From NCBI GenBank assembly GCA_964541455.1, contig CAZIPS010000003.1, positions 2,663-66,662 of the forward strand: 64,000 bases of DNA. The letters run 5' to 3'. Numbering within the stretch: the first letter of the stretch is position 1; every line of letters starts with the position of its first letter. The DNA is from an uncultured Candidatus Saccharibacteria bacterium. Lineage in GTDB: Bacteria > Patescibacteriota > Minisyncoccia > Phycocordibacterales > JAKFXT01. This document shows, piece by piece, positions 1 through 64,000 of the stretch. A program made the translations under genes and the position numbers. Below the pieces are notes generated by a model. That model was given only the letters and a program-made list of their open reading frames with translations. It searched no databases and had not been told where the DNA came from.

Positions 1-711
1 CACCTTATCTGGTTTTACCTTGCTATAGACCGCTACACCACTATAGCCCTTACGGGTTTGAGATGAAGAGAAGTACTTGTGATAACCAACAAGTGAGATA
101 AGCTCTTCTGGCGCCTGACTCTCCTCGCATTTTGTCTCTTGAAAACAGAAAATGTCTGGAGATTCTTTAATAAGCCAAGCGAGTGCCCCCTTCCTATGCA
201 CTGCCCGTAGCCCGTTTACATTCCATGAGATAATGTTCATTCTGCCAATTTTAGCATATGCTTATGTGAGTCACTTACTTACGAGGAGTAAGTCGTGTAC
301 CTATACGTTCTGCAACTGGGAGAAAACGGCCCCTGGGCCTGTAACATCAAAATGATCGAAAGGGTAATCGATCACCTTGGTGTTGTCCCCTTTGGGGTAT
401 GGCTTATCGAAGATGACAGGGGTCCTTCACTTTACTTTGGGGAAAAGCCAACTTTTTGTGCCGACCCAGAACTTCTCACTTCCTACACTTCCATACGAGC
501 GGCAGTATGGGGAGAATATGGTGAATTTGGGTATGAAGAGCTCTATCTTACCTTTGGCTTCTATGAAACAGAGACAGGGGAAGAAGAGTATCAATGGACC
601 ATAAGCCTGAACAACGAACTAATCGTCATGAGAAGAGAAGCGAGAAAGGAAGGTCTTCGGGAACAGACAATTCGAATCAAGATCTGAAACGCGAGGGAGG
701 CCTCGCGTTAT

Positions 712-1629
712 TTATTTTCCACCACTATGAAACTTTTTATGAATTTCACGAAGATGTGAGTCCGTAACGTGTGTATATATTTGCGTGGTGCCAATATTAG
801 CGTGTCCTAGAAGTGCCTGTACACTACGTAGATCCGCACCATTACTAAGTAAGTCAGTGGCGAATGCATGACGAAGGGTGTGGGGAGTGACTTTACTTGT
901 GATCCCAGCTCTCGCTACATATTTTTTCAAATGTCGCTGCACATCACGAGGAATAATGCGGTGCACCTTCTTGTCTCTTCCATCCACAAACAAAGCTTCC
1001 TCCATATCGCTCCTTGCCTTTAAATATTCTCGCACCGCCTCCTTAGCAATAGGGGAGAGGAACACTACGCGCACCTTTTCTCCCTTACCACGTACCGAGA
1101 CCTCATCACGAGAGAGGTCTATATCACTATTGAGCGCACAAAGTTCAGAAACGCGAAGCCCTGTTGAAAAAAGAAGTTCGAGAATTGCTCGATCACGCAA
1201 TAGCGCTCGGCGTTTATGAGGATCTTTTTCTTTGGCAAGCGCCTCACTTGGTGCATTGCGTAGTCGCTCAAACTCACTCTGCGTCATAAGATCAAGTTGT
1301 CTTTCAGGGAGCTTCGGTAGCTCTATTTTCTCAGGGGAAACCGCGGCAATATCGCGCTTACGCAAAAACTTAAGGAAGGCGCGAATAGCAATGATGTAAT
1401 AGTTCTGTGTACGCCGCTTCATAGAGTCTCGCCCCGTACCCGCTTGCCTATTGAGCCAAAGCCTGAAATCACGGATATTTTGCTCAGTGATATCCGCTGC
1501 CCTAGCAAGCTTCATTTGACTGAAATAACGCGTAAGGTAGCGATCATAGTTCTCGATCGTTTTGACCGCTCGTCCCTTTTCTATTTCGAGATATTCAAGG
1601 AATTGGCGTTTAAGAGTTTCGATTTCCAT
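712..1629 (-). CDS. Tyrosine site-specific recombinase, XerC/XerD family
   Basis: 305 aa. N-terminal SAM-like core-binding domain and C-terminal catalytic motifs (HTLRHAFATDLL ... LLGHANIGTTQIYTHV) typical of Xer recombinases. Confidence 0.85.
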   Translation of the reverse strand: MEIETLKRQFLEYLEIEKGRAVKTIENYDRYLTRYFSQMKLARAADITEQNIRDFRLWLNRQAGTGRDSMKRRTQNYYIIAIRAFLKFLRKRDIAAVSPEKIELPKLPERQLDLMTQSEFERLRNAPSEALAKEKDPHKRRALLRDRAILELLFSTGLRVSELCALNSDIDLSRDEVSVRGKGEKVRVVFLSPIAKEAVREYLKARSDMEEALFVDGRDKKVHRIIPRDVQRHLKKYVARAGITSKVTPHTLRHAFATDLLSNGADLRSVQALLGHANIGTTQIYTHVTDSHLREIHKKFHSGGK

Positions 1630-1634
1630 AGGCT

Positions 1635-2099
1635 TTATTTTTTAGTTAAAACAAGAACAACTCGGGGCTCCCCATCACCAAAATAATTTTCCTTTCTCGA
1701 CTCAAGAGTAAATCCAAAAGAATTGTATAAGCTAAGAGCGACCTTGTTGTTAGGGTGAGTAACCAAATCAATCCTTTTGAAATCTTCCAGCATTTCTAGT
1801 AATTTAGCTAAAGCCGCCCGAGCAATGCCGCGACCCTGAAAAAGAGGGTCAACTACCAAACCACTAATATAAGCATGGTCGTTTTCTTTTTTTTGGTAAG
1901 AAATACTACCAACTATCGTATTTTCATAAACTATAAAATACACAATTCCATTTTTTAGCTCTTCTTCCCACTCTTCGTAGGTTAGTAATGCACTGTAAAG
2001 AGGAGTTACTCCAATACTCTTCTCAACATCTATTAGACTTGAAATGTCTTCCTTTGCGGCTCTCTTTAAATCAATTGGCATAATTTTAGTTTGTCGCAC
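1635..2099 (-). CDS. GNAT family N-acetyltransferase (RimI-like)
   Basis: 154 aa with the acetyl-CoA binding motif LVVDPLFQGRGIARAAL. The start may instead be an internal Met (MPIDL). Confidence 0.7.
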   Translation of the reverse strand: MRQTKIMPIDLKRAAKEDISSLIDVEKSIGVTPLYSALLTYEEWEEELKNGIVYFIVYENTIVGSISYQKKENDHAYISGLVVDPLFQGRGIARAALAKLLEMLEDFKRIDLVTHPNNKVALSLYNSFGFTLESRKENYFGDGEPRVVLVLTKK

Positions 2100-2388
2100 A
2101 ATAATTTTACCATACGATCTACTCTAGTTTCTGTGCTACACTTATTCATATGATAGAAAACCCACTTGAAAACCCTCGACGAGAGGCTATTAGGAACGCA
2201 GGGGATGAGGAGCTGGCTCTTTGGGAAGAAATAACGCGTGACGAAGGGGAGGTATCTCCTTTTGCCGCAAATATTCCCTTCGACCGACCAGAAATTGTCG
2301 CCGAAATAACCCGCCGCCGAGAAGAAATGGAGGACGAGGGCACCTCAATACCCGCAACTTCCTAGTAAATACCCCCTAGAGCTAAGGG

Positions 2389-2417
2389 TTGTCAAAGTGG
2401 GGTAAACCTGCTAGTAT
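2389..2417 (+). promoter_or_regulatory. Putative sigma70 promoter of rpsO (TTGTCA-17-TAGTAT) ending about 7 nt before the ATG, implying a leaderless or near-leaderless transcript
   Basis: -35 TTGTCA at 2389-2394, a 17-nt spacer, -10 TAGTAT at 2412-2417. The ATG is at 2425 and no Shine-Dalgarno sits between. Confidence 0.45.
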
Positions 2418-2424
2418 AGTCCCA

Positions 2425-2688
2425 ATGCTTACTAAGAAGAAAAAGGAAAAAGTAATCAAAGAAGTCCAGCTTCATAAGAATGATACTGGGTCTCCTGAAG
2501 TGCAAATTTCAATACTTTCAAAGAGTATCGACGAACTTGCTTCCCACCTTAAGAAAAATCCTAAGGACAAGCATAGTCGTCGTGGACTCCTCCAAATGGT
2601 TGCTGACCGCCGTGTTCATCTTGCCTACCTTAAAAAGAAAAGCGAGAAGCGTTACAACGTGGTAGTACGCAAACTTGAGCTTAAGTAA
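2425..2688 (+). CDS. rpsO: 30S ribosomal protein S15
   Basis: Translation MLTKKKKEKVIKEVQLHKNDTGSPEVQISILSKSIDELASHLKKNPKDKHSRRGLLQMVADRRVHLAYLKK is a clear S15. The ORF-track start at 2389 is an upstream extension. Confidence 0.9.
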   Translation: MLTKKKKEKVIKEVQLHKNDTGSPEVQISILSKSIDELASHLKKNPKDKHSRRGLLQMVADRRVHLAYLKKKSEKRYNVVVRKLELK

Positions 2689-2796
2689 GCAGTAGAGACG
2701 AAACACTTTTCGCCTCGTATTCGAAAATATTTTAATACGTATAGATCGCTATTTTTCGAATAGCACTTTTAATACATTAGTGCGATCTTTAAATAC

Positions 2797-3405
2797 ATGA
2801 GTGTTATAAAACACAAAGAACAGCGCGTAGGAATGTTTATAGACGCGCAGAACCTTTATCACAGCGCCAAGAATCTCTATCATGGCAAAGTAAACTTTGG
2901 CAATGTTGTGAAGGACGCTATTGCTGGCCGCTCTGTTATCCGCGTAGTAGCGTATGTTATTACTACTGAGTCAGGTGAAGAGAAAACTTTTTTCGAAGCA
3001 CTTGAGAAACTTGGTATCGAAACTAAAACCAAGGACCTCCAGATTTTCTGGGGCGGTGCTAAAAAAGCTGATTGGGATGTAGGACTTGCGGTAGATGCTA
3101 TCCGTCTTGCACCGAAGCTTGATACGGTTATTTTAGCAACTGGAGACGGAGACTTCTGTCCACTTGTTGAATATTTGAAACATAATGAGGGCTGTCAGGT
3201 AGAAGTAGTTTCATTCGGTAAATCTACTTCAAGCAAACTCAAAGAAGTGGCTGATGACTTCTTTGACCTTTCAGAAAACCCCCGCAAGTATCTTATAGGC
3301 GGCAACACGCGTAGTGGGGGGAGTCGTCGCGGCTACCGCACTCCGGAGCAAATCCTTGCAGAAGCAGAAGAGAAAGGCGATATTGAAGAAATAACTGAAG
3401 CGTAG
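2797..3405 (+). CDS. NYN-domain (LabA-like, PIN-fold) putative ribonuclease
   Basis: 202 aa with NYN hallmarks: FIDAQNLYHS, VVAYV, the LATGDGDF acidic motif and VVSFG. Confidence 0.7.
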   Translation: MSVIKHKEQRVGMFIDAQNLYHSAKNLYHGKVNFGNVVKDAIAGRSVIRVVAYVITTESGEEKTFFEALEKLGIETKTKDLQIFWGGAKKADWDVGLAVDAIRLAPKLDTVILATGDGDFCPLVEYLKHNEGCQVEVVSFGKSTSSKLKEVADDFFDLSENPRKYLIGGNTRSGGSRRGYRTPEQILAEAEEKGDIEEITEA

Positions 3406-3418
3406 ATCATAAAAGTAA

Positions 3419-3450
3419 AACCCCTCCGCCACAAAGTGGCGGAGGGGTTT
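3419..3450 (+). terminator. Rho-independent terminator downstream of the NYN gene
   Basis: Inverted repeat CCCCTCCGCC ... GGCGGAGGGG followed by a T-run. Confidence 0.7.
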
Positions 3451-3523
3451 TACTTTTAACCTATTTTATGGCAGAATATAAAAAGTCAAATTTTGTTCCG
3501 GCCCTAAAAGGAGGGGTCACACA

Positions 3524-3958
3524 ATGGAATTGCAGCCAATAAACCAGTTTGCCTTTGCCCGAGCCGTGGCAGAGCTTTCTGGTGAAGGACCAGAGGTGGG
3601 GAGAAGCGGACTCTACACAACCTTCCCACAAGTCCCCGGGAAACCGGAGCTCCACTGCCTCACCACCGCCATGAAGTGGATTGGCGGACCGCGGCAGTCG
3701 GGCGAAGCCCAGCTCGTCGTCGTCGACAAGCTCCGCGAGCAGCCGGTTGCGGCGCTCATGTGGACCATGACTACATCAGGACCCACACGAGAGTTCGTCG
3801 TCGACCTCGGATTCGGAGTTTCCTCCGACCCGAAGTGGAACCTCTTCCTTGGAAAGCTCAAGGAAATCGCCGAGCAAATCGGCGAGCCGCCCGAACGTTT
3901 CCGGCAAGAAGTCGGCGAGATCCTGTCCATCATCCACATGCTCGGTGTGGCGGCCTAA
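3524..3958 (+). CDS. Hypothetical protein, GC-rich cassette A (144 aa, cytoplasmic, no recognisable domain)
   Basis: ORF of about 62% GC against a background near 42%. A strong SD (AAAGGAGGGG) lies 7 nt upstream of the ATG and the cassette has its own terminator. The antisense ORFs in this region are GC artefacts. Confidence 0.6.
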   Translation: MELQPINQFAFARAVAELSGEGPEVGRSGLYTTFPQVPGKPELHCLTTAMKWIGGPRQSGEAQLVVVDKLREQPVAALMWTMTTSGPTREFVVDLGFGVSSDPKWNLFLGKLKEIAEQIGEPPERFRQEVGEILSIIHMLGVAA

Positions 3959-3979
3959 CCGCCCCATCGAGCAAAACCC

Positions 3980-4006
3980 CGCCCGTCAAGGGCGGTTTTT
4001 TTATGT
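3980..4006 (+). terminator. Intrinsic terminator of cassette A
   Basis: CCGCCCGTCAAGGGCGG followed by TTTTTTT. Confidence 0.75.
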
Positions 4007-4081
4007 TACTTTTATTTTCGCCCTATTTAAGGTAAGAATAGTGAAGCTTATTTGTTCCTAGGCCCCACGAGGTGGCCATAC

Positions 4082-4519
4082 ATGGATCCCGCTGAACTTA
4101 CCCGAATCACAGTTCGTCTTTTCAATCGACTCGTCTTCAAGTATGAAGGGACCCTTCCCAAGAAAAGTAGTGGGGACGTTGTTTCAACCCTTGTTTTAAC
4201 TGGGGAGAACCTCACCCTTAGCATCCACCCCTGGCGGCGCACATCAAGACCAGAAAAAATGGTGTATTTCTCGATTTCCTCGACAAGATGCCGCGTCCCC
4301 GTACTTTCGATCTGGCTTGATGACGAGGCTACCACCCGTATTTCGGTCGTTTCCGGCCCAACTGCCCTTAAGGGGAAGGAGTTTTCATTCCTTCTTACCC
4401 TCCAAAGGGAGGCTCTCGAAGTCTTTGACGATCACCCGTTCCTCTTCCCCGAAAACGACTTTGGGAAGTGGATACACCTCTGTGGGCACACCACCCTCCT
4501 TCTGATGCGAGGGAATTAA
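4082..4519 (+). CDS. Hypothetical protein, GC-rich cassette B (about 146 aa from ATG 4082; the ORF track starts at an upstream TTG)
   Basis: About 50% GC, with SD GAGGTGG 6 nt upstream of ATG 4082 and its own terminator. No recognisable domain. Confidence 0.5.
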   Translation: MDPAELTRITVRLFNRLVFKYEGTLPKKSSGDVVSTLVLTGENLTLSIHPWRRTSRPEKMVYFSISSTRCRVPVLSIWLDDEATTRISVVSGPTALKGKEFSFLLTLQREALEVFDDHPFLFPENDFGKWIHLCGHTTLLLMRGN

Positions 4520-4540
4520 GGTGAACCTATTCACTTAGCA

Positions 4541-4566
4541 TCACTGCCACGGCGCCAGAAAGACGG
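4541..4566 (+). terminator. Intrinsic terminator of cassette B
   Basis: GGCGCC-AGAAAGAC-GGCGCC followed by GTTTTTT. Confidence 0.7.
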
Positions 4567-4726
4567 CGCCGTTTTTTATTACAATAACGTACTCATAAAC
4601 AACTACCTTAAATTTTGCTACAGTAAGGACATTATTTATTAAAAAGGTCTTTCTATATGTAGATTTCAAAATAAGCTAACAGTAAGTGCTTATTTTTAAG
4701 TCTGACTTAGGAAGATCGTAAAACAT

Positions 4727-6871
4727 ATGCAGAAAAAAATATATAGTTGCGAGTGGGCAGGTAAAACATTGAGTGCTGAGTTTACTGATCTCGCTGATCA
4801 AACAAATGGGTCTGTCATGATCCGTTATGGAGCTACGGTTGTACTTGGTACCGTGGTCATGAGCAAACATGATAAAGAAGGGCTTGAGTATTTCCCCTTG
4901 ACTGTTGACTATGATGAAAAGTTTTATGCTTCAGGGCAAATATTAGGAAGCCAATATGTTCGCCGCGAAGGACGCCCCACCGAAGAAGCGATTCTTCGCG
5001 GTCGTATTGTTGATCGCACTATTCGTCCACTATTCCCCTCGCATATTCGCCGCGATGTGCATGTGGTTATCACAACGCTTGCTATCGACCAAGATGATCC
5101 TGATGTACTTGCAGTACTTGCTGCCTCCCTCTCACTTGCCATCTCTAATATCCCTTGGAATGGGCCGGTTGGAGCAGTGCGCATTAGCCGTAAAAGTGGA
5201 TCAACTGATTTTGAAATCAATCCCACCTTCAGCAATCGCCCCGATGATGAGATGGATATTGAAATGATCTGTTGCGGCAAAGAAGGCAATATCAATATGA
5301 TTGAAGTAGGAGCTAAGGAGATATCTGAAGCTGATATCGCTAAAGCATTCGATCTTGCAGCAACACATTTAAAAGTAATAGAGGATTTCCAACACAAAAT
5401 CATTGCCGAGCTTGGAAAAACAAAGCAAGAGTTTGTTAAAGAAGTACTTGGTAAAGAGGAGATTGCTTATTTTAATGAAATCATTACTCCAAAAATCGAT
5501 GCAGCCGTATTTTCTGGTCCTGGAGGAAAAGAAATCAATGCACTAAAAGATGAGTGGCTCACACTGTTTGCTGAAAAATTTCCAGAAGGGAAGAGGGTGC
5601 TTGCAGAAGAACACTATGAGGAAATTATTAACGAGGTTATTCATAAGGAAGCCATTCTTAATCAGCGCCGTGCTGATGGGCGAGGACTCGATGAAGTGCG
5701 CCCACTTTTTGCACAAGCGGGCGGTATTTCAGAAGCGCTCCATGGTACTGGTATTTTTTACCGTGGTGGAACACACATTTTCTCAGCGCTTACACTTGGA
5801 GGACCGGAAGACGCAATGACGCTCGACACTCTTATTGGCGTTGAGAAAAAACGTCACTTTATGCTCCACTACAACTTCCCACCTTTTTCTTCAGGTGAGA
5901 CCGGACGCATGGGGGGCACCAATCGTCGTATGATTGGACATGGTGCACTTGCTGAAAAAGCACTTAGAGCAGTCGTTCCTGAACGAGAAGTATTTCCCTA
6001 CACTATCCGTATTGTTTCTGAAAGCATGGCTTCAAATGGATCAACCTCGATGGGGTCAGTGTGTGCGGGAACATTAGCGCTCATGGATGGGGGAGTGCCT
6101 ATTACCGCCCCTGTTGCTGGTATTGCTTCAGGACTTATGATGGAAACGCCGGAGCATTACGCCCTCCTCACTGATATCCAAGGCCCAGAAGATCATCATG
6201 GGGACATGGATTTCAAAGTAGCGGGCACCACTAAAGGCGTTACTGCTATTCAAATGGATGTAAAAGTGGGCGGGATTCCAATTCCCATTCTTGTAGAAGC
6301 ACTCGAGAAAGCCCGTCTTGCACGACTCCATATTTTAAAGACTATGCTTGAAGCACTCCCTGAAGCACGCAAAGACATTTCACCAAGGGCACCAAAAATT
6401 GTAGTGCTAAAAATAAACAAAGAGCAGATTGGACTTGTTATTGGCAGCGGAGGAAAAACAATCAACGAGATCAGAGAAAAGACAGGAACTGAAATTACTA
6501 TTGAGGATGATGGAGTGGTGTATATCACCGGTAAAAACGGGGGGGCAGAAAAAGCCAAAGCGATTATTGAGGCTATGACCCATGAATACAGAGCAGGAGA
6601 AAAAGTGATGGGTACCATAACCAAAATAGTTGATTTTGGTGCTTTTGTTAAGTTTGGCTTTAACAACGAAGGCCTTGTGCACATTTCAGAAATTGCCCCT
6701 TTTCGCATAGAAGTGATAGGTAATCACTTAAAAGAGGGTATGGAGGTACCGCTTGTTATAAAAGGAACCGATGAGCGTGGGAAAATTTCCCTCTCCATAA
6801 AACAAGCTGATGCAACATTCGCAGAAAAGGTTGGCTTTGCCCCCAAGGCAACACCAGAGCAAAAGAATTAG
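4727..6871 (+). CDS. pnp: Polynucleotide phosphorylase (two RNase PH domains plus KH and S1)
   Basis: 714 aa with N-terminal PNPase motifs (FETGKLA-like core, GRPTEEAILRGRIVDRTIRPLFP), a C-terminal KH motif (GLVIGSGGKTINEI) and an S1 domain. Confidence 0.95.
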   Translation: MQKKIYSCEWAGKTLSAEFTDLADQTNGSVMIRYGATVVLGTVVMSKHDKEGLEYFPLTVDYDEKFYASGQILGSQYVRREGRPTEEAILRGRIVDRTIRPLFPSHIRRDVHVVITTLAIDQDDPDVLAVLAASLSLAISNIPWNGPVGAVRISRKSGSTDFEINPTFSNRPDDEMDIEMICCGKEGNINMIEVGAKEISEADIAKAFDLAATHLKVIEDFQHKIIAELGKTKQEFVKEVLGKEEIAYFNEIITPKIDAAVFSGPGGKEINALKDEWLTLFAEKFPEGKRVLAEEHYEEIINEVIHKEAILNQRRADGRGLDEVRPLFAQAGGISEALHGTGIFYRGGTHIFSALTLGGPEDAMTLDTLIGVEKKRHFMLHYNFPPFSSGETGRMGGTNRRMIGHGALAEKALRAVVPEREVFPYTIRIVSESMASNGSTSMGSVCAGTLALMDGGVPITAPVAGIASGLMMETPEHYALLTDIQGPEDHHGDMDFKVAGTTKGVTAIQMDVKVGGIPIPILVEALEKARLARLHILKTMLEALPEARKDISPRAPKIVVLKINKEQIGLVIGSGGKTINEIREKTGTEITIEDDGVVYITGKNGGAEKAKAIIEAMTHEYRAGEKVMGTITKIVDFGAFVKFGFNNEGLVHISEIAPFRIEVIGNHLKEGMEVPLVIKGTDERGKISLSIKQADATFAEKVGFAPKATPEQKN

Positions 6872-6931
6872 GAACCTTTTCACAAATACTTCTTAAAAGG
6901 GGAGGGGGTGCGATGCTATACTGAATAAATC

Positions 6932-8293
6932 ATGGCTGATGATCTCCAGAAACTTGTAGACTCGACACTTAAAGGCAGTTTGTCGCAGGCTTCGTCGCTT
7001 CCTAAAGAAGAGGAAGATGAGGACTCGAACCTCACTGCCGAAGAAAAGAAAGCAAAAGCCGATCTCCGCAAGGAAATAGAGAAGGATAACGACCAACCCT
7101 CAAAACAAGGAGATCGTGGAGAGAGCATACACCCCCCCACACCACAAGAAATCGCTGAAGCAGTCCGCCTTCACCAGACAAGAGCCCCTGAGGGAAAAGA
7201 GATTAGTGCCGAAATCGTTCCTCGCCCAAAAACAATTGCTGATCTTCTACACCTTGAAGCCGAAGTTGCCAAAAATCCTCCCAAAGCCGAGCCTGCCGGA
7301 ACTTCGAAAATCCGTGAGGGGCTTAAGAACATTACTGTCACTCAAAAAACAGATTCATCAATACTCAAAAAAATACGCACATTCAAGACAGATGTGGCCG
7401 AAGCCATGACGACAGGGAAGAGTACCTATATAGGTATAGCCACCGCCCAACTCCTCAAAAATAAAAAGGAGGAGACCTCCCAAGAAACGGTCATTGATAA
7501 AGAAAAACCAGCTCCGCCTCCTCGAGCACCTGAACCTGTTTTTGAAAAAGAACCTAGCCACTCTTTTACCCCATTTTTTATAGGTATTAGCCTTCTGCTT
7601 ATACTTTCAGGGGTTGGTGGGGTGGTGTATATACAATACATTAAAAACAGTCCTATAAGTGGCCCCGTAACTGCTGCTATTGCTTCACATTTTGTCCCCA
7701 CGCAATTTGAAACGATTATAGAAACAGAGGGAAAGAATGCTTCATATTTGCGTTCGGCTGTTGCTGCAGAACGCAAAGACGCGCCTGGTGAACTCAACAA
7801 CCTTGGCAATATCAAACTCGTAGAGAGTAAAGATGCCACTCCACTTAAAGAACTCACTACTTCTGATTTTATCGCCTCCTTTGGCATGCGCCCACCCACT
7901 GAACTACTGCGCACCCTTGATCCAACTTTTATCCTTGGTATACATCGATTCCCGGCAAATCAATCGTTTCTTATTTTTAAAACCGACACCTACGAAACCG
8001 CACGAGACGCCCTACGAGAGTGGGAAGTCACTACACTTGAAAGTGATGTGGCAAAATTACTCCGCTCTCCGTCTGACTTTGATCTGACAAGTGCCTCGAG
8101 TTCAAACCTTGTGCGCCAACCCTTTAGTGATCGCGTACTTAAAAACAAAGACTGCCGCGTACTCGTCGACAAACAGGGGGATGTTATTTTCTTCTATACC
8201 TTTATCGATCGTACGTATATTGTGTTTGGTAGTGATCCTGAAACACTTGGCGCCGTACTCACTAGCCTTGCGAGCCGCAAAGTAACACAATAA
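6932..8293 (+). CDS. Hypothetical single-pass membrane protein with a charged Lys/Glu-rich N-terminus and a Pro-rich segment
   Basis: 453 aa. Low-complexity acidic/basic N-terminus, PAPPPRAPEP stretch, one TM helix (FFIGISLLLILSGVGGVVYI), and a C-terminal globular part with no recognisable family. Confidence 0.5.
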   Translation: MADDLQKLVDSTLKGSLSQASSLPKEEEDEDSNLTAEEKKAKADLRKEIEKDNDQPSKQGDRGESIHPPTPQEIAEAVRLHQTRAPEGKEISAEIVPRPKTIADLLHLEAEVAKNPPKAEPAGTSKIREGLKNITVTQKTDSSILKKIRTFKTDVAEAMTTGKSTYIGIATAQLLKNKKEETSQETVIDKEKPAPPPRAPEPVFEKEPSHSFTPFFIGISLLLILSGVGGVVYIQYIKNSPISGPVTAAIASHFVPTQFETIIETEGKNASYLRSAVAAERKDAPGELNNLGNIKLVESKDATPLKELTTSDFIASFGMRPPTELLRTLDPTFILGIHRFPANQSFLIFKTDTYETARDALREWEVTTLESDVAKLLRSPSDFDLTSASSSNLVRQPFSDRVLKNKDCRVLVDKQGDVIFFYTFIDRTYIVFGSDPETLGAVLTSLASRKVTQ

Positions 8294-8301
8294 GCCTTTC
8301 A

Positions 8302-8721
8302 TTGCTTTTACTTTCTGCTTTGCTATCATGGCCATATATGACCATAGATATCCTACATTTTAAAACAAAGTTACTTGAGGAAATGCAGACGCTCGAAGAG
8401 GAGCTTACTTCTATTGGAGAGCGTAATCCAGAAAATAAGAATGATTGGCAGGCAAAGCCATCAGACCTTGAAGCAAATCCTATTGATGAAATTGAGCAGG
8501 CGGATGCCTTCGAAGAATTCGAGGCAAACACTGCCATCTTAAAGCAACTTGAGATTCGCTATAACGATGTAAAACTTGCTCTTAAGAGAATTGAAGAAGG
8601 GGCTTATGGTACTTGTGAAGTGTGTGCCACCCCTATTGAAACAGAAAGACTCGAAGCCAACCCCGCGGCCCGCACCTGCATTGCACACAAAGAAAAAGAA
8701 GCCGAACTTCGTACCGAATAA
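8302..8721 (+). CDS. DksA/TraR-family C4 zinc-finger protein
   Basis: C-terminal CEVCATPIETERLEANPAARTCIAH (CxxC...CxxC) preceded by a coiled-coil region. The true start may be the internal Met near 8338. Confidence 0.7.
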   Translation: MLLLSALLSWPYMTIDILHFKTKLLEEMQTLEEELTSIGERNPENKNDWQAKPSDLEANPIDEIEQADAFEEFEANTAILKQLEIRYNDVKLALKRIEEGAYGTCEVCATPIETERLEANPAARTCIAHKEKEAELRTE

Positions 8722-8727
8722 GTCCTC

Positions 8728-10275
8728 ATGAGTAGCACGTTTGCGAAAGTTCACAGTGCCCAAACATTTCTCCTCGAAAGTTATATTGTTGATTGTGAAG
8801 TAGACCTTTCTTTAGGACTACATGCTTTCACTATTGTCGGACTCCCTGACAAGGCAGTGGAAGAAGCACGCGATCGTATTTCTGCTGCTATTAAGCATTC
8901 CGGTTTTGAATCACCAAAATCAAAAAACCAGAAAGTGGTTATTTCTCTCGCCCCCGCCCATCTTAAAAAAGAAGGTCCATCTTTTGATGTCCCTATGGCA
9001 CTTTCCTACCTTCTTGCAAGCGGTGAAATGCATTTTGATCCTCAACAAAAACTTTTTATTGGTGAACTTTCGCTCAACGGCGATATTCGAGGAGTACATG
9101 GAGTACTCCCACTTGTCCAAAAAGCCCTACAAAAAGGGTTTAAAGAAGTCTACGTTCCAAAAGAAAATGCCGAAGAGGCTGCACTTATTCGTGGTATTAC
9201 TATCTATGGTGTAGAAAACCTCAAGACACTTGTTGAACATCTTCATACGCCAACAAAAGGAGAGACGGGGGTAGCACATAAAAAGATACTTCCACAAAAA
9301 GAAACTGTTATTACTCCTTCCACACACCCGCATACAACAGATATAGCTGATATCAAAGGACAAGAAAGTGCCAAACGTGGACTTCTTATTGCGGCCGCAG
9401 GCGGGCACAACATCGCACTCTTCGGCCCGGCTGGCACTGGTAAAACAATGCTTGCTCGAGCAATGCAGGGAATACTGCCAACACTTTCCTATGAAGAAAT
9501 CCTTGAAGTAACGAGTATCTATTCAGTTGCTGGATTACTTAAGGAGCCATACATTACGACAACACCTTATCGCGCACCGCATCACACTGCTTCTTATGTA
9601 TCGCTTGTAGGTGGTGGTGCCTTTCCAAAACCAGGAGAAGTAACATTGGCTCATAGAGGAGTTCTTTTTATGGATGAATTCCCTGAATTCGAAAGGCGCG
9701 TTATTGATGCGCTAAGACAGCCTCTTGAAGATAGAGTTGTTTCGATCAATAGACAAAGAGGGTCTGGCGTATTTCCTGCAAATTTTATTTTAATCGTGGC
9801 CTTTAACCCATGTCCTTGTGGGAATTATGGTTCTCAAAAACCTTGCCGCTGTAATCCAGGGGACATCATACGCTACCAAAAGAAAATCTCGGGACCCATC
9901 GCAGACCGTATCGATATGTGGATTGAAGTTCCTCTTCTTGCATACGACACACTTACCCAAAAACAACATACCGACGACTCGGCCACCTATACAAAGAAAA
10001 TAATTGCCGCAAAAGAAAGGGCGGGGAAGCGCTATAGTGCGCTAGGCAAGACTCGTTCAGCGGATCTTTCAGCAAAAGAATTAGAAATGTATGTCCCTCT
10101 ACATGAGACAGTTCGAAAACTTCTCATACGCTCATCAGAAAAACTAATGCTTTCTGCCAGAAGCTACCACAAAGTAATAAAAGTAGCGCGTACCATAGCA
10201 GATCTTGAAGAAAGTAAGAACATTACCGAAGCCCATCTCCTTGAAGCGCTGCAATATCGTCAGAAAATACACTAG
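8728..10275 (+). CDS. YifB/ComM family Mg-chelatase-like AAA+ ATPase
   Basis: 515 aa with an N-terminal Lon-like domain, Walker A (LFGPAGTGKTMLARA), a zinc-ribbon CPCGNYGS...CRC segment and the C-terminal ComM domain. Confidence 0.9.
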   Translation: MSSTFAKVHSAQTFLLESYIVDCEVDLSLGLHAFTIVGLPDKAVEEARDRISAAIKHSGFESPKSKNQKVVISLAPAHLKKEGPSFDVPMALSYLLASGEMHFDPQQKLFIGELSLNGDIRGVHGVLPLVQKALQKGFKEVYVPKENAEEAALIRGITIYGVENLKTLVEHLHTPTKGETGVAHKKILPQKETVITPSTHPHTTDIADIKGQESAKRGLLIAAAGGHNIALFGPAGTGKTMLARAMQGILPTLSYEEILEVTSIYSVAGLLKEPYITTTPYRAPHHTASYVSLVGGGAFPKPGEVTLAHRGVLFMDEFPEFERRVIDALRQPLEDRVVSINRQRGSGVFPANFILIVAFNPCPCGNYGSQKPCRCNPGDIIRYQKKISGPIADRIDMWIEVPLLAYDTLTQKQHTDDSATYTKKIIAAKERAGKRYSALGKTRSADLSAKELEMYVPLHETVRKLLIRSSEKLMLSARSYHKVIKVARTIADLEESKNITEAHLLEALQYRQKIH

Positions 10276-10287
10276 CCGAAAAAAAAG

Positions 10288-10325
10288 AAACACCGGCGAT
10301 TACTCATCGCCGGTGTTTCTTTTTT
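10288..10325. terminator. Bidirectional intrinsic terminator between the convergent comM-like and M23 peptidase genes
   Basis: AAACACCGGCGAT-TACTC-ATCGCCGGTGTTT with A-runs on one side and T-runs on the other. Confidence 0.75.
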
Positions 10326-10329
10326 TTAT

Positions 10330-11343
10330 TTAAAAAGGATTGGCTGCACCGCGAATTTCAAAGTGTAGATGCACCCCAGTTGCCTTGCCTGTGCGTCCCA
10401 TTTCTCCAATAATCTGCCCTTGAGTAACTATTTCTCCAACCCCTACAAGGTTTTTACTCAAGTGACCATAAAGTGTTTGCGTCCCATTATCATGCTTAAC
10501 CACAATATAATTTCCATATCCAGCATTCCATCCCGACGTACGACTGATAATAACTACGCCTGAAGCTGAAGCCATGATGGGTGCCCCAAAATAACTTGCG
10601 AGATCCACTCCGTTGTATCCATGTAACCCTTGTGTTTTGACTCCTCCTAGAATAGGCCGAGCGTAATAATTCTCGATAAGTGGACCGCTTGCACTCCTCC
10701 TCCATGGGTTAGTTCCGCTTGATGTTCTTCCTACACCAGAAGATTGTGGTTGTGGCGCAATTTCACCATCAGGAACGATGATGGTATCCCCAACAGCAAG
10801 ATCACCTCCTATTTCGATATTGTTATATTGTGCAATTTCATCCGCATCAGCTTTATACTTTTTGGCGAGCGTTTTTAGAGTATCACCCTTAACTACTGTG
10901 TGACGCACCCCTGAAATAGGGAGGATGACGAGGGTGTCGCCTGGTTTTACCACCCCACCTTTAATATCGTTGGCCCAGGCTATAGTATTTTTTGAAACAT
11001 TGAACATCTTTGCAATTGAAGAAAGAGAATCTCCGGCGCGCACCACGTAGAGACTAATATGGCTACTTTCTCCGTCTTTTTCCTCCACTTCAAGCGCTGT
11101 TCCCGAAGGACCGTCCTCTGACAAAAGGGCTGTTCCTCCAACCACGGTAATATCCCCCCCACCCTTAGCTGGGTTAGGGTCTAGGTTTACTGCTGCCTGC
11201 AAAAGCGTCATGTTCTGGCTATTTACAGAGCGTTCTTCGGTACTTGTGCTCTTATTTTTTGCAAAAAGGTTAGTAAAAGCCGAAAAAACCCCCGCTTCTG
11301 CAGAAAAAGGCGCCAACAAAGAAATGAGGAGTGAAAAAAACAC
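10330..11343 (-). CDS. Secreted LysM-domain M23 family metallopeptidase (peptidoglycan endopeptidase)
   Basis: Signal peptide, two LysM-like segments (GDSLSSIAKMFNVS, GDTLKTLAKKYKADADEIAQYNN), and M23 motifs (HGYNGVDLA ... GRTGKATGVHLHFEI). Confidence 0.9.
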   Translation of the reverse strand: MFFSLLISLLAPFSAEAGVFSAFTNLFAKNKSTSTEERSVNSQNMTLLQAAVNLDPNPAKGGGDITVVGGTALLSEDGPSGTALEVEEKDGESSHISLYVVRAGDSLSSIAKMFNVSKNTIAWANDIKGGVVKPGDTLVILPISGVRHTVVKGDTLKTLAKKYKADADEIAQYNNIEIGGDLAVGDTIIVPDGEIAPQPQSSGVGRTSSGTNPWRRSASGPLIENYYARPILGGVKTQGLHGYNGVDLASYFGAPIMASASGVVIISRTSGWNAGYGNYIVVKHDNGTQTLYGHLSKNLVGVGEIVTQGQIIGEMGRTGKATGVHLHFEIRGAANPF

Positions 11344-11609
11344 CCCATTTCGTAGGAAAATAGTGAAAAACGTACTATGTGGCTCTTCCTGTGTAGACGT
11401 AGAAAGAGTGTGTGAAATGTCTTTTTTTATAAGCCGATGAATATTAGGGTCTCTCCTTACAGCAATATATGGCTCTAATAAGCCATAGCAACCTCTCCGT
11501 ATTCCTTCTTTATATAAACTATAGACCTCCTGCCACGTAAGTCAACCTTGACGAAATGGGGTTGTGGATAAATAAAATAAGGCCTACATAGTGCTATACT
11601 ATTACTGTT

Positions 11610-14600
11610 ATGTCTACAAATCCTCCTCCTGGTGATCCTGCGATTGAAAAAGGTGCCACCCTTTCGTCAAAAACCCTCGTCGAACAGGCGCTTTCCGTTC
11701 TTCAAGACAAGGAAGATCTCGAAATTAAGGATATCCTCGCTGAACTTAGCAAAAACAATACCCCCCTTGAAGAAGGCGAGGTGATTAAGGAACTCGAAGA
11801 GCTTGGGTATGATATTGAAATAGTCGACCCTCCAACTAAAACTAAGGCTTCAAACACTGAAATTCCTCCTACCCACCATACACCCTCACCAGTAAAAAAA
11901 ATTCCTTCACTTAAAGAACTAAATGCTAGGGTCAAGACGGTCGTTGATGAAAAGTATGAAGGGAAAAGACCTCCAGCACTAGAAAAGGATGTAGCGAGGA
12001 TAATGAGGGATATTTCAAACACTCTCAAGCTTATTGACGCACGTGAGGGAAAGAAAAAAACACCAGAAGACAAAGAAAAGCTCGATGATCTGTATCTTGC
12101 CTTTGAACGCCTTGTTGAGGATTTTGAAAAACATACTCCAAGCCTAGAGGAGCCAAAAAAAGAGCCGCACACAGAAAAAGACCCAGCGAAGACCGCTGCG
12201 CACCGTACCATCCCCACCCTTAAAGAACTCCGAGCTCGTGTACAGACTGTTGTTGATGAAAAGTATGGAGGGGAGAATCCTCCGGCCCTTGAGCAAGACA
12301 TCCGCGGCATAGTCAAAAATATTACTGACATTCTTGCGGAAGTCGAAAAGCGCAAAGGTAAAAGAAAAACGCGCGAAGAAAAAGAGGAGCTTGATAATCT
12401 GTATCTTGCTTTTGAACGCCTTGTTGAGGATTTTGAGAAACATACTCCGAACCTTGAAGGAGCGAAAACAGAAACTGGAGACACAACAGAGCCCGCAAAG
12501 AGAGGATGGAGTAGGGAAATGCAGCTACATACAGAACCAGCACATACCGAGGAAGAAATAGTGTTTTTGCGGAGTAAGGGATGGACTGATGATGATTTCA
12601 AACGACACAAAGAAGCTCACATAAGTGAGGAATTACTACGCGCTGAAAAAGCCCGTCTTGAGCGAGAAATTAAGCGTCTCGAAGAAAGGGACGCTCTTAC
12701 TCCCAGTGCTCTTTTTGAAGGTGAGAAATGGCTTTTGAAATACAACCTTAGACCAAATCTAGCCGAAATTAACAAAACCTTAGCCAAAATAGAGGCTAAA
12801 AAAAGTCCTGCCATACCAAGCGCTGTTGCTACACCCTCGCCAGTTGATACCTCACCTAACAGTACCCCCTCAAAAACACCCGAGACTTCAAATGATCTAT
12901 TGGAGATTGCTGAACTAGCTAAACTCCACCAAAAAAGACTTTCACTTCAACAACTTGTTGAAAGTACCATGGACCTCGACGCTCGAACTCTTTTTGAAGA
13001 AGACTTACAAAAGGTTGAGGAAGAAATACAAGAGCGCATGAAAACTGCTCCACAAGGAGGAGCGTATGAAGCGAGTGCCCGTATTGAACATGAACTTATT
13101 TCGACACCTTCCTCCCCACACGCAACTAATCCCGACCTTCTTACGCTTGAAGGACAGAAACAGGCGCGCATCGATGCCCTCCTTAATCGTCTTACCGAAA
13201 ACCCCGATGACGTAGCTGTCCTTACCGAAGTTGCTATAGGCCTTGCCAAAGAAACCAATGACCCTGATACTATCGCCGAAAACAATTTAGTAGTCACCAT
13301 GGCACAAGATGAAACAGGCCCCTCCGCACTTAGTCACCAACAAGAGATGTTAAGGGAGGAGATAGGTATACTTCAAGCAAAGCTTACTGCATTAGGATTT
13401 ATTGCCCATAAACACCCTGTAAACATTGCCACCCCCCCTTCGCCAGAAACTGAAACACAAGGAGAAACTGCCGCACTTGAAAAAGCGGCTACTGCGGGAA
13501 TCGAGCACATAGAGCGTATGCTCGATGAAAATATGGCCAATGCAAAAAAGAATTGGACTACCTACGGCAAAGCATGGGCCTTAAATGCTTTTACCGAAAT
13601 TGGCGAGCAGTATAGTAAAGCCCCCTTGAAATTAAAACTTGCCCTTTCTGCCACCCTTATTGGGGCAGGATTATTTGGTGGGGGAGCAGTGGCTGGAGCT
13701 ATCGGCAGTATTGCTCTTGCACAAAGAGCATTTGGTTTTGCAGGCACTTATGTTGGTGTAGAGGCTGTTCTTGCGCGTGTCCGTGAACAAAAATTTAGAA
13801 AAGGAAAAGAGTTAGGACTTTTTACGAGTCACACAAAAGCGACCGCTTCAGTACTCGCTGCGCTTCTCGGTTCCGCTGCGCCATACGCTTTTAGTTATGC
13901 TATGGAAGCAAGTGAAAGACAGATCGGATCACTCATCTCGAGCCCCGAAGGACAGAAAATTTTAGCTGCCTTTTTTAGCAATGAATATGTGCAGACCATC
14001 AAAGGTGCCATTCAAGACAATCTCCCTTCTCCAAAAGGAGTACCGGTTGAACGGGTAACTACAGCGTCAACTACAACTGCTGCCGAACCATCAGATGCTA
14101 CACATCAAATATCACCTACAACAAATGTCGAACATGCAACTTCTACCATTAAACAATTTACTGATGCCATCGATCGACCAGGGGACTCTGTGTGGCGCTC
14201 GATGAAAGAAATTATCCGCAACAATGCAGAAGATTTCGGTTGGAAAGAAAACAACATCACAAGCAAAGAATTGTGGCTTGATCGTCGTGTTGCCGAAATC
14301 ATGCAAAACAATCCTGACATTGCGCAGCAAAACTTAGTCCACGAAGGGGGCCAAGTACATCTTGAAATTGTTGATGGAAATATAAACGCCTACTACGAAC
14401 CCGCCAAAGGTTTTGAAAATGCCCCACAAAGTCTTCCAGAAAAAATTATGCCAACACCTGTAACCACTGAGTACGCACCACAAGAAACCTCTCTCTCCAC
14501 AACACCTACATCCCCAGTTGAACAGACTGATGTGCCGATCATTATCCATCCAACTGATATACCGGACGAAACTCCTCCAGCTTCGGAAGATGGGCAAATC

Positions 14601-15041
14601 TTTGAAGGGGCAGGGAATCGTACTTCAACCTCTATTGAAACAAAAGTTGCTGACACTCCGAAAACAACAGTGGAGCAAGTACTTTCAAAGGCAGAACTTT
14701 TACATGTTCAAACAGAAGTGGTTACCCGCATCGATAGTGAGTTTGCAAAACCATCTTTCTTTGGGTTTGGTGGAGTTCCAGGAGTTAATACCACTGAATG
14801 GTCAGACATCCAAAAAATTCCCGCAAGTGAAATTCTCGCTGCGCCAAGTTTTGAAAAATTAAATATTCGATTTAAAGAACTTGTTCCAGACCTCACCCCA
14901 TATGCATATGAAAAAGCGCACCACCTTCTTCTTGAAGCAAGTAAACAAAGTGGTACCATTCCAGTAAGTTCAGAAGATTCTTATACATACCTTACCCGAT
15001 CAGTTAAAGAACAATTTATTAAAAGTAAATACATCGCATAA
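11610..15041 (+). CDS. Giant hypothetical protein (1143 aa) with an internal tandem repeat, coiled-coil regions and a Gly-rich TM segment
   Basis: Continuous ORF. Two consecutive ~97-aa repeat units (IPSLKELNARVKTVVDEKYEGKRPPALEKD... and IPTLKELRARVQTVVDEKYGGENPPALEQD...), then a Gly/Ala-rich hydrophobic stretch (LIGAGLFGGGAVAGAIGSIALA). No recognisable catalytic domain. Confidence 0.6.
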   Translation: MSTNPPPGDPAIEKGATLSSKTLVEQALSVLQDKEDLEIKDILAELSKNNTPLEEGEVIKELEELGYDIEIVDPPTKTKASNTEIPPTHHTPSPVKKIPSLKELNARVKTVVDEKYEGKRPPALEKDVARIMRDISNTLKLIDAREGKKKTPEDKEKLDDLYLAFERLVEDFEKHTPSLEEPKKEPHTEKDPAKTAAHRTIPTLKELRARVQTVVDEKYGGENPPALEQDIRGIVKNITDILAEVEKRKGKRKTREEKEELDNLYLAFERLVEDFEKHTPNLEGAKTETGDTTEPAKRGWSREMQLHTEPAHTEEEIVFLRSKGWTDDDFKRHKEAHISEELLRAEKARLEREIKRLEERDALTPSALFEGEKWLLKYNLRPNLAEINKTLAKIEAKKSPAIPSAVATPSPVDTSPNSTPSKTPETSNDLLEIAELAKLHQKRLSLQQLVESTMDLDARTLFEEDLQKVEEEIQERMKTAPQGGAYEASARIEHELISTPSSPHATNPDLLTLEGQKQARIDALLNRLTENPDDVAVLTEVAIGLAKETNDPDTIAENNLVVTMAQDETGPSALSHQQEMLREEIGILQAKLTALGFIAHKHPVNIATPPSPETETQGETAALEKAATAGIEHIERMLDENMANAKKNWTTYGKAWALNAFTEIGEQYSKAPLKLKLALSATLIGAGLFGGGAVAGAIGSIALAQRAFGFAGTYVGVEAVLARVREQKFRKGKELGLFTSHTKATASVLAALLGSAAPYAFSYAMEASERQIGSLISSPEGQKILAAFFSNEYVQTIKGAIQDNLPSPKGVPVERVTTASTTTAAEPSDATHQISPTTNVEHATSTIKQFTDAIDRPGDSVWRSMKEIIRNNAEDFGWKENNITSKELWLDRRVAEIMQNNPDIAQQNLVHEGGQVHLEIVDGNINAYYEPAKGFENAPQSLPEKIMPTPVTTEYAPQETSLSTTPTSPVEQTDVPIIIHPTDIPDETPPASEDGQIFEGAGNRTSTSIETKVADTPKTTVEQVLSKAELLHVQTEVVTRIDSEFAKPSFFGFGGVPGVNTTEWSDIQKIPASEILAAPSFEKLNIRFKELVPDLTPYAYEKAHHLLLEASKQSGTIPVSSEDSYTYLTRSVKEQFIKSKYIA
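11898..12480 (+). repeat. In-frame tandem duplication (two copies of about 290-310 bp) within the giant ORF
   Basis: Near-identical nucleotide stretches, for example CTTGC(C/T)TTTGAACGCCTTGTTGAGGATTTTGA(A/G)AAACATACTCC at about 12091 and 12401. The protein repeat units are about 60% identical. Confidence 0.8.
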
Positions 15042-15043
15042 GT

Positions 15044-15349
15044 ATGAATGAACAAGACATCGCAGCACTCGCCGCAAAAGATCTCGGAATTGAAACATTA
15101 AGCCCAGACATGCAAAAAGATGTTTTAGCGCGCCTCGGAGAAGCATCACTTAAAGGAGCGCTCCTTGAAATATTTGAAAAGCTCCCGCCAAGCGCTGAAG
15201 AAGAATTCAAGAAAATTTCTGAAAGCGGTGATCTTGCAAAGACACAATATTTTTTGAAACAACAGATTCCTGACTACGAGTCCATTATGAAACGGCACAT
15301 CACAAAAACCGTTGAAGAATTCAAGCGAGTAAAAGCTGGACTTTCCTAA
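15044..15349 (+). CDS. Small hypothetical protein (101 aa) immediately downstream of the giant ORF, probably co-transcribed
   Basis: Its ATG sits 3 nt after the giant ORF stop. Predicted alpha-helical, no recognisable domain. Confidence 0.45.
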   Translation: MNEQDIAALAAKDLGIETLSPDMQKDVLARLGEASLKGALLEIFEKLPPSAEEEFKKISESGDLAKTQYFLKQQIPDYESIMKRHITKTVEEFKRVKAGLS

Positions 15350-15356
15350 CAAAAAT

Positions 15357-15386
15357 CCCCTTTCTTTAGAAAAGAGAGAGGGGTGT
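15357..15386 (+). terminator. Intrinsic terminator after the giant-ORF operon
   Basis: CCCCTTTCTTTAGAAAAGAGAGAGGGG hairpin. Confidence 0.5.
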
Positions 15387-15498
15387 CCGCTTAGTTTCAC
15401 AATTAAAACTCCCTAGAGAAAGCCATGTGATCTAACATGCGCTTTTTTGTTTTACGCCATAAGTTACACACCAGCTTCTCCGTGTTACACTTCTTCTC

Positions 15499-17448
15499 AT
15501 GTCGGAAACTCATACACTAAATAGTGAGCAACAAAAAGCCGTGGCTCACACAGAGGGTCCCCTTCTTATCCTCGCGGGAGCAGGGGCAGGCAAAACAAAA
15601 ACCATCGCCCACCGCATACTTCATCTTGTAAAAAAGGGAGTGGCTCCACACACTATTTTGGCAGTTACCTTCACCAACAAATCAGCAAGTGAAATGCGCG
15701 AACGCATCCATGGACTTATTGAGCATGATGCTACATTACATCTCCCTGTTTCTTCTCATGAACTTCCTTTTGTCTCAACATTCCACGCGCTTGGTGTCTA
15801 CATTATTAAAAGGGAAGCGGCACGCCTTAACCTTCCACGCCACTTCACTATCTTTGATCGCAGTGACTCACTCTCTGCGGTCAAAGAAGGACTAAAGCAA
15901 CTTTCTCTTGACCCAAAACAATTTGAGCCAACAAAATTTCTCAGCATTATTTCACGCAAAAAAGGGGAGGGTATTTCACTCCATGAATATGAAAGTGTCG
16001 CCACTGAAAATTATATTGATCGACTTTTATTGAGTGTATGGCAACACTACGAAAAAAAACTAAAAGAAGAAAAAGCGCTCGACTTTGACGACCTGCTTCT
16101 AAAAACAAAAAATTTGTTGCGCGACACTCCTGAAGTGCGAAAGACTTACCAAACAATGTGGCAATACATTCACATTGATGAGTATCAAGATACAAACCGT
16201 GTGCAATACGAGATCACCAAACTTCTTGCTGGAGACCAACATAATATCTGTGTTGTCGGAGACATTGATCAGAGTATTTATTCTTGGCGCGGCGCTGATT
16301 TTAAAAATATTATGCGCTTTGAAAAAGATTATCCAGAAACAGAAACTATTCTCCTTGAACAAAACTATCGTTCGAGTAAAACGATTTTGAAAGCCGCCAA
16401 CATGATCATTGAAAAGAATACGCTGCGCAAAGAAAAAAATCTTTTCACTGAAAACGAAGAAGGGGAGAAACTACTTCTTTTTGGTGCATATGATGAAGCA
16501 CAAGAAGCAGCATACATTGCTGGCAAAGCACGCAGCCTTATCGAAACGGGAGTACAAGCTTCAGAGATTGCAATACTATACCGTGCCAACTTTCAATCAC
16601 GCATCCTCGAAGAAAAATTTTTGCACGCTGACATTCCTTATCAAGTGCTCGGCGTACGCTTCTTTGAGCGCAAAGAAGTGCGCGAAGTGATTTCATATCT
16701 TCAAGCTGCTTTTAACGAAGAGAGTACTGCTGATATAAAACGCACGATCAACATGCCACCACGCGGCATCGGTAAAACAACGCTTCTTAAAATTTTTGCG
16801 CACGATGAAAAAAGTTTACCCGCGAGCACCCGCGCAAAAATTGAAACATATCGAAGCATGCTTCGTCGCATCAAAGAGGTAGCGCTTTCAACACCACTTT
16901 CAGAAACATTGCATTTCATTATCGAAGAGTCACAACTTAAAACGTATTACGAGGAAGCGGGCACTGATGGGGAAGAGCGATTAGAAAATATGTATGAACT
17001 TATTGCTGTGGGAAGTAAGTATGACCTCTTTCCTTCTGAAGAAGCGGTGGATAAATTTTTGACCGACACCGCGCTTGCAAGCGATCAAGATGATTTAAAC
17101 GAAAAGAAAAATGGGGTACGCCTCATGACCGTGCATGCTTCAAAAGGGTTGGAGTTTGATTATGTGTTTATTTCAGGGCTTGAAGAAGATTTGTTCCCAC
17201 ACGGAAAACCGGATGGTGGGAAGAAAAATATGGAAGAAAGTGAGGAAGAGCGACGCCTGTTTTACGTGGCACTCACACGCGCACGCAAAAAACTTTTCCT
17301 TACTTATGCCTCGATTCGTAGTATGTTTGGGAACCGTATGATTAACGCCCCCTCATCATTTCTCGACGACCTTGCACCGGAAATACTTGAAAGCGAGCAT
17401 GACGGACCTGACAACTACCACGGCAAAGTTATTTATCTTGAAGATTAG
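15499..17448 (+). CDS. UvrD/PcrA family ATP-dependent DNA helicase
   Basis: 649 aa with LNSEQQKAVAH...LILAGAGAGKTKTIAHRI (motifs Q, I), a DEYQDTN motif and a C-terminal UvrD_C segment (VRLMTVHASKGLEFDYVFI). Confidence 0.9.
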   Translation: MSETHTLNSEQQKAVAHTEGPLLILAGAGAGKTKTIAHRILHLVKKGVAPHTILAVTFTNKSASEMRERIHGLIEHDATLHLPVSSHELPFVSTFHALGVYIIKREAARLNLPRHFTIFDRSDSLSAVKEGLKQLSLDPKQFEPTKFLSIISRKKGEGISLHEYESVATENYIDRLLLSVWQHYEKKLKEEKALDFDDLLLKTKNLLRDTPEVRKTYQTMWQYIHIDEYQDTNRVQYEITKLLAGDQHNICVVGDIDQSIYSWRGADFKNIMRFEKDYPETETILLEQNYRSSKTILKAANMIIEKNTLRKEKNLFTENEEGEKLLLFGAYDEAQEAAYIAGKARSLIETGVQASEIAILYRANFQSRILEEKFLHADIPYQVLGVRFFERKEVREVISYLQAAFNEESTADIKRTINMPPRGIGKTTLLKIFAHDEKSLPASTRAKIETYRSMLRRIKEVALSTPLSETLHFIIEESQLKTYYEEAGTDGEERLENMYELIAVGSKYDLFPSEEAVDKFLTDTALASDQDDLNEKKNGVRLMTVHASKGLEFDYVFISGLEEDLFPHGKPDGGKKNMEESEEERRLFYVALTRARKKLFLTYASIRSMFGNRMINAPSSFLDDLAPEILESEHDGPDNYHGKVIYLED

Positions 17449-17485
17449 CCATCCTTAGTGAGGTTAATTATCCACCATAGAATCA

Positions 17486-17514
17486 TTGACTTTTTAAGTC
17501 TTTTGCGGTTTAAT
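17486..17514 (+). promoter_or_regulatory. Near-consensus sigma70 promoter of cassette C (TTGACT-17-TTTAAT)
   Basis: -35 TTGACT at 17486-17491, 17-nt spacer, -10 TTTAAT at 17509-17514. SD AGGAGG lies 6 nt before ATG 17548. Confidence 0.6.
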
Positions 17515-17547
17515 TTACGTAAACTAACCACACCTAGGAGGTGTGCC

Positions 17548-18138
17548 ATGAAGTTCTTCAGAATCACACTGTTCGCGGCTTTCGGCCTCGGCCTGACGTA
17601 TACTTCGTCGTTCGGGCAACAGCTCGCAGCTCTGGCCCCCACAAGCGAAGCGGTGAAGTGCCAGGCCAAACTCTCCCTCGAGGAAACCCCCGAAACAAAG
17701 GTGGCGCTCGAGGAAAACGAGTACCCAGAAACCGCGACCCCCGTTCTCGCATACGCCCTGCGGCAAATCGCTTGCCTTGAAGGCGAGTCCGAGGTCCAGA
17801 TCTCCCTCAAGATCCTCTCTATCGACTGGGACTGGACACCGGGAGGAGCGTTTGTTTCGGTCTTCACCGGCATCTTCGGTGGACCAAGCAACTCACTGGG
17901 GTCCATCAAGGGGAAGGCGGCAGTTGAAATAACTGTTCGCACCAAGGGAAAGGTGGTCACGGCACAAGGCGCAGCAGAGGAGAAAACCCTCTACAAGCCC
18001 GAACCGAAAATGATCATCGACGATCGCCCAGCACTCCCCATCGGCGGCGGATGGTCACGGCCGAACAACAAGGTTGGGGGAATGCTCCTCAATCAAGCAA
18101 TCGGCCAGGCCCTCAAGAAGGCCTTCGAGCAACTGTAG
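17548..18138 (+). CDS. Hypothetical secreted protein, GC-rich cassette C (196 aa, N-terminal signal peptide)
   Basis: About 58% GC. Signal peptide MKFFRITLFAAFGLGLTYTSSFGQQ, strong SD and its own terminator. The fold family is not recognisable. The ORF track starts at an upstream GTG at 17458. Confidence 0.6.
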   Translation: MKFFRITLFAAFGLGLTYTSSFGQQLAALAPTSEAVKCQAKLSLEETPETKVALEENEYPETATPVLAYALRQIACLEGESEVQISLKILSIDWDWTPGGAFVSVFTGIFGGPSNSLGSIKGKAAVEITVRTKGKVVTAQGAAEEKTLYKPEPKMIIDDRPALPIGGGWSRPNNKVGGMLLNQAIGQALKKAFEQL

Positions 18139-18152
18139 AGGCGATGCCACTA

Positions 18153-18180
18153 CAGCCCCCGGGTTCGCCCGGGGGTTTTA
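18153..18180 (+). terminator. Intrinsic terminator of cassette C
   Basis: CCCCCGGG-TTCG-CCCGGGGG followed by TTTT. Confidence 0.8.
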
Positions 18181-18186
18181 CATTAT

Positions 18187-18972
18187 ATGAAACCAAAAAA
18201 ACAATTAGGGCAAAATTTCCTTACCTCTTCTCAAGTAGTAGAGGATATTGTGCGTGCAGGAGATATTGGGAGCAATGATATTGTCCTTGAAATTGGCCCT
18301 GGAAAGGGATTTTTAACACAAAAACTCCTTGAAAAGGCAAAAAAAGTGATCGCCATTGAGAAAGACAGGGAGCTTATCCCATTTTTGCAAGAAAAATTTG
18401 CTTTTTTTATAGAAAATGGACAACTTGAGCTTGTTGAAGCTGACATCCTCCTCTATGACCCTGCCCTACACAGCCTAAAGGCACAAGGGTATAAGCTTAT
18501 TGCAAACATTCCATACTATATTACAGGGGAAATCCTCCAAAAATTCCTAGAAACCCCTCTTCACCCCTCACTTATGGTGCTTATGGTCCAAAAAGAGGTG
18601 GCGGCCCGCATTATAGCTACAAACAAGAAAGAAAGCCTTTTGTCTCTGAGTGTAAAAGCTTATGGCACGCCCTCTATAGTACGAAAAGTAGGAAAGGGGA
18701 GCTTTTACCCATCCCCGTCTGTTGATTCAGCGGTTATCAAAATAGCCACTATTTCTAAAAATTTCTTTGGAAAAGTAGGCGAGAAAGCCTTTTTTACCAC
18801 CCTAAAAACTGGTTTTTCTCACAAAAGAAAGTTTTTAATCAACAATCTAACTCCACTTGCTGAAAAAGTGGTTCTCGAAACACTTTTTGCCGATCTTGAG
18901 CTCCCACTCACTATCCGAGCTGAAGATGTGTCATTAGAAAACTGGAAGCAACTCACTTCTCACCTTTCTTGA
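18187..18972 (+). CDS. rsmA: 16S rRNA (adenine1518/1519-N6)-dimethyltransferase
   Basis: 261 aa beginning KKQLGQNFLTSSQVVEDIV..LEIGPGKGFLT, the KsgA/RsmA signature. Confidence 0.9.
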   Translation: MKPKKQLGQNFLTSSQVVEDIVRAGDIGSNDIVLEIGPGKGFLTQKLLEKAKKVIAIEKDRELIPFLQEKFAFFIENGQLELVEADILLYDPALHSLKAQGYKLIANIPYYITGEILQKFLETPLHPSLMVLMVQKEVAARIIATNKKESLLSLSVKAYGTPSIVRKVGKGSFYPSPSVDSAVIKIATISKNFFGKVGEKAFFTTLKTGFSHKRKFLINNLTPLAEKVVLETLFADLELPLTIRAEDVSLENWKQLTSHLS

Positions 18973-19063
18973 TTTTTCCCTTGCCAGAAAAGCTGCGCAA
19001 TCCACAAAAAACGTTTTATATAAGCCATTAAAGACAACATGTCTGATATACTTTATGTAGGCT

Positions 19064-20128
19064 ATGGAAAGCTTTGCAAAATTTTTGCCGAGCCGGCAGT
19101 TTGGGGTTGTTATTGCCTCGATCTTTTTAGCCTGCGCATTAGTAGGTAGCGTGTTCTATCTCAAAAAAAATAAGGAACAGAAAAGTGACATTGCACTTTT
19201 AAATGGGCCGAGTATCGAAGCGGTAACTGATGCTACTAAAAATCTAAGTGATGATGTTGCTGATATCGATACTGACCATGATGGCCTTAAGGATTGGGAA
19301 GAAGTCCTATGGGAAACCGACCCTAAAAACCCCGACACCGATCATGATGGCACCCCTGATGGGGAAGAAGTAAGACTTGGGAGAAATCCTCTAGTAAAGG
19401 GACCTAACGACAGTCTCAAAGAGGTGAGTAAAAATATAAGTACTGCATCATCCGCCCCGATTGTACTCACCCCCACTGATATCGTGGCACGTGATTTTTT
19501 CTCAAAATATCTTGAGGCTAAGCAAACAGGAAAAGATATTGATGCCAAGACCCAAGAGGAAATCATTGCTTCTGTTATTTCACGCCAAGACCTCGTGCAG
19601 AGCGCCAAAGCATATAGCAAAGAACAGCTAACCATAAGTACTAAAAATGATGAGGCGTCACTAAGGGCATATGGCAACGCTATGGGGCTTATTTTTAAAA
19701 ACACTGCCACTTGGAAAGAAAGTGAGATAGACATCATGCAAGAAGCTCTTAACAAAAATGATGAAAAAAGACTTGAGGCACTGGATACTAACATTAATGG
19801 ATACCAATCTATTCTTAATCAAAGCCTAAAAGTGGTTGTACCAAGCAAAGCAGTTGATGTCCATCTCCGCTATATAAACGCTTATAGCAAAATCGTCACC
19901 GCACTTACTGCTATGAAAAATACATTTAAAGACCCCGTAAGTGCCCTTATCCTTCTTGGTAAATACCCAGATGCTATTACCGAACTCCACCAGTCTTTTA
20001 TCGACGCGAGAAGTTTTTTTACCCGAAACAATATTACCTTTGACCTAAAAACTGAAACAGGAATTTTCTTTGCTAATTTTGCTGATGCAGTCGACATCAA
20101 GACAAAGGAGAATGCTGGAACCCAATAA
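19064..20128 (+). CDS. Membrane-anchored protein with thrombospondin-type-3-like Ca-binding repeats (DTDHDG...DPKNPDTDHDGTPDGEE)
   Basis: 354 aa with an N-terminal TM helix and two DxDxDG calcium-binding-like repeats. The remainder is unrecognisable. First gene of the T4SS-like block. Confidence 0.5.
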   Translation: MESFAKFLPSRQFGVVIASIFLACALVGSVFYLKKNKEQKSDIALLNGPSIEAVTDATKNLSDDVADIDTDHDGLKDWEEVLWETDPKNPDTDHDGTPDGEEVRLGRNPLVKGPNDSLKEVSKNISTASSAPIVLTPTDIVARDFFSKYLEAKQTGKDIDAKTQEEIIASVISRQDLVQSAKAYSKEQLTISTKNDEASLRAYGNAMGLIFKNTATWKESEIDIMQEALNKNDEKRLEALDTNINGYQSILNQSLKVVVPSKAVDVHLRYINAYSKIVTALTAMKNTFKDPVSALILLGKYPDAITELHQSFIDARSFFTRNNITFDLKTETGIFFANFADAVDIKTKENAGTQ

Positions 20129-20133
20129 TCTAT

Positions 20134-21747
20134 ATGCTAGAACTTCTTTTTAAAATTAAAAAATCTTTTTACGCAAAAATTCTTGTATCTTTTCTTATTA
20201 TCGCCTTTTTCGCTCCCATGGCACTCCCACCAAAAGCAGATGCAGGGGGAATGGCAGTCTTCGATTCAATTGGTGCAGCTCTTAAAACCGCCGGTAATGC
20301 AATTTTGACTATTATAAGCACTATTTCAAATGCGATTATTGGTGCCGGTATCCAAGCTCTTGTTACTGCCAAATACATCTTAGGCCCCCTTGCCACAACA
20401 ATTGCGAAAATGATCCTGCGGGGTATTACGGCAAGTATTATCGCTTGGATAAGTAATGGGTTCCAAGGAAGCCCCTCCTTTATCCAAGATCCCAAACGAT
20501 TCTTCACTAATGTAGCTGATCAGGCAATCGGTGCAGTTCTACTATCAAATGAAGCAACTAAATGGATGTGTACCCCATTTGCAATCAATATAAAACGAGC
20601 CCTTATCTACAATCGCTCTTTCTATCAACGTTCTCAGTGTAGCCTCACGCAAGTCGTAAATAACTTCAAAGGCTTTGCAAGTGGACTTAATAACCAATTC
20701 GGCAGTCTTGGTGGTTGGACTGCGTGGAACACTATGACATACGAGCCACAAAATAATCCCTACGGAGCCTATGCCCTCTTTAATATGCAGGTTGATGTAC
20801 AAGTAACCGGCGCCATCAATACCCAAGCCCGCTTACTCGACTGGGGTAAAGGTTTTCTTTCCTGGAAAGACCCAACATGTGTCGAAAATGCTAAAAGAAA
20901 TTCCGACCTTGAGGGCTATAAAACAGGCGATGAAATCGTTCCCCTTGAAGAAAGTGAGGGCAATACCATTAGTCCAAACACTGACCCAAATACCTGCCCG
21001 ATTCTTACTCCAGGTGATGTTATTGCAAATCAAATAAACAAGACTATCGGAAGCGATGTTGATCAGCTTGTAGGTGCACAAGAGATCAATCAGATTATTA
21101 GTGCACTCCTTTACCAACTTGCAGTTAAAGCACTTGGTGGCTCTGGCCTTCTTGGACTTGGCGCTTCATACTCCGATCCTTACGGCACAAATGGAAGCTA
21201 TGCTCAACAACTTCTCGCAAATGATCAACAGGTATTCAATCAAACTCGCAGTGACTTAAACCAACAAATATACAACCGCATCACCACCGAAAACAACTAC
21301 TCTGCAACAAAAAACCAAACACTTTCTCTTATAGATCTTTCTGCTAATAAAGCGTTTTCAGTCCTTAATTGCTACTTTGCAACTTCTTCTACTCCACTTG
21401 GTATCAACAACAGCATGCGTGCTACTGATATAGCAGGAGCTTCAAGTTCACTTGCCTTTATAAACGGCTTCAAGCGTTCTATACAACGTGACGTCGACAT
21501 ATCAGATATAAACATCAGTAACCTCCAACGCCTTGTTGATGCCTCAAACGCCTTAGACTACAGCCACAGAGATACTCTGCAACAAATCTCATCACAATTC
21601 TCACAACTCATCACGCAAATCCACTCTGACGGCGATGTTATAAACGCCCAGTTTGAACGTGACCAGACTATACCTGACGCCATGAAAGCTCCTGATGCCG
21701 ACAATGACACTCGCCTTAATCGCTGTTACACCGAACCTATTAACTAG
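20134..21747 (+). CDS. Hypothetical exported protein (537 aa) in the T4SS-like cluster
   Basis: N-terminal hydrophobic anchor or signal, then a Cys-containing Gly/Ala-rich region. No recognisable domain. Confidence 0.45.
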   Translation: MLELLFKIKKSFYAKILVSFLIIAFFAPMALPPKADAGGMAVFDSIGAALKTAGNAILTIISTISNAIIGAGIQALVTAKYILGPLATTIAKMILRGITASIIAWISNGFQGSPSFIQDPKRFFTNVADQAIGAVLLSNEATKWMCTPFAINIKRALIYNRSFYQRSQCSLTQVVNNFKGFASGLNNQFGSLGGWTAWNTMTYEPQNNPYGAYALFNMQVDVQVTGAINTQARLLDWGKGFLSWKDPTCVENAKRNSDLEGYKTGDEIVPLEESEGNTISPNTDPNTCPILTPGDVIANQINKTIGSDVDQLVGAQEINQIISALLYQLAVKALGGSGLLGLGASYSDPYGTNGSYAQQLLANDQQVFNQTRSDLNQQIYNRITTENNYSATKNQTLSLIDLSANKAFSVLNCYFATSSTPLGINNSMRATDIAGASSSLAFINGFKRSIQRDVDISDINISNLQRLVDASNALDYSHRDTLQQISSQFSQLITQIHSDGDVINAQFERDQTIPDAMKAPDADNDTRLNRCYTEPIN

Positions 21748-21749
21748 CT

Positions 21750-24218
21750 ATGTTACGCACTGCAAAAAAAGCTCTTCTTACGTCCGTCTTTCTTGCAGGA
21801 GCTTTTTTGCCTTTTACTACTTTTGCGCAAACAATTAATGATAGTGATACTGGCGGGGGAGTAAGTGTTAGTGCACTCAAAAACACTTCTGCTCAAACCG
21901 TCACCGCGTCAGAAATACAACTGCAAGCAAGAGAGAATGCTCGTGACGCATCACTACAACAATCCCTTGGCAACGGGAACGTCACTGACCCAGGGGTAGC
22001 TGCTGCAGCTCCCTCTGGTACATTTTCTGCCCCAGGAACCGCTCCCTCGCTCTCTTCTTCGGGGGCCCAAGCAACTAAAGACCTCAACCTTGCTTCAGTT
22101 GACCTTTGTTCAATTAGCTTTACAGGAACCTTCCAACCACTCAACTGTCTCGGGTACGGACTTCTCAAAATAGGGGGGTGGGTAGCAACGGTAGGCGGTG
22201 TCTTTCTCAACCTCTCGATTGATTTTACTGTGCTTAAAATGTCTACCGTCATTAACGGCACTGGTGCTATTAATGCTGCTTGGAAAGTGTTCCGCGATCT
22301 TTCAAATATTTTCTTTATTTTTATCCTTATTTATATCGCTATAAGCACTATTATCGGGACCGCTGGAGGACAAACCAAAAAAATGCTGATCAATGTCATC
22401 ATTGTGGCACTTCTCATCAACTTCAGCATGTTTTTTACTAAAGTTGCAGTCGACACCTCAAATATTCTCACCATTCAGTTCTTCAACTCTATTAGCAAAG
22501 GAGACAATAGCTGGGACAACGGCCTCTCTTGGGTCTTTATGAATGCCTCGCGCCTCACTACCATCTACCAAGCGGGGAACACCATCGCCACAAGTCCAAA
22601 TGGCAAAGCGTTTCTTAGTTACAACTTTCTCATTGTTGGGATTATGGGGCTCGCCTTTGCCCTCGTGCTTGCTTTTGTGTTTATGGCGATTGCCATTATG
22701 TTTATTTCTCGTTTTGTCACTATTATTTTCCTTATTGTACTTTCACCGCTCGCTTTTATGGGCTTTGCGGTGAGCAAATTAAGTGGCAAATGGCATCAAT
22801 GGCTCTCTGTGCTCACAGAACAAATCTTCTTCGCTCCTGTTATGATGGCTATGCTTTGGACTGTTGCGGTTATTATAAATAGTGACGGCTTCCGTGCAGC
22901 AGTTGCCTTTTCTGACCCGGCCAATAACTTCGCCGACCTCTTCACCCTTTCTTCCGTTACAGGGTCTATATATATAGTCTTAAACTTTAGCCTCCTTGTT
23001 GCCCTTCTTATTGGTGGCCTCCTTATATCAAAGAACTTTAGTCATACAAGTGCGAACTTTGCAATGAAACTCGCAGGGGGGGCCTCTTTTGGGGCAGCGG
23101 CGTGGATTGGGCGCAAAACAGGAGGGTGGGCTGGAAACAAACTTGCCAAATCAGAACGCTTGCAGAAATTTGCAGCTAATAATCCTACTGTTGGTATGTT
23201 TGCACTTAAAGCGGTCAAGGGGGTTGCTTCTGCCAGCTTTGACGCTCGCAATATTCCCCACGCAAGCGACTATCTCGGCAAGGGACCTGGGACAGGGGGT
23301 TATGTTGGCGAACTTGAAGCTCAAGTAAAGAAACGTCAAGAGGATGCAAAACTTCTCAAAGACCTCAAGCTATATCAAGACTCGAAAACTGAAGGGGAGG
23401 CAAAGGCTCACAAAGAAACAGTTGAGGAGAAAGACAAAAAAGTGGTTGAGCTTAACAAGCAGATGGCTAACTTTATTGCCGCTGGCAACAACCTTAACGA
23501 TACACGCTACAAGGAGTTTGAGAGGGAGAAAGCTGAAGCGGTTAAGGCACGTGATGAAGCTAAGAAAAAACTTGAGACCCTCAATAAGGACCAGACCAAG
23601 ACCCAAACAGGGGAGCAGACCTATGCTAAGAATCTTACTAAGGGCACCATTGCTGCTATCATGACTCGCCTTGCTGCAGAGCGTGAAAAATCTCAAGAGA
23701 AGATTGAGGAATCATATACCAAGGACCGTCAAAAGAAAGACAGCGAATGGGCCAAAGAATTTAATCTTAAGGAGATTAACCGACAAATTGCTTCTCTTGA
23801 TGCAGAAATCGAGTCTCTTGGGAGCTCGGTCTTGAATGTCACCGAAGAGGTAAAAAACTGGAATGAGCAGATTGCTAAAAATAACAAAGAAATTGAAAAA
23901 ATAACTCTAGACCAAAAAAATAATCCAAATGTTGATATCATCGCTTCAAACAAAAGAAGAAAGATTATTGCGGAGGAAAACGGAAAAATACAGGAAAGCA
24001 TCAATGCAGTAAAAGCTAATGAGTCAACTATTGCCGAACAAAAGAAAATTCGACTCATAGCAGAAAGAGAAAAGCTTATTAATCAACGAAAAGAGATTCA
24101 AAATAAAAAGGATAGAGATGCTCTTCTAAAAACACTTGTTGACGCAACAAAACCGGAAGAGGCTCAAGGAGAAGAAAAGAAGGGTGAGGATAAGCCAAAA
24201 AAGGATGATGCACACTAA
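21750..24218 (+). CDS. VirB6/TrbL-like polytopic membrane protein with a C-terminal Lys/Glu-rich coiled-coil extension
   Basis: 822 aa with a signal peptide, at least 6 TM helices in a TrbL/VirB6-like arrangement (LIVGIMGLAFALVLAFVFMAIAIMFISRFVTIIFLIVLSPLAFMGF) and a long charged coiled-coil tail. Confidence 0.55.
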   Translation: MLRTAKKALLTSVFLAGAFLPFTTFAQTINDSDTGGGVSVSALKNTSAQTVTASEIQLQARENARDASLQQSLGNGNVTDPGVAAAAPSGTFSAPGTAPSLSSSGAQATKDLNLASVDLCSISFTGTFQPLNCLGYGLLKIGGWVATVGGVFLNLSIDFTVLKMSTVINGTGAINAAWKVFRDLSNIFFIFILIYIAISTIIGTAGGQTKKMLINVIIVALLINFSMFFTKVAVDTSNILTIQFFNSISKGDNSWDNGLSWVFMNASRLTTIYQAGNTIATSPNGKAFLSYNFLIVGIMGLAFALVLAFVFMAIAIMFISRFVTIIFLIVLSPLAFMGFAVSKLSGKWHQWLSVLTEQIFFAPVMMAMLWTVAVIINSDGFRAAVAFSDPANNFADLFTLSSVTGSIYIVLNFSLLVALLIGGLLISKNFSHTSANFAMKLAGGASFGAAAWIGRKTGGWAGNKLAKSERLQKFAANNPTVGMFALKAVKGVASASFDARNIPHASDYLGKGPGTGGYVGELEAQVKKRQEDAKLLKDLKLYQDSKTEGEAKAHKETVEEKDKKVVELNKQMANFIAAGNNLNDTRYKEFEREKAEAVKARDEAKKKLETLNKDQTKTQTGEQTYAKNLTKGTIAAIMTRLAAEREKSQEKIEESYTKDRQKKDSEWAKEFNLKEINRQIASLDAEIESLGSSVLNVTEEVKNWNEQIAKNNKEIEKITLDQKNNPNVDIIASNKRRKIIAEENGKIQESINAVKANESTIAEQKKIRLIAEREKLINQRKEIQNKKDRDALLKTLVDATKPEEAQGEEKKGEDKPKKDDAH

Positions 24219-24233
24219 TATATAATAGAGAAT

Positions 24234-25397
24234 ATGGAAGACACGAGTGTTCAACAGAAATTTGAAAAACTGCCGGCAGTTATTCGCGAAGCGATTACTT
24301 CTGTTGATTTTGCAGAAAAACTTCAAAACATAGGCAAGGCAAACAGCCTCCACCTCGATGAACTTGACGCGCTTTTTGAAGAAGTGGGATTTGTGATGCT
24401 TGGGGACACTCGCACGCAAGATTTTGGAGCTAAAATAAGCGAACGTCTCTCGCTTCGCCCAGATCAAGTTGCTCCTATAGTTAAAAGTGTTGATGAGGAA
24501 ATATTCCGCCCGATCCGCACTGCGCTCATCAGCCTCCACGACAATGAACCTCGTCGCATTACCGACGTCCCACTCCCTGCAGCAAGTGCACCTTCATATG
24601 TTCCCCCAGTTCCACAAAAAAACTCTTTACCCACAACCCCCGAAAGTAATCTTGCGCCAAAACCAATAACCGTTAAGGAGGAGTTGTCAGCTCCAACCAT
24701 ACACCCTATATACAATGATAAAAGTATAGAAACTCAAATACCAAGTTCCCCACAGACCCTAGGGGATGGAGTAGTGGTTACTCCAGAAATAAGCGCCCTA
24801 AACGAAGAAACGCCAACTCGCGAAAACCTTCTTAATGCTATTGAAGGGGAGAAAGAAATGGACCCCGCTCTCCTTACCCCACATCGCCAACTTGAATCCC
24901 AAGATCCACGCACCTATCTCATAGACAAAGAAGAATTTCTGAAGAAAATCACTGAACCAAGCAGTGGCTCCACCCCCGCAACACTTACCCCCAAAAAACG
25001 TTCGTTAGCCGAAGAAGCGGTGTTAGTAGCAAAGCGAAAAGTAGACCCAACTGCTCTAAATATGCAGAGCATTATAGCCAAAACACCGAAACCAACTACA
25101 GAATCAGCTCCTATTACTACTATCCCTCCTGTCCCCGCCACTCCTCCCACAATTACGTTGGATATTCCTCGCACTGAAGAACAGGCGTCTGTGCAAACAC
25201 CTCCCGAAGCAATCTATACACTTCCAAAAGAAATAGCCCCCACCCAACCCATCACCCTTGAAGCAAAACAGAAACTTACCTCCATGGTTCAGGTTCCTCG
25301 CGTCACAAGTAGAGTGAGCGCCCCGCTCACCGCTACTTCAACTGTCACTACAGAAACTACAGGAAGTAGGGTAGACCCATATCGCGAACCTATATAA
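24234..25397 (+). CDS. Hypothetical Pro/Thr-rich protein (387 aa) in the T4SS-like cluster
   Basis: Low-complexity P/T/S-rich C-terminal two thirds. The N-terminal 100 aa are globular and unrecognisable. Confidence 0.4.
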   Translation: MEDTSVQQKFEKLPAVIREAITSVDFAEKLQNIGKANSLHLDELDALFEEVGFVMLGDTRTQDFGAKISERLSLRPDQVAPIVKSVDEEIFRPIRTALISLHDNEPRRITDVPLPAASAPSYVPPVPQKNSLPTTPESNLAPKPITVKEELSAPTIHPIYNDKSIETQIPSSPQTLGDGVVVTPEISALNEETPTRENLLNAIEGEKEMDPALLTPHRQLESQDPRTYLIDKEEFLKKITEPSSGSTPATLTPKKRSLAEEAVLVAKRKVDPTALNMQSIIAKTPKPTTESAPITTIPPVPATPPTITLDIPRTEEQASVQTPPEAIYTLPKEIAPTQPITLEAKQKLTSMVQVPRVTSRVSAPLTATSTVTTETTGSRVDPYREPI

Positions 25398-25529
25398 AGC
25401 GTAAGCTTTGTGTTGTTTATACCACCCACCCTTAATCAACACGACATATCCTCTTATCTGCGCGACAAAGAGCGCAATCTCTTATATTATTAGAGATACC
25501 AAGCGCATTGTCGTTTCAGTATTTTTTAT

Positions 25530-26051
25530 ATGCAATTCCAAGTTCCTCAATTTATTGAAGTAGAAGACAAGCTTTTTGGTCCTCTTACCCTTAAACAATT
25601 CATTTATCTTGCTGGGGGAATAGGTGTTTCGGCGATCTTCTACCTTGTTATTCCTTACCACTTTATTGCCATAGTTCTTGCGGTTCCTTTCGTTGTTTTT
25701 GCGATTGCCTTAGCTTTCTACCGCATTAACAGTAAACCATTTGTTGAGGTGCTTGAGGCAGCACTTTCCTACTACTTTAAAAACAAGCTTTATATATGGA
25801 AGAAATCCGACAAGAAAATTGAGGATCGTCCAAAAGAAGAAGTATCTGAACCCTCTCTCGATACACTTTTTGCCCCACGCCTCTCTGAAAGCAAGCTCAA
25901 AGATCTCGCGTGGAGCCTTGATGTTACTGATAAAGTAATAAACAAAGAGGTTCAAAGGGGAGGGGGGTCCCGCATTACGTATAACGAAGACGAGCGCGAG
26001 AAAGTTGAGTTCCAGAAAAACTACGAAATTGGAGCTAAGGGGCACCTATAG
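25530..26051 (+). CDS. PrgI/VirB3-like small membrane protein
   Basis: 173 aa with two adjacent N-terminal TM helices (LAGGIGVSAIFYLVIPYHFIAIVLAVPFVVFAIALAFY) directly upstream of the VirB4 ATPase, matching typical PrgI-family topology and placement. Confidence 0.5.
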   Translation: MQFQVPQFIEVEDKLFGPLTLKQFIYLAGGIGVSAIFYLVIPYHFIAIVLAVPFVVFAIALAFYRINSKPFVEVLEAALSYYFKNKLYIWKKSDKKIEDRPKEEVSEPSLDTLFAPRLSESKLKDLAWSLDVTDKVINKEVQRGGGSRITYNEDEREKVEFQKNYEIGAKGHL

Positions 26052-26056
26052 AACAT

Positions 26057-26692
26057 ATGGCTACTGAACAAACATCAGCAACACAAGAATTCGTCCCTAT
26101 CAAAGAGGTACGTGACGGCATTGTCCTCCTTAAAGACGGAGGTCTGCGTGCAATTCTTCTAACCTCTTCTATTAACTTCGCCCTCAAATCACAGGACGAG
26201 CAAAATTCCGTTATTTTCCAATTCCAAAACTTCCTTAACTCTTTAGACTTTCCTGTAGAAATCTTCATTCAATCAAGGAAACTCGATATTCGCCCCTACA
26301 TTGCTCTCCTCGAAGACCGCTATCGAGATCAAGTTAATGATCTACTTAAAATACAGACTCGTGAGTACATCGAGTTCATAAAAAGCTTTACTGAAAGTGC
26401 TAATATCATGACTAAAAGCTTCTTTATTATTGTCCCCTACAATCCAGCAAGCCTTACCGCTGAATCAGTTGGTGGGTTCTTTAGTAAGAAAAAAGATGAA
26501 GACAAAACAAAGGATGCGGCTGCACGCTTCGAAGAAAACCGCAGCCAACTCGAGCAACGCATTGCTGTTATCGAACAAGGACTTATACGTACAGGAGTTC
26601 GTGTCGTACAATTAGGTACTGAAGAAATTATTGAACTTTACTACAAGATCTTTAACCCTGGAGAGCAGGACAAGCCAATTAAGTTGCCATAA
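26057..26692 (+). CDS. Putative N-terminal segment of the VirB4-like ATPase (split gene), or a separate T4SS accessory protein
   Basis: 211 aa ending at a TAA 2 nt before the ATG of the Walker-A-containing ORF, which is in a different frame. Combined length of about 817 aa matches full-length VirB4/TrbE. Confidence 0.4.
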   Translation: MATEQTSATQEFVPIKEVRDGIVLLKDGGLRAILLTSSINFALKSQDEQNSVIFQFQNFLNSLDFPVEIFIQSRKLDIRPYIALLEDRYRDQVNDLLKIQTREYIEFIKSFTESANIMTKSFFIIVPYNPASLTAESVGGFFSKKKDEDKTKDAAARFEENRSQLEQRIAVIEQGLIRTGVRVVQLGTEEIIELYYKIFNPGEQDKPIKLP

Positions 26693-26694
26693 TT

Positions 26695-28515
26695 ATGGGT
26701 GTTTTCGATTTCCTTATTACGAATAAGAAAAAAGAAGCAGGGAATGCGCTCACCGCTATTTTGCCGCGAGACATCTATGAATCTGGTGTTTTGGAACTTA
26801 AAGACATTATTGCCCCCTCTGCACTTAAAATCACGCCCAAAGAGCTCAATTTGGGCGAGAAAATTATTCGTACCTTTTTTGTTATCTCTTATCCTCGTTT
26901 TCTTTCGGAAAGTTGGTTTGCGCCGATTATTAACCTCGACAAGGTGTTTGACGCTTCTATTTTTATTCACCCTATTGAAACCGCTCGCATTTTAAGGCAA
27001 TTCCAGAAAAAAGTAGCGGAGGTACAAAGCCAAATCCACGAGAGAGAGGAGAAGGGGTTAGTGCGTGATCCCGTGCTTGATACCGCCTACCAAGACCTTG
27101 AACAGCTTCGTGACGGCCTTCAGCAAGCACAAGAACGTATTTTTGATGTTGGGCTCTATATATCTATTTACGGTGATTCTGATGCCGAACTTGATAAGGT
27201 AGAGTCTGAAATTAAATCTATCCTCGAATCAAAGTTGGTGTATATAAAACCAGCCCTCTTTCAACAAGAACAAGGGTTTAAAAGCGTTATTCCTCTTGGA
27301 AATGATGAGTTAGCAGTTCATTCAAAACTTAACTCTTCGCCACTTTCAAGTGTTTTTCCTTTCATCTCTTTTGACCTCACTTCAGACAAGGGAATTCTTT
27401 ATGGCATCAACCGACACAATGCAAGTTTGGTACTTTTTGACCGCTTCTCTCTTGAAAATTACAACTCTGTCGTCTTTGCGAAGTCTGGATCTGGTAAGTC
27501 CTACACCACCAAACTCGAGATCCTCCGTACCCTTATGTTTGACACTGAAGTGATTGTTATTGATCCCGAGCGCGAATACGAATATTTAGCCGAAGCCACC
27601 GGCGGACGCTATTTTAATGTTTCGCTTAATTCTGAACACCACATTAACCCTTTTGATCTTCCCATCCCACGCGAAGACGAATCCCCAGCTGATATTCTTC
27701 GCAGCAACATTGTAAACCTCGTAGGGCTTTTCCGTATCATGATGGGGGGGCTCACTCCCGAAGAAGATGCCATTATTGACCGCGCAATTACTGAAACCTA
27801 TGCCCTCAAAGACATTACCCCTGAATCAGACTTTACTGCTATCGAACCCCCACTTATGGCTGACTTTGAACTTGTGCTTTCGGGCATGGAAGGAGGGGAT
27901 TCCTTGGCACAACGACTTACTAAATACACTAAGGGAACATGGGCTGGCTTTATCAACAAGCCGACAAACGTCGACATTAATAAAAAGTTTGTTGTGTTTT
28001 CTGTGCGTGATATGGAGGATGAGCTTAAACCTGTTGCCATGTATATCATTACGCACTTTATTTGGAATGCTATACGCAAAGAAATTCGAAAACGTCTCCT
28101 TGTTATCGATGAAGCATGGTGGATGATGAAATCAGATGATACTGCCTCTTTCCTCTATAGTCTTGTAAAACGTGGTCGTAAATACTTCCTTGGAGTAGCG
28201 ACAATTACCCAAGACGTCGATGACTTCCTTAAAAGCCAGTATGGGCTCCCCATTATCACCAACTCATCGCTTCAACTTCTCCTTAAACAATCTCCATCAT
28301 CAATCGATAATGTTCAAAAGATATTTAACCTTACCGAAGAAGAGAAATATCTACTCCTTGAGTCAGACGTAGGGGAGGGGATTTTCTTCGCAGGACTAAA
28401 ACACGTGGCGATTAAGATCATTGCCTCATACACCGAGGACCAGATTATTACCTCTGACCCTTCTCAAGTGCTTTCGATCAGAAAAGCCAAAAATGATTTG
28501 CGCCTTGCTTCTTAA
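26695..28515 (+). CDS. VirB4/TrbE/CagE-family type IV secretion ATPase (C-terminal NTPase portion)
   Basis: 606 aa with Walker A (VVFAKSGSGKSYTTK) and a Walker B-like motif (LLVIDEAWWMM). Confidence 0.8.
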   Translation: MGVFDFLITNKKKEAGNALTAILPRDIYESGVLELKDIIAPSALKITPKELNLGEKIIRTFFVISYPRFLSESWFAPIINLDKVFDASIFIHPIETARILRQFQKKVAEVQSQIHEREEKGLVRDPVLDTAYQDLEQLRDGLQQAQERIFDVGLYISIYGDSDAELDKVESEIKSILESKLVYIKPALFQQEQGFKSVIPLGNDELAVHSKLNSSPLSSVFPFISFDLTSDKGILYGINRHNASLVLFDRFSLENYNSVVFAKSGSGKSYTTKLEILRTLMFDTEVIVIDPEREYEYLAEATGGRYFNVSLNSEHHINPFDLPIPREDESPADILRSNIVNLVGLFRIMMGGLTPEEDAIIDRAITETYALKDITPESDFTAIEPPLMADFELVLSGMEGGDSLAQRLTKYTKGTWAGFINKPTNVDINKKFVVFSVRDMEDELKPVAMYIITHFIWNAIRKEIRKRLLVIDEAWWMMKSDDTASFLYSLVKRGRKYFLGVATITQDVDDFLKSQYGLPIITNSSLQLLLKQSPSSIDNVQKIFNLTEEEKYLLLESDVGEGIFFAGLKHVAIKIIASYTEDQIITSDPSQVLSIRKAKNDLRLAS

Positions 28516-28520
28516 TATTC

Positions 28521-29192
28521 ATGCCTCCCGAGCTTAAAGAAAATCGAATACCCACTCATACTGCGGGGTTTATGCTCGCCGTAGCCGCTTTTTTTGACCT
28601 TTTACAAATATTTTTTAACCTTATTCTAATCGGTTTTCTCATAAACTGGACGATTACCCTTATTTCATTTTTAACCTTTTTTGTTTGGTTTAAACTTTAT
28701 GGTGTAAACCTAGGCGATAGCGCTAAGAAAATAGCGCTTTGGCTCACCGACTATGCCTTCGATATTTTTAGTGGAGGGATTTTCCCTTCGATTTTTATTA
28801 GCACCCTTATCACTATTCTTATAGTTAAGTCAGACGATGCGCTTCGTAACCAAGGTATTGACCTCAACCTCTCAACCTCTGCCTCTTATCGCAAAAAAGT
28901 GGCGGAAAACAGGAGGGCATACCAAGCATCACTACAAAGTAACGAAGAGGAGAGTGCAGAGGGTGGGGAAGAGTCTCCCGAGCGTTTCAAAGAAACATTA
29001 TCTCGTGTTTCCCGTAGTGGAGCAGTCCCAGGGAACGAGAAAGGGGCTGCTACCACACGGGTACCCCTCACCTCAAGCGCCCCCACAGTTATCCCAAACA
29101 ATAATCAAAAAACAGAAAATAATAGCGGAATTCTTGGTAGAATAAATAGAACTTCAAACAAAAGCAGTGAACCCTATGTTAAAGCCGTTTAA
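28521..29192 (+). CDS. Hypothetical polytopic membrane protein (223 aa) in the T4SS-like cluster
   Basis: At least 3 TM helices followed by a charged C-terminal tail. Overlaps the next gene by about 26 nt. Confidence 0.45.
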   Translation: MPPELKENRIPTHTAGFMLAVAAFFDLLQIFFNLILIGFLINWTITLISFLTFFVWFKLYGVNLGDSAKKIALWLTDYAFDIFSGGIFPSIFISTLITILIVKSDDALRNQGIDLNLSTSASYRKKVAENRRAYQASLQSNEEESAEGGEESPERFKETLSRVSRSGAVPGNEKGAATTRVPLTSSAPTVIPNNNQKTENNSGILGRINRTSNKSSEPYVKAV

Positions 29193-30195
29193 TATATACC
29201 GCTCTCTTAAAAAAAGCCTTGTTTTTTTAGCGCTTTTTATGCCTTTTGTTTTTGCACGCGCCGAAGCTTCTCTTACTCCCTATGCTGAGGGAGTAAGTAC
29301 TGTTGTTACCCCCCAAAATCCTGGCCCTAATACCCTTATAACTATCCAACTGCAAAGTTCATTGGTGAACCTTGAGGCCTCGACTGTTATTTGGAGCGTT
29401 AACGGTAAGGTTATTCAATCGGGTAAAGATAGTCGCAGCTTTTCCCTTCGCCTTGGCGGTATAGGGAGTAAGAGTGTTGTTGATATCTATATCAAAAGTG
29501 ATAATTTTGGCACTATCAGCAAAACTCTAACTTTTGCCCCAACAAGTGTTGAACTCCTTTACCAAGCCTCTTCTTATACCCCACCCTTCTACAAAGGAAA
29601 GGCGCTCATCCCCTCGGAAGGCGTTGTTACCCTCTACGCACTTCCAAACTTTAAAACAAGTTCTGGATCAATTCCTCAAACAGCAAGTCTTGTTTTTACA
29701 TGGAAAAAGGATGGGGTTGTTGACGGAAATAATTCTGGACTTGGAAAAAATAGCTATCGCTATGTTAATGGAAGACTACCAGAAGATGGTCCTTCAATTG
29801 AAGTCTCTGTTGTTGATCCTAAGAGTAACTTACAAGGCTATGCCGCCTTTGCTGCCTCAACAGTTAACCCTGAAGTTGTTTTTTACGAGAATAACCCCAT
29901 TTTAGGAGTTAACCTCAATCAAAGTATTCAGAAGGACTACGCCCTTACCAAGCAAGAACTTTCTCTTATTGCCTACCCTTATTACTTTGGTACCAAAAAT
30001 AGAAATGCTCTAGGGCTTTCCTATACTTGGAATATCAACGATAACCCGGTTGCAAACAGTGCATCTGACAAGGGAACATTAACCGTGCGTAGTCCTGGGG
30101 GGAAGGGGGTTGCAAACATTTCACTTGGTGTTGAGAATAAACTAAGACTCCTTCAAACAGCGTCAAGTATTCTTTCTATTACCTACGGTCAATAA
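29167..30195 (+). CDS. Hypothetical secreted protein (342 aa), probably beta-rich
   Basis: Signal peptide (LVFLALFMPFVFARAEAS) and an Ig- or beta-sandwich-like composition. Confidence 0.45.
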   Translation: MNPMLKPFNIYRSLKKSLVFLALFMPFVFARAEASLTPYAEGVSTVVTPQNPGPNTLITIQLQSSLVNLEASTVIWSVNGKVIQSGKDSRSFSLRLGGIGSKSVVDIYIKSDNFGTISKTLTFAPTSVELLYQASSYTPPFYKGKALIPSEGVVTLYALPNFKTSSGSIPQTASLVFTWKKDGVVDGNNSGLGKNSYRYVNGRLPEDGPSIEVSVVDPKSNLQGYAAFAASTVNPEVVFYENNPILGVNLNQSIQKDYALTKQELSLIAYPYYFGTKNRNALGLSYTWNINDNPVANSASDKGTLTVRSPGGKGVANISLGVENKLRLLQTASSILSITYGQ

Positions 30196-30199
30196 TTTT

Positions 30200-30832
30200 A
30201 TGAAAAAATTTCACCCACATCTTCCACGCCCTTCTGTGTTAGCGATATTTTTCGTTTCTTTTGTTCCTTTTGCTTCACTTTTTGCTGCAACTGGCGACTA
30301 CCAATTACTTGCCCCCCTTCCTTCTTTTGGTTCTTCATACAATCCAGGACTTTTTGTAAACTACGTCCAAACTTTTATTAAACTTTCAATCACTCTTTCA
30401 GCTATTTTAGCGGTTGCTTTTATCACTATAGGTGGCTTTCAGTGGATGGGGGGAGATTCAATGCAAATGAAGTCTGATGGTAGGAAAAAGATAGAAGATG
30501 CTGTACTTGGCCTTGTTATATTAGGAGCTTCTTTTCTTATTCTTAATACCATTAACCCTGCGCTTCTCAGCTTTAAACTAGAGGTTCCTACTCTCATTAC
30601 TGGAGACACGTCCAACCAAACACAAACAAGTTACCAAGTTGATGATCTAACTAATGTTGGTCAGCAAATTCAAAACCAAATGAATCAGAATCCAAACGCT
30701 TCACCAACAGTTCAAATACGAAGTGGGACAGCTGATGAACAAAGTAATATCAGTGCTCAATGTAAGGCAAATAAACCAGGGTCAATCGGTGCCATAAAAG
30801 ACCCTACAGGGAAGTTTTATACTTGTATGTAA
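30200..30832 (+). CDS. VirB2/TrbC-like pilin subunit candidate
   Basis: 210 aa with a signal peptide, then two hydrophobic helices (IKLSITLSAILAVAFITIGGFQWMGG ... AVLGLVILGASFLILNTI) typical of T4SS pilins, and a C-terminal extension. Confidence 0.5.
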   Translation: MKKFHPHLPRPSVLAIFFVSFVPFASLFAATGDYQLLAPLPSFGSSYNPGLFVNYVQTFIKLSITLSAILAVAFITIGGFQWMGGDSMQMKSDGRKKIEDAVLGLVILGASFLILNTINPALLSFKLEVPTLITGDTSNQTQTSYQVDDLTNVGQQIQNQMNQNPNASPTVQIRSGTADEQSNISAQCKANKPGSIGAIKDPTGKFYTCM

Positions 30833-30835
30833 TAT

Positions 30836-32116
30836 ATGTCTAAAACTACAGCTATTAGTATCGTTATTGGTTTCATTCTCCTTTTGGGTGGGGGGTTAGC
30901 TTATTGGTACTACACTATAGGTCCTAAAAATCCAAGTCAACAAAACCCCCAAACAAACACCGGGGGCAATAACCTTTTCCCGTTTGGGAACACTAATCAA
31001 TCAAATAATGGCACCACTTCAACAAGCACCAATCAAACTGTAGTGAGTAAAGAACCCTCTCCCCAAGTTCGTAAGGTGTCAGCTACCCCAATTGCCGGCT
31101 TTTCTCCTCTAAATGATAAAACGTTAGGGGCGTCAGTCCGCTATATGGAAGTTGAAACAGGCAACATCTATGAAGCCCCTCTCCAAGTACTTTCAACTCG
31201 ACGCATCAGTAACACCACTATTCCAAAAGTACGAAGTGTCCTTTGGCTTCCGCAAGCGAGAGCTTTTATTGCTCAATACCTTGGTGGCGATGATGAGACG
31301 ATCCAGAGTTTTTACGGTGATATTAACCCTCCACAGAACGAAGGACAGGAAGGTAACGTAACAGGGAAGTTTATGGATGATGGCATTACCGCACTTGCCT
31401 CACTTACCCCGTTTTCTGCGAGCACTACCCTTAAAAATCCTGGTAAAATTTTCTATCTTAAAAACACCACAAACGGTGCGGAGGGTTTCAGTGCCTTACA
31501 AAATGGTAGTAAACCAACTTCCGTATTTAACTCTCCACTTTCTGAATGGCTTCTTCTTAACAGTGGGGGAGACGCCCTTTTCCTTCAAACTAAGTCCTCC
31601 GCACTTGCTTCCTCGTATCTTTTTAGTCTAAACCCTTCAACAGGCGCTTTGAGTAAAGTGCTTGGAAACATTGTTGGCCTCTCTTCATTACCAAACCAAA
31701 AGGGGGATATGGTGCTTTATTCCGAAACACTAAACAAGAAACCTCTACTTCACCTCTACAATGTAGGTAAAAATACTTTCCAAACCATTCCTCTTAATAC
31801 CTTTGCTGACAAATGCGCATGGCTTGAAAGTACTACCACTAAAGCAACAAACTCCTCACGCATCTATTGTGGCGTTCCTTCTTTAATGCTTTCACAAGTC
31901 CTATACCCTGATAGTTGGTACCAAGGAAAGACAACTTTTAATGATGACATTTGGGAGATCAACCCAACAACACTTGAGTTAAACAAACTTGTTCCACTTG
32001 TTGATAGTGGGTCATACCTCGATGTTTGGAACCCTTCCTTAAGTAGCGATAGCGCCTATTTTATCTTTATAAACAAAAGGGATTTAACTTTGTGGAGTAT
32101 TAAGCTAAGGGGGTAG
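30836..32116 (+). CDS. Hypothetical exported protein with an N-terminal TM anchor (426 aa), last gene of the T4SS-like block
   Basis: N-terminal TM helix, a Gln/Asn/Thr-rich linker and a large extracellular domain. Confidence 0.45.
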   Translation: MSKTTAISIVIGFILLLGGGLAYWYYTIGPKNPSQQNPQTNTGGNNLFPFGNTNQSNNGTTSTSTNQTVVSKEPSPQVRKVSATPIAGFSPLNDKTLGASVRYMEVETGNIYEAPLQVLSTRRISNTTIPKVRSVLWLPQARAFIAQYLGGDDETIQSFYGDINPPQNEGQEGNVTGKFMDDGITALASLTPFSASTTLKNPGKIFYLKNTTNGAEGFSALQNGSKPTSVFNSPLSEWLLLNSGGDALFLQTKSSALASSYLFSLNPSTGALSKVLGNIVGLSSLPNQKGDMVLYSETLNKKPLLHLYNVGKNTFQTIPLNTFADKCAWLESTTTKATNSSRIYCGVPSLMLSQVLYPDSWYQGKTTFNDDIWEINPTTLELNKLVPLVDSGSYLDVWNPSLSSDSAYFIFINKRDLTLWSIKLRG

Positions 32117-32576
32117 GGGGTACACTTTCTTTTTTCCCATACACAATAACTACTCTTCTTGAGGGACCTTCTCCTCGTGATTCTGTGTAGAGTTGTGGGT
32201 GGCCTACAAAAAAATTGTGCACAAGAAGTCTTTCGTATGGGCCCATAGGCTCCATCTCTACTTCCTGTTTAAACGCAAGCACCTGCTCTCCTAGTAGTTT
32301 TGCGCTTTCTTTAATTCTTTCTTCTTCTTTTTCACGGTACTTATTAACATCAATACTTATACTTTCCTCAATCCCGGCTTTCTCTGCCATTCTTCGCACA
32401 AGGTGATTTATAGCTGAAAGTGTTGCCCCATTAGCCCCGATTAGTCTTTCTGGATCGCTACTTTTAATAGCAACCTTAAGAGAAGCTTCGGTTGCCACAA
32501 CATCTCCCACTTCAGTATCGAAGGGAATATACGAGAGAAACTTTTTTACTATATCTTTGAGTTTCTCTTCTTTCAT
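32100..32576 (-). CDS. jag: Jag/SpoIIIJ-associated RNA-binding protein (KH plus R3H domains)
   Basis: 158 aa with GANGATLSAINHLV (KH-like) and LLVHNFF..HPQLYTESRGEGPSRRVVI (R3H). Conserved position downstream of yidC. Confidence 0.8.
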   Translation of the reverse strand: MKEEKLKDIVKKFLSYIPFDTEVGDVVATEASLKVAIKSSDPERLIGANGATLSAINHLVRRMAEKAGIEESISIDVNKYREKEEERIKESAKLLGEQVLAFKQEVEMEPMGPYERLLVHNFFVGHPQLYTESRGEGPSRRVVIVYGKKESVPPTPLA

Positions 32577-32578
32577 AT

Positions 32579-33298
32579 CTATACTGCCTTTTTATGCTTA
32601 CGTAATGCCAATTCCTGTCCGATGGTAAAAATATTACTGACACAGAAATAGAGTGCTACCACCGAAGAAAGGCTGTGACTGATAAAAATAATAATCAAGG
32701 GAAATATGTACTTCATTTGAAGATTCATACTCCGCGCAAGGTCGTTTTTTAAAGAAACCTCGTTTGTTTGTGGAAGGGGAGGCATAGCAAGTTGCGCTTG
32801 GATAAACTGTGCTCCGCCAGCAATGAGGGCGAGTGTCCAGCTCTTTTCTGCCATATGGAACATAAGAAATTCCATAGAAACAGTGCCTGTTGGGAGATGT
32901 ATAAAACTATACAGATCAGCGGTGTGTATTGTTGGAAACCCTCCTTTATAGAAAATAAAGTAAAGCGCAAAAATAACCGGGAGTTGAATAAAAAGCGCAA
33001 GGATGCTTGAAAACGGGTTCACTCCCTCATCTTTATATACTTGCATAGTTGCAACAGCTGCAGCTTGCTTGTCGTTTTTGTACTTTTCGCGTATTGCTTC
33101 CAGTTTTGGCTCTATATCCCTCATTTTCATTTGAGTGATAAGTGCTTTTTTAGTTAGAGGAAAAAGGGCGAATTTAACTAGAAGGGTTGTTGCAATAACC
33201 GCAAGGGCTACTGAGTGGTTGGGGAGTATAGTAATTAAAAAAACAGCCACATTATAGATCGGCTGATAAAAAACTGTATGAAAAAATCCCCCGCTCAT
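32579..33298 (-). CDS. yidC: Membrane protein insertase YidC/Oxa1 (short form)
   Basis: 239 aa, five TM segments, LLVKFALFPLTKK and VNPFSSILALFIQLPVIFALYFIF motifs. Conserved rnpA-yidC-jag synteny. Confidence 0.9.
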   Translation of the reverse strand: MSGGFFHTVFYQPIYNVAVFLITILPNHSVALAVIATTLLVKFALFPLTKKALITQMKMRDIEPKLEAIREKYKNDKQAAAVATMQVYKDEGVNPFSSILALFIQLPVIFALYFIFYKGGFPTIHTADLYSFIHLPTGTVSMEFLMFHMAEKSWTLALIAGGAQFIQAQLAMPPLPQTNEVSLKNDLARSMNLQMKYIFPLIIIFISHSLSSVVALYFCVSNIFTIGQELALRKHKKAV

Positions 33299-33322
33299 AA
33301 GGGATATTCTACCCTACTTTAG

Positions 33323-33664
33323 TTAGTTTAAAAGCCTTGCTTTAGCAAAAAGCATTTTTAGCTCGTTTTCTAACGCTTTATAGGGTATTTCAAGACCCTC
33401 TTTTTTTACAAAGACAATACCGGCTACGCTAGCCCTAAGTGAGGGGTAGAAACTTTGAATTATAGTGTATACACGCCTTTTCACTGTATTCCTTTTTGGT
33501 TTATTTCTAGTCACTTTTGCTGGGACCACTACTGAAAAACGGCTTATTTCGTGGGTTTTTAAGGGGTTTACCCTTAAAGAGAGGGTGGGGGAGGAAACAA
33601 AAAAACCCTCTCCAAAGTGTTTGGTGAAGGACTTTTTGTCTAGGCGCCTTGTTTTAGGCAACAT
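33323..33664 (-). CDS. rnpA: Ribonuclease P protein component
   Basis: 113 aa, basic, with the RNR-like motif (KVTRNKPKRNTVKRRV). Located downstream of rpmH. Confidence 0.85.
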   Translation of the reverse strand: MLPKTRRLDKKSFTKHFGEGFFVSSPTLSLRVNPLKTHEISRFSVVVPAKVTRNKPKRNTVKRRVYTIIQSFYPSLRASVAGIVFVKKEGLEIPYKALENELKMLFAKARLLN

Positions 33665-33670
33665 ACGTCT

Positions 33671-33805
33671 TTAGACACTTAGCTTCTTTCTTCCTTGGGC
33701 TCGGCGGCGGGCAAGCACTTTCTTACCCCCAGCAGTTGCACTACGGACCAAAAAACCATGTGTGGTGGCTCTTTTCTTCTTTTTTGGTTGATATGTTTTT
33801 GACAT
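33671..33805 (-). CDS. rpmH: 50S ribosomal protein L34
   Basis: 44-aa ORF absent from the ORF track. Translates to [44 protein letters not shown], a canonical L34 immediately upstream of rnpA. Confidence 0.9.
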
Positions 33806-33974
33806 TGGGGTGTAGTATAGCCTATTCTCGCTCTTTTGGAAATAGCTTCGCTTTTTAAAAAGGTTTAATTACTTACCCACATGTTATACCCATATTTATC
33901 ACCATAACCCTCCTTTTCTGGTAAGTGTTGCAGTTTTCTAAGAAGAGTATAATAGGGGACACTAATATATTCTT

Positions 33975-35315
33975 ATGCTTGATAACAAACAATTGTGGGA
34001 AAGTGTTTTAACTGATATTGAGCAAAATGTTTCAAAGGCGACCTTTACTACTTGGTTTAAAGATACAGGAATAATGAAACAAGATGAGGGGGTGGTGTTC
34101 CTTTCAGTCCCTAACCAATTTGTAAAAGAGTGGCTTTATAATAAATACCATAAGACTATTTTAAAAAACCTTCGAGATTTAAACGAACAAGTCCGTAATA
34201 TTGAATATGTGGTTAACAAGGAACCACCTAAGATGGTCGAGACTATCCGAAAGGTCGACAACCCCACTAATGAGCTCCCCCTTGCTGACCATTATGTTAA
34301 TAAAGAAGATAATCTAAACCCTCGCTATACATTCGACTCTTTTGTTGTGGGATCTTTTAATGATATGGCCTTTGCCGCTGCTCAAGCGGTTATGAAAAAA
34401 CCTGGTATTGCGTACAACCCTCTTTTTATCTATGGAAATACTGGGCATGGGAAAACACACTTAATTCAAGCAATAGGGAATTATATTAAGCACGCTTCTC
34501 CAAACAATAAGGTGTACTATATTACTTCCGAAAATTTCTACCTTGGGCTTGTTAATGCAATGCAAGAAAACAAAATTCTTTTGTTTAAAGAAAAGTACCG
34601 TAAATACGATGTTTTTATTATGGATGACGTACAGTTTTTATCTAATAAAGAAAAAACTCAAGAAGAACTTTTTCATCTTTTTAACACCCTCTATGATAAT
34701 AATAAACAAATTATATTCTCTTCAGATAAACATATAAACCAAATCCCTAATTTAGAGGATAGAATTAAATCTCGCTTTGGAGCAGGGATGATTGTTGATA
34801 TTCAGGCCCCTGACTATGATTCTCGTGTCGCAATTATCAAAACAAAGTGTGCTGTACAAGGGATTCTTCTCCCTGAGGAAATAGTGTCTTACCTCGCTGC
34901 TTCTGATAACAGTATCCGTGAGTTAGAGGGGGCCTTAAACACCATTACCTACCAAATCCAACTTAAAAATAAAGTCCTTTCGTTAGCTGAGATAAAAAAC
35001 ATTATTAAAGAGACGAGTAAACCTAAAAAAATGTTTTCTGTTAAGGAAATCATAAAAACTATCGCTGATTTTTACGACATCCCTGAAACAAGTATTTACG
35101 AAAAAACAAGAAGAAAAGAAGTGGTAAAACCAAGGCAAATTATTATGTATATCTTAAGAGAAGATTTTAAGGTGTCATATCCAACTATCGGAGAAAAGTT
35201 GGGGGGAAGAGATCATACCACTGTTATCCACTCATGTGAAAAAATTAAACATGATATTAAAGAGGATCTTCAGTTAAGTGAGGAAATTGATCGGATTAAG
35301 ACATTATTAAAATAA
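33975..35315 (+). CDS. dnaA: Chromosomal replication initiator protein DnaA
   Basis: 446 aa. Walker A (IYGNTGHGKTHL), sensor/Box VII, and a C-terminal DNA-binding domain (KPRQIIMYILREDFKVSYPTIGEKLGGRDHTTVIHSCEKI). Confidence 0.97.
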   Translation: MLDNKQLWESVLTDIEQNVSKATFTTWFKDTGIMKQDEGVVFLSVPNQFVKEWLYNKYHKTILKNLRDLNEQVRNIEYVVNKEPPKMVETIRKVDNPTNELPLADHYVNKEDNLNPRYTFDSFVVGSFNDMAFAAAQAVMKKPGIAYNPLFIYGNTGHGKTHLIQAIGNYIKHASPNNKVYYITSENFYLGLVNAMQENKILLFKEKYRKYDVFIMDDVQFLSNKEKTQEELFHLFNTLYDNNKQIIFSSDKHINQIPNLEDRIKSRFGAGMIVDIQAPDYDSRVAIIKTKCAVQGILLPEEIVSYLAASDNSIRELEGALNTITYQIQLKNKVLSLAEIKNIIKETSKPKKMFSVKEIIKTIADFYDIPETSIYEKTRRKEVVKPRQIIMYILREDFKVSYPTIGEKLGGRDHTTVIHSCEKIKHDIKEDLQLSEEIDRIKTLLK

Positions 35316-35474
35316 GTATGTGGAAAATATGTTGGTAATAACTGAAAAAGGTGAGGGAAAGTATGTAAGTTATCCAGTGATTAAAAAAAGCTAGAGGTAT
35401 ATTCCACAAAAAAGAATGGTAGTTATAAAAAAATATAAGATAAAAAACCTATATACCACCTACTATAATAACCT

Positions 35475-35490
35475 TATCCACTTATCCACT
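35475..35490 (+). promoter_or_regulatory. Two tandem perfect DnaA boxes (TTATCCAC TTATCCAC) in the AT-rich dnaA-dnaN intergenic region, the putative oriC
   Basis: CCTTATCCACTTATCCACTACG within the 192-bp AT-rich spacer 35316-35507. Confidence 0.7.
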
Positions 35491-35507
35491 ACGTAATTAT
35501 CTGTTGT

Positions 35508-36602
35508 ATGAAATTTGAATGTAATAAAGAAAAACTACAAGAGTTAGTAGTTAAAATAGAAAAAACAACAAGTCGGAACGCAACACTTCCCATTCTTAGT
35601 TGTATTCTTTTGGTGGTTAAAGATAAAACACTTACACTTAAAGCCACTAATTTAGAAGTAGGAAGTGAGCTTATACTCCCTGTAAGGGTGGAAAAAGAAG
35701 GAGTGGTTGCAGTTTCTGGTTCTCTTTTTTCTCAAATCCTCTCCTCCTTAAAAACAAATAAAAACCTTACTATAGAAGAGAAGGATGGGGGGGTAGAAAT
35801 AAAAACAATAGAAACAACTGTTTTTTTAAAAACAAATCCTTATGAAGAGTTTCCGCTTATCCCTCGTATTGAGGCAGATAAAAAAATAGTTATAAAAGTT
35901 AAAGATATTATTCTTGGGATAAAAAGTGTGGTGTATAGTGCTTCTCTTTCTACTATTAAACCAGAACTTGGAAGCATCTATATTTACCAAGAAACAAATA
36001 CACTTATTTTTGTTGCAACAGACTCTTTTAGATTGGCAGAGAAAAAAATTGTTGTTAAAAATATAGAACAATTTCCTTCAATACTTATTCCCTACAAAAA
36101 TGCCTTAGAAATTGTAAGGCTTTTTGAAGGTGTTGATGAAGAGGTGGAGTTTTTAATCACTAAAAATCAAATTAGTCTCGAACATCAACATATATTTATT
36201 ACCTCAAGAGTTGTTGATGGAGTCTTTCCTGATTACACACAAATAATACCAAAAGAAAATATCGCCACAGCGTTAGTGTTAAAACAAGATATTATTAACG
36301 GTATTAAAAGTCTCTCAGTGTTTTCTGATAAGTTTAATCAAATTATTTTTACTCTTACAAAAGAGGGAATAGTGCTTGAAACGAAAAATAACGATATTGG
36401 AGAAGGAAAAACAGTAGTGGTGGGGAAAGTAACAGGAGAGATGGTTAAAGTTAAGTTTAATCAAAAATATATCACTGATGCTTTTTCTACACTAACCGAT
36501 GAATCAATCCTCCTTTCTTTTTCTGAAGAAAGAAAACCACTTGTTATAGAAGGTGCTTCAAATAAGAGCTTTAAGTATCTTGTTATGCCAATGAATAACT
36601 AA
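35508..36602 (+). CDS. dnaN: DNA polymerase III beta sliding clamp
   Basis: 364 aa in a three-domain clamp architecture, conserved position after dnaA, and C-terminal motif LVMPM. Confidence 0.9.
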   Translation: MKFECNKEKLQELVVKIEKTTSRNATLPILSCILLVVKDKTLTLKATNLEVGSELILPVRVEKEGVVAVSGSLFSQILSSLKTNKNLTIEEKDGGVEIKTIETTVFLKTNPYEEFPLIPRIEADKKIVIKVKDIILGIKSVVYSASLSTIKPELGSIYIYQETNTLIFVATDSFRLAEKKIVVKNIEQFPSILIPYKNALEIVRLFEGVDEEVEFLITKNQISLEHQHIFITSRVVDGVFPDYTQIIPKENIATALVLKQDIINGIKSLSVFSDKFNQIIFTLTKEGIVLETKNNDIGEGKTVVVGKVTGEMVKVKFNQKYITDAFSTLTDESILLSFSEERKPLVIEGASNKSFKYLVMPMNN

Positions 36603-36604
36603 AC

Positions 36605-36859
36605 ATGTTTGAAATTAAAGATATTATTGCCAGGTTTTCTTTAAAAATTTCTCCAGAAAGAAAGGTTAATCTCGCATTAAAAGATTATTTTAAAGAAAAA
36701 AATATTCCTTATACTGGCGTTGCTCCAAAAATCTCACAACAAACAGTGTTTATCCATGGGGATAGTTATACAAAAATGTATATACAAACATATCAAAAAG
36801 AGATACTCGCACTTATACAAAAAGTACTGCCAGAAAGTAACATACAAACGATTAAATAA
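36605..36859 (+). CDS. Small protein downstream of dnaN, possibly DUF721/DciA-like
   Basis: 84 aa. Position and size are reminiscent of DUF721 proteins near dnaN. Sequence similarity cannot be verified here. Confidence 0.3.
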   Translation: MFEIKDIIARFSLKISPERKVNLALKDYFKEKNIPYTGVAPKISQQTVFIHGDSYTKMYIQTYQKEILALIQKVLPESNIQTIK

Positions 36860-36864
36860 AAAAC

Positions 36865-39369
36865 TTAACGTTTAAGGTCGATAAGGAGGGGAACTTCTTT
36901 TTCACTACTATCAAGAGAAGTATTATAACCAACTATTTTTAACGTATTACGCTCACCTACAAGACCAGTAATATTCCGAGGAAGAATAGAGAAATAAAAA
37001 GGTTTTTGCGAAAGGGATCCGTAAAATCGATTGTTTATATATACATCAACCTTACTTAAACCAACGCCATCAACAGAAAAAGAGAAAGCTTGCGAGTAGG
37101 GGTGAACCGCTGTTTCATCATACCCACTAAAAGAGATAGGCTCTTGATTTTGAGTAATTGGAGCATTATCAACCCCAACAGTTCCACCACTTACTAAACT
37201 ATGCTCATTGGCGTACTTAACAACAGCAGTTTCCCAGTAGTTAAACTGAGGATCAGAAGCGGGGTTTTGTGGACGGATGCCGCTTGTAGGGTTGTCTTTA
37301 TCAACCCAATAAAGAATAGAATGAATATTTGGAATAACAATTTCTTTTTGATCTTCTTGAGGTGTCCCTTCGGTTGCCCTTGCCCCTGTTCTTATATCTA
37401 TAGTATATGACTCACCTCCTTGCCATATACCACGAAGTACTGGAGGGAACTTGCTCTTATCTACTGGGTCTGGTTGCTTAAAACGCTCATTAGGAAGGTT
37501 TTGTAGTGCATAAGCCATATATTCGTGCCACATAGGAGCAACGACCTGGCCAGCAACTTTTTTCTGCATAGGCCTATTATTGTTATTTCCTGCCCAAGCC
37601 CCTGTGACGAAAGAGGGGGTATAACCGACTACCCAAGCATCACGATAATCGTTAGTAGTACCTGTCTTAACCGCCACCTGGTTTCCTGGGAAATAAAGGG
37701 CAGAGCGCTCCCCAAAAGTAGGAACACGAGCGTCATTATCAGAGAGCATATCTGAAATAGTACGCGCAATATTACTATCAATTGCCACACTATCCTGTTG
37801 CTCATACTCTTCAAGGGTAGTGTTACTGCTGTCAGTAACTTTTAATATACCAACATAGGGATTTTTAACCCCATCATTAGCAAAAGCTCCATAAGCATTA
37901 GTAAGCTCAAGAAGGGTAACCTCTCCACCCCCCAGTACGAGTGTAAGGCCATAACGATCTTTGTCAGTAAGGGTGGTAATCCCCATATCTTTTGCTGTTT
38001 GAAGTGCATTGTCTACTCCCGCAAGGTAAAGCACTTTAACCGCAACAACGTTTAAAGATTGTGCCAAGGCATCACGAAGGGTTACAGGGCCACGGAATAG
38101 GTTGTCGTAGTTGTTAGGACTGTAGCACACCGCATCAGGGCTAAGGGGCTTACTGTCGGGGCTACAGTAAGTAGAAAACTCCGTCTTAACATCAAAAAGC
38201 ACTGTTTCAGGGGTGTATCCTTTTTTAAAAGCAGTGGCATACACAAACGGTTTAAAAGAAGAACCAGGCTGCCTTTTAGCAAGAGTAATATTTACATTGC
38301 CATCAATAGTTTTGTCGAAGTAATCTCTGGAACCCACCATAGCAAGTATTTGTCCAGTTTTTGGGTCAATTGATACTAATCCGGCGTTTTCAGCATCAAA
38401 CTTTTCTTTGTTTGAAAGCGCATATTTTTTAACTATTTCTTCGGCTTTAGCTTGAAGTCCTGCATCAATAGTGGTGATGATTTTTAAACCATCTTCGTTA
38501 AGTGCCTGCTCACCGTACTTAGAAGCTAAATAGTCTCTAAGGTAGAAAACAAAATGAGGGGCGATCGATCCACTGTGGAGTGGGGGATAGAAAACTACAT
38601 TTTCGGCCATAGCTTTCGTATACTCATCCTCGGTGATATATCCCTGCTCCTTCATTTTAAGGAGAACCAAATTTTTCCTTTTATCAAGATCCCCCTTGTG
38701 TGTGCCGTAAGGAGAGTAGTAGGTAGGGGCTTGGGGGAGTGAAGCTAGGTACGCTGCTTCTGCAAGAGTAAGGTCGCGAGCATCTTTTTTAAAAAAAGTT
38801 TGTGAAGCCTCTTCAACACCATAAATATTCCCCCCATAGGGAGCGTCATTAAGGTAGATATTTAAAATCTCATCCTTTGAAAGCACCTGCTCAAGCTTGA
38901 TAGCAAGCACCCATTCTTTAAGTTTTCTAGAAATACTCTTGTCTTTAGTAAGAAGGGAGTTTTTAACCACTTGCTGGGTAATGGTAGACCCCCCTTGGCT
39001 ATACCCAAGAGAGGTAACGTTGGCAAAAATAGCACGAATAATGGAGGTTGGCTTAATACCGTGGTGTTGGTAAAACTCAGCGTCCTCTATAGCAATAGCT
39101 GCCTTTTTAACAAAAGGGGAGATTTGGTTAAAGGGAAGCTCGGTGCGAGCAACATCTTGATGAAGGTTAAAAAGCTCAACTGTCCCTGTACGATCATAAA
39201 ACTTAGCAGCAGCAGAGACAACGCGGTCATTAAAAGAGGTAACATCAGGGAGTTTAAGGGTTGAGGCCCAAAGGAGAAAAGCCCCACTGCAAAAAAGGAT
39301 AAGACTAAAAGCGATAAGGAAAAAGTGGATTTTCCTAACCCTTTTTTTGTGTGGGTGGGAGCCCTTCAT
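36865..39369 (-). CDS. Class A penicillin-binding protein 1A (glycosyltransferase GT51 plus transpeptidase)
   Basis: GT51 motifs (AIEDAEFYQHHGI, QGGSTITQQ), transpeptidase motifs (SSFKPF, SLN, KTGT). Start placed at the internal Met (MKGSHPHKKR) that precedes the TM anchor. The ORF track extends to 39447. Confidence 0.9.
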   Translation of the reverse strand: MKGSHPHKKRVRKIHFFLIAFSLILFCSGAFLLWASTLKLPDVTSFNDRVVSAAAKFYDRTGTVELFNLHQDVARTELPFNQISPFVKKAAIAIEDAEFYQHHGIKPTSIIRAIFANVTSLGYSQGGSTITQQVVKNSLLTKDKSISRKLKEWVLAIKLEQVLSKDEILNIYLNDAPYGGNIYGVEEASQTFFKKDARDLTLAEAAYLASLPQAPTYYSPYGTHKGDLDKRKNLVLLKMKEQGYITEDEYTKAMAENVVFYPPLHSGSIAPHFVFYLRDYLASKYGEQALNEDGLKIITTIDAGLQAKAEEIVKKYALSNKEKFDAENAGLVSIDPKTGQILAMVGSRDYFDKTIDGNVNITLAKRQPGSSFKPFVYATAFKKGYTPETVLFDVKTEFSTYCSPDSKPLSPDAVCYSPNNYDNLFRGPVTLRDALAQSLNVVAVKVLYLAGVDNALQTAKDMGITTLTDKDRYGLTLVLGGGEVTLLELTNAYGAFANDGVKNPYVGILKVTDSSNTTLEEYEQQDSVAIDSNIARTISDMLSDNDARVPTFGERSALYFPGNQVAVKTGTTNDYRDAWVVGYTPSFVTGAWAGNNNNRPMQKKVAGQVVAPMWHEYMAYALQNLPNERFKQPDPVDKSKFPPVLRGIWQGGESYTIDIRTGARATEGTPQEDQKEIVIPNIHSILYWVDKDNPTSGIRPQNPASDPQFNYWETAVVKYANEHSLVSGGTVGVDNAPITQNQEPISFSGYDETAVHPYSQAFSFSVDGVGLSKVDVYINNRFYGSLSQKPFYFSILPRNITGLVGERNTLKIVGYNTSLDSSEKEVPLLIDLKR

Positions 39370-39464
39370 ATCTACGTATCCTAACAAAAAATAAGTGTTC
39401 AAAGTAGGGGAAACCAGAAAAAGAAGTGGGTAGCAAAAACAAAGCACTGTGCTAAAGTACTAGT

Positions 39465-40658
39465 ATGTTTTTAGGAGAGAAAAAAAGAAAAATAATTACA
39501 GAGAGGGAGGCTATTGAGGAAGTACTCACAAGAGGGGTTGATAAACTTGTAAACGAGGAAGTGTTGAGGGGGGCATTGTCAGAAGGGCAGCCACTTCGTA
39601 TTAAACTAGGTATAGATCCAACAAGCCCACATATCCATATTGGACGGGCTGTAGTATTGCGTAAGCTTAAGGCATTTCAAGACTTAGGGCACACCCCGGT
39701 ATTTATTGTGGGCGATTTTACGGGGGTTATTGGGGATACATCGGACAAAGATGCAGAAAGACCAATGCTCACTCCAGAAAAAATAAAAGAAAACCTAAAG
39801 AGCTATTTTGCCCAAGCAGGGAAAATTATAGATCTAAAAAAAGCAGAGACACATTACAACTCAACATGGCTTTCAAAACTTACCTACAAAGAGATAGGGC
39901 AACAGGCTGACTGGGTTAGTGTTGCCGATTTTATCTCACGCGACGTTATTAAAAGAAGACTCGATCAGGGTTCGCGGGTGTCGCTCCGAGAAATGCTCTA
40001 CCCCCTAATGCAAGGATATGATTCAGTGGCAGTTAAAGCCGATGTTGAGCTTGGGGGGGTTGATCAGTGGTTTAACCTCCTTTCAGGGAGAGTAATGCAG
40101 GAGCACTATAAACAAAAACCACAGAACATTCTTACCACCAAACTTCTTATGGGGCTTGATGGGCGCAAAATGAGCTCAAGTTGGGGGAACACGATAAATA
40201 TCACCGAAACACCAAATGAAATGTTTGGGAAAACAATGAGTCTAAAAGATGAATTGCTCTCTGAATACTTCACACTTGCAACTGACCTTAAAGAGGAGGC
40301 CATTAAAGAAGCCCTTCTTAAGGGTCCGCGTGATGCTAAGGTAATACTGGCACGCACGCTTGTCGCCCAATATCATGGAGAAAAAGAAGCAGAAAAGGCC
40401 GAACACTATTTCATCGAAACATTTAGTCAAAAAAAGATTCCAGACAATGTGCCTTCTATAGAAGGAAAGGAGGGAGAGGTGTTAGGGGATATATTAGTAC
40501 GTGGGGGCTTCCTCCCTTCAAAGTCAGAATGGACGAGGTTGGTGGACCAAGGCGCCGTAGTGCTCCTCCCAGAAAACAAAGTGACCGACAGTAAAGAAAT
40601 TGCTGTTAAAGGGGCTGTATATAAAATAGGAAAGCATCGATTTGTAAAAATCATATAA
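39465..40658 (+). CDS. tyrS: Tyrosine--tRNA ligase
   Basis: 397 aa with a HIGH-like motif (PHIHIGRAV), a KMSKS-like KMSSS motif and a C-terminal S4-like domain. Confidence 0.9.
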   Translation: MFLGEKKRKIITEREAIEEVLTRGVDKLVNEEVLRGALSEGQPLRIKLGIDPTSPHIHIGRAVVLRKLKAFQDLGHTPVFIVGDFTGVIGDTSDKDAERPMLTPEKIKENLKSYFAQAGKIIDLKKAETHYNSTWLSKLTYKEIGQQADWVSVADFISRDVIKRRLDQGSRVSLREMLYPLMQGYDSVAVKADVELGGVDQWFNLLSGRVMQEHYKQKPQNILTTKLLMGLDGRKMSSSWGNTINITETPNEMFGKTMSLKDELLSEYFTLATDLKEEAIKEALLKGPRDAKVILARTLVAQYHGEKEAEKAEHYFIETFSQKKIPDNVPSIEGKEGEVLGDILVRGGFLPSKSEWTRLVDQGAVVLLPENKVTDSKEIAVKGAVYKIGKHRFVKII

Positions 40659-40664
40659 ATATAA

Positions 40665-40694
40665 AAATCCCCCACAGAAGTGGGGGATTTTTAT
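40665..40694. terminator. Bidirectional intrinsic terminator between tyrS and the convergent acidic-protein gene
   Basis: ATCCCCCAC-AGAAG-TGGGGGAT flanked by A- and T-runs. Confidence 0.75.
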
Positions 40695-40700
40695 ATTGTA

Positions 40701-40913
40701 CTAGAGTAGATCTTTTTCCTCTGGCTCAAAGTCCATTTTGTCAGTTTCAAGCTCGTCATCTTCACCTCCTGAAAACTCATCAAGCTCTGGATCAGAGGCG
40801 GCCTCATCTGCTACTTCATCATCCGCCATATCATCGTCATCTGGGTGAGTGAGCGCACTTGCAGTGATCTCAATATTCTCATCTTTCAAATCGCCATTTA
40901 AATCGTCAGACAT
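40701..40913 (-). CDS. Small highly acidic protein (70 aa, about 45% Asp/Glu)
   Basis: MSDDLNGDLKDENIEITASALTHPDDDDMADDEVADEAASDPELDEFSGGEDDELETDKMDFEPEEKDLL. It sits immediately upstream of ruvC on the same strand. No recognisable family. Confidence 0.45.
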   Translation of the reverse strand: MSDDLNGDLKDENIEITASALTHPDDDDMADDEVADEAASDPELDEFSGGEDDELETDKMDFEPEEKDLL

Positions 40914-40996
40914 ATCCTTAAACAGAAAAAATTATCTTTTATGGGATTGTTGTATCATGGTCACTTTTCTTTGTAAACACCTTTTGTGAACAGGGG

Positions 40997-41473
40997 TTAT
41001 AACCCGCGGTGGCAGGCCGAAGCAGTGAGTGCAAGGGCAATGGCATCATACTCATCATCTATCCTTTTGCCCTTTGGGACTTTAATAAGGCGCTCTACCA
41101 TATGCGCCACCTGGTCCTTACTGCTCTTGCCATAGCCAACAATAGCGTCCTTTACTTGCAGTGGAGTGAACTCAACAATAGGGATATTATTCCTCTGTGC
41201 TATGTAGAGGAGCGCCCCTCGCGTTTCAGCAACGCGCATAGCGGTTTTTTGATTATTGCTAATAAAAAGATTTTCTATTGAGAGAAGTTCGGGGGAGTAT
41301 TGGGCAATGGTTTTTTCAAAATGGGTACCCAACAAAAGGAGGCGTTCGGCAAAGGGAAGTGCAGCACTTGTTTTAAAGCATTCAGAATGAAGGAGTGTTT
41401 CTTTAGTCCGCTCTCCTTCGATCACTGCGATGCCAAGACGTTCATATCCTGGGTCGATACCTATAATCCGCAT
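40997..41473 (-). CDS. ruvC: Crossover junction endodeoxyribonuclease RuvC
   Basis: 158 aa starting MRIIGIDPGYERLGIAVIE with catalytic acidic residues. Part of the ruvC-yebC-ruvB cluster. Confidence 0.9.
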   Translation of the reverse strand: MRIIGIDPGYERLGIAVIEGERTKETLLHSECFKTSAALPFAERLLLLGTHFEKTIAQYSPELLSIENLFISNNQKTAMRVAETRGALLYIAQRNNIPIVEFTPLQVKDAIVGYGKSSKDQVAHMVERLIKVPKGKRIDDEYDAIALALTASACHRGL

Positions 41474-41484
41474 AGAGGAATAAA

Positions 41485-42024
41485 TTATGTATTAAACTCT
41501 GCGTTCGTAAAAACCTCCTGCACTTCGTCATTATCTTCAAGTTCTTCCATGATAGTAATAAGCGTTGCACTATCCGCTTCGTTTAGCGGAACACTGAGAT
41601 TGGGCATCCATGTACCCTGTGCCTTAGTAAAGGCCCATGTGGCAGAACCTATGGCACCAAGCGACCCTCCGTTTTTTGAAAGAATGTGTTTTACCTCCTG
41701 TGCTGCTTTATTACGATTGTCGGTAAGGGCTTCGATGATAAGGGCTGCTCCGCCTGGGCCGTACCCCTCATAGGTAATAGCTTCCATAGAGCCAGCTTCT
41801 CCCCCAAGACCTTTTTTAATAGCACGCTCAATGGTGTCCTTACTCATATTTTCTTTTTTGGCCTTTTCGATAATAGCTCGAAGTGAGGGTGCGTTCACAT
41901 CCCCCTTAACCCTTTTTGATTCTGTAGCAAGGAGACGGCCGAATTTACTAAAGAGTTTGCTGCGAGCAGCATCTGTCGCCCCTTTAGCGCGTTTTATTTG
42001 CTCCCATTTAGAATGTCCTGCCAT
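41485..42024 (-). CDS. YebC/PmpR family DNA-binding protein (short, 179 aa)
   Basis: MAGHSKWEQIKRAKGATDAARSKLFSKFGR... is a canonical YebC N-terminus. It is shorter than the usual ~240 aa. Confidence 0.8.
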   Translation of the reverse strand: MAGHSKWEQIKRAKGATDAARSKLFSKFGRLLATESKRVKGDVNAPSLRAIIEKAKKENMSKDTIERAIKKGLGGEAGSMEAITYEGYGPGGAALIIEALTDNRNKAAQEVKHILSKNGGSLGAIGSATWAFTKAQGTWMPNLSVPLNEADSATLITIMEELEDNDEVQEVFTNAEFNT

Positions 42025-42041
42025 AGTAGTATGTGTATAAT

Positions 42042-43058
42042 TTATAAATTAAGGGGAACTTGATGTTGTTTTGGAGCTTTTTTCTCTAAATGCTCATACC
42101 CTCGAGTAGTCACCACGCGGCCACGAGGAGTTCTTTCCAAAAGCCCGAGTTGCATAAGGTAGGGCTCATGTACATCTTCTACAGTTCCTTCGTCTTCAGA
42201 AAGTGCCGCGGCGATAGTGGTAAGCCCCACAGGACCTCCTTTGAACTTATCAATAAGGACCTCAAGAAGTAAGCGATCGGCCGGCATAAGTCCGAGCGTA
42301 TCAACCCCTAAGAGCTCAAGCGCTTCTTTGACTGCTCCTTCAGAAAGAATTTTCTTAGAAACCTGTGCAAAATCACGACTTCGTTTGAGGAGGTAATTTG
42401 CCGTGCGAGGAGTAAAGCGGCTTCGCTTGGCGATTTCCATAATTCCTTCCTTAGTACTTTCGATATTAAGGAGTGCTGCAGAACGTTTGATAATAGAAGC
42501 TATTTCTTCTTCGGTATAAAATTCGAGGCGAAAAACGCCGCCTGAAAAACGACTCCGTAGCGGGGCTGAAAGAAGTGCCATGCGCGTTGTTGCAGCAATA
42601 AGTGTGAAAGGAGGGAGTTCTAACTGAATGGTGCGCGCCGAGGGACCCTTGCCGATAATAATATCAAGCACTCCTGATTCCATGGCAGGGTAGAGCACTT
42701 CCTCAATAGTTTTGTTGAGGCGGTGGATCTCGTCTATGAACAGAACATCACGAGGTGAGAGGTTGGTGAGTATTGAAGCAAGGTCCCCCACCTTTTCTAT
42801 AGCAGGGCCTGAAGTGATTTTGATACCACTTCCTATTTCTTTGGCGATAAGGTGTGCAAGCGTTGTTTTCCCAAGTCCTGGAGGACCGTAGAAGAGCACG
42901 TGCTCTGGGGCATGGTTACGTTCTTTGGCAGCACCTAGTAGGATACGGAGATTTTTTTTGATTTGCTCTTGGCCAATATACTCATCCCAAGAAGAGGGGC
43001 GAAGCGCTTGGTCTAAGTAGACCTCATCTTTTCCATGTTGTGCCTCTTTTTTACTCAT
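42042..43058 (-). CDS. ruvB: Holliday junction branch-migration ATPase RuvB
   Basis: 338 aa with Walker A ([15 protein letters not shown]), Walker B (LFIDEIHRL), sensor motifs and a C-terminal winged helix. Confidence 0.95.
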
Positions 43059-43635
43059 AGCAATGTTTCAATTGTACCATTTTAGAAAAGGAGGGTGGGG
43101 GAGGGGTCAAAAAAGACCACAGGAAAAGGTACTTGACAAGAATGAGCTAGTATGCTAGACTTAACCTCAGCCTGATTAAGAGGGCCTTTTTATTTAAAGG
43201 CAGCAGTGTCTAGAAATAGAGGAGCTTTCTTTACAAAAAACGGGCATTTTTTGTTGGCTATCCAGCATATTGCTCTCTAAGAAATTGGGTCCCCGTGACC
43301 TACTGGTGTTCCTGCAAGGACTTCCTGGTGCTTATCTTTACGATAAACCGCTGGCAATCTCCTCAGAGGAATTCTTAACTTTTGATACTTCGTATTAAAA
43401 GTATTTCTTAGAGAGTAATCGGCTGGATAGAGCGCTCAATATTAAGAACCTAGGGTCTATATAAAGAAAAAGTCCTCATGTGTGGGGGCTTTTTCTTTTT
43501 CACTTTGCTACTTAAAAAAGATTACTCCTCTTTTTTGTTTAGGACAACTAGACGTTACCGGTTTTCAGTTTCTAATACAAAAATAACAAGATCTAAAATT
43601 TTTTTGTGCAGACGTCAACTTTGTTGTTAAACATG

Positions 43636-45303
43636 TTAGAGACCGAGGTCAATTACACGAGCAAGTTCTTCAAGTGTGGTGGTGCCTTGTAGTATTTTTA
43701 TAAAGCCATCTTGCTTTAGACTAAGCATGTGTTGCGATGCGGCTGCTTTCATAATATCTTCTTCGCCCGGGTTTTCATTAATCGCTTTGTTTACTTCCGG
43801 TGTCATGAGAATCGCTTCAAAAATTCCAACGCGCCCTTTGTAGCCAACACCACTACACTCGGAGCACCCCACCGCTTCAAACACATGCTCCATCTGTAGG
43901 TTATCTGGTTTTTCTGTGGCCTCTGCAAGTTCTGTCTCTATGATGGTTTTAGTTTCAGGGGGGAGAGGAATTTCTTTGGCACAATTTTTGCAAAGTTTTC
44001 TTACGAGGCGTTGTGCGATAGCAACATTTACCGCAGAGCTAATCACTTTTGGATTAACCCCAAGATCGATAAGGCGGGGAAAGGCTCCTGCGGCGTTATT
44101 GGTGTGGAGTGTTGAAAGCACAAGGTGTCCGGTGAGCCCCGCGTTAATAGCAATCTCTGCAGTTTCATCATCACGTATTTCACCCACCATGATGACATCA
44201 GGATCTTGGCGAAGGACCGAACGAAGTCCTTGTGAAAAGTTATAATTTTTATGATCTACCTGTGTCTGGACGATACCAGGGAGGTGATACTCGATAGGGT
44301 CCTCGATAGTAATGATTTTTATTTCAGGGTTGTGCACTTTTCGCAAGAAGGCGTAGAGCGTGGTGGTCTTACCACTTCCTGTGGGGCCGGTGTTTAAGAT
44401 CATACCGTTTGGACGGTGGATTTCATGATCCAATATTTTAAAAAGTTTTGGAGAAATGCCGAGTTCCTCCATGGGAACTTGGATAGACTTTGGGTTCAGG
44501 ATACGAAGCACGATTGATTCGTTGTATGCCCCAGGAAGTAGCGAGGTGCGGATTTCAATTTCACTATCTGCTATTTTGATGGAGAAGCGCCCATCTTGTG
44601 CCTCATTTTTAACGTTAAGCTTAAGGCGAGAAAGAAGTTTGATGCGAGAGAGGAGAAGCGCAAAGGTCTCATGGTCGAAGTTTAAAATATGCGTAAGCAC
44701 GCCATCCAGGCGATAACGAAGTCGCACATACTCTTCTTCGGGTTCAACGTGTATGTCGGACGCCCCCATAGAAAGTGCACCAGCGAGCACAATTTCAAGA
44801 ATACGGGAAATACGATACGCCTTTTTTTCAACAAGCACATCTTCGATAAGTTTTTGCACGTCGTCAAGCGAGCGCACGCGCGAAACAAAGCCCTCTATTT
44901 CTTCGCTTGATATATCAAGTACTCCCGCCTTACTTTCCGAAGCAAAGGATATTTCTTTATACCTCCCCCATGCGCGCTCAAGACTTCCTTTAGAGACAAT
45001 ATAGGGAGTGACGTTATAGTTGCGGCGTTTTAGGTCTTCAAGTATCGCCCTAGTTTCGTCGCTATCGGGGGCGAGCACGGCAATCCGAAGCTTTCTTCCG
45101 GTGGCGTCAAAAATCGCTACTTTAGCAGCGCGTGCCTCGTCTTCCGGTATGAGTCGTAGCGCATCGGTCTCTATAGACATGCGGGAGAGGTCGAGGTACT
45201 CGATGCCATATTTCCCCGAAAGGATCATGGCAAGCTCCTCCTCTTCTTTTTTGAGCAGTTCGTCTATTTTCTTATCCTGCTTGTCTTCGTCAAATGTAAG
45301 CAT
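43636..45303 (-). CDS. Type II/IV secretion system ATPase, GspE/PilB family
   Basis: 555 aa with an N-terminal GSPII_E_N-like domain, Walker A (TGPTGSGKTTTLYAFL), Asp box, Walker B (IMVGEIRDDETA) and a tetracysteine motif (CKNCAKE...CSECSGVG). Confidence 0.9.
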   Translation of the reverse strand: MLTFDEDKQDKKIDELLKKEEEELAMILSGKYGIEYLDLSRMSIETDALRLIPEDEARAAKVAIFDATGRKLRIAVLAPDSDETRAILEDLKRRNYNVTPYIVSKGSLERAWGRYKEISFASESKAGVLDISSEEIEGFVSRVRSLDDVQKLIEDVLVEKKAYRISRILEIVLAGALSMGASDIHVEPEEEYVRLRYRLDGVLTHILNFDHETFALLLSRIKLLSRLKLNVKNEAQDGRFSIKIADSEIEIRTSLLPGAYNESIVLRILNPKSIQVPMEELGISPKLFKILDHEIHRPNGMILNTGPTGSGKTTTLYAFLRKVHNPEIKIITIEDPIEYHLPGIVQTQVDHKNYNFSQGLRSVLRQDPDVIMVGEIRDDETAEIAINAGLTGHLVLSTLHTNNAAGAFPRLIDLGVNPKVISSAVNVAIAQRLVRKLCKNCAKEIPLPPETKTIIETELAEATEKPDNLQMEHVFEAVGCSECSGVGYKGRVGIFEAILMTPEVNKAINENPGEEDIMKAAASQHMLSLKQDGFIKILQGTTTLEELARVIDLGL

Positions 45304-45386
45304 TTCCCTTAAATCATAGCATGGGAGTGTCGTAAAAGAGGCCGAGGCAGAGCCATTTTTAGGGGATAAGGGAGAGAGGAGGAGGG

Positions 45387-45415
45387 TTGACTTTTAGCAA
45401 TTTTTCGTGTATAAT
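45387..45415 (+). promoter_or_regulatory. Perfect-consensus sigma70 promoter of cassette D (TTGACT-17-TATAAT)
   Basis: -35 TTGACT at 45387-45392, 17-nt spacer, -10 TATAAT at 45410-45415. SD AGGAGAAGG lies upstream of ATG 45470. Confidence 0.7.
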
Positions 45416-45469
45416 ATCAACCATCAAGCTTGGGAAGGGTCCCAGGCTCGCACATTACAGGAGAAGGTC

Positions 45470-45955
45470 ATGTATACTCGCTTTGCAGTTCCGGTGGTTC
45501 TCGTGCTCGTCGCCCTCTTCGGGGGTTGTGCGGGCATCAACTCGATAGACCCGCAAGTCTATCGTTACGGGGGCGGCTTTCAGTCCGATTTCGTCGTCAC
45601 AGCTCCGCCTTGTAAGCAATTGCAGGCGGAAGGTAAGTCGTGGCAGGCAATTCAATGTCAAAGTGGCGTCAACGCGCAGGCGCGCGACAATGCGACGACG
45701 GTTTTCCTAGAGGAGGCCCGCCAGGCAGAGCTCATCTACTGGCAGGCCTATAACTCGGTCCGTGTTGGGCCGGAAGGGTTCGGTGTCAGTCAGTTCAGCT
45801 GCCGCCCGTTTCGTATCTCCCTCGTTAAGTTCAGTCGTTGCAACGACGGCCTGCGCGAGGGGGCGCAAAACGCCATCCGCAATGCCTACTGGCAGAGCGA
45901 GCGCGACATGCAAGCCGCGCGCGAGGTGGGGAGAACGCACACTAATAGCCGATGA
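45470..45955 (+). CDS. Hypothetical lipoprotein, GC-rich cassette D (161 aa; signal peptide with lipobox-like LFGGC)
   Basis: About 59% GC with its own promoter, SD and terminator. N-terminal MYTRFAVPVVLVLVALFGGCAG and four further Cys residues. No recognisable domain. The ORF track starts at 45407. Confidence 0.6.
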   Translation: MYTRFAVPVVLVLVALFGGCAGINSIDPQVYRYGGGFQSDFVVTAPPCKQLQAEGKSWQAIQCQSGVNAQARDNATTVFLEEARQAELIYWQAYNSVRVGPEGFGVSQFSCRPFRISLVKFSRCNDGLREGAQNAIRNAYWQSERDMQAAREVGRTHTNSR

Positions 45956-45983
45956 GGCTTGGACCTTCTCCTTCCAGTTTCAA

Positions 45984-46008
45984 GGCGTCCTTTCGGGGAT
46001 GCCTTTTT
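45984..46008 (+). terminator. Intrinsic terminator of cassette D
   Basis: GGCGTCC-TTTCGG-GGATGCC (one G-U pair) followed by TTTTT. Confidence 0.6.
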
Positions 46009-46048
46009 CATTTCCCCTTACATTTTCGAGAGGTTGGTGCATGGTAGA

Positions 46049-46486
46049 ATGGGGGCAATGAAACGTCTTGTTAAAAGTTTGGAGGAAATGGACCTTTTTG
46101 CCGAAGAAGTGTTGGCAAGCCTTCCTTTAGAGAAGGAGGCGACACTTCTTACCCTTAAAGGAGAACTTGGGGCAGGGAAAACGGCTTTTACTAAAGCTAT
46201 AGCGAAACATTTAGGGGTGGTTGAGGTCGTAAATAGCCCTACGTTCGTGGTCATGAAATCTTATGATCTTGTAGGGCGCGCGTATAAAAAACTCATTCAC
46301 ATTGATGCGTATCGTATTGAAGACATATCTGAACTTAAGCCTCTTAAGTTCGAAACATTACTAAAAGACCCGTCGAACCTCATAGTGCTTGAGTGGCCAG
46401 AACGCATAAGTGAAGCGTTGCCTAAAGATGCGCGGACTATCAAGTTTACGTTTGTGGATGAGACGACGCGTGAAGTGGAATATTAA
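46049..46486 (+). CDS. tsaE: tRNA threonylcarbamoyladenosine biosynthesis ATPase TsaE (YjeE)
   Basis: P-loop LKGELGAGKTAFTKAIAKHLGV and downstream VNSPTFVVMKSY, the TsaE signature. The start is taken at an internal Met. The ORF track begins at 45959 and overlaps the cassette D terminator. Confidence 0.85.
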   Translation: MGAMKRLVKSLEEMDLFAEEVLASLPLEKEATLLTLKGELGAGKTAFTKAIAKHLGVVEVVNSPTFVVMKSYDLVGRAYKKLIHIDAYRIEDISELKPLKFETLLKDPSNLIVLEWPERISEALPKDARTIKFTFVDETTREVEY

Positions 46487-46489
46487 GGT

Positions 46490-48877
46490 ATGGCAAAAAG
46501 TATCAAGAAAGAAAAAAAAATACGCATTGTTTTGCTCGATGTGCACGCCATTCTTCATAGGGCCTATCATGCATTGCCTGATTTTGCGACGTCCGACGGT
46601 AAGCCAACAGGAGCGCTTTATGGACTTTCAACCATGCTCCTTAAAATAGTAAACGATTTGAAGCCAGATTATATTGCAGCTTGTTACGATCTCCCAGGGC
46701 CAACATTCAGGCACGAGGCTTACGAAGCGTATAAGGGGACACGAAGTAAAACTGACGATGCACTTGTTTCTCAATTGGAGAAGAGTCGCGATGTGTTTAA
46801 GGCCTTCAACATCCCAATGTATGAGGCGCCGGGGTTTGAGGCTGATGATATGTTGGGCACTATTGTTGAGCAGTTGAAAAAGAAAGATATACAAGTGGTG
46901 ATCGCTTCGGGGGATATGGACACCATGCAGCTTATTGATGATGAAAAGGTGGTGGTCTATACCTTAAAGAAAGGGATTAACGACACTATTCTCTACGATG
47001 AAAAGGCGGTGATTGAGCGTTTCGGCTTTCCGCCAAAACTTTTGCCAGACTACAAGGGACTTCGTGGTGATCCGTCTGATAACATTATCGGTATTAAAGG
47101 TATTGGGGAGAAAACAGCAACAGAACTCATTGTTGCTTTTGGGAGTATTGAAAAAATGTATAAGCAGCTTAAGAAAGAGCGAGGTGCTTTTTTGAAAGCG
47201 GGAATCAAGGAGCGCATCATCACACTCCTTGAAGAGGGACACGATGAGGCTCTTTTTTCAAAAACACTTGCAACTATTCGTCGAGATGCCCCTATTGTAT
47301 TCACGCTTCCTCAAAAAACATGGAGAGAAGGTATTGAAGTGTCGAAGATGCTTGAATTATTTACGGAACTACAATTCCGTGCACTTTCTGTGCGGGTGAG
47401 AGATCTCTTTGGGCAGAATACGCTTCTAGCAGGAGTTTCTGATGAACCAATAGAACAATTCGAAGAGAAAGAGGAAGTACAAGAAAAAGAACTTGAAGAA
47501 ACAGCGCTAGCGTTGTTCGTGCTTGATTCCAACTACCTTGATCCAGGGATTGAGGACATTTTAAATTTTGCTAAAACTGAAAGTTTCGCCAAAGCAAGGG
47601 AAATTATTTTTGAAGGATTAAAGCAAAGAGGGGTTTTAAAGGTGTATGAAGAAATAGAGAAACCACTTCTTCCGGTGGTTAAGAGAATGGAGGCGTGGGG
47701 AATTGCCATCGATACTCCTTATTTTAAAAAGTTAGGCGAAACGTACCACAAAGAACTTTCTAAGATTGAAGGAAAGATATTTGAGCTTGCCGGAACAGAG
47801 TTTAATGTTAATTCACCCAAACAGTTAAGTGAGATATTGTTTGATAAGTTGGGACTTGCACTCAAAAATCACAAAAAAACCGCAGGGGGAGTGAAGTCTA
47901 CTCGTGAGTCGGAGCTTGAGAAGATGAAGGAGCTTCATCCTATTGTTAACTTCATTCTCTCTTATCGAGAACTACAGAAATTGCTTTCTACCTATATAGA
48001 TACGATTCCTGCGCTTGTGGGGAATGATGGGAGACTTCATGCGCGGTTTGTGTTAGCAGGGGCGGCGACGGGGCGTATGTCTTCTCAGAATCCAAACCTT
48101 CAGAATATTCCTGTAAAAACAGAACTTGGAAGAAATATCCGTCCAGGGTTTGTGGCGGAAAAAGGATATAAACTTGTCACCTTCGATTATGCTCAAATTG
48201 AACTTAAAATTGCCGCTTTTCTTTCAAAAGATAAAAAACTTATAGAGATTTTCAAAAACGGAGAAGATATCCATGAGCAGGTAGCTTCAGAAGTGTTTAA
48301 GGTACCTCCTCAAAAAGTTGATAAGGAAATGAGGCGCAAGGCCAAGGTGATTAACTTCGGTATTCTCTATGGGATGGGGGTTAATGCGCTTAAGGAAAAT
48401 TTGGGAACTGATAGAGCTGAAGCGCAGGAATTTTATAATAAGTATTTTGAAAGTTTTAAAGGGCTTGCTGAGTACCTAAACCATATTAAAGAAGAAGCTC
48501 ATCGACTTGGCTATACTGAGACATACTTTGGACGCAGGCGTTATTTTGAAGGGATTCGCTCCGCACTCCCTTTTATAAAAGCAGCAGCAGAACGTATGGC
48601 AATTAATGCCCCTATCCAAGGGACAAGCGCTGATATTGTAAAGATCGCTATGGCGCGCATCTACGCTATGACCCTTAAAGAGGGGATCGATAAAGAGGTG
48701 AGGCCACTTCTCCAGATACACGATGAGCTTATGTATGAAGTAAAGGAAGACCTTATTGATACTGTTGTTCCGAAAATTCGCGCTATTATGGAGGATATCA
48801 TCCCTCCCAAAGATATTTTCGGTATAACGCTCACAACTGGTTTTGCGGAAGGAAAAAACTGGGGTGAGTTATACTAA
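46490..48877 (+). CDS. polA: DNA polymerase I (5'-3' exonuclease plus polymerase; 3'-5' exonuclease domain reduced)
   Basis: 795 aa with an N-terminal FEN-like nuclease (IVLLDVHAILHRAYHAL, HhH GIKGIGEKTA), pol A motifs (DYAQIELKIAAFLS; motif C QIHDELMYEV). Confidence 0.95.
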   Translation: MAKSIKKEKKIRIVLLDVHAILHRAYHALPDFATSDGKPTGALYGLSTMLLKIVNDLKPDYIAACYDLPGPTFRHEAYEAYKGTRSKTDDALVSQLEKSRDVFKAFNIPMYEAPGFEADDMLGTIVEQLKKKDIQVVIASGDMDTMQLIDDEKVVVYTLKKGINDTILYDEKAVIERFGFPPKLLPDYKGLRGDPSDNIIGIKGIGEKTATELIVAFGSIEKMYKQLKKERGAFLKAGIKERIITLLEEGHDEALFSKTLATIRRDAPIVFTLPQKTWREGIEVSKMLELFTELQFRALSVRVRDLFGQNTLLAGVSDEPIEQFEEKEEVQEKELEETALALFVLDSNYLDPGIEDILNFAKTESFAKAREIIFEGLKQRGVLKVYEEIEKPLLPVVKRMEAWGIAIDTPYFKKLGETYHKELSKIEGKIFELAGTEFNVNSPKQLSEILFDKLGLALKNHKKTAGGVKSTRESELEKMKELHPIVNFILSYRELQKLLSTYIDTIPALVGNDGRLHARFVLAGAATGRMSSQNPNLQNIPVKTELGRNIRPGFVAEKGYKLVTFDYAQIELKIAAFLSKDKKLIEIFKNGEDIHEQVASEVFKVPPQKVDKEMRRKAKVINFGILYGMGVNALKENLGTDRAEAQEFYNKYFESFKGLAEYLNHIKEEAHRLGYTETYFGRRRYFEGIRSALPFIKAAAERMAINAPIQGTSADIVKIAMARIYAMTLKEGIDKEVRPLLQIHDELMYEVKEDLIDTVVPKIRAIMEDIIPPKDIFGITLTTGFAEGKNWGELY

Positions 48878-48893
48878 CCTGCAAAAAACTTTT

Positions 48894-49583
48894 ATGCTCT
48901 ACGTTTACTATGGCAATGATCGGGTGAAGGCTCTACTTAAGGCCCAGAAGGTGTTGGAGAAAAGTGGGGCAGAGGAAGTGGTGCGGCTCGATGACACAAC
49001 AGCCACTCTTTCAGAGATATTTTCTCTTGTAGAACAAAGCAGCCTTTTTGGTGGTGTGAAAGCTGTGAAGTGCGATCAGGTGCTACAAAGTGAGGAGGTG
49101 GGTGAGGATGTGCTCAAGAGGATTGAAGCGCTCGCTAAGTCTTCTACTATTTTTGTTTTTCTTGAGGACAAAATCTTGGCTGAACCACTACGTACGATCA
49201 AAAAATATGCAACTGAAGTTGAAGAGTATAAGTTAACTGAAAAGAAAGAAGCTTTTAATACGTTCGCATTAGCAGATGTATTCCTTATGAGAGATAAGAA
49301 AGCCCTTTGGGTACTTCTCATGCGGGCGTTTAAGGCAGAGAAGACGGCTGAAGAAATTATCGGGACACTCTTTTGGCAAATGAAAAGCTTTATGATTATT
49401 GAGGAAGGAGGTGGGACAACACTTTCTCCATATGTTGTAGGGAAGACAAAAAGGCAACAAAAAAATTTCGCACCGGGAGAAATGAAACGTTTAACTAATC
49501 AGCTTCTCATTTCTTACCACGAAGCAAGACGAGGAAAAGGGGATATGGAAACAGTGCTTGAACGATTTGTGCTTGGAGTCTAA
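48894..49583 (+). CDS. DNA polymerase III delta subunit-like protein (HolA), short form
   Basis: An N-terminal MLYVYYGNDRVKA... resembles the HolA start, with an AAA-lid-like alpha-helical C-terminus. Placement after polA. Start taken at the internal Met. Confidence 0.45.
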   Translation: MLYVYYGNDRVKALLKAQKVLEKSGAEEVVRLDDTTATLSEIFSLVEQSSLFGGVKAVKCDQVLQSEEVGEDVLKRIEALAKSSTIFVFLEDKILAEPLRTIKKYATEVEEYKLTEKKEAFNTFALADVFLMRDKKALWVLLMRAFKAEKTAEEIIGTLFWQMKSFMIIEEGGGTTLSPYVVGKTKRQQKNFAPGEMKRLTNQLLISYHEARRGKGDMETVLERFVLGV

Positions 49584-49608
49584 TGAATTTTTGCAAAACG
49601 TCTTCTTA

Positions 49609-50019
49609 TTAAACTTGTGGAGGTACGGGTTTAAATCCTCTAACTGTTTTAGTGCTAAAGTAAAAAGCAACGAGAAAAACAATAGCTGTCACTTGTCTAA
49701 AGATAAAGACACCGCGAGTGATCTCCTGATGCGTTGAATATTCTCTAAGGGCGAGATATTCAAAAAAGAGGAACGAAACGGCAGTAAATACCATGTTCCA
49801 CACAATGACCTTGCGACTTTCGGGGCTTGTGTAGCCGGCAAGCAACGTTAAGATGAGTACGCCGAAAATACCAAAACTAAGATTGAGCCCTAAAAGCTGC
49901 TGGTCGAGAAGAAACTCGACAAGGAGTACAGCACTTGCTCCGAGCAAAAGCTTACGTACAAAATCGCCGTAGTAATGAGGGATGGGATTCTTTTTGTTTG
50001 TTTTTTGATCTTGGTCCAT
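49609..50019 (-). CDS. Hypothetical membrane protein (136 aa, 3-4 TM)
   Basis: Hydrophobic helices. No recognisable family. Confidence 0.4.
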   Translation of the reverse strand: MDQDQKTNKKNPIPHYYGDFVRKLLLGASAVLLVEFLLDQQLLGLNLSFGIFGVLILTLLAGYTSPESRKVIVWNMVFTAVSFLFFEYLALREYSTHQEITRGVFIFRQVTAIVFLVAFYFSTKTVRGFKPVPPQV

Positions 50020-50048
50020 GTGGATATTATGCTCCTATTTAGGGATTT

Positions 50049-50906
50049 TTGGTAGGACTCTTTTGGTACAATGCGGCAATGACCTTTTTTCTTCTTTATA
50101 CCTGTATTGGGGCAATAGGGGGAGTAGTAGTTTTGTTTTTTGCATTGCGACTACTCACCAGCCCTTCAAATAATAGAGATTGGGCGCCGGACCAAAAAAT
50201 TCTTCCTTATGGGGTTATAGAGGGTGACAATGTTTCGCTTTTTAATATTCGTAATTTTGCCTACATTTCAGTAACAAAGTACAAAGAACAGTATTATGAC
50301 AAAATTTTTGACGTACGTACTATAAAAAGAGTGTGGTATGTCGTCGAGCCTTTTTCTGGAATTCCAGGTTCGGCACACACTTTTCTTAGCTTTGAATTTG
50401 AAGAGGGAGTATTTTTGGCTTTTTCAATTGAGATTAGGAAGAGGAAGGGACAGGAGTTTCACCCTATTAAGGGATTGTTTAACCAGTATGAGCTGATGTA
50501 TGTTATTGCTGATGAAAATGATGTGGTGAAGTTGCGTTCAAATTATCGCAAGGACCCTGTCTATGTGTACCCTGCAAGAGCACCACAAGAAAAAGTAAAA
50601 ATGTTATTTTTACATATGGTTAAGAGTGCGAATATGCTCCGTGAACATCCTCAGTTTTATAACACCATAACGCATAATTGTACGACCGAAATTGTGCGCC
50701 ATATTAATGCCATCACTCCCAAAAGCGTACCTCTTTTTAGTTTGGCGATTCTTTTTCCGGAGTATTCTGATAAGTTAGCTTATAACTTGGGACTCCTGGA
50801 CACCACGCTTTCTTTTGAAAAGGCGCGGGAGAAGTTTCGCATAAATGAAAGAGCGGAGAAGTATAAGGATGACCCACATTTTTCGGGAAAGATAAGGGAG
50901 GGGTAG
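50049..50906 (+). CDS. DUF4105 (Lnb-like N-terminal domain) membrane-anchored protein
   Basis: 285 aa with an N-terminal TM and conserved DUF4105-like motifs (DWAPDQ, SFEFEEGVFLAFSIEIRK, YNTITHNCTTEIVRHIN). Confidence 0.6.
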   Translation: MVGLFWYNAAMTFFLLYTCIGAIGGVVVLFFALRLLTSPSNNRDWAPDQKILPYGVIEGDNVSLFNIRNFAYISVTKYKEQYYDKIFDVRTIKRVWYVVEPFSGIPGSAHTFLSFEFEEGVFLAFSIEIRKRKGQEFHPIKGLFNQYELMYVIADENDVVKLRSNYRKDPVYVYPARAPQEKVKMLFLHMVKSANMLREHPQFYNTITHNCTTEIVRHINAITPKSVPLFSLAILFPEYSDKLAYNLGLLDTTLSFEKAREKFRINERAEKYKDDPHFSGKIREG

Positions 50907-51070
50907 GGGGTACAGGGATCTTTCGCTGTACGAATAGTATAGCTTCCCCATTTTTTGTAACAGGAATTTGTCGTCACGGATAATTTTGTTTTCGTCAAAA
51001 CAAAATTTCCTTGACCACGACTCGCGGTTTTGCGTACTCGCAAAACATCGCTCCGTCTCGGACTTGTAGT

Positions 51071-51098
51071 AAAAAACAGTGCGCAGGCACTGTTTTTT
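51071..51098. terminator. Palindromic terminator hairpin downstream of tRNA-Lys; an identical element recurs at 63283-63320
   Basis: AAAAAACAGTGC-GCAG-GCACTGTTTTTT. The reverse-complement-identical copy follows tRNA-Arg(TCT). Confidence 0.75.
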
Positions 51099-51104
51099 CT
51101 CAAG

Positions 51105-51176
51105 TCCGCCCAGCAGGGATCGAACCTGCGACCAATTGCTTAAAAGGCAACTGCTCTACCACTGAGCTATGGGCGG
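51105..51176 (-). tRNA. tRNA-Lys (anticodon UUU)
   Basis: Manual cloverleaf: acceptor CCGCCCA/UGGGCGG, D-arm GCUC-AGUGGUA-GAGC, anticodon loop CUUUUAA, T-arm GCAGGUUCGAUCCCUGC. Confidence 0.85.
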
Positions 51177-51220
51177 AATATCCCCTAACTTACAACAAAA
51201 ACCTCTAAAAGAGAAGCTGT

Positions 51221-51670
51221 CTAGAGAGGGAGGTCAAAGGCATACATCCCAGGGCCAATGAAGAGAAGTGAGAAAGTAATAATAAAAAGGAGGGCGTAAA
51301 ATGAGCGAGGGTGAGGGGTTACCGATTTTCCTATGAGATTAAGGACGAGGAGTTTGAGCGCAATTAAGGCTCCAATAAGAGCGCCTATTTGGGTGTAGAG
51401 GCCAGCAAGGAGGGAGAGGGCAACTATAGTTTCAAATGCTGCAAGAAGGATAAGGAAAAAGAGAGGGCGAAAATACTTAAACTTTCTAATATCAGAAAGA
51501 ATGCCACTGCGTTCCTTGGTAAGCGTGCGGTATCCAAGAGTAAGGAAGGTGATGCCGATAGAGACACGAACAATAGTGATACCGAAAAATCCGTAGGCAA
51601 GAAGTGTTGGAAATATGCTTAACATGGAGATTATTCTAGCATAAGAGGCATTTGTGCTATAGTCTCCCAA
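51221..51670 (-). CDS. DoxX-like small membrane protein
   Basis: 149 aa with four TM helices of DoxX-like composition. The true start may be the internal Met. Confidence 0.4.
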   Translation of the reverse strand: MGDYSTNASYARIISMLSIFPTLLAYGFFGITIVRVSIGITFLTLGYRTLTKERSGILSDIRKFKYFRPLFFLILLAAFETIVALSLLAGLYTQIGALIGALIALKLLVLNLIGKSVTPHPRSFYALLFIITFSLLFIGPGMYAFDLPL

Positions 51671-52159
51671 ATGAAAACAAAGAAAAAAGAGACAGAAGCA
51701 TACTTGGCTTTGGTGGACATACGTAGTGCTGAAAATGTCGGGGCCATATTTAGGACAGCCGATGCTTTAGGGATAAGTACCATCTATCTCGTAGGGTATA
51801 CTCCAGACCCTATCGATCGTTTCAACAGAGCAAGAAAGGATGTGGCAAAAGCAGCACTTGGAGCAGAGAAAACGGTTCCTTGGGAGCATGTAAAGGACAC
51901 CGCCACTCTTTTCAAACTACTCAAGAAGAACCGGCTTCAAGGTATTGCCATCGAACAAGATAAGCGAGCGGTAGATTATAAAAAAGTAACCCTTGAAGGA
52001 CCAACATGTTTTTTGGTGGGGAATGAAGTTACAGGGCTCCCAAAAAATATTTTAAAAAAGGTGGATATTATTGCCGAAATCCCCATGCAAGGGAAAAAAG
52101 AGTCACTTAATGTAAGTGTGGCAACAGGGATAGCACTGGCACGAATACTTAATCTTTAG
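51671..52159 (+). CDS. SpoU/TrmH-family RNA 2'-O-methyltransferase
   Basis: 162 aa with SPOUT motifs (SAENVGAIFRTADALGI; LVGNEVTGLP; SLNVSVATGIAL). Confidence 0.85.
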   Translation: MKTKKKETEAYLALVDIRSAENVGAIFRTADALGISTIYLVGYTPDPIDRFNRARKDVAKAALGAEKTVPWEHVKDTATLFKLLKKNRLQGIAIEQDKRAVDYKKVTLEGPTCFLVGNEVTGLPKNILKKVDIIAEIPMQGKKESLNVSVATGIALARILNL

Positions 52160-52168
52160 TGGTATTGA

Positions 52169-53074
52169 TTAGTACGTTTTAAAATAGGCCGCAGTATTGC
52201 CGCTTAGATCAATTACTTTTACAAGTTCGCGTTGATTTTGCCAGAGATTTTCTGGTTGCTTAAGATAAAGGCGCCATTCAGGTTTGTAAAAATCTGCATC
52301 AAGTTTGTGGTTTTCTACACAGGTATTGTAGTTAATCTTTGTTGCAACATATGAGGTGCACTCTGGACCCAAATCATTTGGAACATCGTTTAGTGGCATA
52401 GTGCAGGTGCCGATACTTTCGATGTAGTTAAGACAGGCATTTCGATAGTTTGCCCCTATGGTAGGTAGATCCTCATCTGATGCTCGAGGACATTCATAGG
52501 GGAGCGGGGGGTTAAAAGAGGCGCTTTGATTGAAGTATCCTGTACATTTATTGACGCGGAAGGAGTAGCCAACAGGTGAAGTTCCTGTGGTGATGTACGC
52601 AGTGTCTCCTGGTTGTAGATACACTGGGTCGTCATAATTGATGCGGCCGAAATCAGGACGATAGACTGCACGAGGAAGCGTACTCCCTCGTCCTGTAGGA
52701 GCGCTTTTAATTTGCATACCGGTGATAAGTACTCGATTTGGGGCGTCTGATGCAAGGTGAAGGGTAACGTACTCATCTCTTGGATTGTCTATCCCAATAC
52801 CGCCTTGGTAGAGCGTCATGTATTTATTTAATGAAGAGAGGGGGCCTGTGGCAGTTGATTCGGCAGTCGCTTTTTTGAGTTCAGTTGTTTCGTTGCTAAT
52901 GCGGTTCACTTCACTACTGATCCCTTCGATTGTTGAGGGGGCTTTGTAAGATCCATCTGGATTTCGGTTGGCGCCACTCATCCCCCCATTAACGCTCCAC
53001 ATTAAAAAGAGGATGCCAAAGAAAGCAATAAGAAAACCAAAGCCACTATCGCCACCTGATTTCGATTCCGCCAT
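52169..53074 (-). CDS. Hypothetical exported protein with an N-terminal TM anchor (301 aa)
   Basis: N-terminal hydrophobic helix, Cys-containing extracellular domain. No recognisable family. Confidence 0.4.
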   Translation of the reverse strand: MAESKSGGDSGFGFLIAFFGILFLMWSVNGGMSGANRNPDGSYKAPSTIEGISSEVNRISNETTELKKATAESTATGPLSSLNKYMTLYQGGIGIDNPRDEYVTLHLASDAPNRVLITGMQIKSAPTGRGSTLPRAVYRPDFGRINYDDPVYLQPGDTAYITTGTSPVGYSFRVNKCTGYFNQSASFNPPLPYECPRASDEDLPTIGANYRNACLNYIESIGTCTMPLNDVPNDLGPECTSYVATKINYNTCVENHKLDADFYKPEWRLYLKQPENLWQNQRELVKVIDLSGNTAAYFKTY

Positions 53075-53101
53075 GATGCACTTATCATACCTCCGAGGCC
53101 T

Positions 53102-53998
53102 TTACTTTAGAAGAGGTTGATGGATACTGCAGTAATGAGCGCTCCTCCCATTAACTACTTTGCGAAGAATGACACCTTTGCAACCTCTTTTCTCGCAGGG
53201 CTTACCTGTTTTCCTGTACGCATGATGTTTGTTTTGAAAGTTACCCTTTTCGCCATAGATATTTCGGTAATCTGAAGTAGAGTCTCCTCCAAAAGCAATG
53301 CCCCCTAAAAGGGTTGGTCTAATAACACTAAAAAGTTTTTTCAATTGTTGGGAGGTGAGGGAGGAGACTTTTTGCTCTGGGTGTATGCTAGAGCGCCAAA
53401 GCACTTCATCAGAGTAAATATTGCCGATCCCAGCAAGTACGCTTTGATCCATGAGGACTGTTTTTATTTTACCGTTTTTCTTTTTTAAAAGACGCTCCTT
53501 AAAGAGGTTAAATGTAAAAGCGGGAGAAAGAGGTTCTGGTCCAAGGTGTGAGAGGTGAGGGGAGTGCGAAAGAAGGGGGGTATTGATAAGAACAAGTTTA
53601 CCGAATTTGCGTGTGTCACAAAAGGCTAGATGTTTGCCGTTTGAAAGCGAGAAGAGGACATGAATAAAACGGTTGTACGGATCACGAAGTGCATCATTTT
53701 TCTCGCTTTCATGAGGAACCCATGTTTTAAGGTGTTCTTTGTAATGGCCATAGAGAAGATGGCCAGTCATTTTAAGGTGAATAAGAAGTGTGTAGTCGTT
53801 TTCGAAATGAATAAGGATATTTTTAGCGCGGCGCTCCACCCCTTTGATTTTTTTGTTAAGAATCGCTTTTTTAATTGTTGGGACAGTGGTTCCACGAAAC
53901 ATTTTTGGCCAATCGGTCCAAAGCGAAGTGAAAGAGAGTGTGGGAAGCACTTTCGCTAGTCCACTAACAGTGGTTTGGACCTCGGGTAGTTCAGGCAT
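53102..53998 (-). CDS. mutM: Formamidopyrimidine-DNA glycosylase (Fpg/Nei family)
   Basis: Starts MPELPEV (catalytic Pro2/Glu3), with an H2TH region and a C-terminal zinc finger (CEKRGC...CSIHQ). Confidence 0.9.
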   Translation of the reverse strand: MPELPEVQTTVSGLAKVLPTLSFTSLWTDWPKMFRGTTVPTIKKAILNKKIKGVERRAKNILIHFENDYTLLIHLKMTGHLLYGHYKEHLKTWVPHESEKNDALRDPYNRFIHVLFSLSNGKHLAFCDTRKFGKLVLINTPLLSHSPHLSHLGPEPLSPAFTFNLFKERLLKKKNGKIKTVLMDQSVLAGIGNIYSDEVLWRSSIHPEQKVSSLTSQQLKKLFSVIRPTLLGGIAFGGDSTSDYRNIYGEKGNFQNKHHAYRKTGKPCEKRGCKGVILRKVVNGRSAHYCSIHQPLLK

Positions 53999-54038
53999 AT
54001 ACTTTTTCTACAGGACGTACGTCTTTTCTGCAACTTGT

Positions 54039-54986
54039 ATGTATAAATACCCGCATACGACTTTTTTCTTCGCTACTCTTTTTGTAGCTAGTTTTTTAAG
54101 TGTGTTTTTAGGAAGTAAGCTCCCACTGCTCTATGAGAAAGGAACGGACATGCTTGCAGCGGTCTTTTTTACACCAAGTATTACCGTGCCAGAGCTCAAA
54201 GCAGCATACAATGGGACACACCCAACACACCGCACACTTAAGATACTCATTGTTCCAGGACACGAACCTTTTACTGGTGGAACTGAATATGGGGGAGTGA
54301 CGGAGCGGAACTTAACGGTGTTATTGGCAAACGATCTAAGAGACATATTAGGGAAAAATAAAAAGTATGAAGTCTTTGTAACAAGAAATCAGCTTTCTTG
54401 GCATGAACCACTTGTGTCGTACTTTAAAAATCAGGGTGAGGCCATTGATTCATGGCGCCGCGAAAAGCAACTTTCCATGAATGCGCTTGTTGCAAGTGGA
54501 ACAGTGACTCTCTCTATACCTATTGTCCATGGGAAAGCCAATAGTGATGATGCAAGAAGGCTCTATGGAGTGCAAAAGTGGGCGAATGAGCAGGACTATG
54601 ATGTAATCCTCCATATACATATAAATGATTATCCAAGGAAGGGAAAAGAAAAGAAATATACAGGACTCGCACTTTATGTGCCGGAGCATCAATACTCAAA
54701 TGCCGATGCTTCTCAAACACTCGCAGCATATATGTTTAAGGAGCTTAATACGGTGATAGGAACAAGTACACTAAAAGAGGAAAAAAGTGGGGTGGTTGAG
54801 GATCAAGAGCTTATTGCTATTGGCCGCTTTAATACAGCAGATACTGCCAATGTACTCATAGAATATGGGTATATTTACGAACCCCAGTATCAAGGAACTA
54901 ATGAGGTGCGAGACCAAGCGCTTTATACTTATGCGCTTAAAACGTACCAAGGACTCGAGGATTTTTTTGGAGATACTAAAAACTAA
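54039..54986 (+). CDS. N-acetylmuramoyl-L-alanine amidase (Amidase_3-like) with an N-terminal TM anchor
   Basis: LKILIVPGHEPFTGGTEYGGVTERNLTVLLANDL matches the amidase_3 Zn-binding start and a downstream HIHINDYP motif. Start set at the Met after the mutM overlap. The ORF track starts at 53844. Confidence 0.6.
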   Translation: MYKYPHTTFFFATLFVASFLSVFLGSKLPLLYEKGTDMLAAVFFTPSITVPELKAAYNGTHPTHRTLKILIVPGHEPFTGGTEYGGVTERNLTVLLANDLRDILGKNKKYEVFVTRNQLSWHEPLVSYFKNQGEAIDSWRREKQLSMNALVASGTVTLSIPIVHGKANSDDARRLYGVQKWANEQDYDVILHIHINDYPRKGKEKKYTGLALYVPEHQYSNADASQTLAAYMFKELNTVIGTSTLKEEKSGVVEDQELIAIGRFNTADTANVLIEYGYIYEPQYQGTNEVRDQALYTYALKTYQGLEDFFGDTKN

Positions 54987-56245
54987 ACTAGTTTTTGAAG
55001 TTCTTCTCTAGCTATTTCAGCGTCACTCCATGGAGTCCTTTTGTTTTTTGCTTCCATAATGTAAGGGTCGGTGCCCTTGCCACTAATGAGGACGGTTGAC
55101 CCAAGGTTTGCATGACGCAGTGCGGTGCGAATAGCTTCTCTGCGGTCCATGATAATCTCTATTTTTTTGTTCGTGATGCCTGCTTTAATATCAGCAACAA
55201 TGCTTTCGGGATCTTCGTCATACGGATCTTCATTGGTGAGGATAATTTCATCGCAATACGAGCTCGCCACTTTCCCCATCTTTTCGCGTTTTCCCTTATC
55301 TCTCCCGCCCCCTGTGCCACCTAGAACACAAATGCGACGCGTGCCACTGAAGGCCTCATAGAGTTTGGTGAGTGAGTCGACTGTATGGGCGTAGTCAACA
55401 ACGACAGTAAAATTTTGGCCAGCCTCGATGCGCTGTACTCGCCCAAGCGCACCTTTAAAAGATTCTACTGCATGCAATAGAACATCTGTTGGAATATGAA
55501 GTGCTTCTCCTAAGGTAAGTGCTGCAAGAGCGTTTAACATATTAAATGTTCCAGGAAGTGTAGTATGCACAGTGCGCCCATTCCACGAAAAGTATCCTCC
55601 TGAGTGGCCAAGTTCATATGGCTTAGCTTGCTCGAGACGGTAGGTATATTTTTTTGAATAGGGGAGTGAAGCAAAGAGTGAGGACTCAGCTTCGTCTCCA
55701 TTTAGAATCGCAATGCGTGTGTGTTTGCCACTTTGAGCACAGCGTTTTGCAATTTCAAACTTTGCTGCACGATACTTTTCGTATGATCCATGGCGTTCGA
55801 TATGTTCAGGAGAGAGGTTGGTGAAAACAAAGGCATCAAGATAGATAAAACGATGGCGGAATTGGAGCACCGCTTCGCTACTCATCTCTATAACTGCATA
55901 GGTACAGCCTTTCTTTATGGCGCGACGCAAAAGCTTTTGCAAAAAGAAGCGTCCAGGGGTTGTCATTTTAAAAAGGTTTCGCTCACTTTTTTCACCAATT
56001 TTGAATTGGATAGTTGAAACAAGTGCCGTTTTGTACCCCGCTTCAGTGAGAAGGTGGTGGATATATTCACTGGTGGTTGTTTTGCCTTTAGTTCCTGTGA
56101 CCCCAATTACAAATATTTCTTTAGAAGGAAATCTGTAGAGGATGGCGCCTGTGAGGGCGAGGAGGTAATGATACGCAGGCTGGAAAAAACGGTAGATAGA
56201 TTTCGGAATCAGTTTTTCTATAAAGCGAAGAATTTTTTCAAGCAT
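54983..56245 (-). CDS. Mur ligase family protein, MurE-like (lacks the N-terminal domain)
   Basis: Central-domain P-loop (IGVTGTKGKTTTSEYI) and C-terminal DYAHTVDSL motif typical of MurE. At 420 aa it is shorter than canonical MurE. Confidence 0.7.
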   Translation of the reverse strand: MLEKILRFIEKLIPKSIYRFFQPAYHYLLALTGAILYRFPSKEIFVIGVTGTKGKTTTSEYIHHLLTEAGYKTALVSTIQFKIGEKSERNLFKMTTPGRFFLQKLLRRAIKKGCTYAVIEMSSEAVLQFRHRFIYLDAFVFTNLSPEHIERHGSYEKYRAAKFEIAKRCAQSGKHTRIAILNGDEAESSLFASLPYSKKYTYRLEQAKPYELGHSGGYFSWNGRTVHTTLPGTFNMLNALAALTLGEALHIPTDVLLHAVESFKGALGRVQRIEAGQNFTVVVDYAHTVDSLTKLYEAFSGTRRICVLGGTGGGRDKGKREKMGKVASSYCDEIILTNEDPYDEDPESIVADIKAGITNKKIEIIMDRREAIRTALRHANLGSTVLISGKGTDPYIMEAKNKRTPWSDAEIAREELQKLV

Positions 56246-56273
56246 AGTGAAAGTATAGCAGTAGTTAGATTTC

Positions 56274-56846
56274 CTACCCTCGACCTAGTTGCTTTAGGGC
56301 CTCGCGAATAATGGCTTGGGTATCATTTGAGGAGGGGGTGATTGACTTCAATACTTCGCGTATATCGCGTTCACTATAGCCAAGGGACATAAGTGCAAGA
56401 AGTGCGTCAGACTCTTCTTTAAGGGCTCGGCCGGAGTTTTCTTCTATAAGACCAACTTTTTCTTTAAGTTCAAGCACAATCTTTTCGGCTGTTTTTTTGC
56501 CAATGCCTGATACTTTAGTGAGATACCCTGAATCCCCTGTAGTGATAGCTTGGCGTAAGGTAGGGAGTGCAACTGCCGAGAGAATGGCGAGCGCTGAACG
56601 AGGACCGATGCCGGAAATGGTAATAAGGAGTTCAAAAAAGGAAAGCTCTTCTTGGCTCTCAAAACCAAAGAGGTCAAGGGCGTTTTCGCGCACCGCCAAA
56701 TAGGTAAAAAGTGCTACAGATTCCTGCTCTTTATGCACCCTAAGTGCATCTTCGGTAACAAAGACTTTATAGCCGACACCTCCCACAAGGAGGGTGAGGG
56801 ACTTTTCGGTGTGTGCGATAACAGTGCCTGAAAGGTAGCCAATCAT
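56274..56846 (-). CDS. ruvA: Holliday junction DNA helicase RuvA
   Basis: 190 aa starting MIGYLSGTV with an OB fold, HhH motifs (ISGIGPRSALAIL, VSGIGKKTAEKIVLEL) and a C-terminal RuvB-interaction domain. Confidence 0.9.
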   Translation of the reverse strand: MIGYLSGTVIAHTEKSLTLLVGGVGYKVFVTEDALRVHKEQESVALFTYLAVRENALDLFGFESQEELSFFELLITISGIGPRSALAILSAVALPTLRQAITTGDSGYLTKVSGIGKKTAEKIVLELKEKVGLIEENSGRALKEESDALLALMSLGYSERDIREVLKSITPSSNDTQAIIREALKQLGRG

Positions 56847-56924
56847 GCGCTTAGTATAGCGTATTTAAGGAAGGACTGTCCCGTATTGCTTTTTGAGGGG
56901 GTTTTAGGTAATATCCTTTTACCT

Positions 56925-57188
56925 ATGGCAATAACTAAATCAGCAAAACGGGCAATCGGAGTTGCGGCACGTCGCCGTGTTTTCAACCTTCGTCGTAAGG
57001 ATGATCTCCGTACGACCCTTAAGGAGGTGAAGAAGTTGGTGGCGGCAGGCAAAAAGGCAGAGGCAACTAAAGCACTCGACGCAGCGTATAAGGCACTCGA
57101 CAAATCAGCTAAGACTAAGCTTATCAAGAAGGGGACAGCAGATCGAAAGAAGAGCCGGCTCGCTAAGCAGATTGCGAAGATCAAGTAA
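56925..57188 (+). CDS. rpsT: 30S ribosomal protein S20
   Basis: MAITKSAKRAIGVAARRRVFNLRRKDDLRTTLKEVKKLVAAGKKAEATKALDAAYKALDKSAKTKLIKKGTADRKKSRLAKQIAKIK, followed by terminator CCCCTTTCGGGG-TTTTTT. The ORF track begins upstream at 56886. Confidence 0.9.
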   Translation: MAITKSAKRAIGVAARRRVFNLRRKDDLRTTLKEVKKLVAAGKKAEATKALDAAYKALDKSAKTKLIKKGTADRKKSRLAKQIAKIK

Positions 57189-57368
57189 AAAATCCCCTTT
57201 CGGGGTTTTTTATTTTGGTCACAAGTCATTAAGTATTTTATTTCGCCCTGCAAGCAGGTTTCATAAAATACTAAGTGCTCGCGACCCCACCTCATATCGC
57301 TAAAGCGATATATTCCGGTTCACAAAAACTAAAAATGTGAAGCAGTTCACATTTTCTTAACGTTTTTG

Positions 57369-57440
57369 TGCTCCCGGTTGGAATTGAACCAGCATCGTCT
57401 CCTTCGGAGGGAGATATTCTATCCGTTGAACTACGGGAGC
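57369..57440 (-). tRNA. tRNA-Arg (anticodon CCG)
   Basis: Manual fold: acceptor GCUCCCG/CGGGAGC, anticodon stem UCUCC/GGAGA, loop CUCCGAA, T-loop GGUUCAAUUCC. A terminator hairpin AAAATGTGAA-GCAG-TTCACATTTT lies immediately downstream. Confidence 0.8.
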
Positions 57441-57447
57441 TTTATCC

Positions 57448-57885
57448 CTAGTGGTGTGCGAGGGACATAATAGCAATATAGCGAATATAGAACTCAAAAG
57501 TGACTGCCGCGATTAAGATAAGGATAAAAAAGGCACCAATTTTCTTATACCCATGTTCTCTAAAAAGGGCAATGAGGGCATAGATGAAAGAGAGGGCATA
57601 GCCGAAGATAAAGCCCCACGAAAGATGTCTAAAGAGTGGAGTAAAAATATCTTTAATAAAAAAAAGACTCATGAGAAAGCAAGTACCTGCAAAGAAGAAG
57701 AAAAAAGAAGCAAAGAAAAGAGGGAGAGATCGTCTTTGAGGTTTCATAGAGATAGTATAGCGTATGTTGGTTAAAAAAAGGGCTAGTAGTGCGAGGGAAG
57801 CACCCATTACACGGACAGTACACCTTTTGTGTCTGACTTTGCCAAAAAGCTCGCTCCCATATACCCAAGGCTTTCGATCTTGCAC
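57448..57885 (-). CDS. Hypothetical membrane protein (145 aa)
   Basis: 3-4 predicted TM helices. No recognisable family. The start is uncertain. Confidence 0.35.
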   Translation of the reverse strand: MQDRKPWVYGSELFGKVRHKRCTVRVMGASLALLALFLTNIRYTISMKPQRRSLPLFFASFFFFFAGTCFLMSLFFIKDIFTPLFRHLSWGFIFGYALSFIYALIALFREHGYKKIGAFFILILIAAVTFEFYIRYIAIMSLAHH

Positions 57886-58039
57886 GGAGTGTGTATGGGC
57901 ATAAGGAATCTCGACCTACGGTCGCAGGTGGTTTTCTATTTTTTTGCAATTTGATTGCTCAAAAATAAAGAAAACCCTTTCGATTCCTGCATGCAAGCAA
58001 AGCAGTTTGCTTGCTCTCGGGGAACAAAATGTTCCATTT

Positions 58040-58114
58040 TGGTCCCCTCGGCAGGAATCGAACCTGCATTGCAAGATCCGCAATCTTGCGTCCTATCCAT
58101 TGAACGACGAGGGG
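58040..58114 (-). tRNA. tRNA-Arg (anticodon read as GCG; CCA encoded)
   Basis: Manual fold: acceptor CCCCUCG/CGAGGGG plus ACCA, anticodon stem CAAGA/UCUUG, loop UUGCGGA, T-loop GGUUCGAUUCC. An unmodified G34 is unusual for bacterial Arg tRNA. Needs tRNAscan confirmation. Confidence 0.65.
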
Positions 58115-58174
58115 GGGAGTAGGTGAGTTATAGCAAAAAGTGCTCAATTTTACCACTCTTTTTTGAAAAGAGAT

Positions 58175-58630
58175 TTAAATGCCCAACCACTCAGCGAGCA
58201 TATAAGTGAGAGGTTCGTGGTGGGGGACTTCTTTAAGTTTGTGGATGAGTACTTCTTTTATATTGTCCCCGTTGTACTTTCGTATCGGAATAACCATAAG
58301 GGAGCCGAAAAATTTCTTTGGAGCCAAGATAAGTTTGTCTTCATGGTGCTGTTTATGGATGAAAAAGGATTCAAGTTCTTCGTAATGGTAAAAATCATCT
58401 CCAACTCCCACTCCTCTTTCGTTAATGGTGTAGAGCACTTCTTTAGGGAGGCGCACTGCAAAGAGGCCGATACTAATAGCACCTAAGATAAGAATAGCTG
58501 CAAGAAGGACATTGCTAAAATAAATAGAAACTCCCGCACTTATAAGGGTAATAAGTCCAAGTCCCCAAAACCAATCAACTGTTTTTGGTCGATGTGCGTA
58601 TTCGTATTCACTCCAACTAAGTTCCTCCAT
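58175..58630 (-). CDS. Hypothetical membrane protein (151 aa, 2 TM)
   Basis: Two adjacent TM helices near the N-terminus. No recognisable family. Confidence 0.4.
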   Translation of the reverse strand: MEELSWSEYEYAHRPKTVDWFWGLGLITLISAGVSIYFSNVLLAAILILGAISIGLFAVRLPKEVLYTINERGVGVGDDFYHYEELESFFIHKQHHEDKLILAPKKFFGSLMVIPIRKYNGDNIKEVLIHKLKEVPHHEPLTYMLAEWLGI

Positions 58631-58672
58631 GGAATTAGTGTAGCATGGGAAAGAATTATTTTATGGTAAGCG
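58629..58672 (+). repeat. 44-bp perfect direct repeat, copy 1 (ATGGAATTAGTGTAGCATGGGAAAGAATTATTTTATGGTAAGCG)
   Basis: Identical to 59504-59547. The two copies bracket the 273-aa secreted-protein gene. Confidence 0.9.
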
Positions 58673-59477
58673 AAACAGTAAGCGTTGTTTCGGGAAGAAT
58701 GTGACCCTCTGCGTCACGTAGAGAAACGAGCACCCTATATAATTGACCGGGCGCGTATGTTCCTGAGGATGTGTAACTATTAGGCTCGGTGTATGACCAT
58801 TTTCCATTTTTTACTTCTACGTCTTTGGAACTTAGGTTCACCCAATCACCTTCTTTTGCGGCGTTATAGGATTGGATGGTAACTGAAACTGTGTGGACCG
58901 AAGGGGCAGCGCTTCCTGTTATAGTTGGAATAGCTGAGGATGAGACAAGAGATGCTTTGTCGATAATTATAAATTGAGCCTTTACGGTTAATTTTGTTGA
59001 GGCCAAAAGCGACCCATCTTCTTCATTATAAAGGGCGACAGTGTATATACCCGGTTCAAGGATGACAGCACCACTCGGAGCTACAATGCCTGCATACCAG
59101 CGGCCATTTTTGATAGTAATCCCACCAGCGCCACTTGATTCACCGAGAGCGTAGTTCGGCATAGAGTCAGGACCAATTCTTTTTTGTGGTGGGGTTACTT
59201 CGCCCTTACCAACAAGGATAGAGACGGATGAGACTCCGCTAGGCATTGCCCCCTCAAGCGCTGCGTTTTGTGTGAGAATTAGGGTATCTTTTATTAAAGA
59301 AGTATCACTGTTTGTATTAGAAGGGGACTGTGTATTTTCTGCAAATAAACCACTATCTTGTTCAGCTGTTTGAACGGTTTTTTGGCTTAAGGTTACGTTT
59401 GTTTGATTAAGGCTCCACCATCTATATGTAAAAAGTGCTATTAAAAGAGCAACGCTTATCAAAATAGTCTTTTTCAT
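58656..59477 (-). CDS. Hypothetical secreted protein (273 aa) flanked by 44-bp direct repeats
   Basis: Signal peptide MKKTILISVALLIALFTY and a Ser/Thr/Gly-rich beta-type composition. No recognisable domain. Confidence 0.5.
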   Translation of the reverse strand: MKKTILISVALLIALFTYRWWSLNQTNVTLSQKTVQTAEQDSGLFAENTQSPSNTNSDTSLIKDTLILTQNAALEGAMPSGVSSVSILVGKGEVTPPQKRIGPDSMPNYALGESSGAGGITIKNGRWYAGIVAPSGAVILEPGIYTVALYNEEDGSLLASTKLTVKAQFIIIDKASLVSSSAIPTITGSAAPSVHTVSVTIQSYNAAKEGDWVNLSSKDVEVKNGKWSYTEPNSYTSSGTYAPGQLYRVLVSLRDAEGHILPETTLTVSLTIK

Positions 59478-59503
59478 ATGTTACTTAAAGTTAATGCTAC
59501 CGA

Positions 59504-59547
59504 TGGAATTAGTGTAGCATGGGAAAGAATTATTTTATGGTAAGCGG
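59504..59547 (+). repeat. 44-bp perfect direct repeat, copy 2
   Basis: Identical to 58629-58672. It lies about 25 bp from a duplicated 13-nt tRNA-Ser 3' end fragment (59573-59585). Confidence 0.9.
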
Positions 59548-59604
59548 TGAAGTGAGTGTTGTTAGATCACAAAGCGGAGGCGGTGGGTCAACTAAGTCTT
59601 ACAG

Positions 59605-59689
59605 CGGAGGCGGTGAGATTCGAACTCACGGTACCTTTCAGCACTCCTGTTTTCAAGACAGGTGCGATAGACCACTCTGCCACGCCTCC
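59605..59689 (-). tRNA. tRNA-Ser (anticodon UGA), long variable arm
   Basis: Acceptor GGAGGCG/CGCCUCC, D-arm GGCAGAGUGGUCUAUCGC, anticodon loop CUUGAAA, extended variable arm, T-loop GAGUUCGAAUCUC. Confidence 0.85.
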
Positions 59690-59846
59690 GCTCTAATACT
59701 TAGTTTTTAAATGAACTCACGTTTCGTTACACGAACGGTAGACCTTATGTATGTGTGGATACTACACCCACCAACTTACACTAAAAGTAGATTATTCTCA
59801 ACTACTTTCTTTTTCTAACGTATCGCTATAAGCTGGGGTGTATACG

Positions 59847-60227
59847 ATGAAAATCCTTGGAGTAGATTATGGGAAAAAGCGCGTGGGGATCGCACTTTCT
59901 GATGGAGAAGGTTCTTTTGCCTTTCCCAAAATGGTCCTATCAGAAAGTCCCCATCTCGCCAAAGAGATAGGAGAGTTAGCAAAACGCGAAGGGGTGAATA
60001 CTATTGTGATTGGTGAGTCAAAGGACTACGGGGGAAGAGAAAACCCACTACTTAAAGATATCCACCTCCTTGAACGAGTACTTATGGATGATGGGTTTAC
60101 AGTAGTGCTTGAGCCAGAGTACGGGAGCTCTCACGAAGCAGCACGTTTTCAGGGGAAAGGACCACTTCACGATGCGTCAGCGGCGGCGATAATTTTACAA
60201 AGGTATTTAGATAAACAAACGAGATAA
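59847..60227 (+). CDS. ruvX: YqgF/RuvX-family putative pre-16S rRNA nuclease / Holliday junction resolvase-like
   Basis: MKILGVDYGKKRVGIALSD... with an RNase H-like fold signature. Confidence 0.85.
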   Translation: MKILGVDYGKKRVGIALSDGEGSFAFPKMVLSESPHLAKEIGELAKREGVNTIVIGESKDYGGRENPLLKDIHLLERVLMDDGFTVVLEPEYGSSHEAARFQGKGPLHDASAAAIILQRYLDKQTR

Positions 60228-60234
60228 AAAATAT

Positions 60235-60561
60235 ATGATTTCGATTGATGATTTTGCAAAAGTAGAAATAAGGATTGGGGAGATAGTAAGCGCCGAACCG
60301 ATAGAGGGCTCGGAAAAGCTACTAAAGTTAAAGGTTAATTTTGGAGAAGAAGGAGAACGCCAGATACTTTCTGGTATCGCTAAGTACAAAACACCAGAAG
60401 AGCTCGTTGGAGTGAAATGTCCTTTTATTGTAAATCTGGAGCCTCGCATGATGATGGGGCTTGAAAGTCAGGGAATGATCATGGCAGCTTCAACTGATGA
60501 TGGGGTATTTACCTTGCTTGAGGCAAATAAGGCAATTCCTGCTGGAACAAAAGTAAAATAA
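60235..60561 (+). CDS. tRNA-binding domain protein (CsaA/Trbp111/EMAP-II-like OB fold)
   Basis: 108 aa, FAKVEIRIGEIVSAEPIEGSEKLLKLKVNFGEEGERQILSGIAKY is the canonical tRNA-binding OB domain. Confidence 0.85.
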   Translation: MISIDDFAKVEIRIGEIVSAEPIEGSEKLLKLKVNFGEEGERQILSGIAKYKTPEELVGVKCPFIVNLEPRMMMGLESQGMIMAASTDDGVFTLLEANKAIPAGTKVK

Positions 60562-60720
60562 GAAAAGTAATCCTCACCTTTTGCTATAAAAAGTGGGGGA
60601 GCGTAGCGTATACTGTAGGAGAAACAAACGTTTTTTAACTGTATGGCTTTTGGCTATTCTGCACATTCTAAAATGCATTCTGAAAAACCCTTTTTCAGAG
60701 TTTTCCCGCCGCCAGAAATT

Positions 60721-61764
60721 ATGCTCATGCCATCAGTCGGGCTTGATATTTCTGACCATACAGCTCGTTTTATAGAGCTCAAAACAAAAGCTGGCAAAAT
60801 AGAGATAGGGCGCCATGGGGAGAAGACTATTCCTGACAGCACACTTTCACTTGGAGAAATAAAAGACGCTGCAGCACTTAAAACAGCGCTAAGTGCGCTT
60901 GCAAAAGAGAATGATCTTTCTTTTGTGCGCATGTCTCTTCCTGAAGAGAAGGCATATTTGTTCCGTACCGAAGTGCCACTACTTTCTCCAGAGGAAACAA
61001 AAGAAAATATCGCTTTTCAACTCGAAGAGCATGTACCTATTGGGGCAGGGGATGCAGTGTTTGATTATGTTGTGGCGAATCCGCTTTTTGGCAAAATTGG
61101 TGGTGCTATGCGCGAGGTAGTAGTGTCAGTATTTCCGCGTGAGTTTATAGAAGGGTATGTTGATGTTCTGGCAGGAGCGGGACTTACCCCTCTTTCTTTT
61201 GAAATGGAGGCTTCAGCTATCGCTCGCTCTTTAGTTCCTGTGAATAATCTAAAGACGTATATGATCGTCGACTTCGGATATAAACGAACAGGGATCATTA
61301 TTGTGAGTAGAGGAGCGGTGCACCTTTCAACGACGGTAGATATTGGAGGCGAAGCTCTCACCGAGGCGATCGAAAAGAAACTTTCTATAACAAGGGACGA
61401 GGCAGAAGCTTTGAAAAGAGAAGGGGCTTTTTCACGCAATGGACGTTATCGAGAAATGTTCCCACTTTTGCTCGATGCGATTACTTCACTTAAAGATCAG
61501 GTTAATAAACTGTTTGTGTACTGGCATAATCATCCCGATAAAAAAGACGCAACACCGCCGCCTATTGAGCGTATTATTCTCACGGGAGGTGACGCCAACC
61601 TTGAGGGGCTTTCGGATCATTTTGCATTAGCCATGCGTGTACCAGCTGAAGTGGGCAATGTTTGGAGTAATATTTTGCGCACTAACGAGGAAGTACCTTC
61701 TATTTCATTCTCCGAATCACTTTCATACGCGGTAGCTATTGGGCTTGCAATGCGTGACCTGTAA
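60721..61764 (+). CDS. pilM: Type IV pilus assembly protein PilM (actin-like ATPase)
   Basis: VGLDISDHTARFIELK..., paired actin-like domains (IVDFGYKRTGIIIV ... DIGGEALTEAIEKKL). Start set at the internal Met. The ORF track starts at 60643. Confidence 0.8.
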   Translation: MLMPSVGLDISDHTARFIELKTKAGKIEIGRHGEKTIPDSTLSLGEIKDAAALKTALSALAKENDLSFVRMSLPEEKAYLFRTEVPLLSPEETKENIAFQLEEHVPIGAGDAVFDYVVANPLFGKIGGAMREVVVSVFPREFIEGYVDVLAGAGLTPLSFEMEASAIARSLVPVNNLKTYMIVDFGYKRTGIIIVSRGAVHLSTTVDIGGEALTEAIEKKLSITRDEAEALKREGAFSRNGRYREMFPLLLDAITSLKDQVNKLFVYWHNHPDKKDATPPPIERIILTGGDANLEGLSDHFALAMRVPAEVGNVWSNILRTNEEVPSISFSESLSYAVAIGLAMRDL

Positions 61765-61767
61765 TCT

Positions 61768-62295
61768 ATGTATAACCTTCTTCCAGAGCAACAAAAAGGG
61801 GAACTTAAAAGCGAGTATCGGTTTCGTGTAGCAGTTGTTGCGCTGCGCTTTCTGATACTTATCGTTTTTATCGCTGGAGCACTACTCACCCCGTCGTTTG
61901 TATTGCTCTATAGCAAGCGGAGCGATCTCGAAAATCAGATTGCAAGTAGCCAAAATCTCGAACAAGAAGCAAAAAAGACAGAAACAAGTGATAGCACCAA
62001 ACAGCTTGATGAAGAAATTTCAGTATTAAAAAATGTCGATACTAAAACGCATGGGGAAGAGCTTTTGCTTACAGTGATAAATGCCAAACCAAAGAATATT
62101 AGGCTTAACAAAACCGTGTTTACGATGAATGGTGCTTCTTCAACAGTAGTAGTGGAGGGGGTTGCAAAATCAGTTGATGATCTACTAGCCCTTAAAAAGG
62201 TACTTCTCACCATCCCCCCCTTTAAAACAGCGCAATTTCCAGTTGAGCTTCTCACTAAACATAGTGATATCCCCTTTGCTATGACACTGCAGTAA
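61768..62295 (+). CDS. PilN-like bitopic membrane protein
   Basis: 175 aa with an N-terminal TM after a short cytoplasmic segment and a periplasmic coiled-coil. Position after pilM. Confidence 0.6.
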   Translation: MYNLLPEQQKGELKSEYRFRVAVVALRFLILIVFIAGALLTPSFVLLYSKRSDLENQIASSQNLEQEAKKTETSDSTKQLDEEISVLKNVDTKTHGEELLLTVINAKPKNIRLNKTVFTMNGASSTVVVEGVAKSVDDLLALKKVLLTIPPFKTAQFPVELLTKHSDIPFAMTLQ

Positions 62296-62298
62296 TAT

Positions 62299-62841
62299 AT
62301 GGAACTATTTAAACGAACAAAACGTAAGCTAGTTATTACAGGGGTGACCGCAGTCCTTTTCTGTGGAGCTTTTGCACTTGTGGTGTATTACTTTACTACG
62401 GTGATGAGTGAGGTGGGTGATTTGGAAACTAAAGTTGAGCAAGCGAAGCAAGATGAAGAACAGTTGGTGCTTGTAAAGAAAACACTTCAGGACGTCGAAG
62501 GGAATAAGGACCTCCTCGATGCATTATTCATCACTGCTGATAACGAAGCAGACTTTGTTAAATCCATCGAAGGGTTAGCAAGTAGTACCAATGTAAGTTT
62601 AGATATCACCTCACTTCGCCATGATCCAGGGCCAGCAAAGACAAGGTTTGAGTATGTGGCTATGCAAGGAAATGTTGAAGGCTCTATAGAGCAGGTATAT
62701 CATTTTATGCATCTGCTCGGACGTTTTGGAAAAGCGCTTGAGATAAAGCAATTGCAGTTTGAAGTAATGCCGAATGATACAAAAAAGAAAGAAAATAAAT
62801 GGCGCGGCACCTTTGGCGTGAGGAGTCTAAAAATAAAATAA
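62299..62841 (+). CDS. PilO-like bitopic membrane protein
   Basis: 180 aa with an N-terminal TM, a coiled-coil and a C-terminal alpha/beta domain. Position after pilN. Confidence 0.55.
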   Translation: MELFKRTKRKLVITGVTAVLFCGAFALVVYYFTTVMSEVGDLETKVEQAKQDEEQLVLVKKTLQDVEGNKDLLDALFITADNEADFVKSIEGLASSTNVSLDITSLRHDPGPAKTRFEYVAMQGNVEGSIEQVYHFMHLLGRFGKALEIKQLQFEVMPNDTKKKENKWRGTFGVRSLKIK

Positions 62842-62843
62842 TT

Positions 62844-63176
62844 ATGGGAGCCTATATCGAAAAAATAAAAAAGATACTAAAGAGGGAAAAGAGGGTAGAG
62901 GAGAAAAAGCCTTCACGAAACCCCTATCGAGACTGGGCGATTATTTTTGTAAGTAGCGTGACCGTATGCCTCCTTCTTATGGGCGGAGCGGTGTATGTTT
63001 TCTTTGGTATACGAACTGGTGCTCTCCCCGGAGCAGATGATGTTAAGAGGGCAGTTACAGAAAAAAAGTTTAACGAAAAAAATCTCACTCATATGGTAGA
63101 ACTTTTCAAAAAAAGAGCCGAGGAATATGAGGCGTTTAAAACTGAAAAGGTGCAGATTGCTGATCCTTCGCTCTAA
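62844..63176 (+). CDS. Small bitopic membrane protein (about 110 aa), possibly a PilP/Q-replacing accessory of the pilMNO operon
   Basis: One TM helix (WAIIFVSSVTVCLLLMGGAVYVFF), downstream of pilO. The function is inferred from position only. Confidence 0.35.
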   Translation: MGAYIEKIKKILKREKRVEEKKPSRNPYRDWAIIFVSSVTVCLLLMGGAVYVFFGIRTGALPGADDVKRAVTEKKFNEKNLTHMVELFKKRAEEYEAFKTEKVQIADPSL

Positions 63177-63206
63177 TGGTAGCCTAACAACGTTAAGGAT
63201 ATATTC

Positions 63207-63281
63207 CTCCCCGTAGTTCAATGGATAGAACAGGAGACTTCTAAGCTTCTGATCGTGGTTCGATTCCACGCGGGGGGACCA
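63207..63281 (+). tRNA. tRNA-Arg (anticodon UCU), CCA encoded
   Basis: Acceptor CUCCCCG/CGGGGGG, D-arm GUUC-AAUGGAUA-GAAC, anticodon loop CUUCUAA, T-loop GGUUCGAUUCC, 3' ACCA. Confidence 0.8.
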
Positions 63282-63282
63282 T

Positions 63283-63320
63283 ACAAGAAAAAACAGTGCC
63301 TGCGCACTGTTTTTTCTTGT
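63283..63320. terminator. Palindromic terminator hairpin after tRNA-Arg(UCU); same element as 51071-51098
   Basis: ACAAGAAAAAACAGTGC-CTGC-GCACTGTTTTTTCTTGT. Confidence 0.75.
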
Positions 63321-63546
63321 ATGGTCCGGCCGCAGCTATATTTTGCTAGCGAGCAAAATTGTGCGAGGCGGGGTCGCGAAAAAAGCGAGTGGCGACGAGC
63401 TTTTATTCGTGACACAGAGAAGTAAAGAAACAAAGCGTCCACGCGGAACATTGCAAGCGACGGCGCGCAATGTATCTGTGACACAGAGTGGGGGGGTTCA
63501 CAGAGATAGTAAAAAACCGCCCGAAGGCGGTCGGTGAGTGGAGGGG

Positions 63547-63747
63547 TTATTCTCGAAATTCCCTCCACCAGATGATGGTCCAGGCGAGGCTTCCTATGAC
63601 GAAAGCCCCGGCGCTTATTGAAAGGAACCATACAAGTTCAGCTCCTTTGGGGGCAAGGATGCTGCCTGCCAAAAGCCCCAGAAAAAGGGAAAGCACAATG
63701 GCCGAGACGTACGGGCCCCACGCTTCCCCACGAATTATGTGTCTCAT
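63547..63747 (-). CDS. Small two-TM membrane protein, GC-rich cassette E (66 aa from ATG; the ORF track extends to an upstream TTG at 63801)
   Basis: MRHIIRGEAWGPYVSAIVLSLFLGLLAGSILAPKGAELVWFLSISAGAFVIGSLAWTIIWWREFRE. SD GGAGGA 5 nt upstream, sigma70-like promoter and a terminator CCGCC-TTCG-GGCGG-TTTTTT after the stop. Confidence 0.55.
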   Translation of the reverse strand: MRHIIRGEAWGPYVSAIVLSLFLGLLAGSILAPKGAELVWFLSISAGAFVIGSLAWTIIWWREFRE

Positions 63748-63773
63748 ACAGGTCCTCCATATTGTCTTCGGGC

Positions 63774-63801
63774 AGCATACTCTTTCTATCTGTCTAGTCA
63801 A
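63774..63801 (-). promoter_or_regulatory. Sigma70-like promoter of cassette E (TTGACT-16-TATGCT on the minus strand)
   Basis: Reverse complement of 63796-63801 is TTGACT and of 63774-63779 is TATGCT. The ORF track uses this TTG as an alternative start, but the ATG at 63747 with SD fits better. Confidence 0.5.
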
Positions 63802-63833
63802 ACAAAAGCCAAGGAAATTGCTATAATTCCCTT

Positions 63834-64000
63834 ATGTCTAAAGTTACTCGTGTTTTATCTATTCTTGCTGGTATCATCCTCATCTGCCTCTTTTTAGGTA
63901 TTACCTTTGGAAGGGCGAAGTTAATGGAGGGGCTTGTAACGCTCGCGCTCATCTATCTTTCGGTGCTTGTGTGGCGCACCAAACAAAAACTTTGGCTTGC
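63834..64000 (+). CDS. Partial ORF (5' end only) encoding a membrane protein, truncated by the window edge
   Basis: ATG at 63834 with TATAAT 6 nt upstream (63823-63828), so it may be leaderless. Translation MSKVTRVLSILAGIILICLFLGITFGRAKLMEGLVTLALIYLSVLVW... is hydrophobic. Confidence 0.4.
   Translation, partial: MSKVTRVLSILAGIILICLFLGITFGRAKLMEGLVTLALIYLSVLVWRTKQKLWL

Follow-up and report, generated by a model that had tools for sequence, protein, structure and literature searches.

Five small genes in the 64,000-nucleotide stretch of DNA analyzed here (the whole stretch is called the window) are real genes whose base composition, type of promoter and ribosome-binding signal set them apart from their neighbors. 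The host genome is a reduced one of the Paceibacteria type, within the CPR bacteria; CPR genomes are small, and their lineage-specific genes mostly lack annotation. On our best reading, these five genes, which together with their signals are called cassettes A to E, are inherited and selected residents and not recent, engineered or mobile-cassette insertions.

Base composition of the cassettes

The window has a GC content of 43.0%, and its 48 host genes have a GC of 0.425 ± 0.031 and a GC3 of 0.370 ± 0.044 (maximum GC3, 0.448). Recomputed GC and GC3 agree with the initial annotation, in which the five genes had been described as GC-rich compositional outliers. Measured against the 48 host genes, A (GC 0.600, GC3 0.710, z = 7.8), C (GC 0.580, GC3 0.706, z = 7.7) and D (GC 0.595, GC3 0.691, z = 7.3) deviate most, and B (GC 0.511, GC3 0.568, z = 4.5) and E (GC 0.532, GC3 0.567, z = 4.5) are milder outliers, the excess over the genome being 9 to 17 GC points. 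The range of ∼55 to 62% GC originally given for the small open reading frames (ORFs) holds for A, C and D and is too high for B and E because of their lower measured GC. Codon usage in the cassettes shows an overall move to G/C-ending codons (codon fractions of 0.83 for AAG, 0.67 for CTC and 0.80 for ATC), like that of an organism of ∼60% GC, and the GC blocks stop sharply at the transcript boundaries, with no GC enrichment in the adjoining genes. RNA genes were ruled out as the source of the GC peaks, with Rfam and ARAGORN returning only five tRNAs, none of them in a cassette. A sixth gene of the same design, absent from the initial annotation, was found at the left end of the window; it has only a slight GC excess (GC3 0.46) and no Pfam match.

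Table 1. Predicted features of the five cassettes and the sixth gene (window coordinates)
Feature	Position	Strand	Basis or remark
Cassette A	3449-4002	+	sequence, composition, terminator scan, dN/dS
A putative promoter TTTACT-17-CAGAAT	3449-3477	+	sequence
A SD AAGGAGG	3508-3514	+	9 nt before ATG
A CDS, 144 aa, no export signal seen	3524-3958	+	
A terminator hairpin, then T-run	3979-3995	+	terminator scan
Cassette B	4011-4578	+	sequence, composition, dN/dS
B putative promoter TTTATT-17-AAGAAT	4011-4039	+	sequence
B SD GAGGTGG	4069-4075	+	6 nt before start
B CDS, 145 aa	4082-4519	+	
B terminator, then T-run	4549-4572	+	
Cassette C	17486-18179	+	sequence, composition, dN/dS, remote orthologue
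C promoter TTGACT-17-TTTAAT	17486-17514	+	
C SD AGGAGGTG	17536-17543	+	4 nt before start
C 7-bp hairpin enclosing SD	17529-17545	+	
C CDS, 196 aa, N-terminal signal-peptide-like segment	17548-18138	+	
C terminator	18156-18179	+	
Cassette D	45387-46009	+	sequence, promoter and terminator scan, composition, orthologue
D promoter TTGACT-17-TATAAT	45387-45415	+	11/12 consensus; best in its 20 kb
D SD AGGAG	45459-45463	+	6 nt before start
D CDS, 161 aa, lipobox LFGGC	45470-45955	+	
D terminator, then T-run	45982-46005	+	
Cassette E	63509-63801	-	sequence, translation, scan, composition
E promoter TTGACT-16-TATGCT	63801-63774	-	
E SD GGAGG	63758-63754	-	6 nt before start
E CDS, 66 aa, two hydrophobic segments	63747-63547	-	
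E terminator, then T-run	63532-63515	-	
Sixth gene, same design	284-709	+	SD-plus-ORF scan
Sixth gene SD AGGAG	284-288	+	
Sixth gene CDS, GTG start at 295, 130 aa	295-687	+	
Sixth gene terminator	688-709	+	

Expression signals of cassettes and host genes

A Shine-Dalgarno (SD) sequence lies 4 to 11 nt upstream in 5/5 cassettes and in 0/48 host genes (Fisher p = 3.5e-7). The strong SD that had been reported for each cassette was read in its place in all five, as was the intrinsic terminator said to close each unit, a hairpin followed by a T-run. Strong terminators are also present downstream of the host genes NYN and comM, and terminators are therefore not cassette specific. The near-consensus sigma70 promoters described for C, D and E were recovered as given, and the promoter regions of A and B are alike over 31 nt (z = 3.6).

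The further statement that promoters are recognizable for few host genes did not hold, since host genes show extended −10 boxes near the start codon. These boxes (TGnTAnnnT) end 4 to 12 nt before the ATG; −10-like hexamers, many with an upstream TG, number 20 in the 12 positions before the ATG (peak at 6 to 9) versus 12 in the next 33. Host genes have, by sequence, the close −10 box without an SD that is the mark of leaderless genes, and host operons are predicted to start leaderless, with an extended −10 box adjoining the ATG. The contrast between cassettes and host genes is larger than initially reported.

The cassettes are predicted to have leaders of ∼20 to 50 nt. Their transcripts fold at −0.38 to −0.42 kcal/mol/nt, compared to −0.20 to −0.32 kcal/mol/nt for host segments. 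The folding z-scores of the coding sequences (CDS) only are −3.7 for A, −2.0 for C and −2.95 for D, with host segments ranging from −3.5 to +1.6; these scores overlap the host range and are modestly suggestive of selected mRNA structure for A and D.

Predicted products

The N terminus of C, MKFFRITLFAAFGLGLTYTSSFG-QQ, resembles a signal peptide by eye, and its orthologue in L103, a family-level relative, begins likewise; C is probably secreted. The signal peptides of bacterial lipoproteins end in a lipobox with an invariant Cys. The N terminus of D reads MYTRFAVPVVLVLVALFGG-C and has this pattern, and LFGGC is kept in 4/4 homologues; D is probably a lipoprotein. Its AF2 model (mean pLDDT 61) has two long helices and gave no structural match in the PDB at E ≤ 0.001. 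For A, the model (pLDDT 40) was unusable. E is a minus-strand gene (its coordinates contain a stop when read on the plus strand), is likewise annotated in strain L194, as a gene of 66 aa, and probably encodes a small membrane protein. As C, D and E are predicted to be a secreted protein, a lipoprotein and a membrane protein, respectively, some of the cassettes may act at the cell envelope.

Homologues and donors

None of the five products matched a family (0/5), in agreement with the earlier remark that no family could be named for them. For A, C and D, searches of 5.8 billion clusters returned relatives from the same genus only, with neither a homologue nor a donor beyond it; the only relative of A is P0026 (85% identical). 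For B, a full phmmer search of 1.84 billion representatives recovered, besides the cluster of B itself, only a weak match (E 1e-4) to an Ig-like repeat, and no donor from another genus. Phage, plasmid and viral collections, the PDB, and the PADLOC (defense) and PHROGs (phage) families gave no match to any of the five, so that the high-GC donor originally proposed was not found in any of the clusters or collections searched. The searches with A, C and D were word seeded and missed the L103 orthologue of C, which is 24% identical (the protein may be absent from the collection); distant relatives may therefore exist unseen. The five proteins showed no similarity to each other (A-B and C-D were compared directly, A-B also by a shuffle test), and paralogy among them was rejected. 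When metagenomes were scanned with ComM, the best match was 71% identical and the genus of the window was not recovered. Cluster members were also used to look for the sibling-species sites of C and E and led to a near-identical strain only.

Cassette sites in related genomes

Cassettes A and B lie in the order rpsO-NYN-A-B-pnp; the site had been annotated as an rpsO/pnp gap, which is correct on the pnp side, the other neighbor being an NYN-domain gene. Empty sites, which the initial annotation had suggested looking for in sibling genomes, were found for A/B (NYN/pnp) and C (uvrD/ksgA): in relatives with conserved rpsO-NYN-pnp...uvrD-ksgA order, most of these gaps are empty (30 to 270 bp). At NYN/pnp, the sibling species has x163 and L102 has x176, both SD led, GC elevated and unrelated to A/B. 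Homology of A or B to the same-site genes of L182 and L102 was rejected, as BLAST, hhalign and shuffle comparisons were insignificant (best z 2.6 to 3.1). Since the NYN/pnp contents differ in the sibling species, at least one change occurred there after speciation. In other Paceibacteria, the ORFs that fill the uvrD/ksgA gap are Y1-transposase-like and AT-rich, and they were set aside as unrelated to C.

A remote orthologue of C occupies the same site in L103 (L103:14788-15423) and retains the TTGACT promoter, SD and terminator. Its GC3 is only 0.48; high GC is therefore not obligatory, and the amelioration picture is mixed. The orthologue of D in the sibling species (L092:6083-6571), at the same pilB/tsaE site, has 73% amino acid identity, a GC3 of 0.75 and the same promoter, SD and terminator (dN/dS 0.16, dS ∼1.1); synonymous sites of host genes are saturated in this species (pS 0.72 to 0.78). 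The acquisitions had been called recent-looking, with same-site orthologues in related genomes named as evidence to the contrary, and recency fails for C and D because such orthologues exist. In a two-state amelioration model, the GC3 of D requires an ancestral GC3 of at least 0.9 to 1.0. Polarizing the D substitutions with L092 as the outgroup gave 18 S>W versus 7 W>S changes at third positions, a count that we rejected as unreliable because L092 is saturated and is itself 75% G/C at third positions.

A shared mobile cassette type, as had been considered, is contradicted by the lack of significant flanking repeats, shared ends and internal repeats. The best flanking direct repeats are 8 to 9 nt long and recur in shuffled flanks at a frequency of 0.07 to 0.44, no end motif is common to the five cassettes, and no repeated copies were found within the window. 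Neither att/attC sites or target duplications nor promoterless arrays beside an integrase, by which site-specific cassettes are recognized, were found; each cassette has its own promoter-like site and terminator, and the units are dispersed over 60 kb. A tyrosine recombinase gene (positions 712 to 1629, assigned by orthology) is conserved throughout the relatives, also where the cassette sites are empty.

Strain variation and selection

Between strains, dN/dS is 0.08 to 0.32 for all five cassettes (A, 0.26 [versus L098]; B, 0.10; C, 0.32; D, 0.08; E, 0.10), values that point to five coding genes under purifying selection. At least eight contigs, assembled independently in ENA, Logan and JGI data sets, contain identical genes and junctions, which argues against engineered insertions or an assembly artifact, and every strain contig recovered carries all five cassettes. 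Alleles of A, B and D differ with dS values of 0.31 to 0.52 against a strain background of 0.02 to 0.05, and C and E show no excess allele divergence. In D, a patch at positions 45599 to 45899 is 82 to 84% identical between strains, with flanks at 99 to 100%; toward its 5' end, D has 99% identity between strains and is equally GC-rich, and the alleles differ mainly at synonymous sites. The patch was considered as the target of a diversity-generating retroelement and rejected, as the window holds no second copy of a cassette segment and the change is mostly synonymous.

Origin of the cassettes

Our preferred explanation, to which we give a probability of roughly 45%, is that the cassettes are single-gene acquisitions of different ages that have been domesticated, are vertically inherited as residents and have their GC content actively maintained. 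The five ORFs and the gene at 295 to 687 would be expressed-looking, single-gene accessory units that form a second gene class in a CPR genome. The core class would be AT-rich, without an SD and leaderless from an extended −10 box, and the second class leadered, GC-rich and family-less, with a TTGACT −35/−10 promoter, a strong SD and a hairpin terminator. Most likely, its members are foreign genes that arrived as self-contained units, each in its own period, and settled in intergenic sites that tolerate insertion: C would have been gained before the split from the L103 lineage and D before the two sibling species split, and the NYN/pnp contents would have changed after the sibling split, either by A/B here or by x163 there. 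After entry, vertical inheritance and purifying selection would have been accompanied by strain-to-strain swaps through homologous recombination. The GC richness would then be not a fading trace of origin but held at a GC3 of ∼0.7, possibly because the stable, structured and SD-initiated cassette mRNAs work in another regime than leaderless mRNAs. As the searches gave neither a donor nor an outside homologue for the five genes, we infer a foreign origin from their design and the empty sites only. Lawrence and Ochman reportedly set out, in 1997, an amelioration model for horizontally acquired genes; such genes should drift to host composition, and the lack of drift in D counts against the preferred explanation.

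The constancy of D fits an endogenous class of selected genes as well as it fits acquisition. Such a class would consist of small genes that evolve fast and whose mRNAs, being GC-rich, structured and SD-initiated, are under selection for an expression regime of their own (for example, long mRNA life or translation where leaderless initiation is poor); empty sites would result from members being gained and lost inside the gene pool of the clade. It would account for the GC3 of ∼0.7 that D has held across saturated divergence, for the near-equal GC (0.58 to 0.60) and GC3 (0.69 to 0.71) of the sequence-unrelated A, C and D, for the more stable folding of cassette transcripts and for a promoter/SD/terminator design that is kept in the orthologues of C and D and whose combination recurs across distant Paceibacteria loci. 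However, it leaves unexplained the source of new, unrelated members, such as A/B versus x163 at one site, and fits poorly with the L103 orthologue of C and with SD-led accessory genes of host-like GC, so that we regard it as possible but rather unlikely. Less probable again is that the five genes were acquired recently and independently from a high-GC donor and have had too little time to ameliorate. The codon usage, the foreign-type signals, the sites that are empty in most relatives and the different contents of the A/B site in the sibling species would all be expected of such acquisitions, but D is orthologous and equally GC-rich across saturated synonymous divergence, C has its same-site orthologue in a family-level relative, no donor appeared in any collection, and the strain contigs recovered all carry the five cassettes.

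GC-biased gene conversion at recombination hot spots, in which mismatch repair in exchanged polymorphic cassettes raises GC, could be invoked for the allele divergence of A, B and D (∼10× the strain background) and the sharp patch in D, in a genome that encodes the transformation-related ComM, PilB and PilM. We consider this very improbable: in C and E, high GC goes with no excess divergence between alleles, the nearly invariant 5' part of D is as GC-rich as the rest, the GC blocks end at transcript boundaries without enrichment of flanking genes, and the reported effects of such conversion in bacteria, which amount to a few percent of GC3, are too small compared with the +0.33 GC3 seen here. 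One shared mobile cassette type (integron-like or site-specific), or engineered or chimeric insertion, is scarcely credible. The uniform promoter-RBS-ORF-terminator layout and the nearby tyrosine recombinase gene are what such an origin would lead one to expect, but repeats, a shared end motif and repeated copies are lacking in the window, each unit has a promoter of its own, the units are scattered and form no array, relatives with empty sites have kept the recombinase, and many independent metagenome assemblies show identical junctions.

Relation to known systems

The cassettes share with atypical genes and genomic islets that they are short outliers without annotation, have their own codon usage, lie between conserved genes and are absent from most relatives. 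Of the features of horizontally acquired islets, deviant composition and codon usage was found for the cassettes, and an empty site in relatives for A/B and C; homologues in a plausible donor lineage were not found, nor was drift of D to host composition (GC3 0.69 and 0.75 in the two species). Atypical genes are more often GC-poorer than the host (PMC6028130, GeneMarkS-2), whereas the cassettes are GC-richer, have no donor or mobility signature that we found, include at least one unameliorated member (D) and differ from host genes in promoter type and translation-initiation mode. In group C genomes, frequent in Actinobacteria and Deinococcus-Thermus, genes that come first in an operon have a Pribnow box ∼6 to 10 nt from their start codon, and leadered, SD-led genes coexist (PMC6028130). 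The host genes show the same close Pribnow box, with leadered SD-led genes alongside, but here the two modes are split by gene class, the core having no SD (0/48) and the SD-led genes being orphan accessory genes, mostly GC-rich. Integron gene cassettes are likewise small, single-ORF, often family-less intergenic additions; unlike them, the present units have no attC-like shared end and no integrase-side array, each have a promoter and lie scattered across 60 kb.

Bacterial ORFans, reportedly treated by Daubin and Ochman in 2004, are typically AT-richer than their genome. The cassettes resemble them in being short, lineage restricted, fast evolving and under purifying selection and differ in being GC-richer than their genome by the margin given above. 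In aquifer Patescibacteria, genomic islands and single transferred genes are mostly exchanged among Patescibacteria (PMC12455944), and exchange inside the clade agrees with the turnover of cassettes in the present data; the parts of that report considered here do not describe single-gene units that are GC-rich and SD led, or the persistence of such units.

Recurrence in Paceibacteria and implications

In 132 Paceibacteria loci, the SD frequency of ordinary ORFs equals the background of control motifs (∼10%), and an SD precedes 17/60 ORFs whose GC3 is >0.2 above the locus median. Eight of 10 such GC-rich ORFs have no Pfam family. Paceibacteria may have two "dialects," an AT-rich, SD-free, leaderless core and a clade-wide, continually renewed orphan set that is GC-rich, leadered, SD-dependent and closed by terminators, a generalization that we put forward as a conjecture and consider doubtful. 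If true, initiation mode and base composition would do more than record a foreign origin and would jointly identify small proteins of the envelope or of interactions as one functional regulon, and GC would be maintained because it defines a separate expression regime of stable, structured mRNAs translated by the 30S/SD pathway. Our literature search found no paper describing a leaderless core with SD-led orphans in CPR bacteria.

An SD, a leader and high GC against an SD-free, leaderless background would provide a sequence-readable marker of an accessory gene class, and as many such genes look exported, they are candidates for envelope or host-interaction functions. An atypical composition that outlasts saturated divergence cautions against equating GC deviation with recent transfer, and the window offers a test bed for the forces that hold GC locally, be it mRNA selection or biased conversion. 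Gene finders with a single start-site model per genome will miscall starts in one of the two classes. The sibling species also has SD-led accessory genes with host-like GC, and SD and GC are therefore not strictly coupled.

Composition and reality of the five genes

The five cassettes, small GC-rich orphan genes termed A to E, proved to be atypical in composition, as the initial annotation had proposed, when GC and GC3 were computed against 48 well-defined host genes (ordinary genes of the window; GC, 0.425 ± 0.031; GC3, 0.370 ± 0.044, with a maximum of 0.448), giving GC3 z-scores of 4.5 to 7.8 in a window of 43.0% GC. In A, C, and D, the order GC3 > GC1 > GC2 has the pattern of true coding sequence from a GC-rich background; in B and E, this ordering is only weak. 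For E, the plus-strand reading contains a stop. Codon usage in the cassettes is also shifted relative to that of the host (AAG, 0.83 versus 0.29; CTC, 0.67 versus 0.22; ATC, 0.80 versus 0.28). RNA genes are not the source of the GC peaks, since Rfam and ARAGORN detected five tRNAs only, none of them at the cassettes.

An identical A protein with the same neighbors was found on at least eight contigs, taken from ENA and Logan assemblies that are independent of one another, which rules out the assembly artifact or engineered insertion that had been suspected; B, C, and D are also found in NCBI, ENA, Logan, or JGI records. Comparison with a near-identical strain (loci L098, L192, L198, and L194) gave dN/dS ratios of 0.26 (A), 0.10 (B), 0.32 (C), 0.08 (D), and 0.10 (E); against a sibling species, the ratio for D was 0.16. 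These low values in the annotated frame indicate that all five genes are under purifying selection.

Locations of the cassettes and of other features (window positions unless a comparison locus, L-number, is named)
Feature	Location	Strand	Details
A	3524-3958	+	GC 0.600, GC3 0.710, GC3 z 7.8
B	4082-4519	+	GC 0.511, GC3 0.568, GC3 z 4.5
C	17548-18138	+	GC 0.580, GC3 0.706, GC3 z 7.7
D	45470-45955	+	GC 0.595, GC3 0.691, GC3 z 7.3
E	63547-63747	-	GC 0.532, GC3 0.567, GC3 z 4.5
Sixth gene of the same design	295-687		AGGAG SD, GTG start, terminator 688-709; GC3 only 0.46
Host extended -10 boxes (examples)	6910-6931, 11588-11609, 46036-46057, 56246-56270		Upstream of first-in-operon genes
PrgI-like protein	25530-26051
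VirB4/TraG-like ATPase	26695-28515
GC-rich SD-led gene in Paceibacteria	L025:2933-3208		GC3 0.82, locus 37.5% GC
Further GC-rich examples	L026:312-1136, L046:976-1260, L062:1791-2018, L120, L133, L144, L085
AT-rich uvrD-ksgA ORF	L019, L023, L027, L029, L034, L035, L060, L118, L120, L135, L137, L141, L166

Expression signals of cassettes and host genes

Every Shine-Dalgarno (SD) site and terminator, and each of the three TTGACT promoters, was found where the initial annotation had placed it; the A/B site, described there as lying between rpsO and pnp, is actually flanked by an NYN-domain gene and pnp. A GGAGG, AGGAG, or GAGGT motif 4 to 11 nt upstream of the start is present in all five cassettes versus none of the 48 host genes (Fisher P = 3.5e-7), operon-internal host genes being likewise without an SD. 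Most first-in-operon host genes instead carry an extended -10 box (TGCTATACT, TGGTAGAAT, TGTTACACT, and similar; TGnTAnnnT) that lacks a -35 element and ends 4 to 12 nt before the ATG, with 20 matches in the 12 positions before the ATG versus 12 in the next 33 positions. A -10 box close to the start codon is the leaderless-transcription signature of GeneMarkS-2 "group C" genomes (PMC6028130), which the host genes share. Together with the missing -35 and SD, it implies a host transcriptome that would be largely leaderless.

C, D, and E have a -35 TTGACT plus a -10, the cassette leaders are ∼20 to 50 nt long with a strong SD, and each cassette is monocistronic and closed by a hairpin terminator, although strong terminators were also seen behind the host genes NYN and comM. 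The cassettes contrast with host genes more strongly than the initial annotation had stated, and they do so in four independent ways: base composition with codon usage, promoter, leader with SD, and terminator.

The SD of C (AGGAGGTG) falls within the loop and the 3′ arm of a hairpin with 7 perfectly matched base pairs (CACACCT-AGG-AGGTGTG; 17529-17545) placed 3 nt before the start codon. This arrangement could serve to control translation or to stabilize the 5′ end. Few host genes combine a long leader with a promoter of the -35 type; one that does is a LysM/M23 peptidase gene (10330 to 11211 or 11343), with a TTGACT-16-TATAGT promoter (10/12 matches; 11518-11545, minus strand) 175 to 300 nt upstream; Rfam found no riboswitch in this leader at the gathering score.

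Homologs and predicted products

Pfam, NCBIfam, PADLOC, and PHROGs returned no match for any of the five cassettes, in agreement with the earlier statement that none could be named, and no cassette match was found in IMG/VR, INPHARED phages, PLSDB plasmids, or the PDB. A word-seeded search of 5.8 billion clusters yielded relatives from the same genus only: for A, its own cluster and P0026 (85% identity); for C, P0009 (97%); and for D, P0012 (92%), P0027 (72%), and one fragment. Because this method missed a 24%-identical ortholog of C in the more distant relative L103 (a protein that may not be among the clusters searched), the result means that A, C, and D have no homolog closer than ∼35 to 40% identity. 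For B, an exhaustive phmmer search against 1.84 billion representatives gave, apart from the cluster of B itself, a single weak match to an Ig-like repeat (E = 1e-4). B may be an Ig-like beta-sandwich.

Judged from their sequences, C looks secreted, D is a predicted lipoprotein, and E is a predicted two-helix membrane peptide; no export signal was seen in A or B. The AF2 model of D (mean pLDDT, 61) consists of two long helices without a fold match in the PDB, and that of A has a pLDDT of 40.

Conservation and age of the insertions

ComM-anchored loci identify the host as a Patescibacteria/Paceibacteria-type organism. Among the species representatives of the genome collection, the closest has 65% identity in ComM; the closest metagenome contigs have 71% (L102) and 68% (L103). 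The order rpsO-NYN-pnp-x-dksA-comM-lysM-uvrD-ksgA is kept across ∼160 loci, in most of which the NYN-pnp and uvrD-ksgA gaps measure 30 to 270 bp, versus 1,322 and 739 bp in the window. The expected empty sites thus exist, and with respect to the ancestral gene order, A, B, and C have been inserted. In other lineages, any contents of these gaps are AT rich, such as Y1-transposase-like ORFs. Many Zambryskibacteria-like loci have an AT-rich uvrD-ksgA ORF of 185 to 234 amino acids starting with M..YH[VI]YNRGVD, as Y1 transposases of the REP-associated or IS200-like type typically do. The intergenic site of C therefore takes insertions repeatedly.

The initial annotation regarded all five cassettes as recent looking. 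This does not hold for C and D. In a sibling species (L092 to L097; ∼75% nucleotide identity to the window, 85% amino acid identity in PolA), D also lies between pilB and tsaE, with 73% amino acid identity, a GC of 0.60, a GC3 of 0.75, and the TTGACT-17-TATAAT promoter, AAGGAG SD, and terminator retained. Synonymous sites of host genes are saturated at this distance (pS, 0.72 to 0.78), and the dS of D is ∼1.1. Even with this lower distance, a two-state amelioration model run towards the host GC3 of 0.38 required an ancestral GC3 of at least 0.9 to 1.0 to finish at the 0.69 to 0.75 of D, so its GC richness is stationary and not a decaying remnant. Between uvrD and ksgA, and on the same strand, L103 carries a gene of 211 amino acids that shares 24% identity with C across 173 residues (pairwise E = 2e-9; phmmer E = 4.5e-9), with a signal peptide, TTGACT promoter, GGAG SD, terminator, and GC3 of 0.48; C therefore predates the genus.

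Turnover within the genus is what the A/B site displays. The sibling species (L182 and L188) has one different gene between NYN and pnp (163 amino acids; GC3, 0.65; true start at L182:11091 behind an AAGGAGG SD), and L102 has a 176-amino-acid gene after NYN, behind AGGAGGAGG (GC3, 0.59). No relationship was detectable between these two genes or between either of them and A or B. The site has had its contents replaced within a genus, each time by a gene built in the same way. A further GC-rich, SD-led gene of the sibling species, 109 amino acids long (L182:6918-7247), has no counterpart in the window.

In a survey of 132 Paceibacteria loci (2,409 ORFs), ordinary ORFs had an SD at ∼10% of candidate starts, no excess over control motifs (7 to 10%), whereas 17 of 60 ORFs with a GC3 >0.2 above the locus median had one (controls, 0 to 14%). 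The convincing GC-rich genes are nearly all SD led, several start with signal peptides or lipoboxes, and of 10 that were tested, 8 belong to no Pfam family. Some accessory genes are SD led at a host-like GC (e.g., L092:538-1812 and the radical-SAM gene L182:4386-5282). One 65-amino-acid SD-led ORF (L138:1494-1691; GC, 0.62, in a 36% GC Paceibacteria locus) resembles by eye the KGG-repeat stress-induced proteins of ordinary bacteria and could represent a case in which the outside family is identifiable.

Divergent alleles and mobility

Against a background dS of 0.02 to 0.05 to the near-identical strain, A (0.31), B (0.35), and D (0.52) are divergent, and C (0.04) and E (0.07) are at background. 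The divergence of D is restricted to 45599-45899 (82 to 84% identity; flanks, 99 to 100%) and is mostly synonymous, and no template copy of this patch exists elsewhere in the window, which points to import of old alleles by homologous recombination and disfavors targeted hypermutation.

A shared mobile cassette type, as previously suggested, is rejected: the five have no common end motif, the window holds no repeated cassette copies, and a nearby tyrosine recombinase is also kept in relatives with empty sites. Direct repeats flanking the cassettes were no better than chance. The sole resemblance among the five promoter regions is that of A and B over 31 nt (z = 3.6).

Origin and maintenance

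With artifact or engineering, a shared mobile cassette, and (for C and D only) recent acquisition rejected by the data, the cassettes emerge as long-lived, selected, vertically inherited, and recombining genes that retain a composition and expression signals different from those of the core genome. Two readings share this ground. We favor, at a probability of roughly 45%, acquisition with later maintenance, in which self-contained foreign genes would have been acquired at different times and then domesticated. The alternative that the cassettes are an endogenous gene class seems to us rather unlikely; acquisition is preferred to it because the sites are empty in most relatives, because unrelated genes of the same design replace each other at one site, and because accessory genes of varied GC are marked by the SD-led design.

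As to why the GC stays high, we infer rather than observe the cause. GC-biased conversion, which we consider highly improbable, would fit the divergent alleles of A, B, and D; it is at odds with C and E, with the 5′ part of D that is conserved, and with the abrupt GC limits at the transcript level. Per nucleotide, the folds of cassette mRNAs are ∼50% more stable than those of host segments, with folding z-scores of -4.4 to -5.3 for full transcripts; those for the coding sequences only (-2.0 to -3.7) overlap the host range.

Atypical, horizontally acquired genes as such are already known. ORFans are usually AT-richer. Atypical genes in general are usually AT-richer as well (PMC6028130), and the cassettes are shifted in the opposite direction. 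Also unusual are the coupling of this shift to a switched promoter and translation-initiation design, versus an SD-free leaderless CPR core, and the fact that the composition has persisted across a saturated divergence. The parts of the literature covered by our search contain no description of SD-less or leaderless organization in CPR. A study of transfer in Patescibacteria (PMC12455944) reports islands and transfers of single genes, for the most part between members of the phylum; the passages searched do not describe a gene class of the cassette type.

Other features of the window

The composition of the genome is heterogeneous both ways, AT rich and GC rich. dnaA (33975-35315), dnaN (35508-36602), and an 84-amino-acid ORF (region 33975-36859) are markedly AT rich (GC, 0.34, 0.31, and 0.28; GC3 as low as 0.19, versus 43% GC for the genome), with rnpA, yidC, and jag immediately upstream on the minus strand; a cumulative GC skew minimum near 32.4 kb identifies this as the replication origin region.

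Behind tRNA-Arg(TCT) lies a near-perfect 44-nt palindrome (CCATACAAGAAAAAACAGTGC...GCACTGTTTTTTCTTGTATGG; 63282-63325), 28 to 32 nt of which recur beside tRNA-Lys (51070-51101) and in the sibling species (L092:11471-11502). The palindrome probably serves as a bidirectional terminator that is used repeatedly behind tRNA genes. Between this tRNA-Arg and the E terminator is a GC-rich noncoding stretch (63330-63510) containing a direct repeat (GTGACACAGAG, at ∼63411 and 63479). Its block 63400-63499 is only 28% identical to the otherwise 99%-identical strain L194.

A 1,143-amino-acid protein without any Pfam domain and a following DUF5663 gene (11610-15349) form a lineage-specific pair of host-like GC between lysM and uvrD, present in L102 and L103 (25 to 27% and 43% identity) and absent in L012 and most Paceibacteria loci. 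Downstream of ksgA, a TSP3-repeat protein, three large family-less proteins, a PrgI-like protein, and a VirB4/TraG-like ATPase make up a type IV secretion-like cluster (19064-28515).

Follow-up and report, generated by a model that had tools for sequence, protein, structure and literature searches.

Two GC-rich orphan genes of probable foreign origin in the variable NYN-pnp interval of an uncultured Paceibacteria lineage

The locus described here lies in a window of 64 kb (the whole stretch of DNA that was analysed, 64,000 nucleotides) from an uncultured member of the Paceibacteria (Parcubacteria, candidate phyla radiation). Five genes follow one another on the plus strand, namely rpsO, a NYN-domain gene, two GC-rich genes that are called A and B in the following, and pnp. 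The conserved flanks outside the insertion are rpsO, encoding ribosomal protein S15 (2425-2688; Pfam Ribosomal_S15 PF00312, E 3.8e-29), and pnp, encoding polynucleotide phosphorylase (4727-6871; two RNase_PH domains, a KH and an S1 domain, precomputed on an identical product). The gene for a NYN-domain (LabA-like) nuclease (2797-3405; Pfam PF01936, E 1.3e-33) is the native neighbour of rpsO. This order, confirmed from the ORFs and Pfam, is the one given in the original prediction, which had placed a NYN gene plus two GC-rich ORFs between rpsO and pnp. It is shared by 13 independent contigs from ENA, JGI and Logan assemblies that represent three strain types, and the coordinates of A and B are identical in the public gene calls of eight independent assemblies. 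Given the 13 independent contigs, an assembly chimera of the GC-rich segment is unlikely, and the locus is real and stable.

Gene A (3524-3958, plus strand) encodes a soluble, acidic protein of 144 aa (pI 5.2) and gene B (4082-4519, plus strand, ATG at 4082) a soluble, mildly basic protein of 145 aa (pI 8.7). The measured GC contents are 60% for A and 51% for B; the values given previously were 144 aa and 62% GC for A and “about 146 aa” and “50% GC” for B. The ribosome binding site (RBS) of A, GGAGGGG, is located at 3510-3516, 7 nt ahead of the ATG, and that of B, GAGGTGG, at 4069-4075, 6 nt ahead of the ATG. Intrinsic terminators on the plus strand follow both A (3979-4002; hairpin 3979-3995 with a 6-bp all-GC stem, then T7) and B (4549-4578; hairpin 4549-4572 with an 8-bp stem, then T6). 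A Shine-Dalgarno sequence and a hairpin terminator for each gene, as had been predicted, were thus both located in the sequence or by the terminator scan. The spacer between A and B measures 123 nt and contains the terminator together with a separate leader carrying the RBS for B. By this layout, A and B are single-gene units, each with its own RBS and its own intrinsic terminator. A further, palindromic terminator with a 20-bp stem and a T-run follows the NYN gene (3411-3457), formed by an inverted repeat with 23-nt arms that are 100% complementary. Since three intrinsic terminators lie between the NYN gene and pnp, co-transcription from rpsO through to pnp is unlikely at this locus.

The segments of about 110 nt before A and before B, each consisting of terminator plus leader, are copies of each other with about 70% identity, so that A is bracketed by direct repeats. 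Copy 1 (3413-3514, plus strand) comprises a terminator arm, with the NYN terminator as its 5′ part, and the leader of A with its RBS; copy 2 (3969-4075, plus strand) comprises the terminator after A and the leader of B, again with the RBS. Their local alignment reached a score of 23 versus 8.2 ± 1.4 for shuffled sequences (z 10.5; 0 of 2000 shuffles reached it). Searching the 64-kb window with nhmmer returned these two copies only, and neither the spacer between B and pnp nor the regions upstream of other GC-rich islands showed leader-like similarity (z 0.2-1.3). A promoter scan found none before A or B at its threshold, in agreement with the earlier statement that no convincing sigma70 promoter precedes them; this has to be qualified for A, where a candidate just below the threshold can be read from the sequence within copy 1 (TTTACT at 3449-3454, 17 nt, TGgCAGAAT at 3469-3477). 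In copy 2, before B, a 6-nt insertion shifts the -35-like element. Because the upstream regions are copies, A and B may be regulated together. We also considered a leader hairpin hiding the RBS and dropped it: RNAalifold gave 6 pairs with one covarying, the leaders folded with z -0.3 to 0.6 relative to shuffles, and the B leaders do not adopt the structure.

In E. coli and many other bacteria rpsO and pnp form an operon. The present locus resembles this arrangement in that both genes lie on the same strand, in the same order and a few kb apart, and differs from it in that the NYN gene adjoins rpsO in this clade and a variable stretch precedes pnp. The same interval was inspected in related genomes, as had been suggested with the original prediction, using NYN relatives with 64-82% amino-acid identity in 80 Paceibacteria/Patescibacteria genomes. 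The rpsO gene lies directly upstream of the NYN gene in 73 of 75 testable related loci. The pnp gene is found downstream of it in 32 of 52 loci and elsewhere in the other 20. The distance from NYN to pnp varies between 151 and 3762 nt, and the interval contains either other genes or nothing; its unrelated cargo includes TerC/DUF475, HTH regulators, a PIF1 helicase, LexA, a FabH-like gene and orphans, and 57 of the 66 gap ORFs are singletons. Genes A and B were detected at the orthologous site in none of the 80 related loci (tblastn at 1e-3; phmmer --max on gap ORFs, E > 0.3). The NYN gene is not part of the local insertion, and since rpsO followed by NYN is the normal order in relatives and the stretch from NYN to pnp is variable among them, the “split operon” largely characterises the clade as a whole. 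Of the earlier proposal that A and B were inserted and thereby split the operon, the insertion agrees with their absence from the 80 loci, whereas the split by a local event was overstated.

Both genes stand out by composition. GC at third codon positions (GC3) amounts to 0.71 in A and 0.57-0.58 in B, whereas the genes next to them have 0.36-0.41 and the median over the window is 0.39 (SD 0.08). The maximum of GC in 300-nt segments (0.61) exceeds the window mean of 0.43 by about 3.8 SD. Only A, B and two other genes are clear GC3 outliers among the approximately 64 ORFs of the window. A fifth ORF above a GC3 of 0.52 (63218-63631, GC3 0.53) is marginal. In frame, codon positions 1, 2 and 3 of A have GC contents of 0.66, 0.43 and 0.71, and this order of GC3 > GC1 > GC2 is typical of genes with an evolutionary history in a GC-rich genome. 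Compositional amelioration is a concept attributed to Lawrence and Ochman. Because GC3 lies far above that of the other window genes, composition, as the single line of evidence on this point, points to acquisition of A and B from a source of higher G+C. The two genes differ from each other by 9 points of GC overall and by 14 at third positions, and the GC3 values of 0.71 versus 0.57 suggest separate acquisitions. No donor lineage emerged, as no homologue was found outside the lineage, plasmids and viral contigs included, and no insertion sequence, integrase or tRNA is present at the borders of A and B.

Homology searches assigned neither product to a family, in line with the original prediction: there was no match in Pfam (E <= 1), NCBIfam, PADLOC, PHROGs or PDB sequences, and none beyond the own lineage in viral contigs, plasmids and metagenome contigs. 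For B, HMMER was run exhaustively against 1.84 billion representative proteins, which stand for about 15 billion predicted proteins, and returned the cluster of B only; weak similarities to VHH/Ig in the PDB (E 0.05-1.5) and to TIG in Pfam (E 0.14) were treated as chance. For A, a word-indexed method and pattern scans, less sensitive than the exhaustive run for B, retrieved, apart from A, no more than one allele that is 85% identical and has the same gene context; since the exhaustive HMMER scan covered B, distant relatives of A may exist. Both genes were found solely in one species-level lineage, always at one locus. A literature search on NYN, PNPase and Parcubacteria yielded nothing relevant. 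Structure modelling and a Foldseek comparison had been proposed as a check. Models built from two-sequence alignments reached a pLDDT of 39.7 for A and 29.4 for B and are unusable, and the comparison of the A model with the PDB (nothing at E <= 0.001, best TM-score 0.31) is uninformative and no evidence either way because the pLDDT of the model is below 40.

Comparison of the strain types showed that A and B are genuine protein-coding genes under purifying selection. Relative to strain L001 the differences at codon positions 1, 2 and 3 number 17, 8 and 24 in A and 7, 5 and 28 in B. Versus the two other strain types, dN/dS is 0.26 for A (synonymous excess p = 5e-5) and 0.10 for B (p = 2e-10). 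The distance from RBS to ATG is kept in both allele types despite a 9-nt shift of the A start, and alternative ORFs on the minus strand are interrupted by stop codons in L001. Among the flanking genes, pnp has a dN/dS of 0.04 and the NYN gene shows 0 non-synonymous changes versus strain L002 and 2.5 versus L005 (dN/dS 0.03). A and B have dS values of 0.31-0.35, which exceed those of the flanking genes (0.04-0.16) by a factor of two to eight; older alleles that recombination has kept separate, or a higher mutation rate of GC-rich DNA, could account for this. Strain L005 carries a recombination tract with a length of about 340 nt (approximately 4005-4346) that replaced the spacer between A and B together with the first 60% of B and left A untouched.

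These substitution patterns bear directly on the possibility that the GC-rich segment is non-coding, being either a structured RNA or a set of chance open frames. GC-rich DNA does give rise to long chance ORFs, several overlapping ORFs are present here, and the A region is more strongly folded than its dinucleotide-shuffled versions (z -3.6 on the plus strand and -3.9 on the minus strand). However, this folding excess is equal on both strands, no Rfam match was obtained even at E <= 10 except for terminator look-alikes, the L001 sequence on the structure of the window gives -120 kcal/mol compared to -118 ± 10 for random substitutions, and between strain types there are 0-1 compensatory pairs as opposed to 16-26 broken ones. 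A structured RNA was rejected on the grounds that it lacks an Rfam match, that both strands fold alike and that the predicted pairs are not kept between strains. Third-position substitutions, dN/dS below 1 and the conserved RBS geometry indicate translation, and we regard a non-coding segment as extremely improbable. The repeated leader raises the different possibility that A and B are tandem duplicates of one ancestral cassette of leader, ORF and terminator, the coding parts of which have diverged. This would account for the clear homology of the upstream 110 nt and for ORFs of near-equal length that both end in a hairpin terminator, and in the hhalign alignment the first 26 residues are in register (ELxxIxxxxFxRxV...G..P). 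As paralogues, however, the two proteins were negative by BLASTP (E 2.3), by hhalign (probability 0.2%) and in global and local alignments against shuffles (z -0.8 to 0.6). It is also implausible that non-coding DNA stayed approximately 70% identical when coding DNA under selection lost all signal, and the compositional gap between the two genes speaks against a common ancestor as well, making duplication very unlikely. An integron-like origin was likewise rejected. Like integron cassettes, which consist of a promoterless ORF and attC, A and B are compact tandem units of a single ORF with an imperfect inverted repeat at the end of each, and a tyrosine recombinase gene occurs in the neighbourhood. 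In contrast to 55-140-nt attC sites with R/L boxes, the inverted repeats found here are GC-rich stems followed by T-runs and therefore ordinary intrinsic terminators; the element that recurs is the leader ahead of each ORF; and the recombinase gene is not adjacent, with housekeeping genes in between. This only tyrosine recombinase (712-1629) is located 1.8 kb upstream of the NYN gene, with a GNAT gene and rpsO in between; it resembles XerC/D and shows no link to A and B.

The original prediction had proposed a two-gene module, for example a toxin/immunity or effector/chaperone pair; a toxin/antitoxin pair belongs to the same reading, in which the two partners would bind each other. Several properties would fit type II toxin/antitoxin or polymorphic-toxin effector/immunity pairs: A and B are small and of similar size, adjacent on the same strand, of foreign composition and without known family, one product is acidic and the other basic, the two are always found together, and the leader copies suggest shared regulation. 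The low-confidence model of A, with a helix, six strands and two helices, is loosely similar to small acidic binding proteins of the p32/Mam33 type, at Foldseek E > 1 only. In nearly all known toxin/antitoxin and effector/immunity pairs the two genes share a transcript and either overlap or lie a short distance apart. Here, on the other hand, a strong terminator within the 123-nt spacer separates A from B, so the layout is unlike that of toxin/immunity operons and the two genes would not be co-transcribed. Neither a one-operon layout nor a recognisable partner family was found; A and B match no toxin, antitoxin, immunity or defence profile, PADLOC, Pfam and NCBIfam included, and contain no DNA-binding or recognisable toxin domain. 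Their co-occurrence carries no information, since every occurrence is one locus in one species. The recombination tract of L005, which replaced most of B and left A alone, and the difference in GC3, which suggests separate acquisitions, argue against the module as well. At the sequence level we thus see no evidence for a toxin/immunity-type pair, and a module of interacting partners appears unlikely.

We therefore favour, with a probability of roughly 0.72, the reading that A and B are lineage-restricted protein-coding orphans derived from a source of higher G+C and lodged in a poorly conserved stretch between NYN and pnp, rather than locally born genes or RNA genes. They resemble horizontally acquired genomic islets of ORFan genes, the hallmark of which is an unusual base composition, in their atypical GC3, in the lack of a family, in being missing from the related genomes examined, and in their position between conserved housekeeping genes at a site whose content varies among relatives. 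They differ from such islets in that neither a donor nor a mobility gene, tRNA or short target-site duplication was found, the sole flanking repeat being the 110-nt terminator-plus-leader copy. The position next to rpsO, NYN and pnp would reflect a tolerant insertion site and not a shared function, and the products may be small cytoplasmic accessory proteins with a niche role (such as dealing with host or phage) outside RNA decay. The repeated leader may carry a shared promoter or operator, by which A and B would be switched on together yet as separate transcripts. The repeat itself probably arose when an A cassette recombined next to a resident B, or when a regulatory segment was copied. A more far-reaching scenario is that A and B, possibly with the two other GC-rich orphan cassettes in the window, are founders of an undescribed co-regulated two-protein system in a CPR episymbiont. 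Such a system could, for example, act in effector/immunity or against phage or host, with the 110-nt leader as control element, and would have been captured from an unsampled GC-rich partner; we consider this scenario, taken as a whole, quite unlikely.

The case of A and B exemplifies a common phenomenon, namely small foreign orphan genes that are lodged between housekeeping genes. Between the two genes of the textbook rpsO-pnp pair, Paceibacteria carry a conserved NYN nuclease gene, which is followed by an insertion-tolerant stretch. The locus adds two selected protein families (four if the other islands are counted) without relatives in the databases searched, exhaustively so for B only. The duplicated terminator-plus-leader segment provides a handle on co-regulation and on how cassettes insert, and an interaction between A and B, if true, would define a new two-component family. 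These families are candidates for a role in interactions with a host or with phages, in an organism about whose lifestyle little is understood.

Our analysis located two adjacent GC-rich small genes, A and B, between the gene of a NYN-domain nuclease and pnp. On the plus strand, rpsO (2425-2688) and the NYN gene (2797-3405), both assigned by ORF list and Pfam, are followed by ORF A (144 aa, 3524-3958), ORF B (145 aa, 4082-4519) and pnp (4727-6871); B is read from the ATG at 4082, and its listed ORF reaches further 5′ to a TTG at 4052. GC content is 60% in A and 51% in B, compared with a window mean of 43% (300-nt windows, SD 4.8%), and the 300-nt maximum of 0.61 lies within A. The original prediction described this locus accurately, with only small numerical differences. 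The ribosome-binding site and hairpin terminator that it gave to each gene are present at both, namely GGAGGGG with the ATG 7 nt further on for A, GAGGTGG with the ATG 6 nt further on for B, and, in the terminator scan, hairpins followed by T7 (3979-3995) and T6 (4549-4572), respectively. It had seen no convincing promoter for either gene, and our promoter scan likewise reported none upstream of A or B. The scan also detected a terminator 3′ of NYN (3411-3457, 20-bp stem and T-run). The latter (3410-3458) is a perfect palindrome with 23-nt arms and a 3-nt loop, flanked by an A-run and a T-run, and could terminate transcription bidirectionally. Just upstream of rpsO, the minus strand carries genes for a tyrosine recombinase (305 aa, Phage_integrase and SAM-like N-terminal domain, XerC/D-like) and a GNAT acetyltransferase (712-2099), for which we saw no link to the A/B cassettes.

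Thirteen independent contigs, taken from assemblies of ENA, JGI and Logan, share the order rpsO-NYN-A-B-pnp and represent three strain types: one is identical to the window, one is about 90% identical over the interval (L001-L004), and one is a mosaic (L005). Compared with L001, substitutions at codon positions 1/2/3 number 17/8/24 in A, 7/5/28 in B and 6/1/75 in pnp, with dN/dS values (Nei-Gojobori) of 0.26, 0.10 and 0.04; the synonymous excess is significant for A (p = 5e-5) and B (p = 2e-10), and A evolves faster than B. Minus-strand alternative ORFs over the A region are interrupted by stop codons in L001, and the start codon of A is shifted by 9 nt between strain types with the distance from ribosome-binding site to ATG kept. 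Together, these features show that A and B are real genes under purifying selection. GC at the three codon positions of A (0.66/0.43/0.71) is characteristic of coding sequence whose evolution took place in a GC-rich genome. Between strain types, dS is 0.31-0.35 in A and B versus 0.04-0.16 in rpsO, NYN, pnp and the next gene, that is, two to eight times the flanking values, which could reflect older alleles or a faster decay of GC-rich DNA. A structured RNA in the A region was also considered and rejected, since the folding excess over shuffles is equal on both strands (z -3.6 and -3.9) and pairs are not kept between strains: the 54 differences from L001 disrupt predicted pairs like random substitutions (-120 kcal/mol vs -118 ± 10), with 0-1 compensatory pairs. 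Rfam searches of 3350-4750 up to E ≤ 10 gave nothing except terminator look-alikes.

The source annotation names A and B "hypothetical protein" or not at all. Neither matched Pfam (E ≤ 1), NCBIfam, PHROGs, PADLOC, plasmids (tblastn) or viral contigs, and PDB sequences gave only chance-level Ig-like matches for B. In a database of 5.8 billion clusters A matched itself and one 85%-identical allele, and B its own cluster only. An exhaustive HMMER scan, performed for B only and covering 1.84 billion representatives, found no relatives beyond that cluster; for A none were found elsewhere, a metagenome pattern scan returning the same locus only. Both products are soluble, as originally described, and lack a hydrophobic segment (19-residue Kyte-Doolittle averages peak at ~0.95); their pI values are 5.2 (A) and 8.7 (B). 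AlphaFold2 on two-sequence alignments reached a pLDDT of 39.7 for A and 29.4 for B; the A model has a predicted order of one helix, six strands and two helices, and Foldseek found no match to it in the PDB below E = 1.

Third-position GC supports the earlier idea of an insertion at this locus and points to a foreign origin: among ~64 window ORFs (median GC3 0.39), A (0.71) and B (0.58) are two of four clear outliers. The other two, also single-gene units with own terminators, have canonical promoters (TTGACT-N17-TTTAAT or TATAAT). One cassette (17458-18186) is flanked by a UvrD/PcrA-type helicase gene on one side and rsmA/ksgA on the other, and encodes a 196-aa secreted protein (17548-18138, GC3 0.67) with an N-terminal signal peptide. 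Its TTGACT-N17-TTTAAT promoter lies at 17488-17516 and its terminator at ~18157-18180, and the gene has a ribosome-binding site; like A and B it is an orphan, with no relatives found outside the lineage. The other (45380-45960) encodes a predicted 161-aa lipoprotein (45470-45955, GC3 0.68, lipobox LFGGC) behind a near-perfect TTGACT-N17-TATAAT promoter at 45388-45416; the protein had no NCBIfam match and is confined to a small cluster within this lineage. All four genes are common to the sister strain type, and their acquisition therefore predates the strain split; no donor was identified. Two adjacent ORFs of 364 and 84 aa at 35508-36859 show a low GC3 (0.19-0.21 vs the median of 0.39) and may be an AT-rich acquired segment.

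Related genomes bear on the earlier view of a split rpsO-pnp operon. Using the NYN protein as query against species-representative genomes, we obtained 80 loci (64-82% identity), all from Paceibacteria/Patescibacteria assemblies, some under other labels. The conserved NYN (LabA-like) gene directly follows rpsO in 73 of the 75 loci with enough upstream sequence, and pnp lies within ~6 kb 3′ of it in 32 of the 52 with enough downstream sequence. These bacteria thus differ from the textbook rpsO-pnp pair, with NYN directly 3′ of rpsO and pnp often further downstream. The NYN-pnp gap measures between 151 and 3762 nt. Among the unrelated genes found there are those for a TerC/DUF475 membrane protein, a PIF1-type helicase, a FabH-like enzyme, LexA and HTH regulators, besides many orphans; BLASTP clustering left 57 of the 66 gap ORFs as singletons. 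The original prediction had proposed inspecting this interval in related genomes; neither relatives of A or B nor a comparable GC excess were found in any of the 80 loci. We conclude from this gene order and the variable, unrelated cargo that NYN between rpsO and pnp is ancestral to the clade, that the NYN-pnp stretch is evolutionarily plastic and that only the A/B cargo is species-specific. A and B do lie between rpsO and pnp, but the interruption by NYN is mostly clade-wide, and rpsO-NYN(-pnp) looks like a clade-wide RNA-metabolism gene cluster.

The NYN-A (3405-3526) and A-B (3959-4084) spacers are copies of each other over ~110 nt, comprising a terminator 5′ arm, a TTACTTTTA block, CCTATTT-A-GG-AGAATA, TTTGTTCC, GGCCC and the ribosome-binding site. 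Their local alignment scores 23 versus 8.2 ± 1.4 for shuffles (z 10.5; 0 of 2000 reach 23), and an nhmmer profile found just these two copies within the 64 kb; the B-pnp spacer and the upstream regions of the other islands are unrelated to it. The A and B proteins themselves show no detectable similarity (BLASTP E 2.3, hhalign probability 0.2%, shuffle z -0.8 to 0.6). The copy at A holds a candidate promoter (3449-3477: TTTACT, 17 nt, TGgCAGAAT), just below the scan threshold and read from the sequence; in the copy at B the -35-like element is displaced by a 6-nt insertion. A hairpin hiding the ribosome-binding site in the shared leader was proposed, then found unsupported. The repeat would be a shared regulatory segment, through which A and B are probably co-regulated, and a trace of cassette insertion; the terminator-plus-leader may have been either a site of recombination or copied.

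The original prediction suggested that A and B may be a functional pair, for example toxin/immunity or effector/chaperone. This is unproven and has no positive support, and it is opposed by the terminator between the two genes, the absence of a family signal for both, their unlike composition and their independent recombination. The mosaic L005 is of L001 type from rpsO through A, of window type at ~4005-4346 and then of L001 type again; this ~340-nt tract, which takes in the A-B spacer along with the initial 60% of B, shows that homologous recombination is active in this population and shuffles A and B alleles independently. Judged from sequence, the best-supported reading is a small islet of two orphan genes, horizontally acquired and each transcribed independently, at a tolerant intergenic site. 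That A and B lie close to rpsO, NYN and pnp is most likely explained by tolerance of insertions at this site, not by a function in RNA decay, and the A/B locus would be a further case of acquired orphan genes, an already known phenomenon.

Follow-up and report, generated by a model that had tools for sequence, protein, structure and literature searches.

What a giant protein with an internal tandem repeat does in a Patescibacteria cell, and whether that repeat could act at the cell surface, is the question raised by the longest open reading frame (ORF) in the window (i.e., the whole 64-kb stretch of DNA analyzed here). The initial annotation had described it as the largest gene of the window, devoid of a recognizable enzymatic domain, and a candidate for host attachment. 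The first two descriptions stand. The ORF at 11610 to 15041 on the plus strand (1143 aa; designated BIG) was confirmed as the longest, and sequence searches against Pfam, NCBIfam, and PDB gave no enzymatic match. The span originally assigned to it (11610 to 15349) holds as far as position 15041, where BIG ends; positions 15044 to 15349 belong to a separate gene of the DUF5663 family. BIG combines a modular helical N-terminal half, a membrane core with three predicted spans, and two predicted C-terminal ectodomains.

A fast-evolving membrane protein and its DUF5663 neighbor

An identical copy of the BIG protein was found in two other contigs, and a 97% variant was found in three further contigs. 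Word-index homologue searches with the full-length protein, the full-family alignment, or the C-terminal-domain alignment returned only the 97% strain, whereas exhaustive HMMER searches exposed a family of about 24 distant relatives (at least 24 representative clusters). A related-locus search of genome contigs with the BIG protein gave no match. Common to the relatives are the Gly/Ala-rich membrane core with its three predicted spans, a divergent LysM-like domain, and a helical C-terminal domain. The protein had been called lineage specific, a term that fits the repeat only; the C-terminal half is common to at least 24 representative clusters. BIG is a fast-evolving membrane protein restricted to Parcubacteria/Paceibacteria, and the alignments of its family were too divergent for pattern design.

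The DUF5663 gene (15044 to 15349, plus strand; 101 aa) begins 2 nt past the BIG stop codon. Its product matched Pfam PF18908 with 28.6 bits (cutoff, 23.7; E value, 2.2e-6) over profile positions 4 to 84 of 84 and is a bona fide member of this family, with no signal peptide and no membrane span detected. In eight of nine related-species loci, a DUF5663 gene was found downstream of a recognized BIG homologue, including L032, where it overlaps the BIG ORF as called; no DUF5663 gene was found in the BIG-like locus L055. Its start lies 3 to 140 nt past the BIG stop in the five distinct loci for which downstream DNA was read, and four further genome loci show the same pairing. No DUF5663 gene was seen in a locus lacking BIG, and a scan of metagenome contigs for the family re-found the L007 contig only. 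DUF5663 is a functionally uncharacterized family, and no mention of it was found in the literature searched. From this arrangement we infer that BIG and DUF5663 are functional partners. BIG would be cotranscribed with this small cytoplasmic protein, and DUF5663 gains its first genomic partner.

The pair is located between a divergently transcribed gene for a LysM-LysM-M23 peptidase (10330 to 11343, minus strand; identified with Pfam) and uvrD. The peptidase is part of the conserved backbone and not of the accessory pair: it adjoins uvrD across 80 Patescibacteria loci. All 80 loci carrying this neighboring M23 gene come from Patescibacteria, Parcubacteria, or Paceibacteria metagenome-assembled genomes, consistent with the origin from candidate phyla radiation bacteria initially proposed and with an ultrasmall cell of the Parcubacteria type. 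Among 66 related Patescibacteria loci, each from a species-representative genome and with both flanking genes found, 57 had an empty slot (59 of 76 once seed loci, strain copies, and the window are counted as well). The BIG-DUF5663 pair is accessory and patchily distributed, and unrelated cargo is found at this site in other genomes. The adjacency to the peptidase may reflect the insertion slot only, the peptidase being present with or without the pair.

In the nearest module-bearing genomes (L006 and L007), BIG is 24 to 27% and DUF5663 41 to 42% identical to the proteins of the window, compared with 64 to 71% for the flanking M23, UvrD, and ComM proteins. BIG and DUF5663 constitute an uncharacterized two-gene module, restricted to Parcubacteria/Paceibacteria and evolving several times faster than its neighbors, in an accessory slot that recurs next to the gene of a conserved wall hydrolase. 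The pair matches its flanks in G+C content, which gives no support for its recent horizontal transfer. Nor did the searches link the pair to antiphage defense or to phages. The PADLOC screen gave only a weak match to the candidate family PDC-S32 (E value, 4.5e-4; 37 residues) that was absent in relatives, PHROGs matches were at chance level, and no relatives were found on the viral contigs of IMG/VR.

The slot lies near the replication origin and a type IV secretion system (T4SS). The T4SS cluster (PrgI/VirB3, VirB4, and pilin) begins about 4 kb downstream of the pair, which could suggest that BIG is an accessory factor or a substrate of this monoderm-type system. In line with such a role, Patescibacteria T4SSs are typically encoded near dnaA/dnaN/ksgA, some VirB1 homologues carry M23/LysM domains, and it is mainly in Paceibacteria that VirB1 homologues show linkage to virB4 (PMC12102498). 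However, uvrD, a 226-aa ORF, and rsmA intervene between the pair and the cluster, the T4SS is near universal (PMC12102498) whereas the pair is patchy, and domain searches revealed no similarity of BIG to any T4SS component. We therefore regard a role in secretion as very improbable.

An old duplication in the N-terminal half

BIG had been described as coiled-coil rich; what AlphaFold2 (AF2) predicted were helical bundles and hairpins. At the N terminus, a small three-helix domain (aa 18 to 70; 11661 to 11819, plus strand) has predicted helices at residues 20 to 30, 39 to 48, and 55 to 64 (pLDDT, about 83). It is alignable in P0004, an orthologue from a different genus-level relative, and its resemblance to winged-helix folds in Foldseek was nonsignificant (E values, 7 to 10). 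Farther along, a region with the motif L-R-x-x-G-W-T-D-D-D-F-x-x-H (aa 314 to 336; 12549 to 12617, plus strand) is conserved in the relative P0002 and duplicated in P0004 (residues 212 to 242 versus 262 to 292). No informative homologues were found for the N-terminal modules.

Between these two regions lie two 99-aa units repeated in tandem and in frame with a period of 309 nt, both on the plus strand and each a predicted three-helix bundle: unit 1 at aa 96 to 194 (11895 to 12191; AF2 helices 101 to 115, 122 to 144, and 152 to 174; pLDDT, about 80) and unit 2 at aa 199 to 297 (12204 to 12500; AF2 helices 204 to 219, 225 to 247, and 255 to 277). The in-frame tandem duplication noted in the initial annotation was borne out by self-BLASTN (E value, 4e-33) and by internal alignment, which scored 295 versus at most 73 for shuffles. 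So were the near-identical 44-nt stretches: positions 12091 to 12134 of unit 1 and their counterpart in unit 2 (12400 to 12443, both plus strand) differ at exactly two positions, the former lying within the invariant peptide LYLAFERLVEDFEKHTP.

The duplication had also been taken as recent, and here the data point the other way. The units are 66.7% identical in nucleotides and 60.6% in amino acids, Tandem Repeats Finder did not call the repeat, and synonymous sites are saturated (pS, 0.69; dS, about 1.8), so the duplication is old. The excess of codon identity between the units is confined to a 17-codon core, in which 14 of 17 codons are identical, compared with 19 of 43 for conserved residues outside it (Fisher P = 0.007); selection would keep this core identical, perhaps with a short gene conversion tract as well. 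Because P0004 has a single unit, the duplication is later than the split from P0004, yet old; no unit was detectable in P0002. The repeat itself is ordinary: a small helical module was duplicated long ago, in this species lineage only.

Two copies were present in all five contigs examined, which derive from five different samples and two strains (MEGAHIT-style, SPAdes-style, JGI, and Logan sources), with 0 to 1 nt differences among them over the 606-nt repeat region. The proposal of a variable copy number is contradicted by the two strains, which are 2% divergent and both carry two copies. The same two-copy structure in five contigs from five samples speaks against an expansion or collapse artifact of assembly, a possibility that the earlier work had raised. 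The units, just 67% identical, are too divergent to confuse an assembler, no supporting point was found for an artifact, and we give that explanation practically no probability.

Membrane core and predicted exterior domains

The conserved membrane core (aa 673 to 762; 13626 to 13895, plus strand) is the most conserved block of the BIG family and corresponds to the Gly/Ala-rich membrane segment of the initial annotation. In hydropathy profiles, a Gly/Ala-rich hydrophobic block of ~50 aa (two spans) is connected by a K/R-rich loop to a third hydrophobic span of ~20 aa; this count of three is derived from hydropathy only, AF2 confidence being low in the membrane region. In most full-length family members, the N-terminal flank of the core is K/R rich (typically +3 to +6) and the C-terminal flank is acidic. 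No signal peptide was detected at the BIG N terminus, and the repeats stand about 380 aa N-terminal of the first hydrophobic span. On these grounds, the N-terminal ~670 aa, including the repeats, are most likely cytoplasmic, and the repeat earlier thought to be surface exposed is predicted to lie on the inner side. The core would cross the membrane three times, leaving the C-terminal ~370 aa outside the cell; an even span count would instead place the LysM-like domain in the cytoplasm.

That domain (aa 847 to 934; 14148 to 14411, plus strand) was modeled with high confidence (pLDDT, about 90) in the topology beta-alpha-alpha-beta-beta. Its LysM-like signal comes from three independent routes. 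Against 10 LysM repeats of the neighboring peptidases, hhalign gave a probability of 74% (E value, 2.7e-5; template columns 2 to 50 of 50). The family profile matched LysM domains in PDB, with SafA best (E value, 1.9e-6; both halves aligned), LytE next (4.7e-6), and further LysM entries, among them YaaH and chitinase, ranking lower. Pfam LysM was also the most recurrent weak match (5 of 21 mid-domain segments; best E value, 0.0063), with no BIG family member reaching the gathering score of PF01476 (20.9 bits). Foldseek with the AF2 model of the whole region returned neither a LysM structure nor any other significant match. Like LysM proteins (PF01476; Bacillus subtilis SafA and LytE), the domain has a Y-x-V-x-x-G-D-s-v-W-x-I half, an n-l-I-x-x-G-D/Q-x-I-x-l half, and the predicted order beta-alpha-alpha-beta. 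Unlike them, it has an additional strand as well as 25 to 35 aa inserted between the helices, and it occurs once, inside a polytopic membrane protein, whereas theirs are arrayed in tandem on secreted hydrolases. Judged by sequence, it is a putative peptidoglycan-binding domain.

Between the core and this domain, a Thr/Ser/Pro-rich linker (aa 801 to 850; 14010 to 14159, plus strand) is a hot spot of strain differences. Of the 71 nt that differ from the 97% strain, 37 fall in this linker, which also has a 12-nt indel; its pS is 0.24 and its pN 0.17, compared with about 0.03 to 0.04 and 0.002 to 0.005, respectively, elsewhere. A diversity-generating retroelement was rejected as the source of the hot spot: the window contains no template-repeat copy, and the substitutions show no adenine specificity. 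At the other end, the conserved helical C-terminal domain (aa 1024 to 1143; 14679 to 15038, plus strand; pLDDT, about 94) carries the motif F-G-x-x-G-F-x-G-F-G and is under strong purifying selection between the strains (pN/pS, 0.04). It had no significant match in PDB, BFVD, Pfam, or PDB profiles; a match to the GFLGIG motif of Jag/KhpB (E value, 0.2) was not significant and was not used.

These features bear on the proposal that BIG is a host attachment adhesin whose C-terminal ectodomain binds the wall of a host bacterium, with fast divergence and a variable linker reflecting host adaptation. The organism belongs to Patescibacteria, whose cultivated members are episymbionts, and a LysM-like ectodomain, evolution much faster than that of neighboring genes, a hot spot just outside the membrane, and an accessory distribution would all suit such a protein. 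However, the ectodomains are under purifying rather than diversifying selection between strains, the repeat region that motivated the proposal has a predicted cytoplasmic location, an exterior part of about 370 aa is short for spanning the cell's own wall and S-layer, and domain and structure searches found no adhesin-type domains. None of the results points specifically to host attachment, and an adhesin is, in our assessment, unlikely.

Candidate roles of the two-gene module

The wall hydrolase next to the pair suggests another role, in which BIG would act in wall remodeling or division by recruiting or regulating the adjacent LysM-M23 endopeptidase from the membrane, similarly to FtsEX-EnvC/PcsB or SPOR-domain division proteins. 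The pair directly adjoins the M23/LysM gene in every locus found, including the rearranged L008, and both the LysM-like ectodomain and the cytoplasmic helical-bundle repeats, which resemble scaffold proteins, are compatible with this role. However, the peptidase is kept in all 80 loci, from most of which the pair is missing at this site, and so does not need the pair. The two genes are divergently transcribed rather than co-operonic, and the unrelated cargo in the same slot of other genomes implies that their adjacency may be positional. We consider this role unlikely.

To the reading that BIG is an accessory transmembrane tether or adaptor linking the cell wall and the cytoplasm, together with DUF5663, we assign roughly an even chance. 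The exterior part would consist of the peptidoglycan-binding LysM-like domain and the helical end domain, carried on Thr/Ser/Pro-rich linkers, and would grip the peptidoglycan of its own cell or possibly of a host. The cytoplasmic arm would be built of small helical modules with disordered Pro/Thr/Glu/Lys linkers between them: the three-helix head, the two three-helix-bundle units, the GWTDDDF motif, and helical hairpins. With DUF5663, it may form a docking scaffold whose length is altered by module duplication, the repeat representing one old duplication of that kind. The terms "tether" and "scaffold" are a structural reading, since the C-terminal domain and the N-terminal modules lack informative homologues.

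A more far-reaching version of this tether would make BIG and DUF5663 a so far undescribed trans-envelope module, accessory in Paceibacteria, that serves episymbiosis as a wall sensor or adhesin tethered to the membrane. The LysM-like ectodomain would sense or grip peptidoglycan (possibly that of the host) and signal via the three-span core to DUF5663 and to the cytoplasmic arm, whose three-helix head has a weak, nonsignificant winged-helix resemblance. Individual lineages would have gained or lost the module at one fixed chromosomal site close to the origin and the T4SS. We hold this version to be decidedly unlikely. Patescibacteria envelope proteins that touch peptidoglycan are candidates for the poorly understood symbiont-host interface.

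The proposed tether has analogues among known envelope proteins. SPOR-domain FtsN/DamX and OmpA/MotB-type anchors are bitopic peptidoglycan-tethered membrane proteins of the division and envelope machinery. By analogy, BIG would follow the same plan, in which an N-terminal arm in the cytoplasm leads through a membrane anchor to a C-terminal domain that binds the wall and is carried by a flexible linker. It differs in having no sequence or fold relationship to them, three predicted spans instead of one, a binding domain that is LysM-like and not SPOR or OmpA-like, and an accessory, patchy distribution instead of that of a core gene. EzrA-type proteins are cytoplasmic scaffolds of helical-bundle repeats. 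BIG has no detectable homology with them, possesses just two units, which are split by disordered linkers, and has its anchor in the middle of the protein and not at the N terminus. What it would have in common with EzrA-type scaffolds is an arrangement of tandem three-helix-bundle modules on the predicted cytoplasmic side of a membrane-anchored protein.

A membrane protein family with a LysM-like domain

The longest open reading frame (ORF) of the window (positions 11610-15041, + strand) encodes a protein of 1143 amino acids (aa), here called BIG. The initial annotation had treated 11610-15349 as one gene; the ORF holds as far as 15041, and the stretch ending at 15349 includes a second gene (15044-15349), which encodes a DUF5663 protein (PF18908, E 2e-6) and begins 2 nt past the BIG stop codon. 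Searches with full-length BIG against Pfam, NCBIfam, and PDB sequences returned nothing significant, in agreement with the earlier statement that it has no enzymatic domain, and a word-indexed homologue search recovered a strain variant only. An exhaustive HMMER search of 1.84 billion representatives detected 24 proteins (E<1e-3), which align over the C-terminal half of BIG only. The family alignment contains three conserved blocks, namely, a membrane core (aa ~655-770), a mid domain (aa 847-934), and a C-terminal domain (aa 1024-1143; motif F-G-x-x-G-F-x-G-F-G). The membrane core starts with a K-rich lead-in (G-E-W-Y-x-K-x-P-L-K-x-K-L) and a Gly/Ala-rich hydrophobic block of ~50 aa, followed by a K/R-rich loop and a third hydrophobic segment of ~20 aa; the membrane segment first noted in BIG corresponds to this Gly/Ala-rich hydrophobic core, which is conserved across the family. 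With the family alignment, AlphaFold2 modeled the mid domain (pLDDT ~90) and the C-terminal domain (~94) confidently, and the membrane region and linkers poorly.

By eye, the mid domain comprises two LysM signature halves with an insertion between them. Its family alignment matched ten LysM repeats from the neighboring peptidases in hhalign (probability 74%, E 2.7e-5), with the match spanning the whole LysM. When a mid-domain HMM was compared with all PDB sequences, the top match was the SafA LysM (7r1l, E 1.9e-6, both halves aligned), followed by the LytE LysM (8i2e, 4.7e-6), YaaH, and several other LysM entries. LysM was the commonest sub-threshold Pfam match (5 of 21 members; LysM_OapA once), and the secondary structure predicted by AlphaFold2 is beta-alpha-alpha-beta plus one extra strand. 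Because no family member reached the Pfam LysM threshold and Foldseek with the whole model returned no LysM structure, we regard the mid domain as a putative divergent LysM-like domain, not a certified LysM member. BIG is a member of an uncharacterized family of Paceibacteria proteins whose ectodomain is divergent and LysM-like; the family is of modest interest as a new version of a wall-binding membrane protein, and its function is inferred.

The C-terminal domain gave no informative match in searches of PDB profiles, Pfam, and, with Foldseek, PDB and BFVD. Its FFGFGG motif (14730-14780, aa ~1045-1055) weakly resembles the GFLGIG linker of a Jag/KhpB-like RNA-binding protein (PDB 3gku); this match was not significant (E 0.2), and Pfam Jag_N gave none.

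Predicted topology and a duplicated module in the probable cytoplasmic arm

BIG has no signal peptide at its N-terminus. Family members carry a K/R-rich flank (typically +3 to +6) ahead of the hydrophobic core and an acidic one behind its final hydrophobic segment, which under the positive-inside rule argues for an N-in/C-out orientation. The total hydrophobic length (60 to 90 aa) fits three spans. The LysM-like and C-terminal domains would lie outside, on Thr/Ser/Pro-rich linkers, and the N-terminal ~670 aa, repeats included, would lie in the cytoplasm. A LysM domain is expected to be extracellular.

The repeats form an in-frame tandem duplication, reported in the initial annotation and borne out here by three approaches. 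A repeat search found a 116-nt pair at a spacing of 309 nt within the ORF, self-BLASTN aligned ORF positions 301-549 with 610-859 (72.5% identity, E 4e-33), and protein alignment paired aa 96-194 (unit 1; 11895-12191, + strand) with aa 199-297 (unit 2; 12204-12500, + strand). The 44-nt stretches at 12091-12134 and 12400-12443 have two mismatches, exactly as described. The internal alignment score of 295, compared with 73 or less for shuffled sequences, places the repeat far beyond chance.

The duplication had been called recent. The units share 66.7% DNA and 60.6% protein identity over 297 nt, third codon positions account for 53 of 99 differences, and Nei-Gojobori estimates (pS 0.69, dS ~1.8, dN ~0.28) are effectively saturated at synonymous sites; given these identities, this saturation, and the lack of a Tandem Repeats Finder call, the duplication is old. 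Only a 17-residue core (LYLAFERLVEDFEKHTP) stands out in codon identity, with the same codon at 14 of 17 conserved residues compared with 19 of 43 in the rest of the unit (Fisher p=0.007), as a short tract of gene conversion or a nucleotide-level constraint could produce. An identical 1143-aa protein occurs on two other contigs (ENA assemblies) and a 1139-aa variant (97% identical) on three more (two JGI, one Logan). All five carry two units, with 0 to 1 nt differences over the 606-nt repeat region, which excludes an assembly artifact; the supposed variability in copy number was not seen among these five contigs and two strains. In the orthologue P0004 only one unit is present (aa 101-190, E 3.5e-11), and P0002, another family member, shows none detectable; the duplication is therefore lineage-specific, though not recent. 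As a domain duplication, the repeat is old and unremarkable. Its proposed surface exposure is contradicted by the predicted N-in/C-out topology. As a rival reading of BIG, a host-wall adhesin is possible for the ectodomain and not for the repeats, which are probably cytoplasmic.

AlphaFold2 models of the N-terminal half (shallow alignment; pLDDT 70 to 85 in structured parts) contain a small three-helix head (aa 18-70, 11661-11819), two three-helix bundles that coincide exactly with the repeat units, a short helical stretch surrounding the conserved GWTDDDF motif, and a helical hairpin (aa 340-398), all separated by disordered linkers. None of these modules had a significant PDB structure match. 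In P0004, another module, the GWTDDDF region, is duplicated; the predicted cytoplasmic arm thus evolves through duplication of modules in separate lineages. The head resembles winged-helix DNA-binding domains (Fur, ArgR, sigma-54; rmsd 2 to 3 Å over 45 to 57 residues) at non-significant Foldseek values (E 7 to 10); if real, the resemblance would suggest a membrane-tethered regulator. Upstream of the BIG ATG, a -10-like TATACT ends at a distance of 9 nt (11595-11612), no Shine-Dalgarno sequence is visible, and a simple + strand promoter scan gave no full sigma-70 match nearby; the transcript may carry a very short leader or none at all.

Of the 71 nt differences between the two strains, represented by BIG and its 97% variant, 37 lie within 14010-14159 (aa 801-850), as does a 12-nt indel; this is the Thr/Ser/Pro-rich linker that directly follows the last membrane span. 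Both pS (0.24) and pN (0.17) are raised in this hot spot, which points to a mosaic/recombinant segment or a low-complexity linker under little constraint over simple positive selection. A diversity-generating retroelement is unlikely, as the window holds no template repeat. The pN/pS ratio is 0.2 in the N-terminal 800 aa, 0.04 in the C-terminal ectodomains, and ~0.08 to 0.11 in neighboring genes; the adjacent peptidase gene has 0.32, on two substitutions only.

An accessory slot between M23 and uvrD

BIG is transcribed divergently from a LysM-LysM-M23 peptidase gene (M23; 10330-11343, - strand). Five other loci, reached via family members, have BIG followed by DUF5663 and adjoining such a peptidase, in a conserved backbone of PNPase, orf453, DksA-like, ComM, M23, UvrD, and RsmA. 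With M23 as the handle, we obtained 80 loci from GTDB species representatives, every one from a Patescibacteria, Parcubacteria, or Paceibacteria MAG, which confirms the CPR origin first assigned. M23 and UvrD are directly adjacent (<900 nt apart) in 57 of the 66 species-representative genome loci with both genes, and the slot is empty in the closest relatives by M23 (L011 and L012, 68% identity). A recognized BIG homologue occupies it in 5 of the 66; a sixth BIG locus (L036) stops short of uvrD. Over all 76 rows (window, strain copies, and seed loci included), 59 are adjacent, 10 have BIG, and 7 have other contents. BIG shares 24 to 27% identity with its counterparts in L006 and L007, and DUF5663 41 to 42%, compared with 64 to 71% for the flanking M23, UvrD, and ComM. 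The mostly empty slot and these low identities indicate that the BIG/DUF5663 pair is a fast-evolving accessory module that occupies a recurrent slot.

The G+C content of the pair is the same as that of its flanks. The BIG similarity ranking tracks that of M23, in line with vertical descent and repeated loss; horizontal transfer is possible. No defense or phage signal was found for the pair. Among the fetched loci, DUF5663 occurs only alongside BIG, and it is absent from a short BIG-like locus (L055); it looks like an obligate partner. Across Paceibacteria, the interval from M23 to uvrD (11344-15498 in the window) recurs as an accessory slot, and unrelated cargo found there in other loci includes a 661-aa secreted-looking protein with two small ORFs (L033), a 223-aa membrane protein (L048), and a 338-aa protein (L072).

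The best-supported reading is that BIG acts as a transmembrane tether or adaptor, in which the conserved three-span core would connect a predicted peptidoglycan-binding ectodomain outside the cell with two cytoplasmic elements, the modular arm and the small partner protein. An adaptor serving the adjacent M23 peptidase is a weakened proposal, given that the peptidase occurs universally and the pair does not. A rival role, as a T4SS accessory factor, draws on a monoderm-type T4SS cluster at 19-32 kb (19064-32116), which encodes a TSP3-repeat protein (19064-20128), large ORFs of 537, 822, and 387 aa with no Pfam match, PrgI/VirB3 (25530-26051), a VirB4/TraG-P-loop ATPase (26695-28515), and a T4SS pilin (30200-30832), with dnaA and then dnaN (33975-36602) past it; such an origin-proximal arrangement has been described for Paceibacteria (PMC12102498). 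However, uvrD and rsmA separate the pair from the cluster, and the pair is patchy in distribution.

Two observations concern the flanking genes. The listed GTG start of M23 falls inside the signal/anchor sequence of its orthologues. These orthologues measure 344 to 361 aa and have a hydrophobic N-terminus as well as a conserved NPNPAKGGGDITVV segment, and M23 may in fact start further upstream. A 453-aa ORF (6932-8293, + strand) with no Pfam match lies between the PNPase and DksA-like genes in most of the 80 loci and is a conserved backbone gene.
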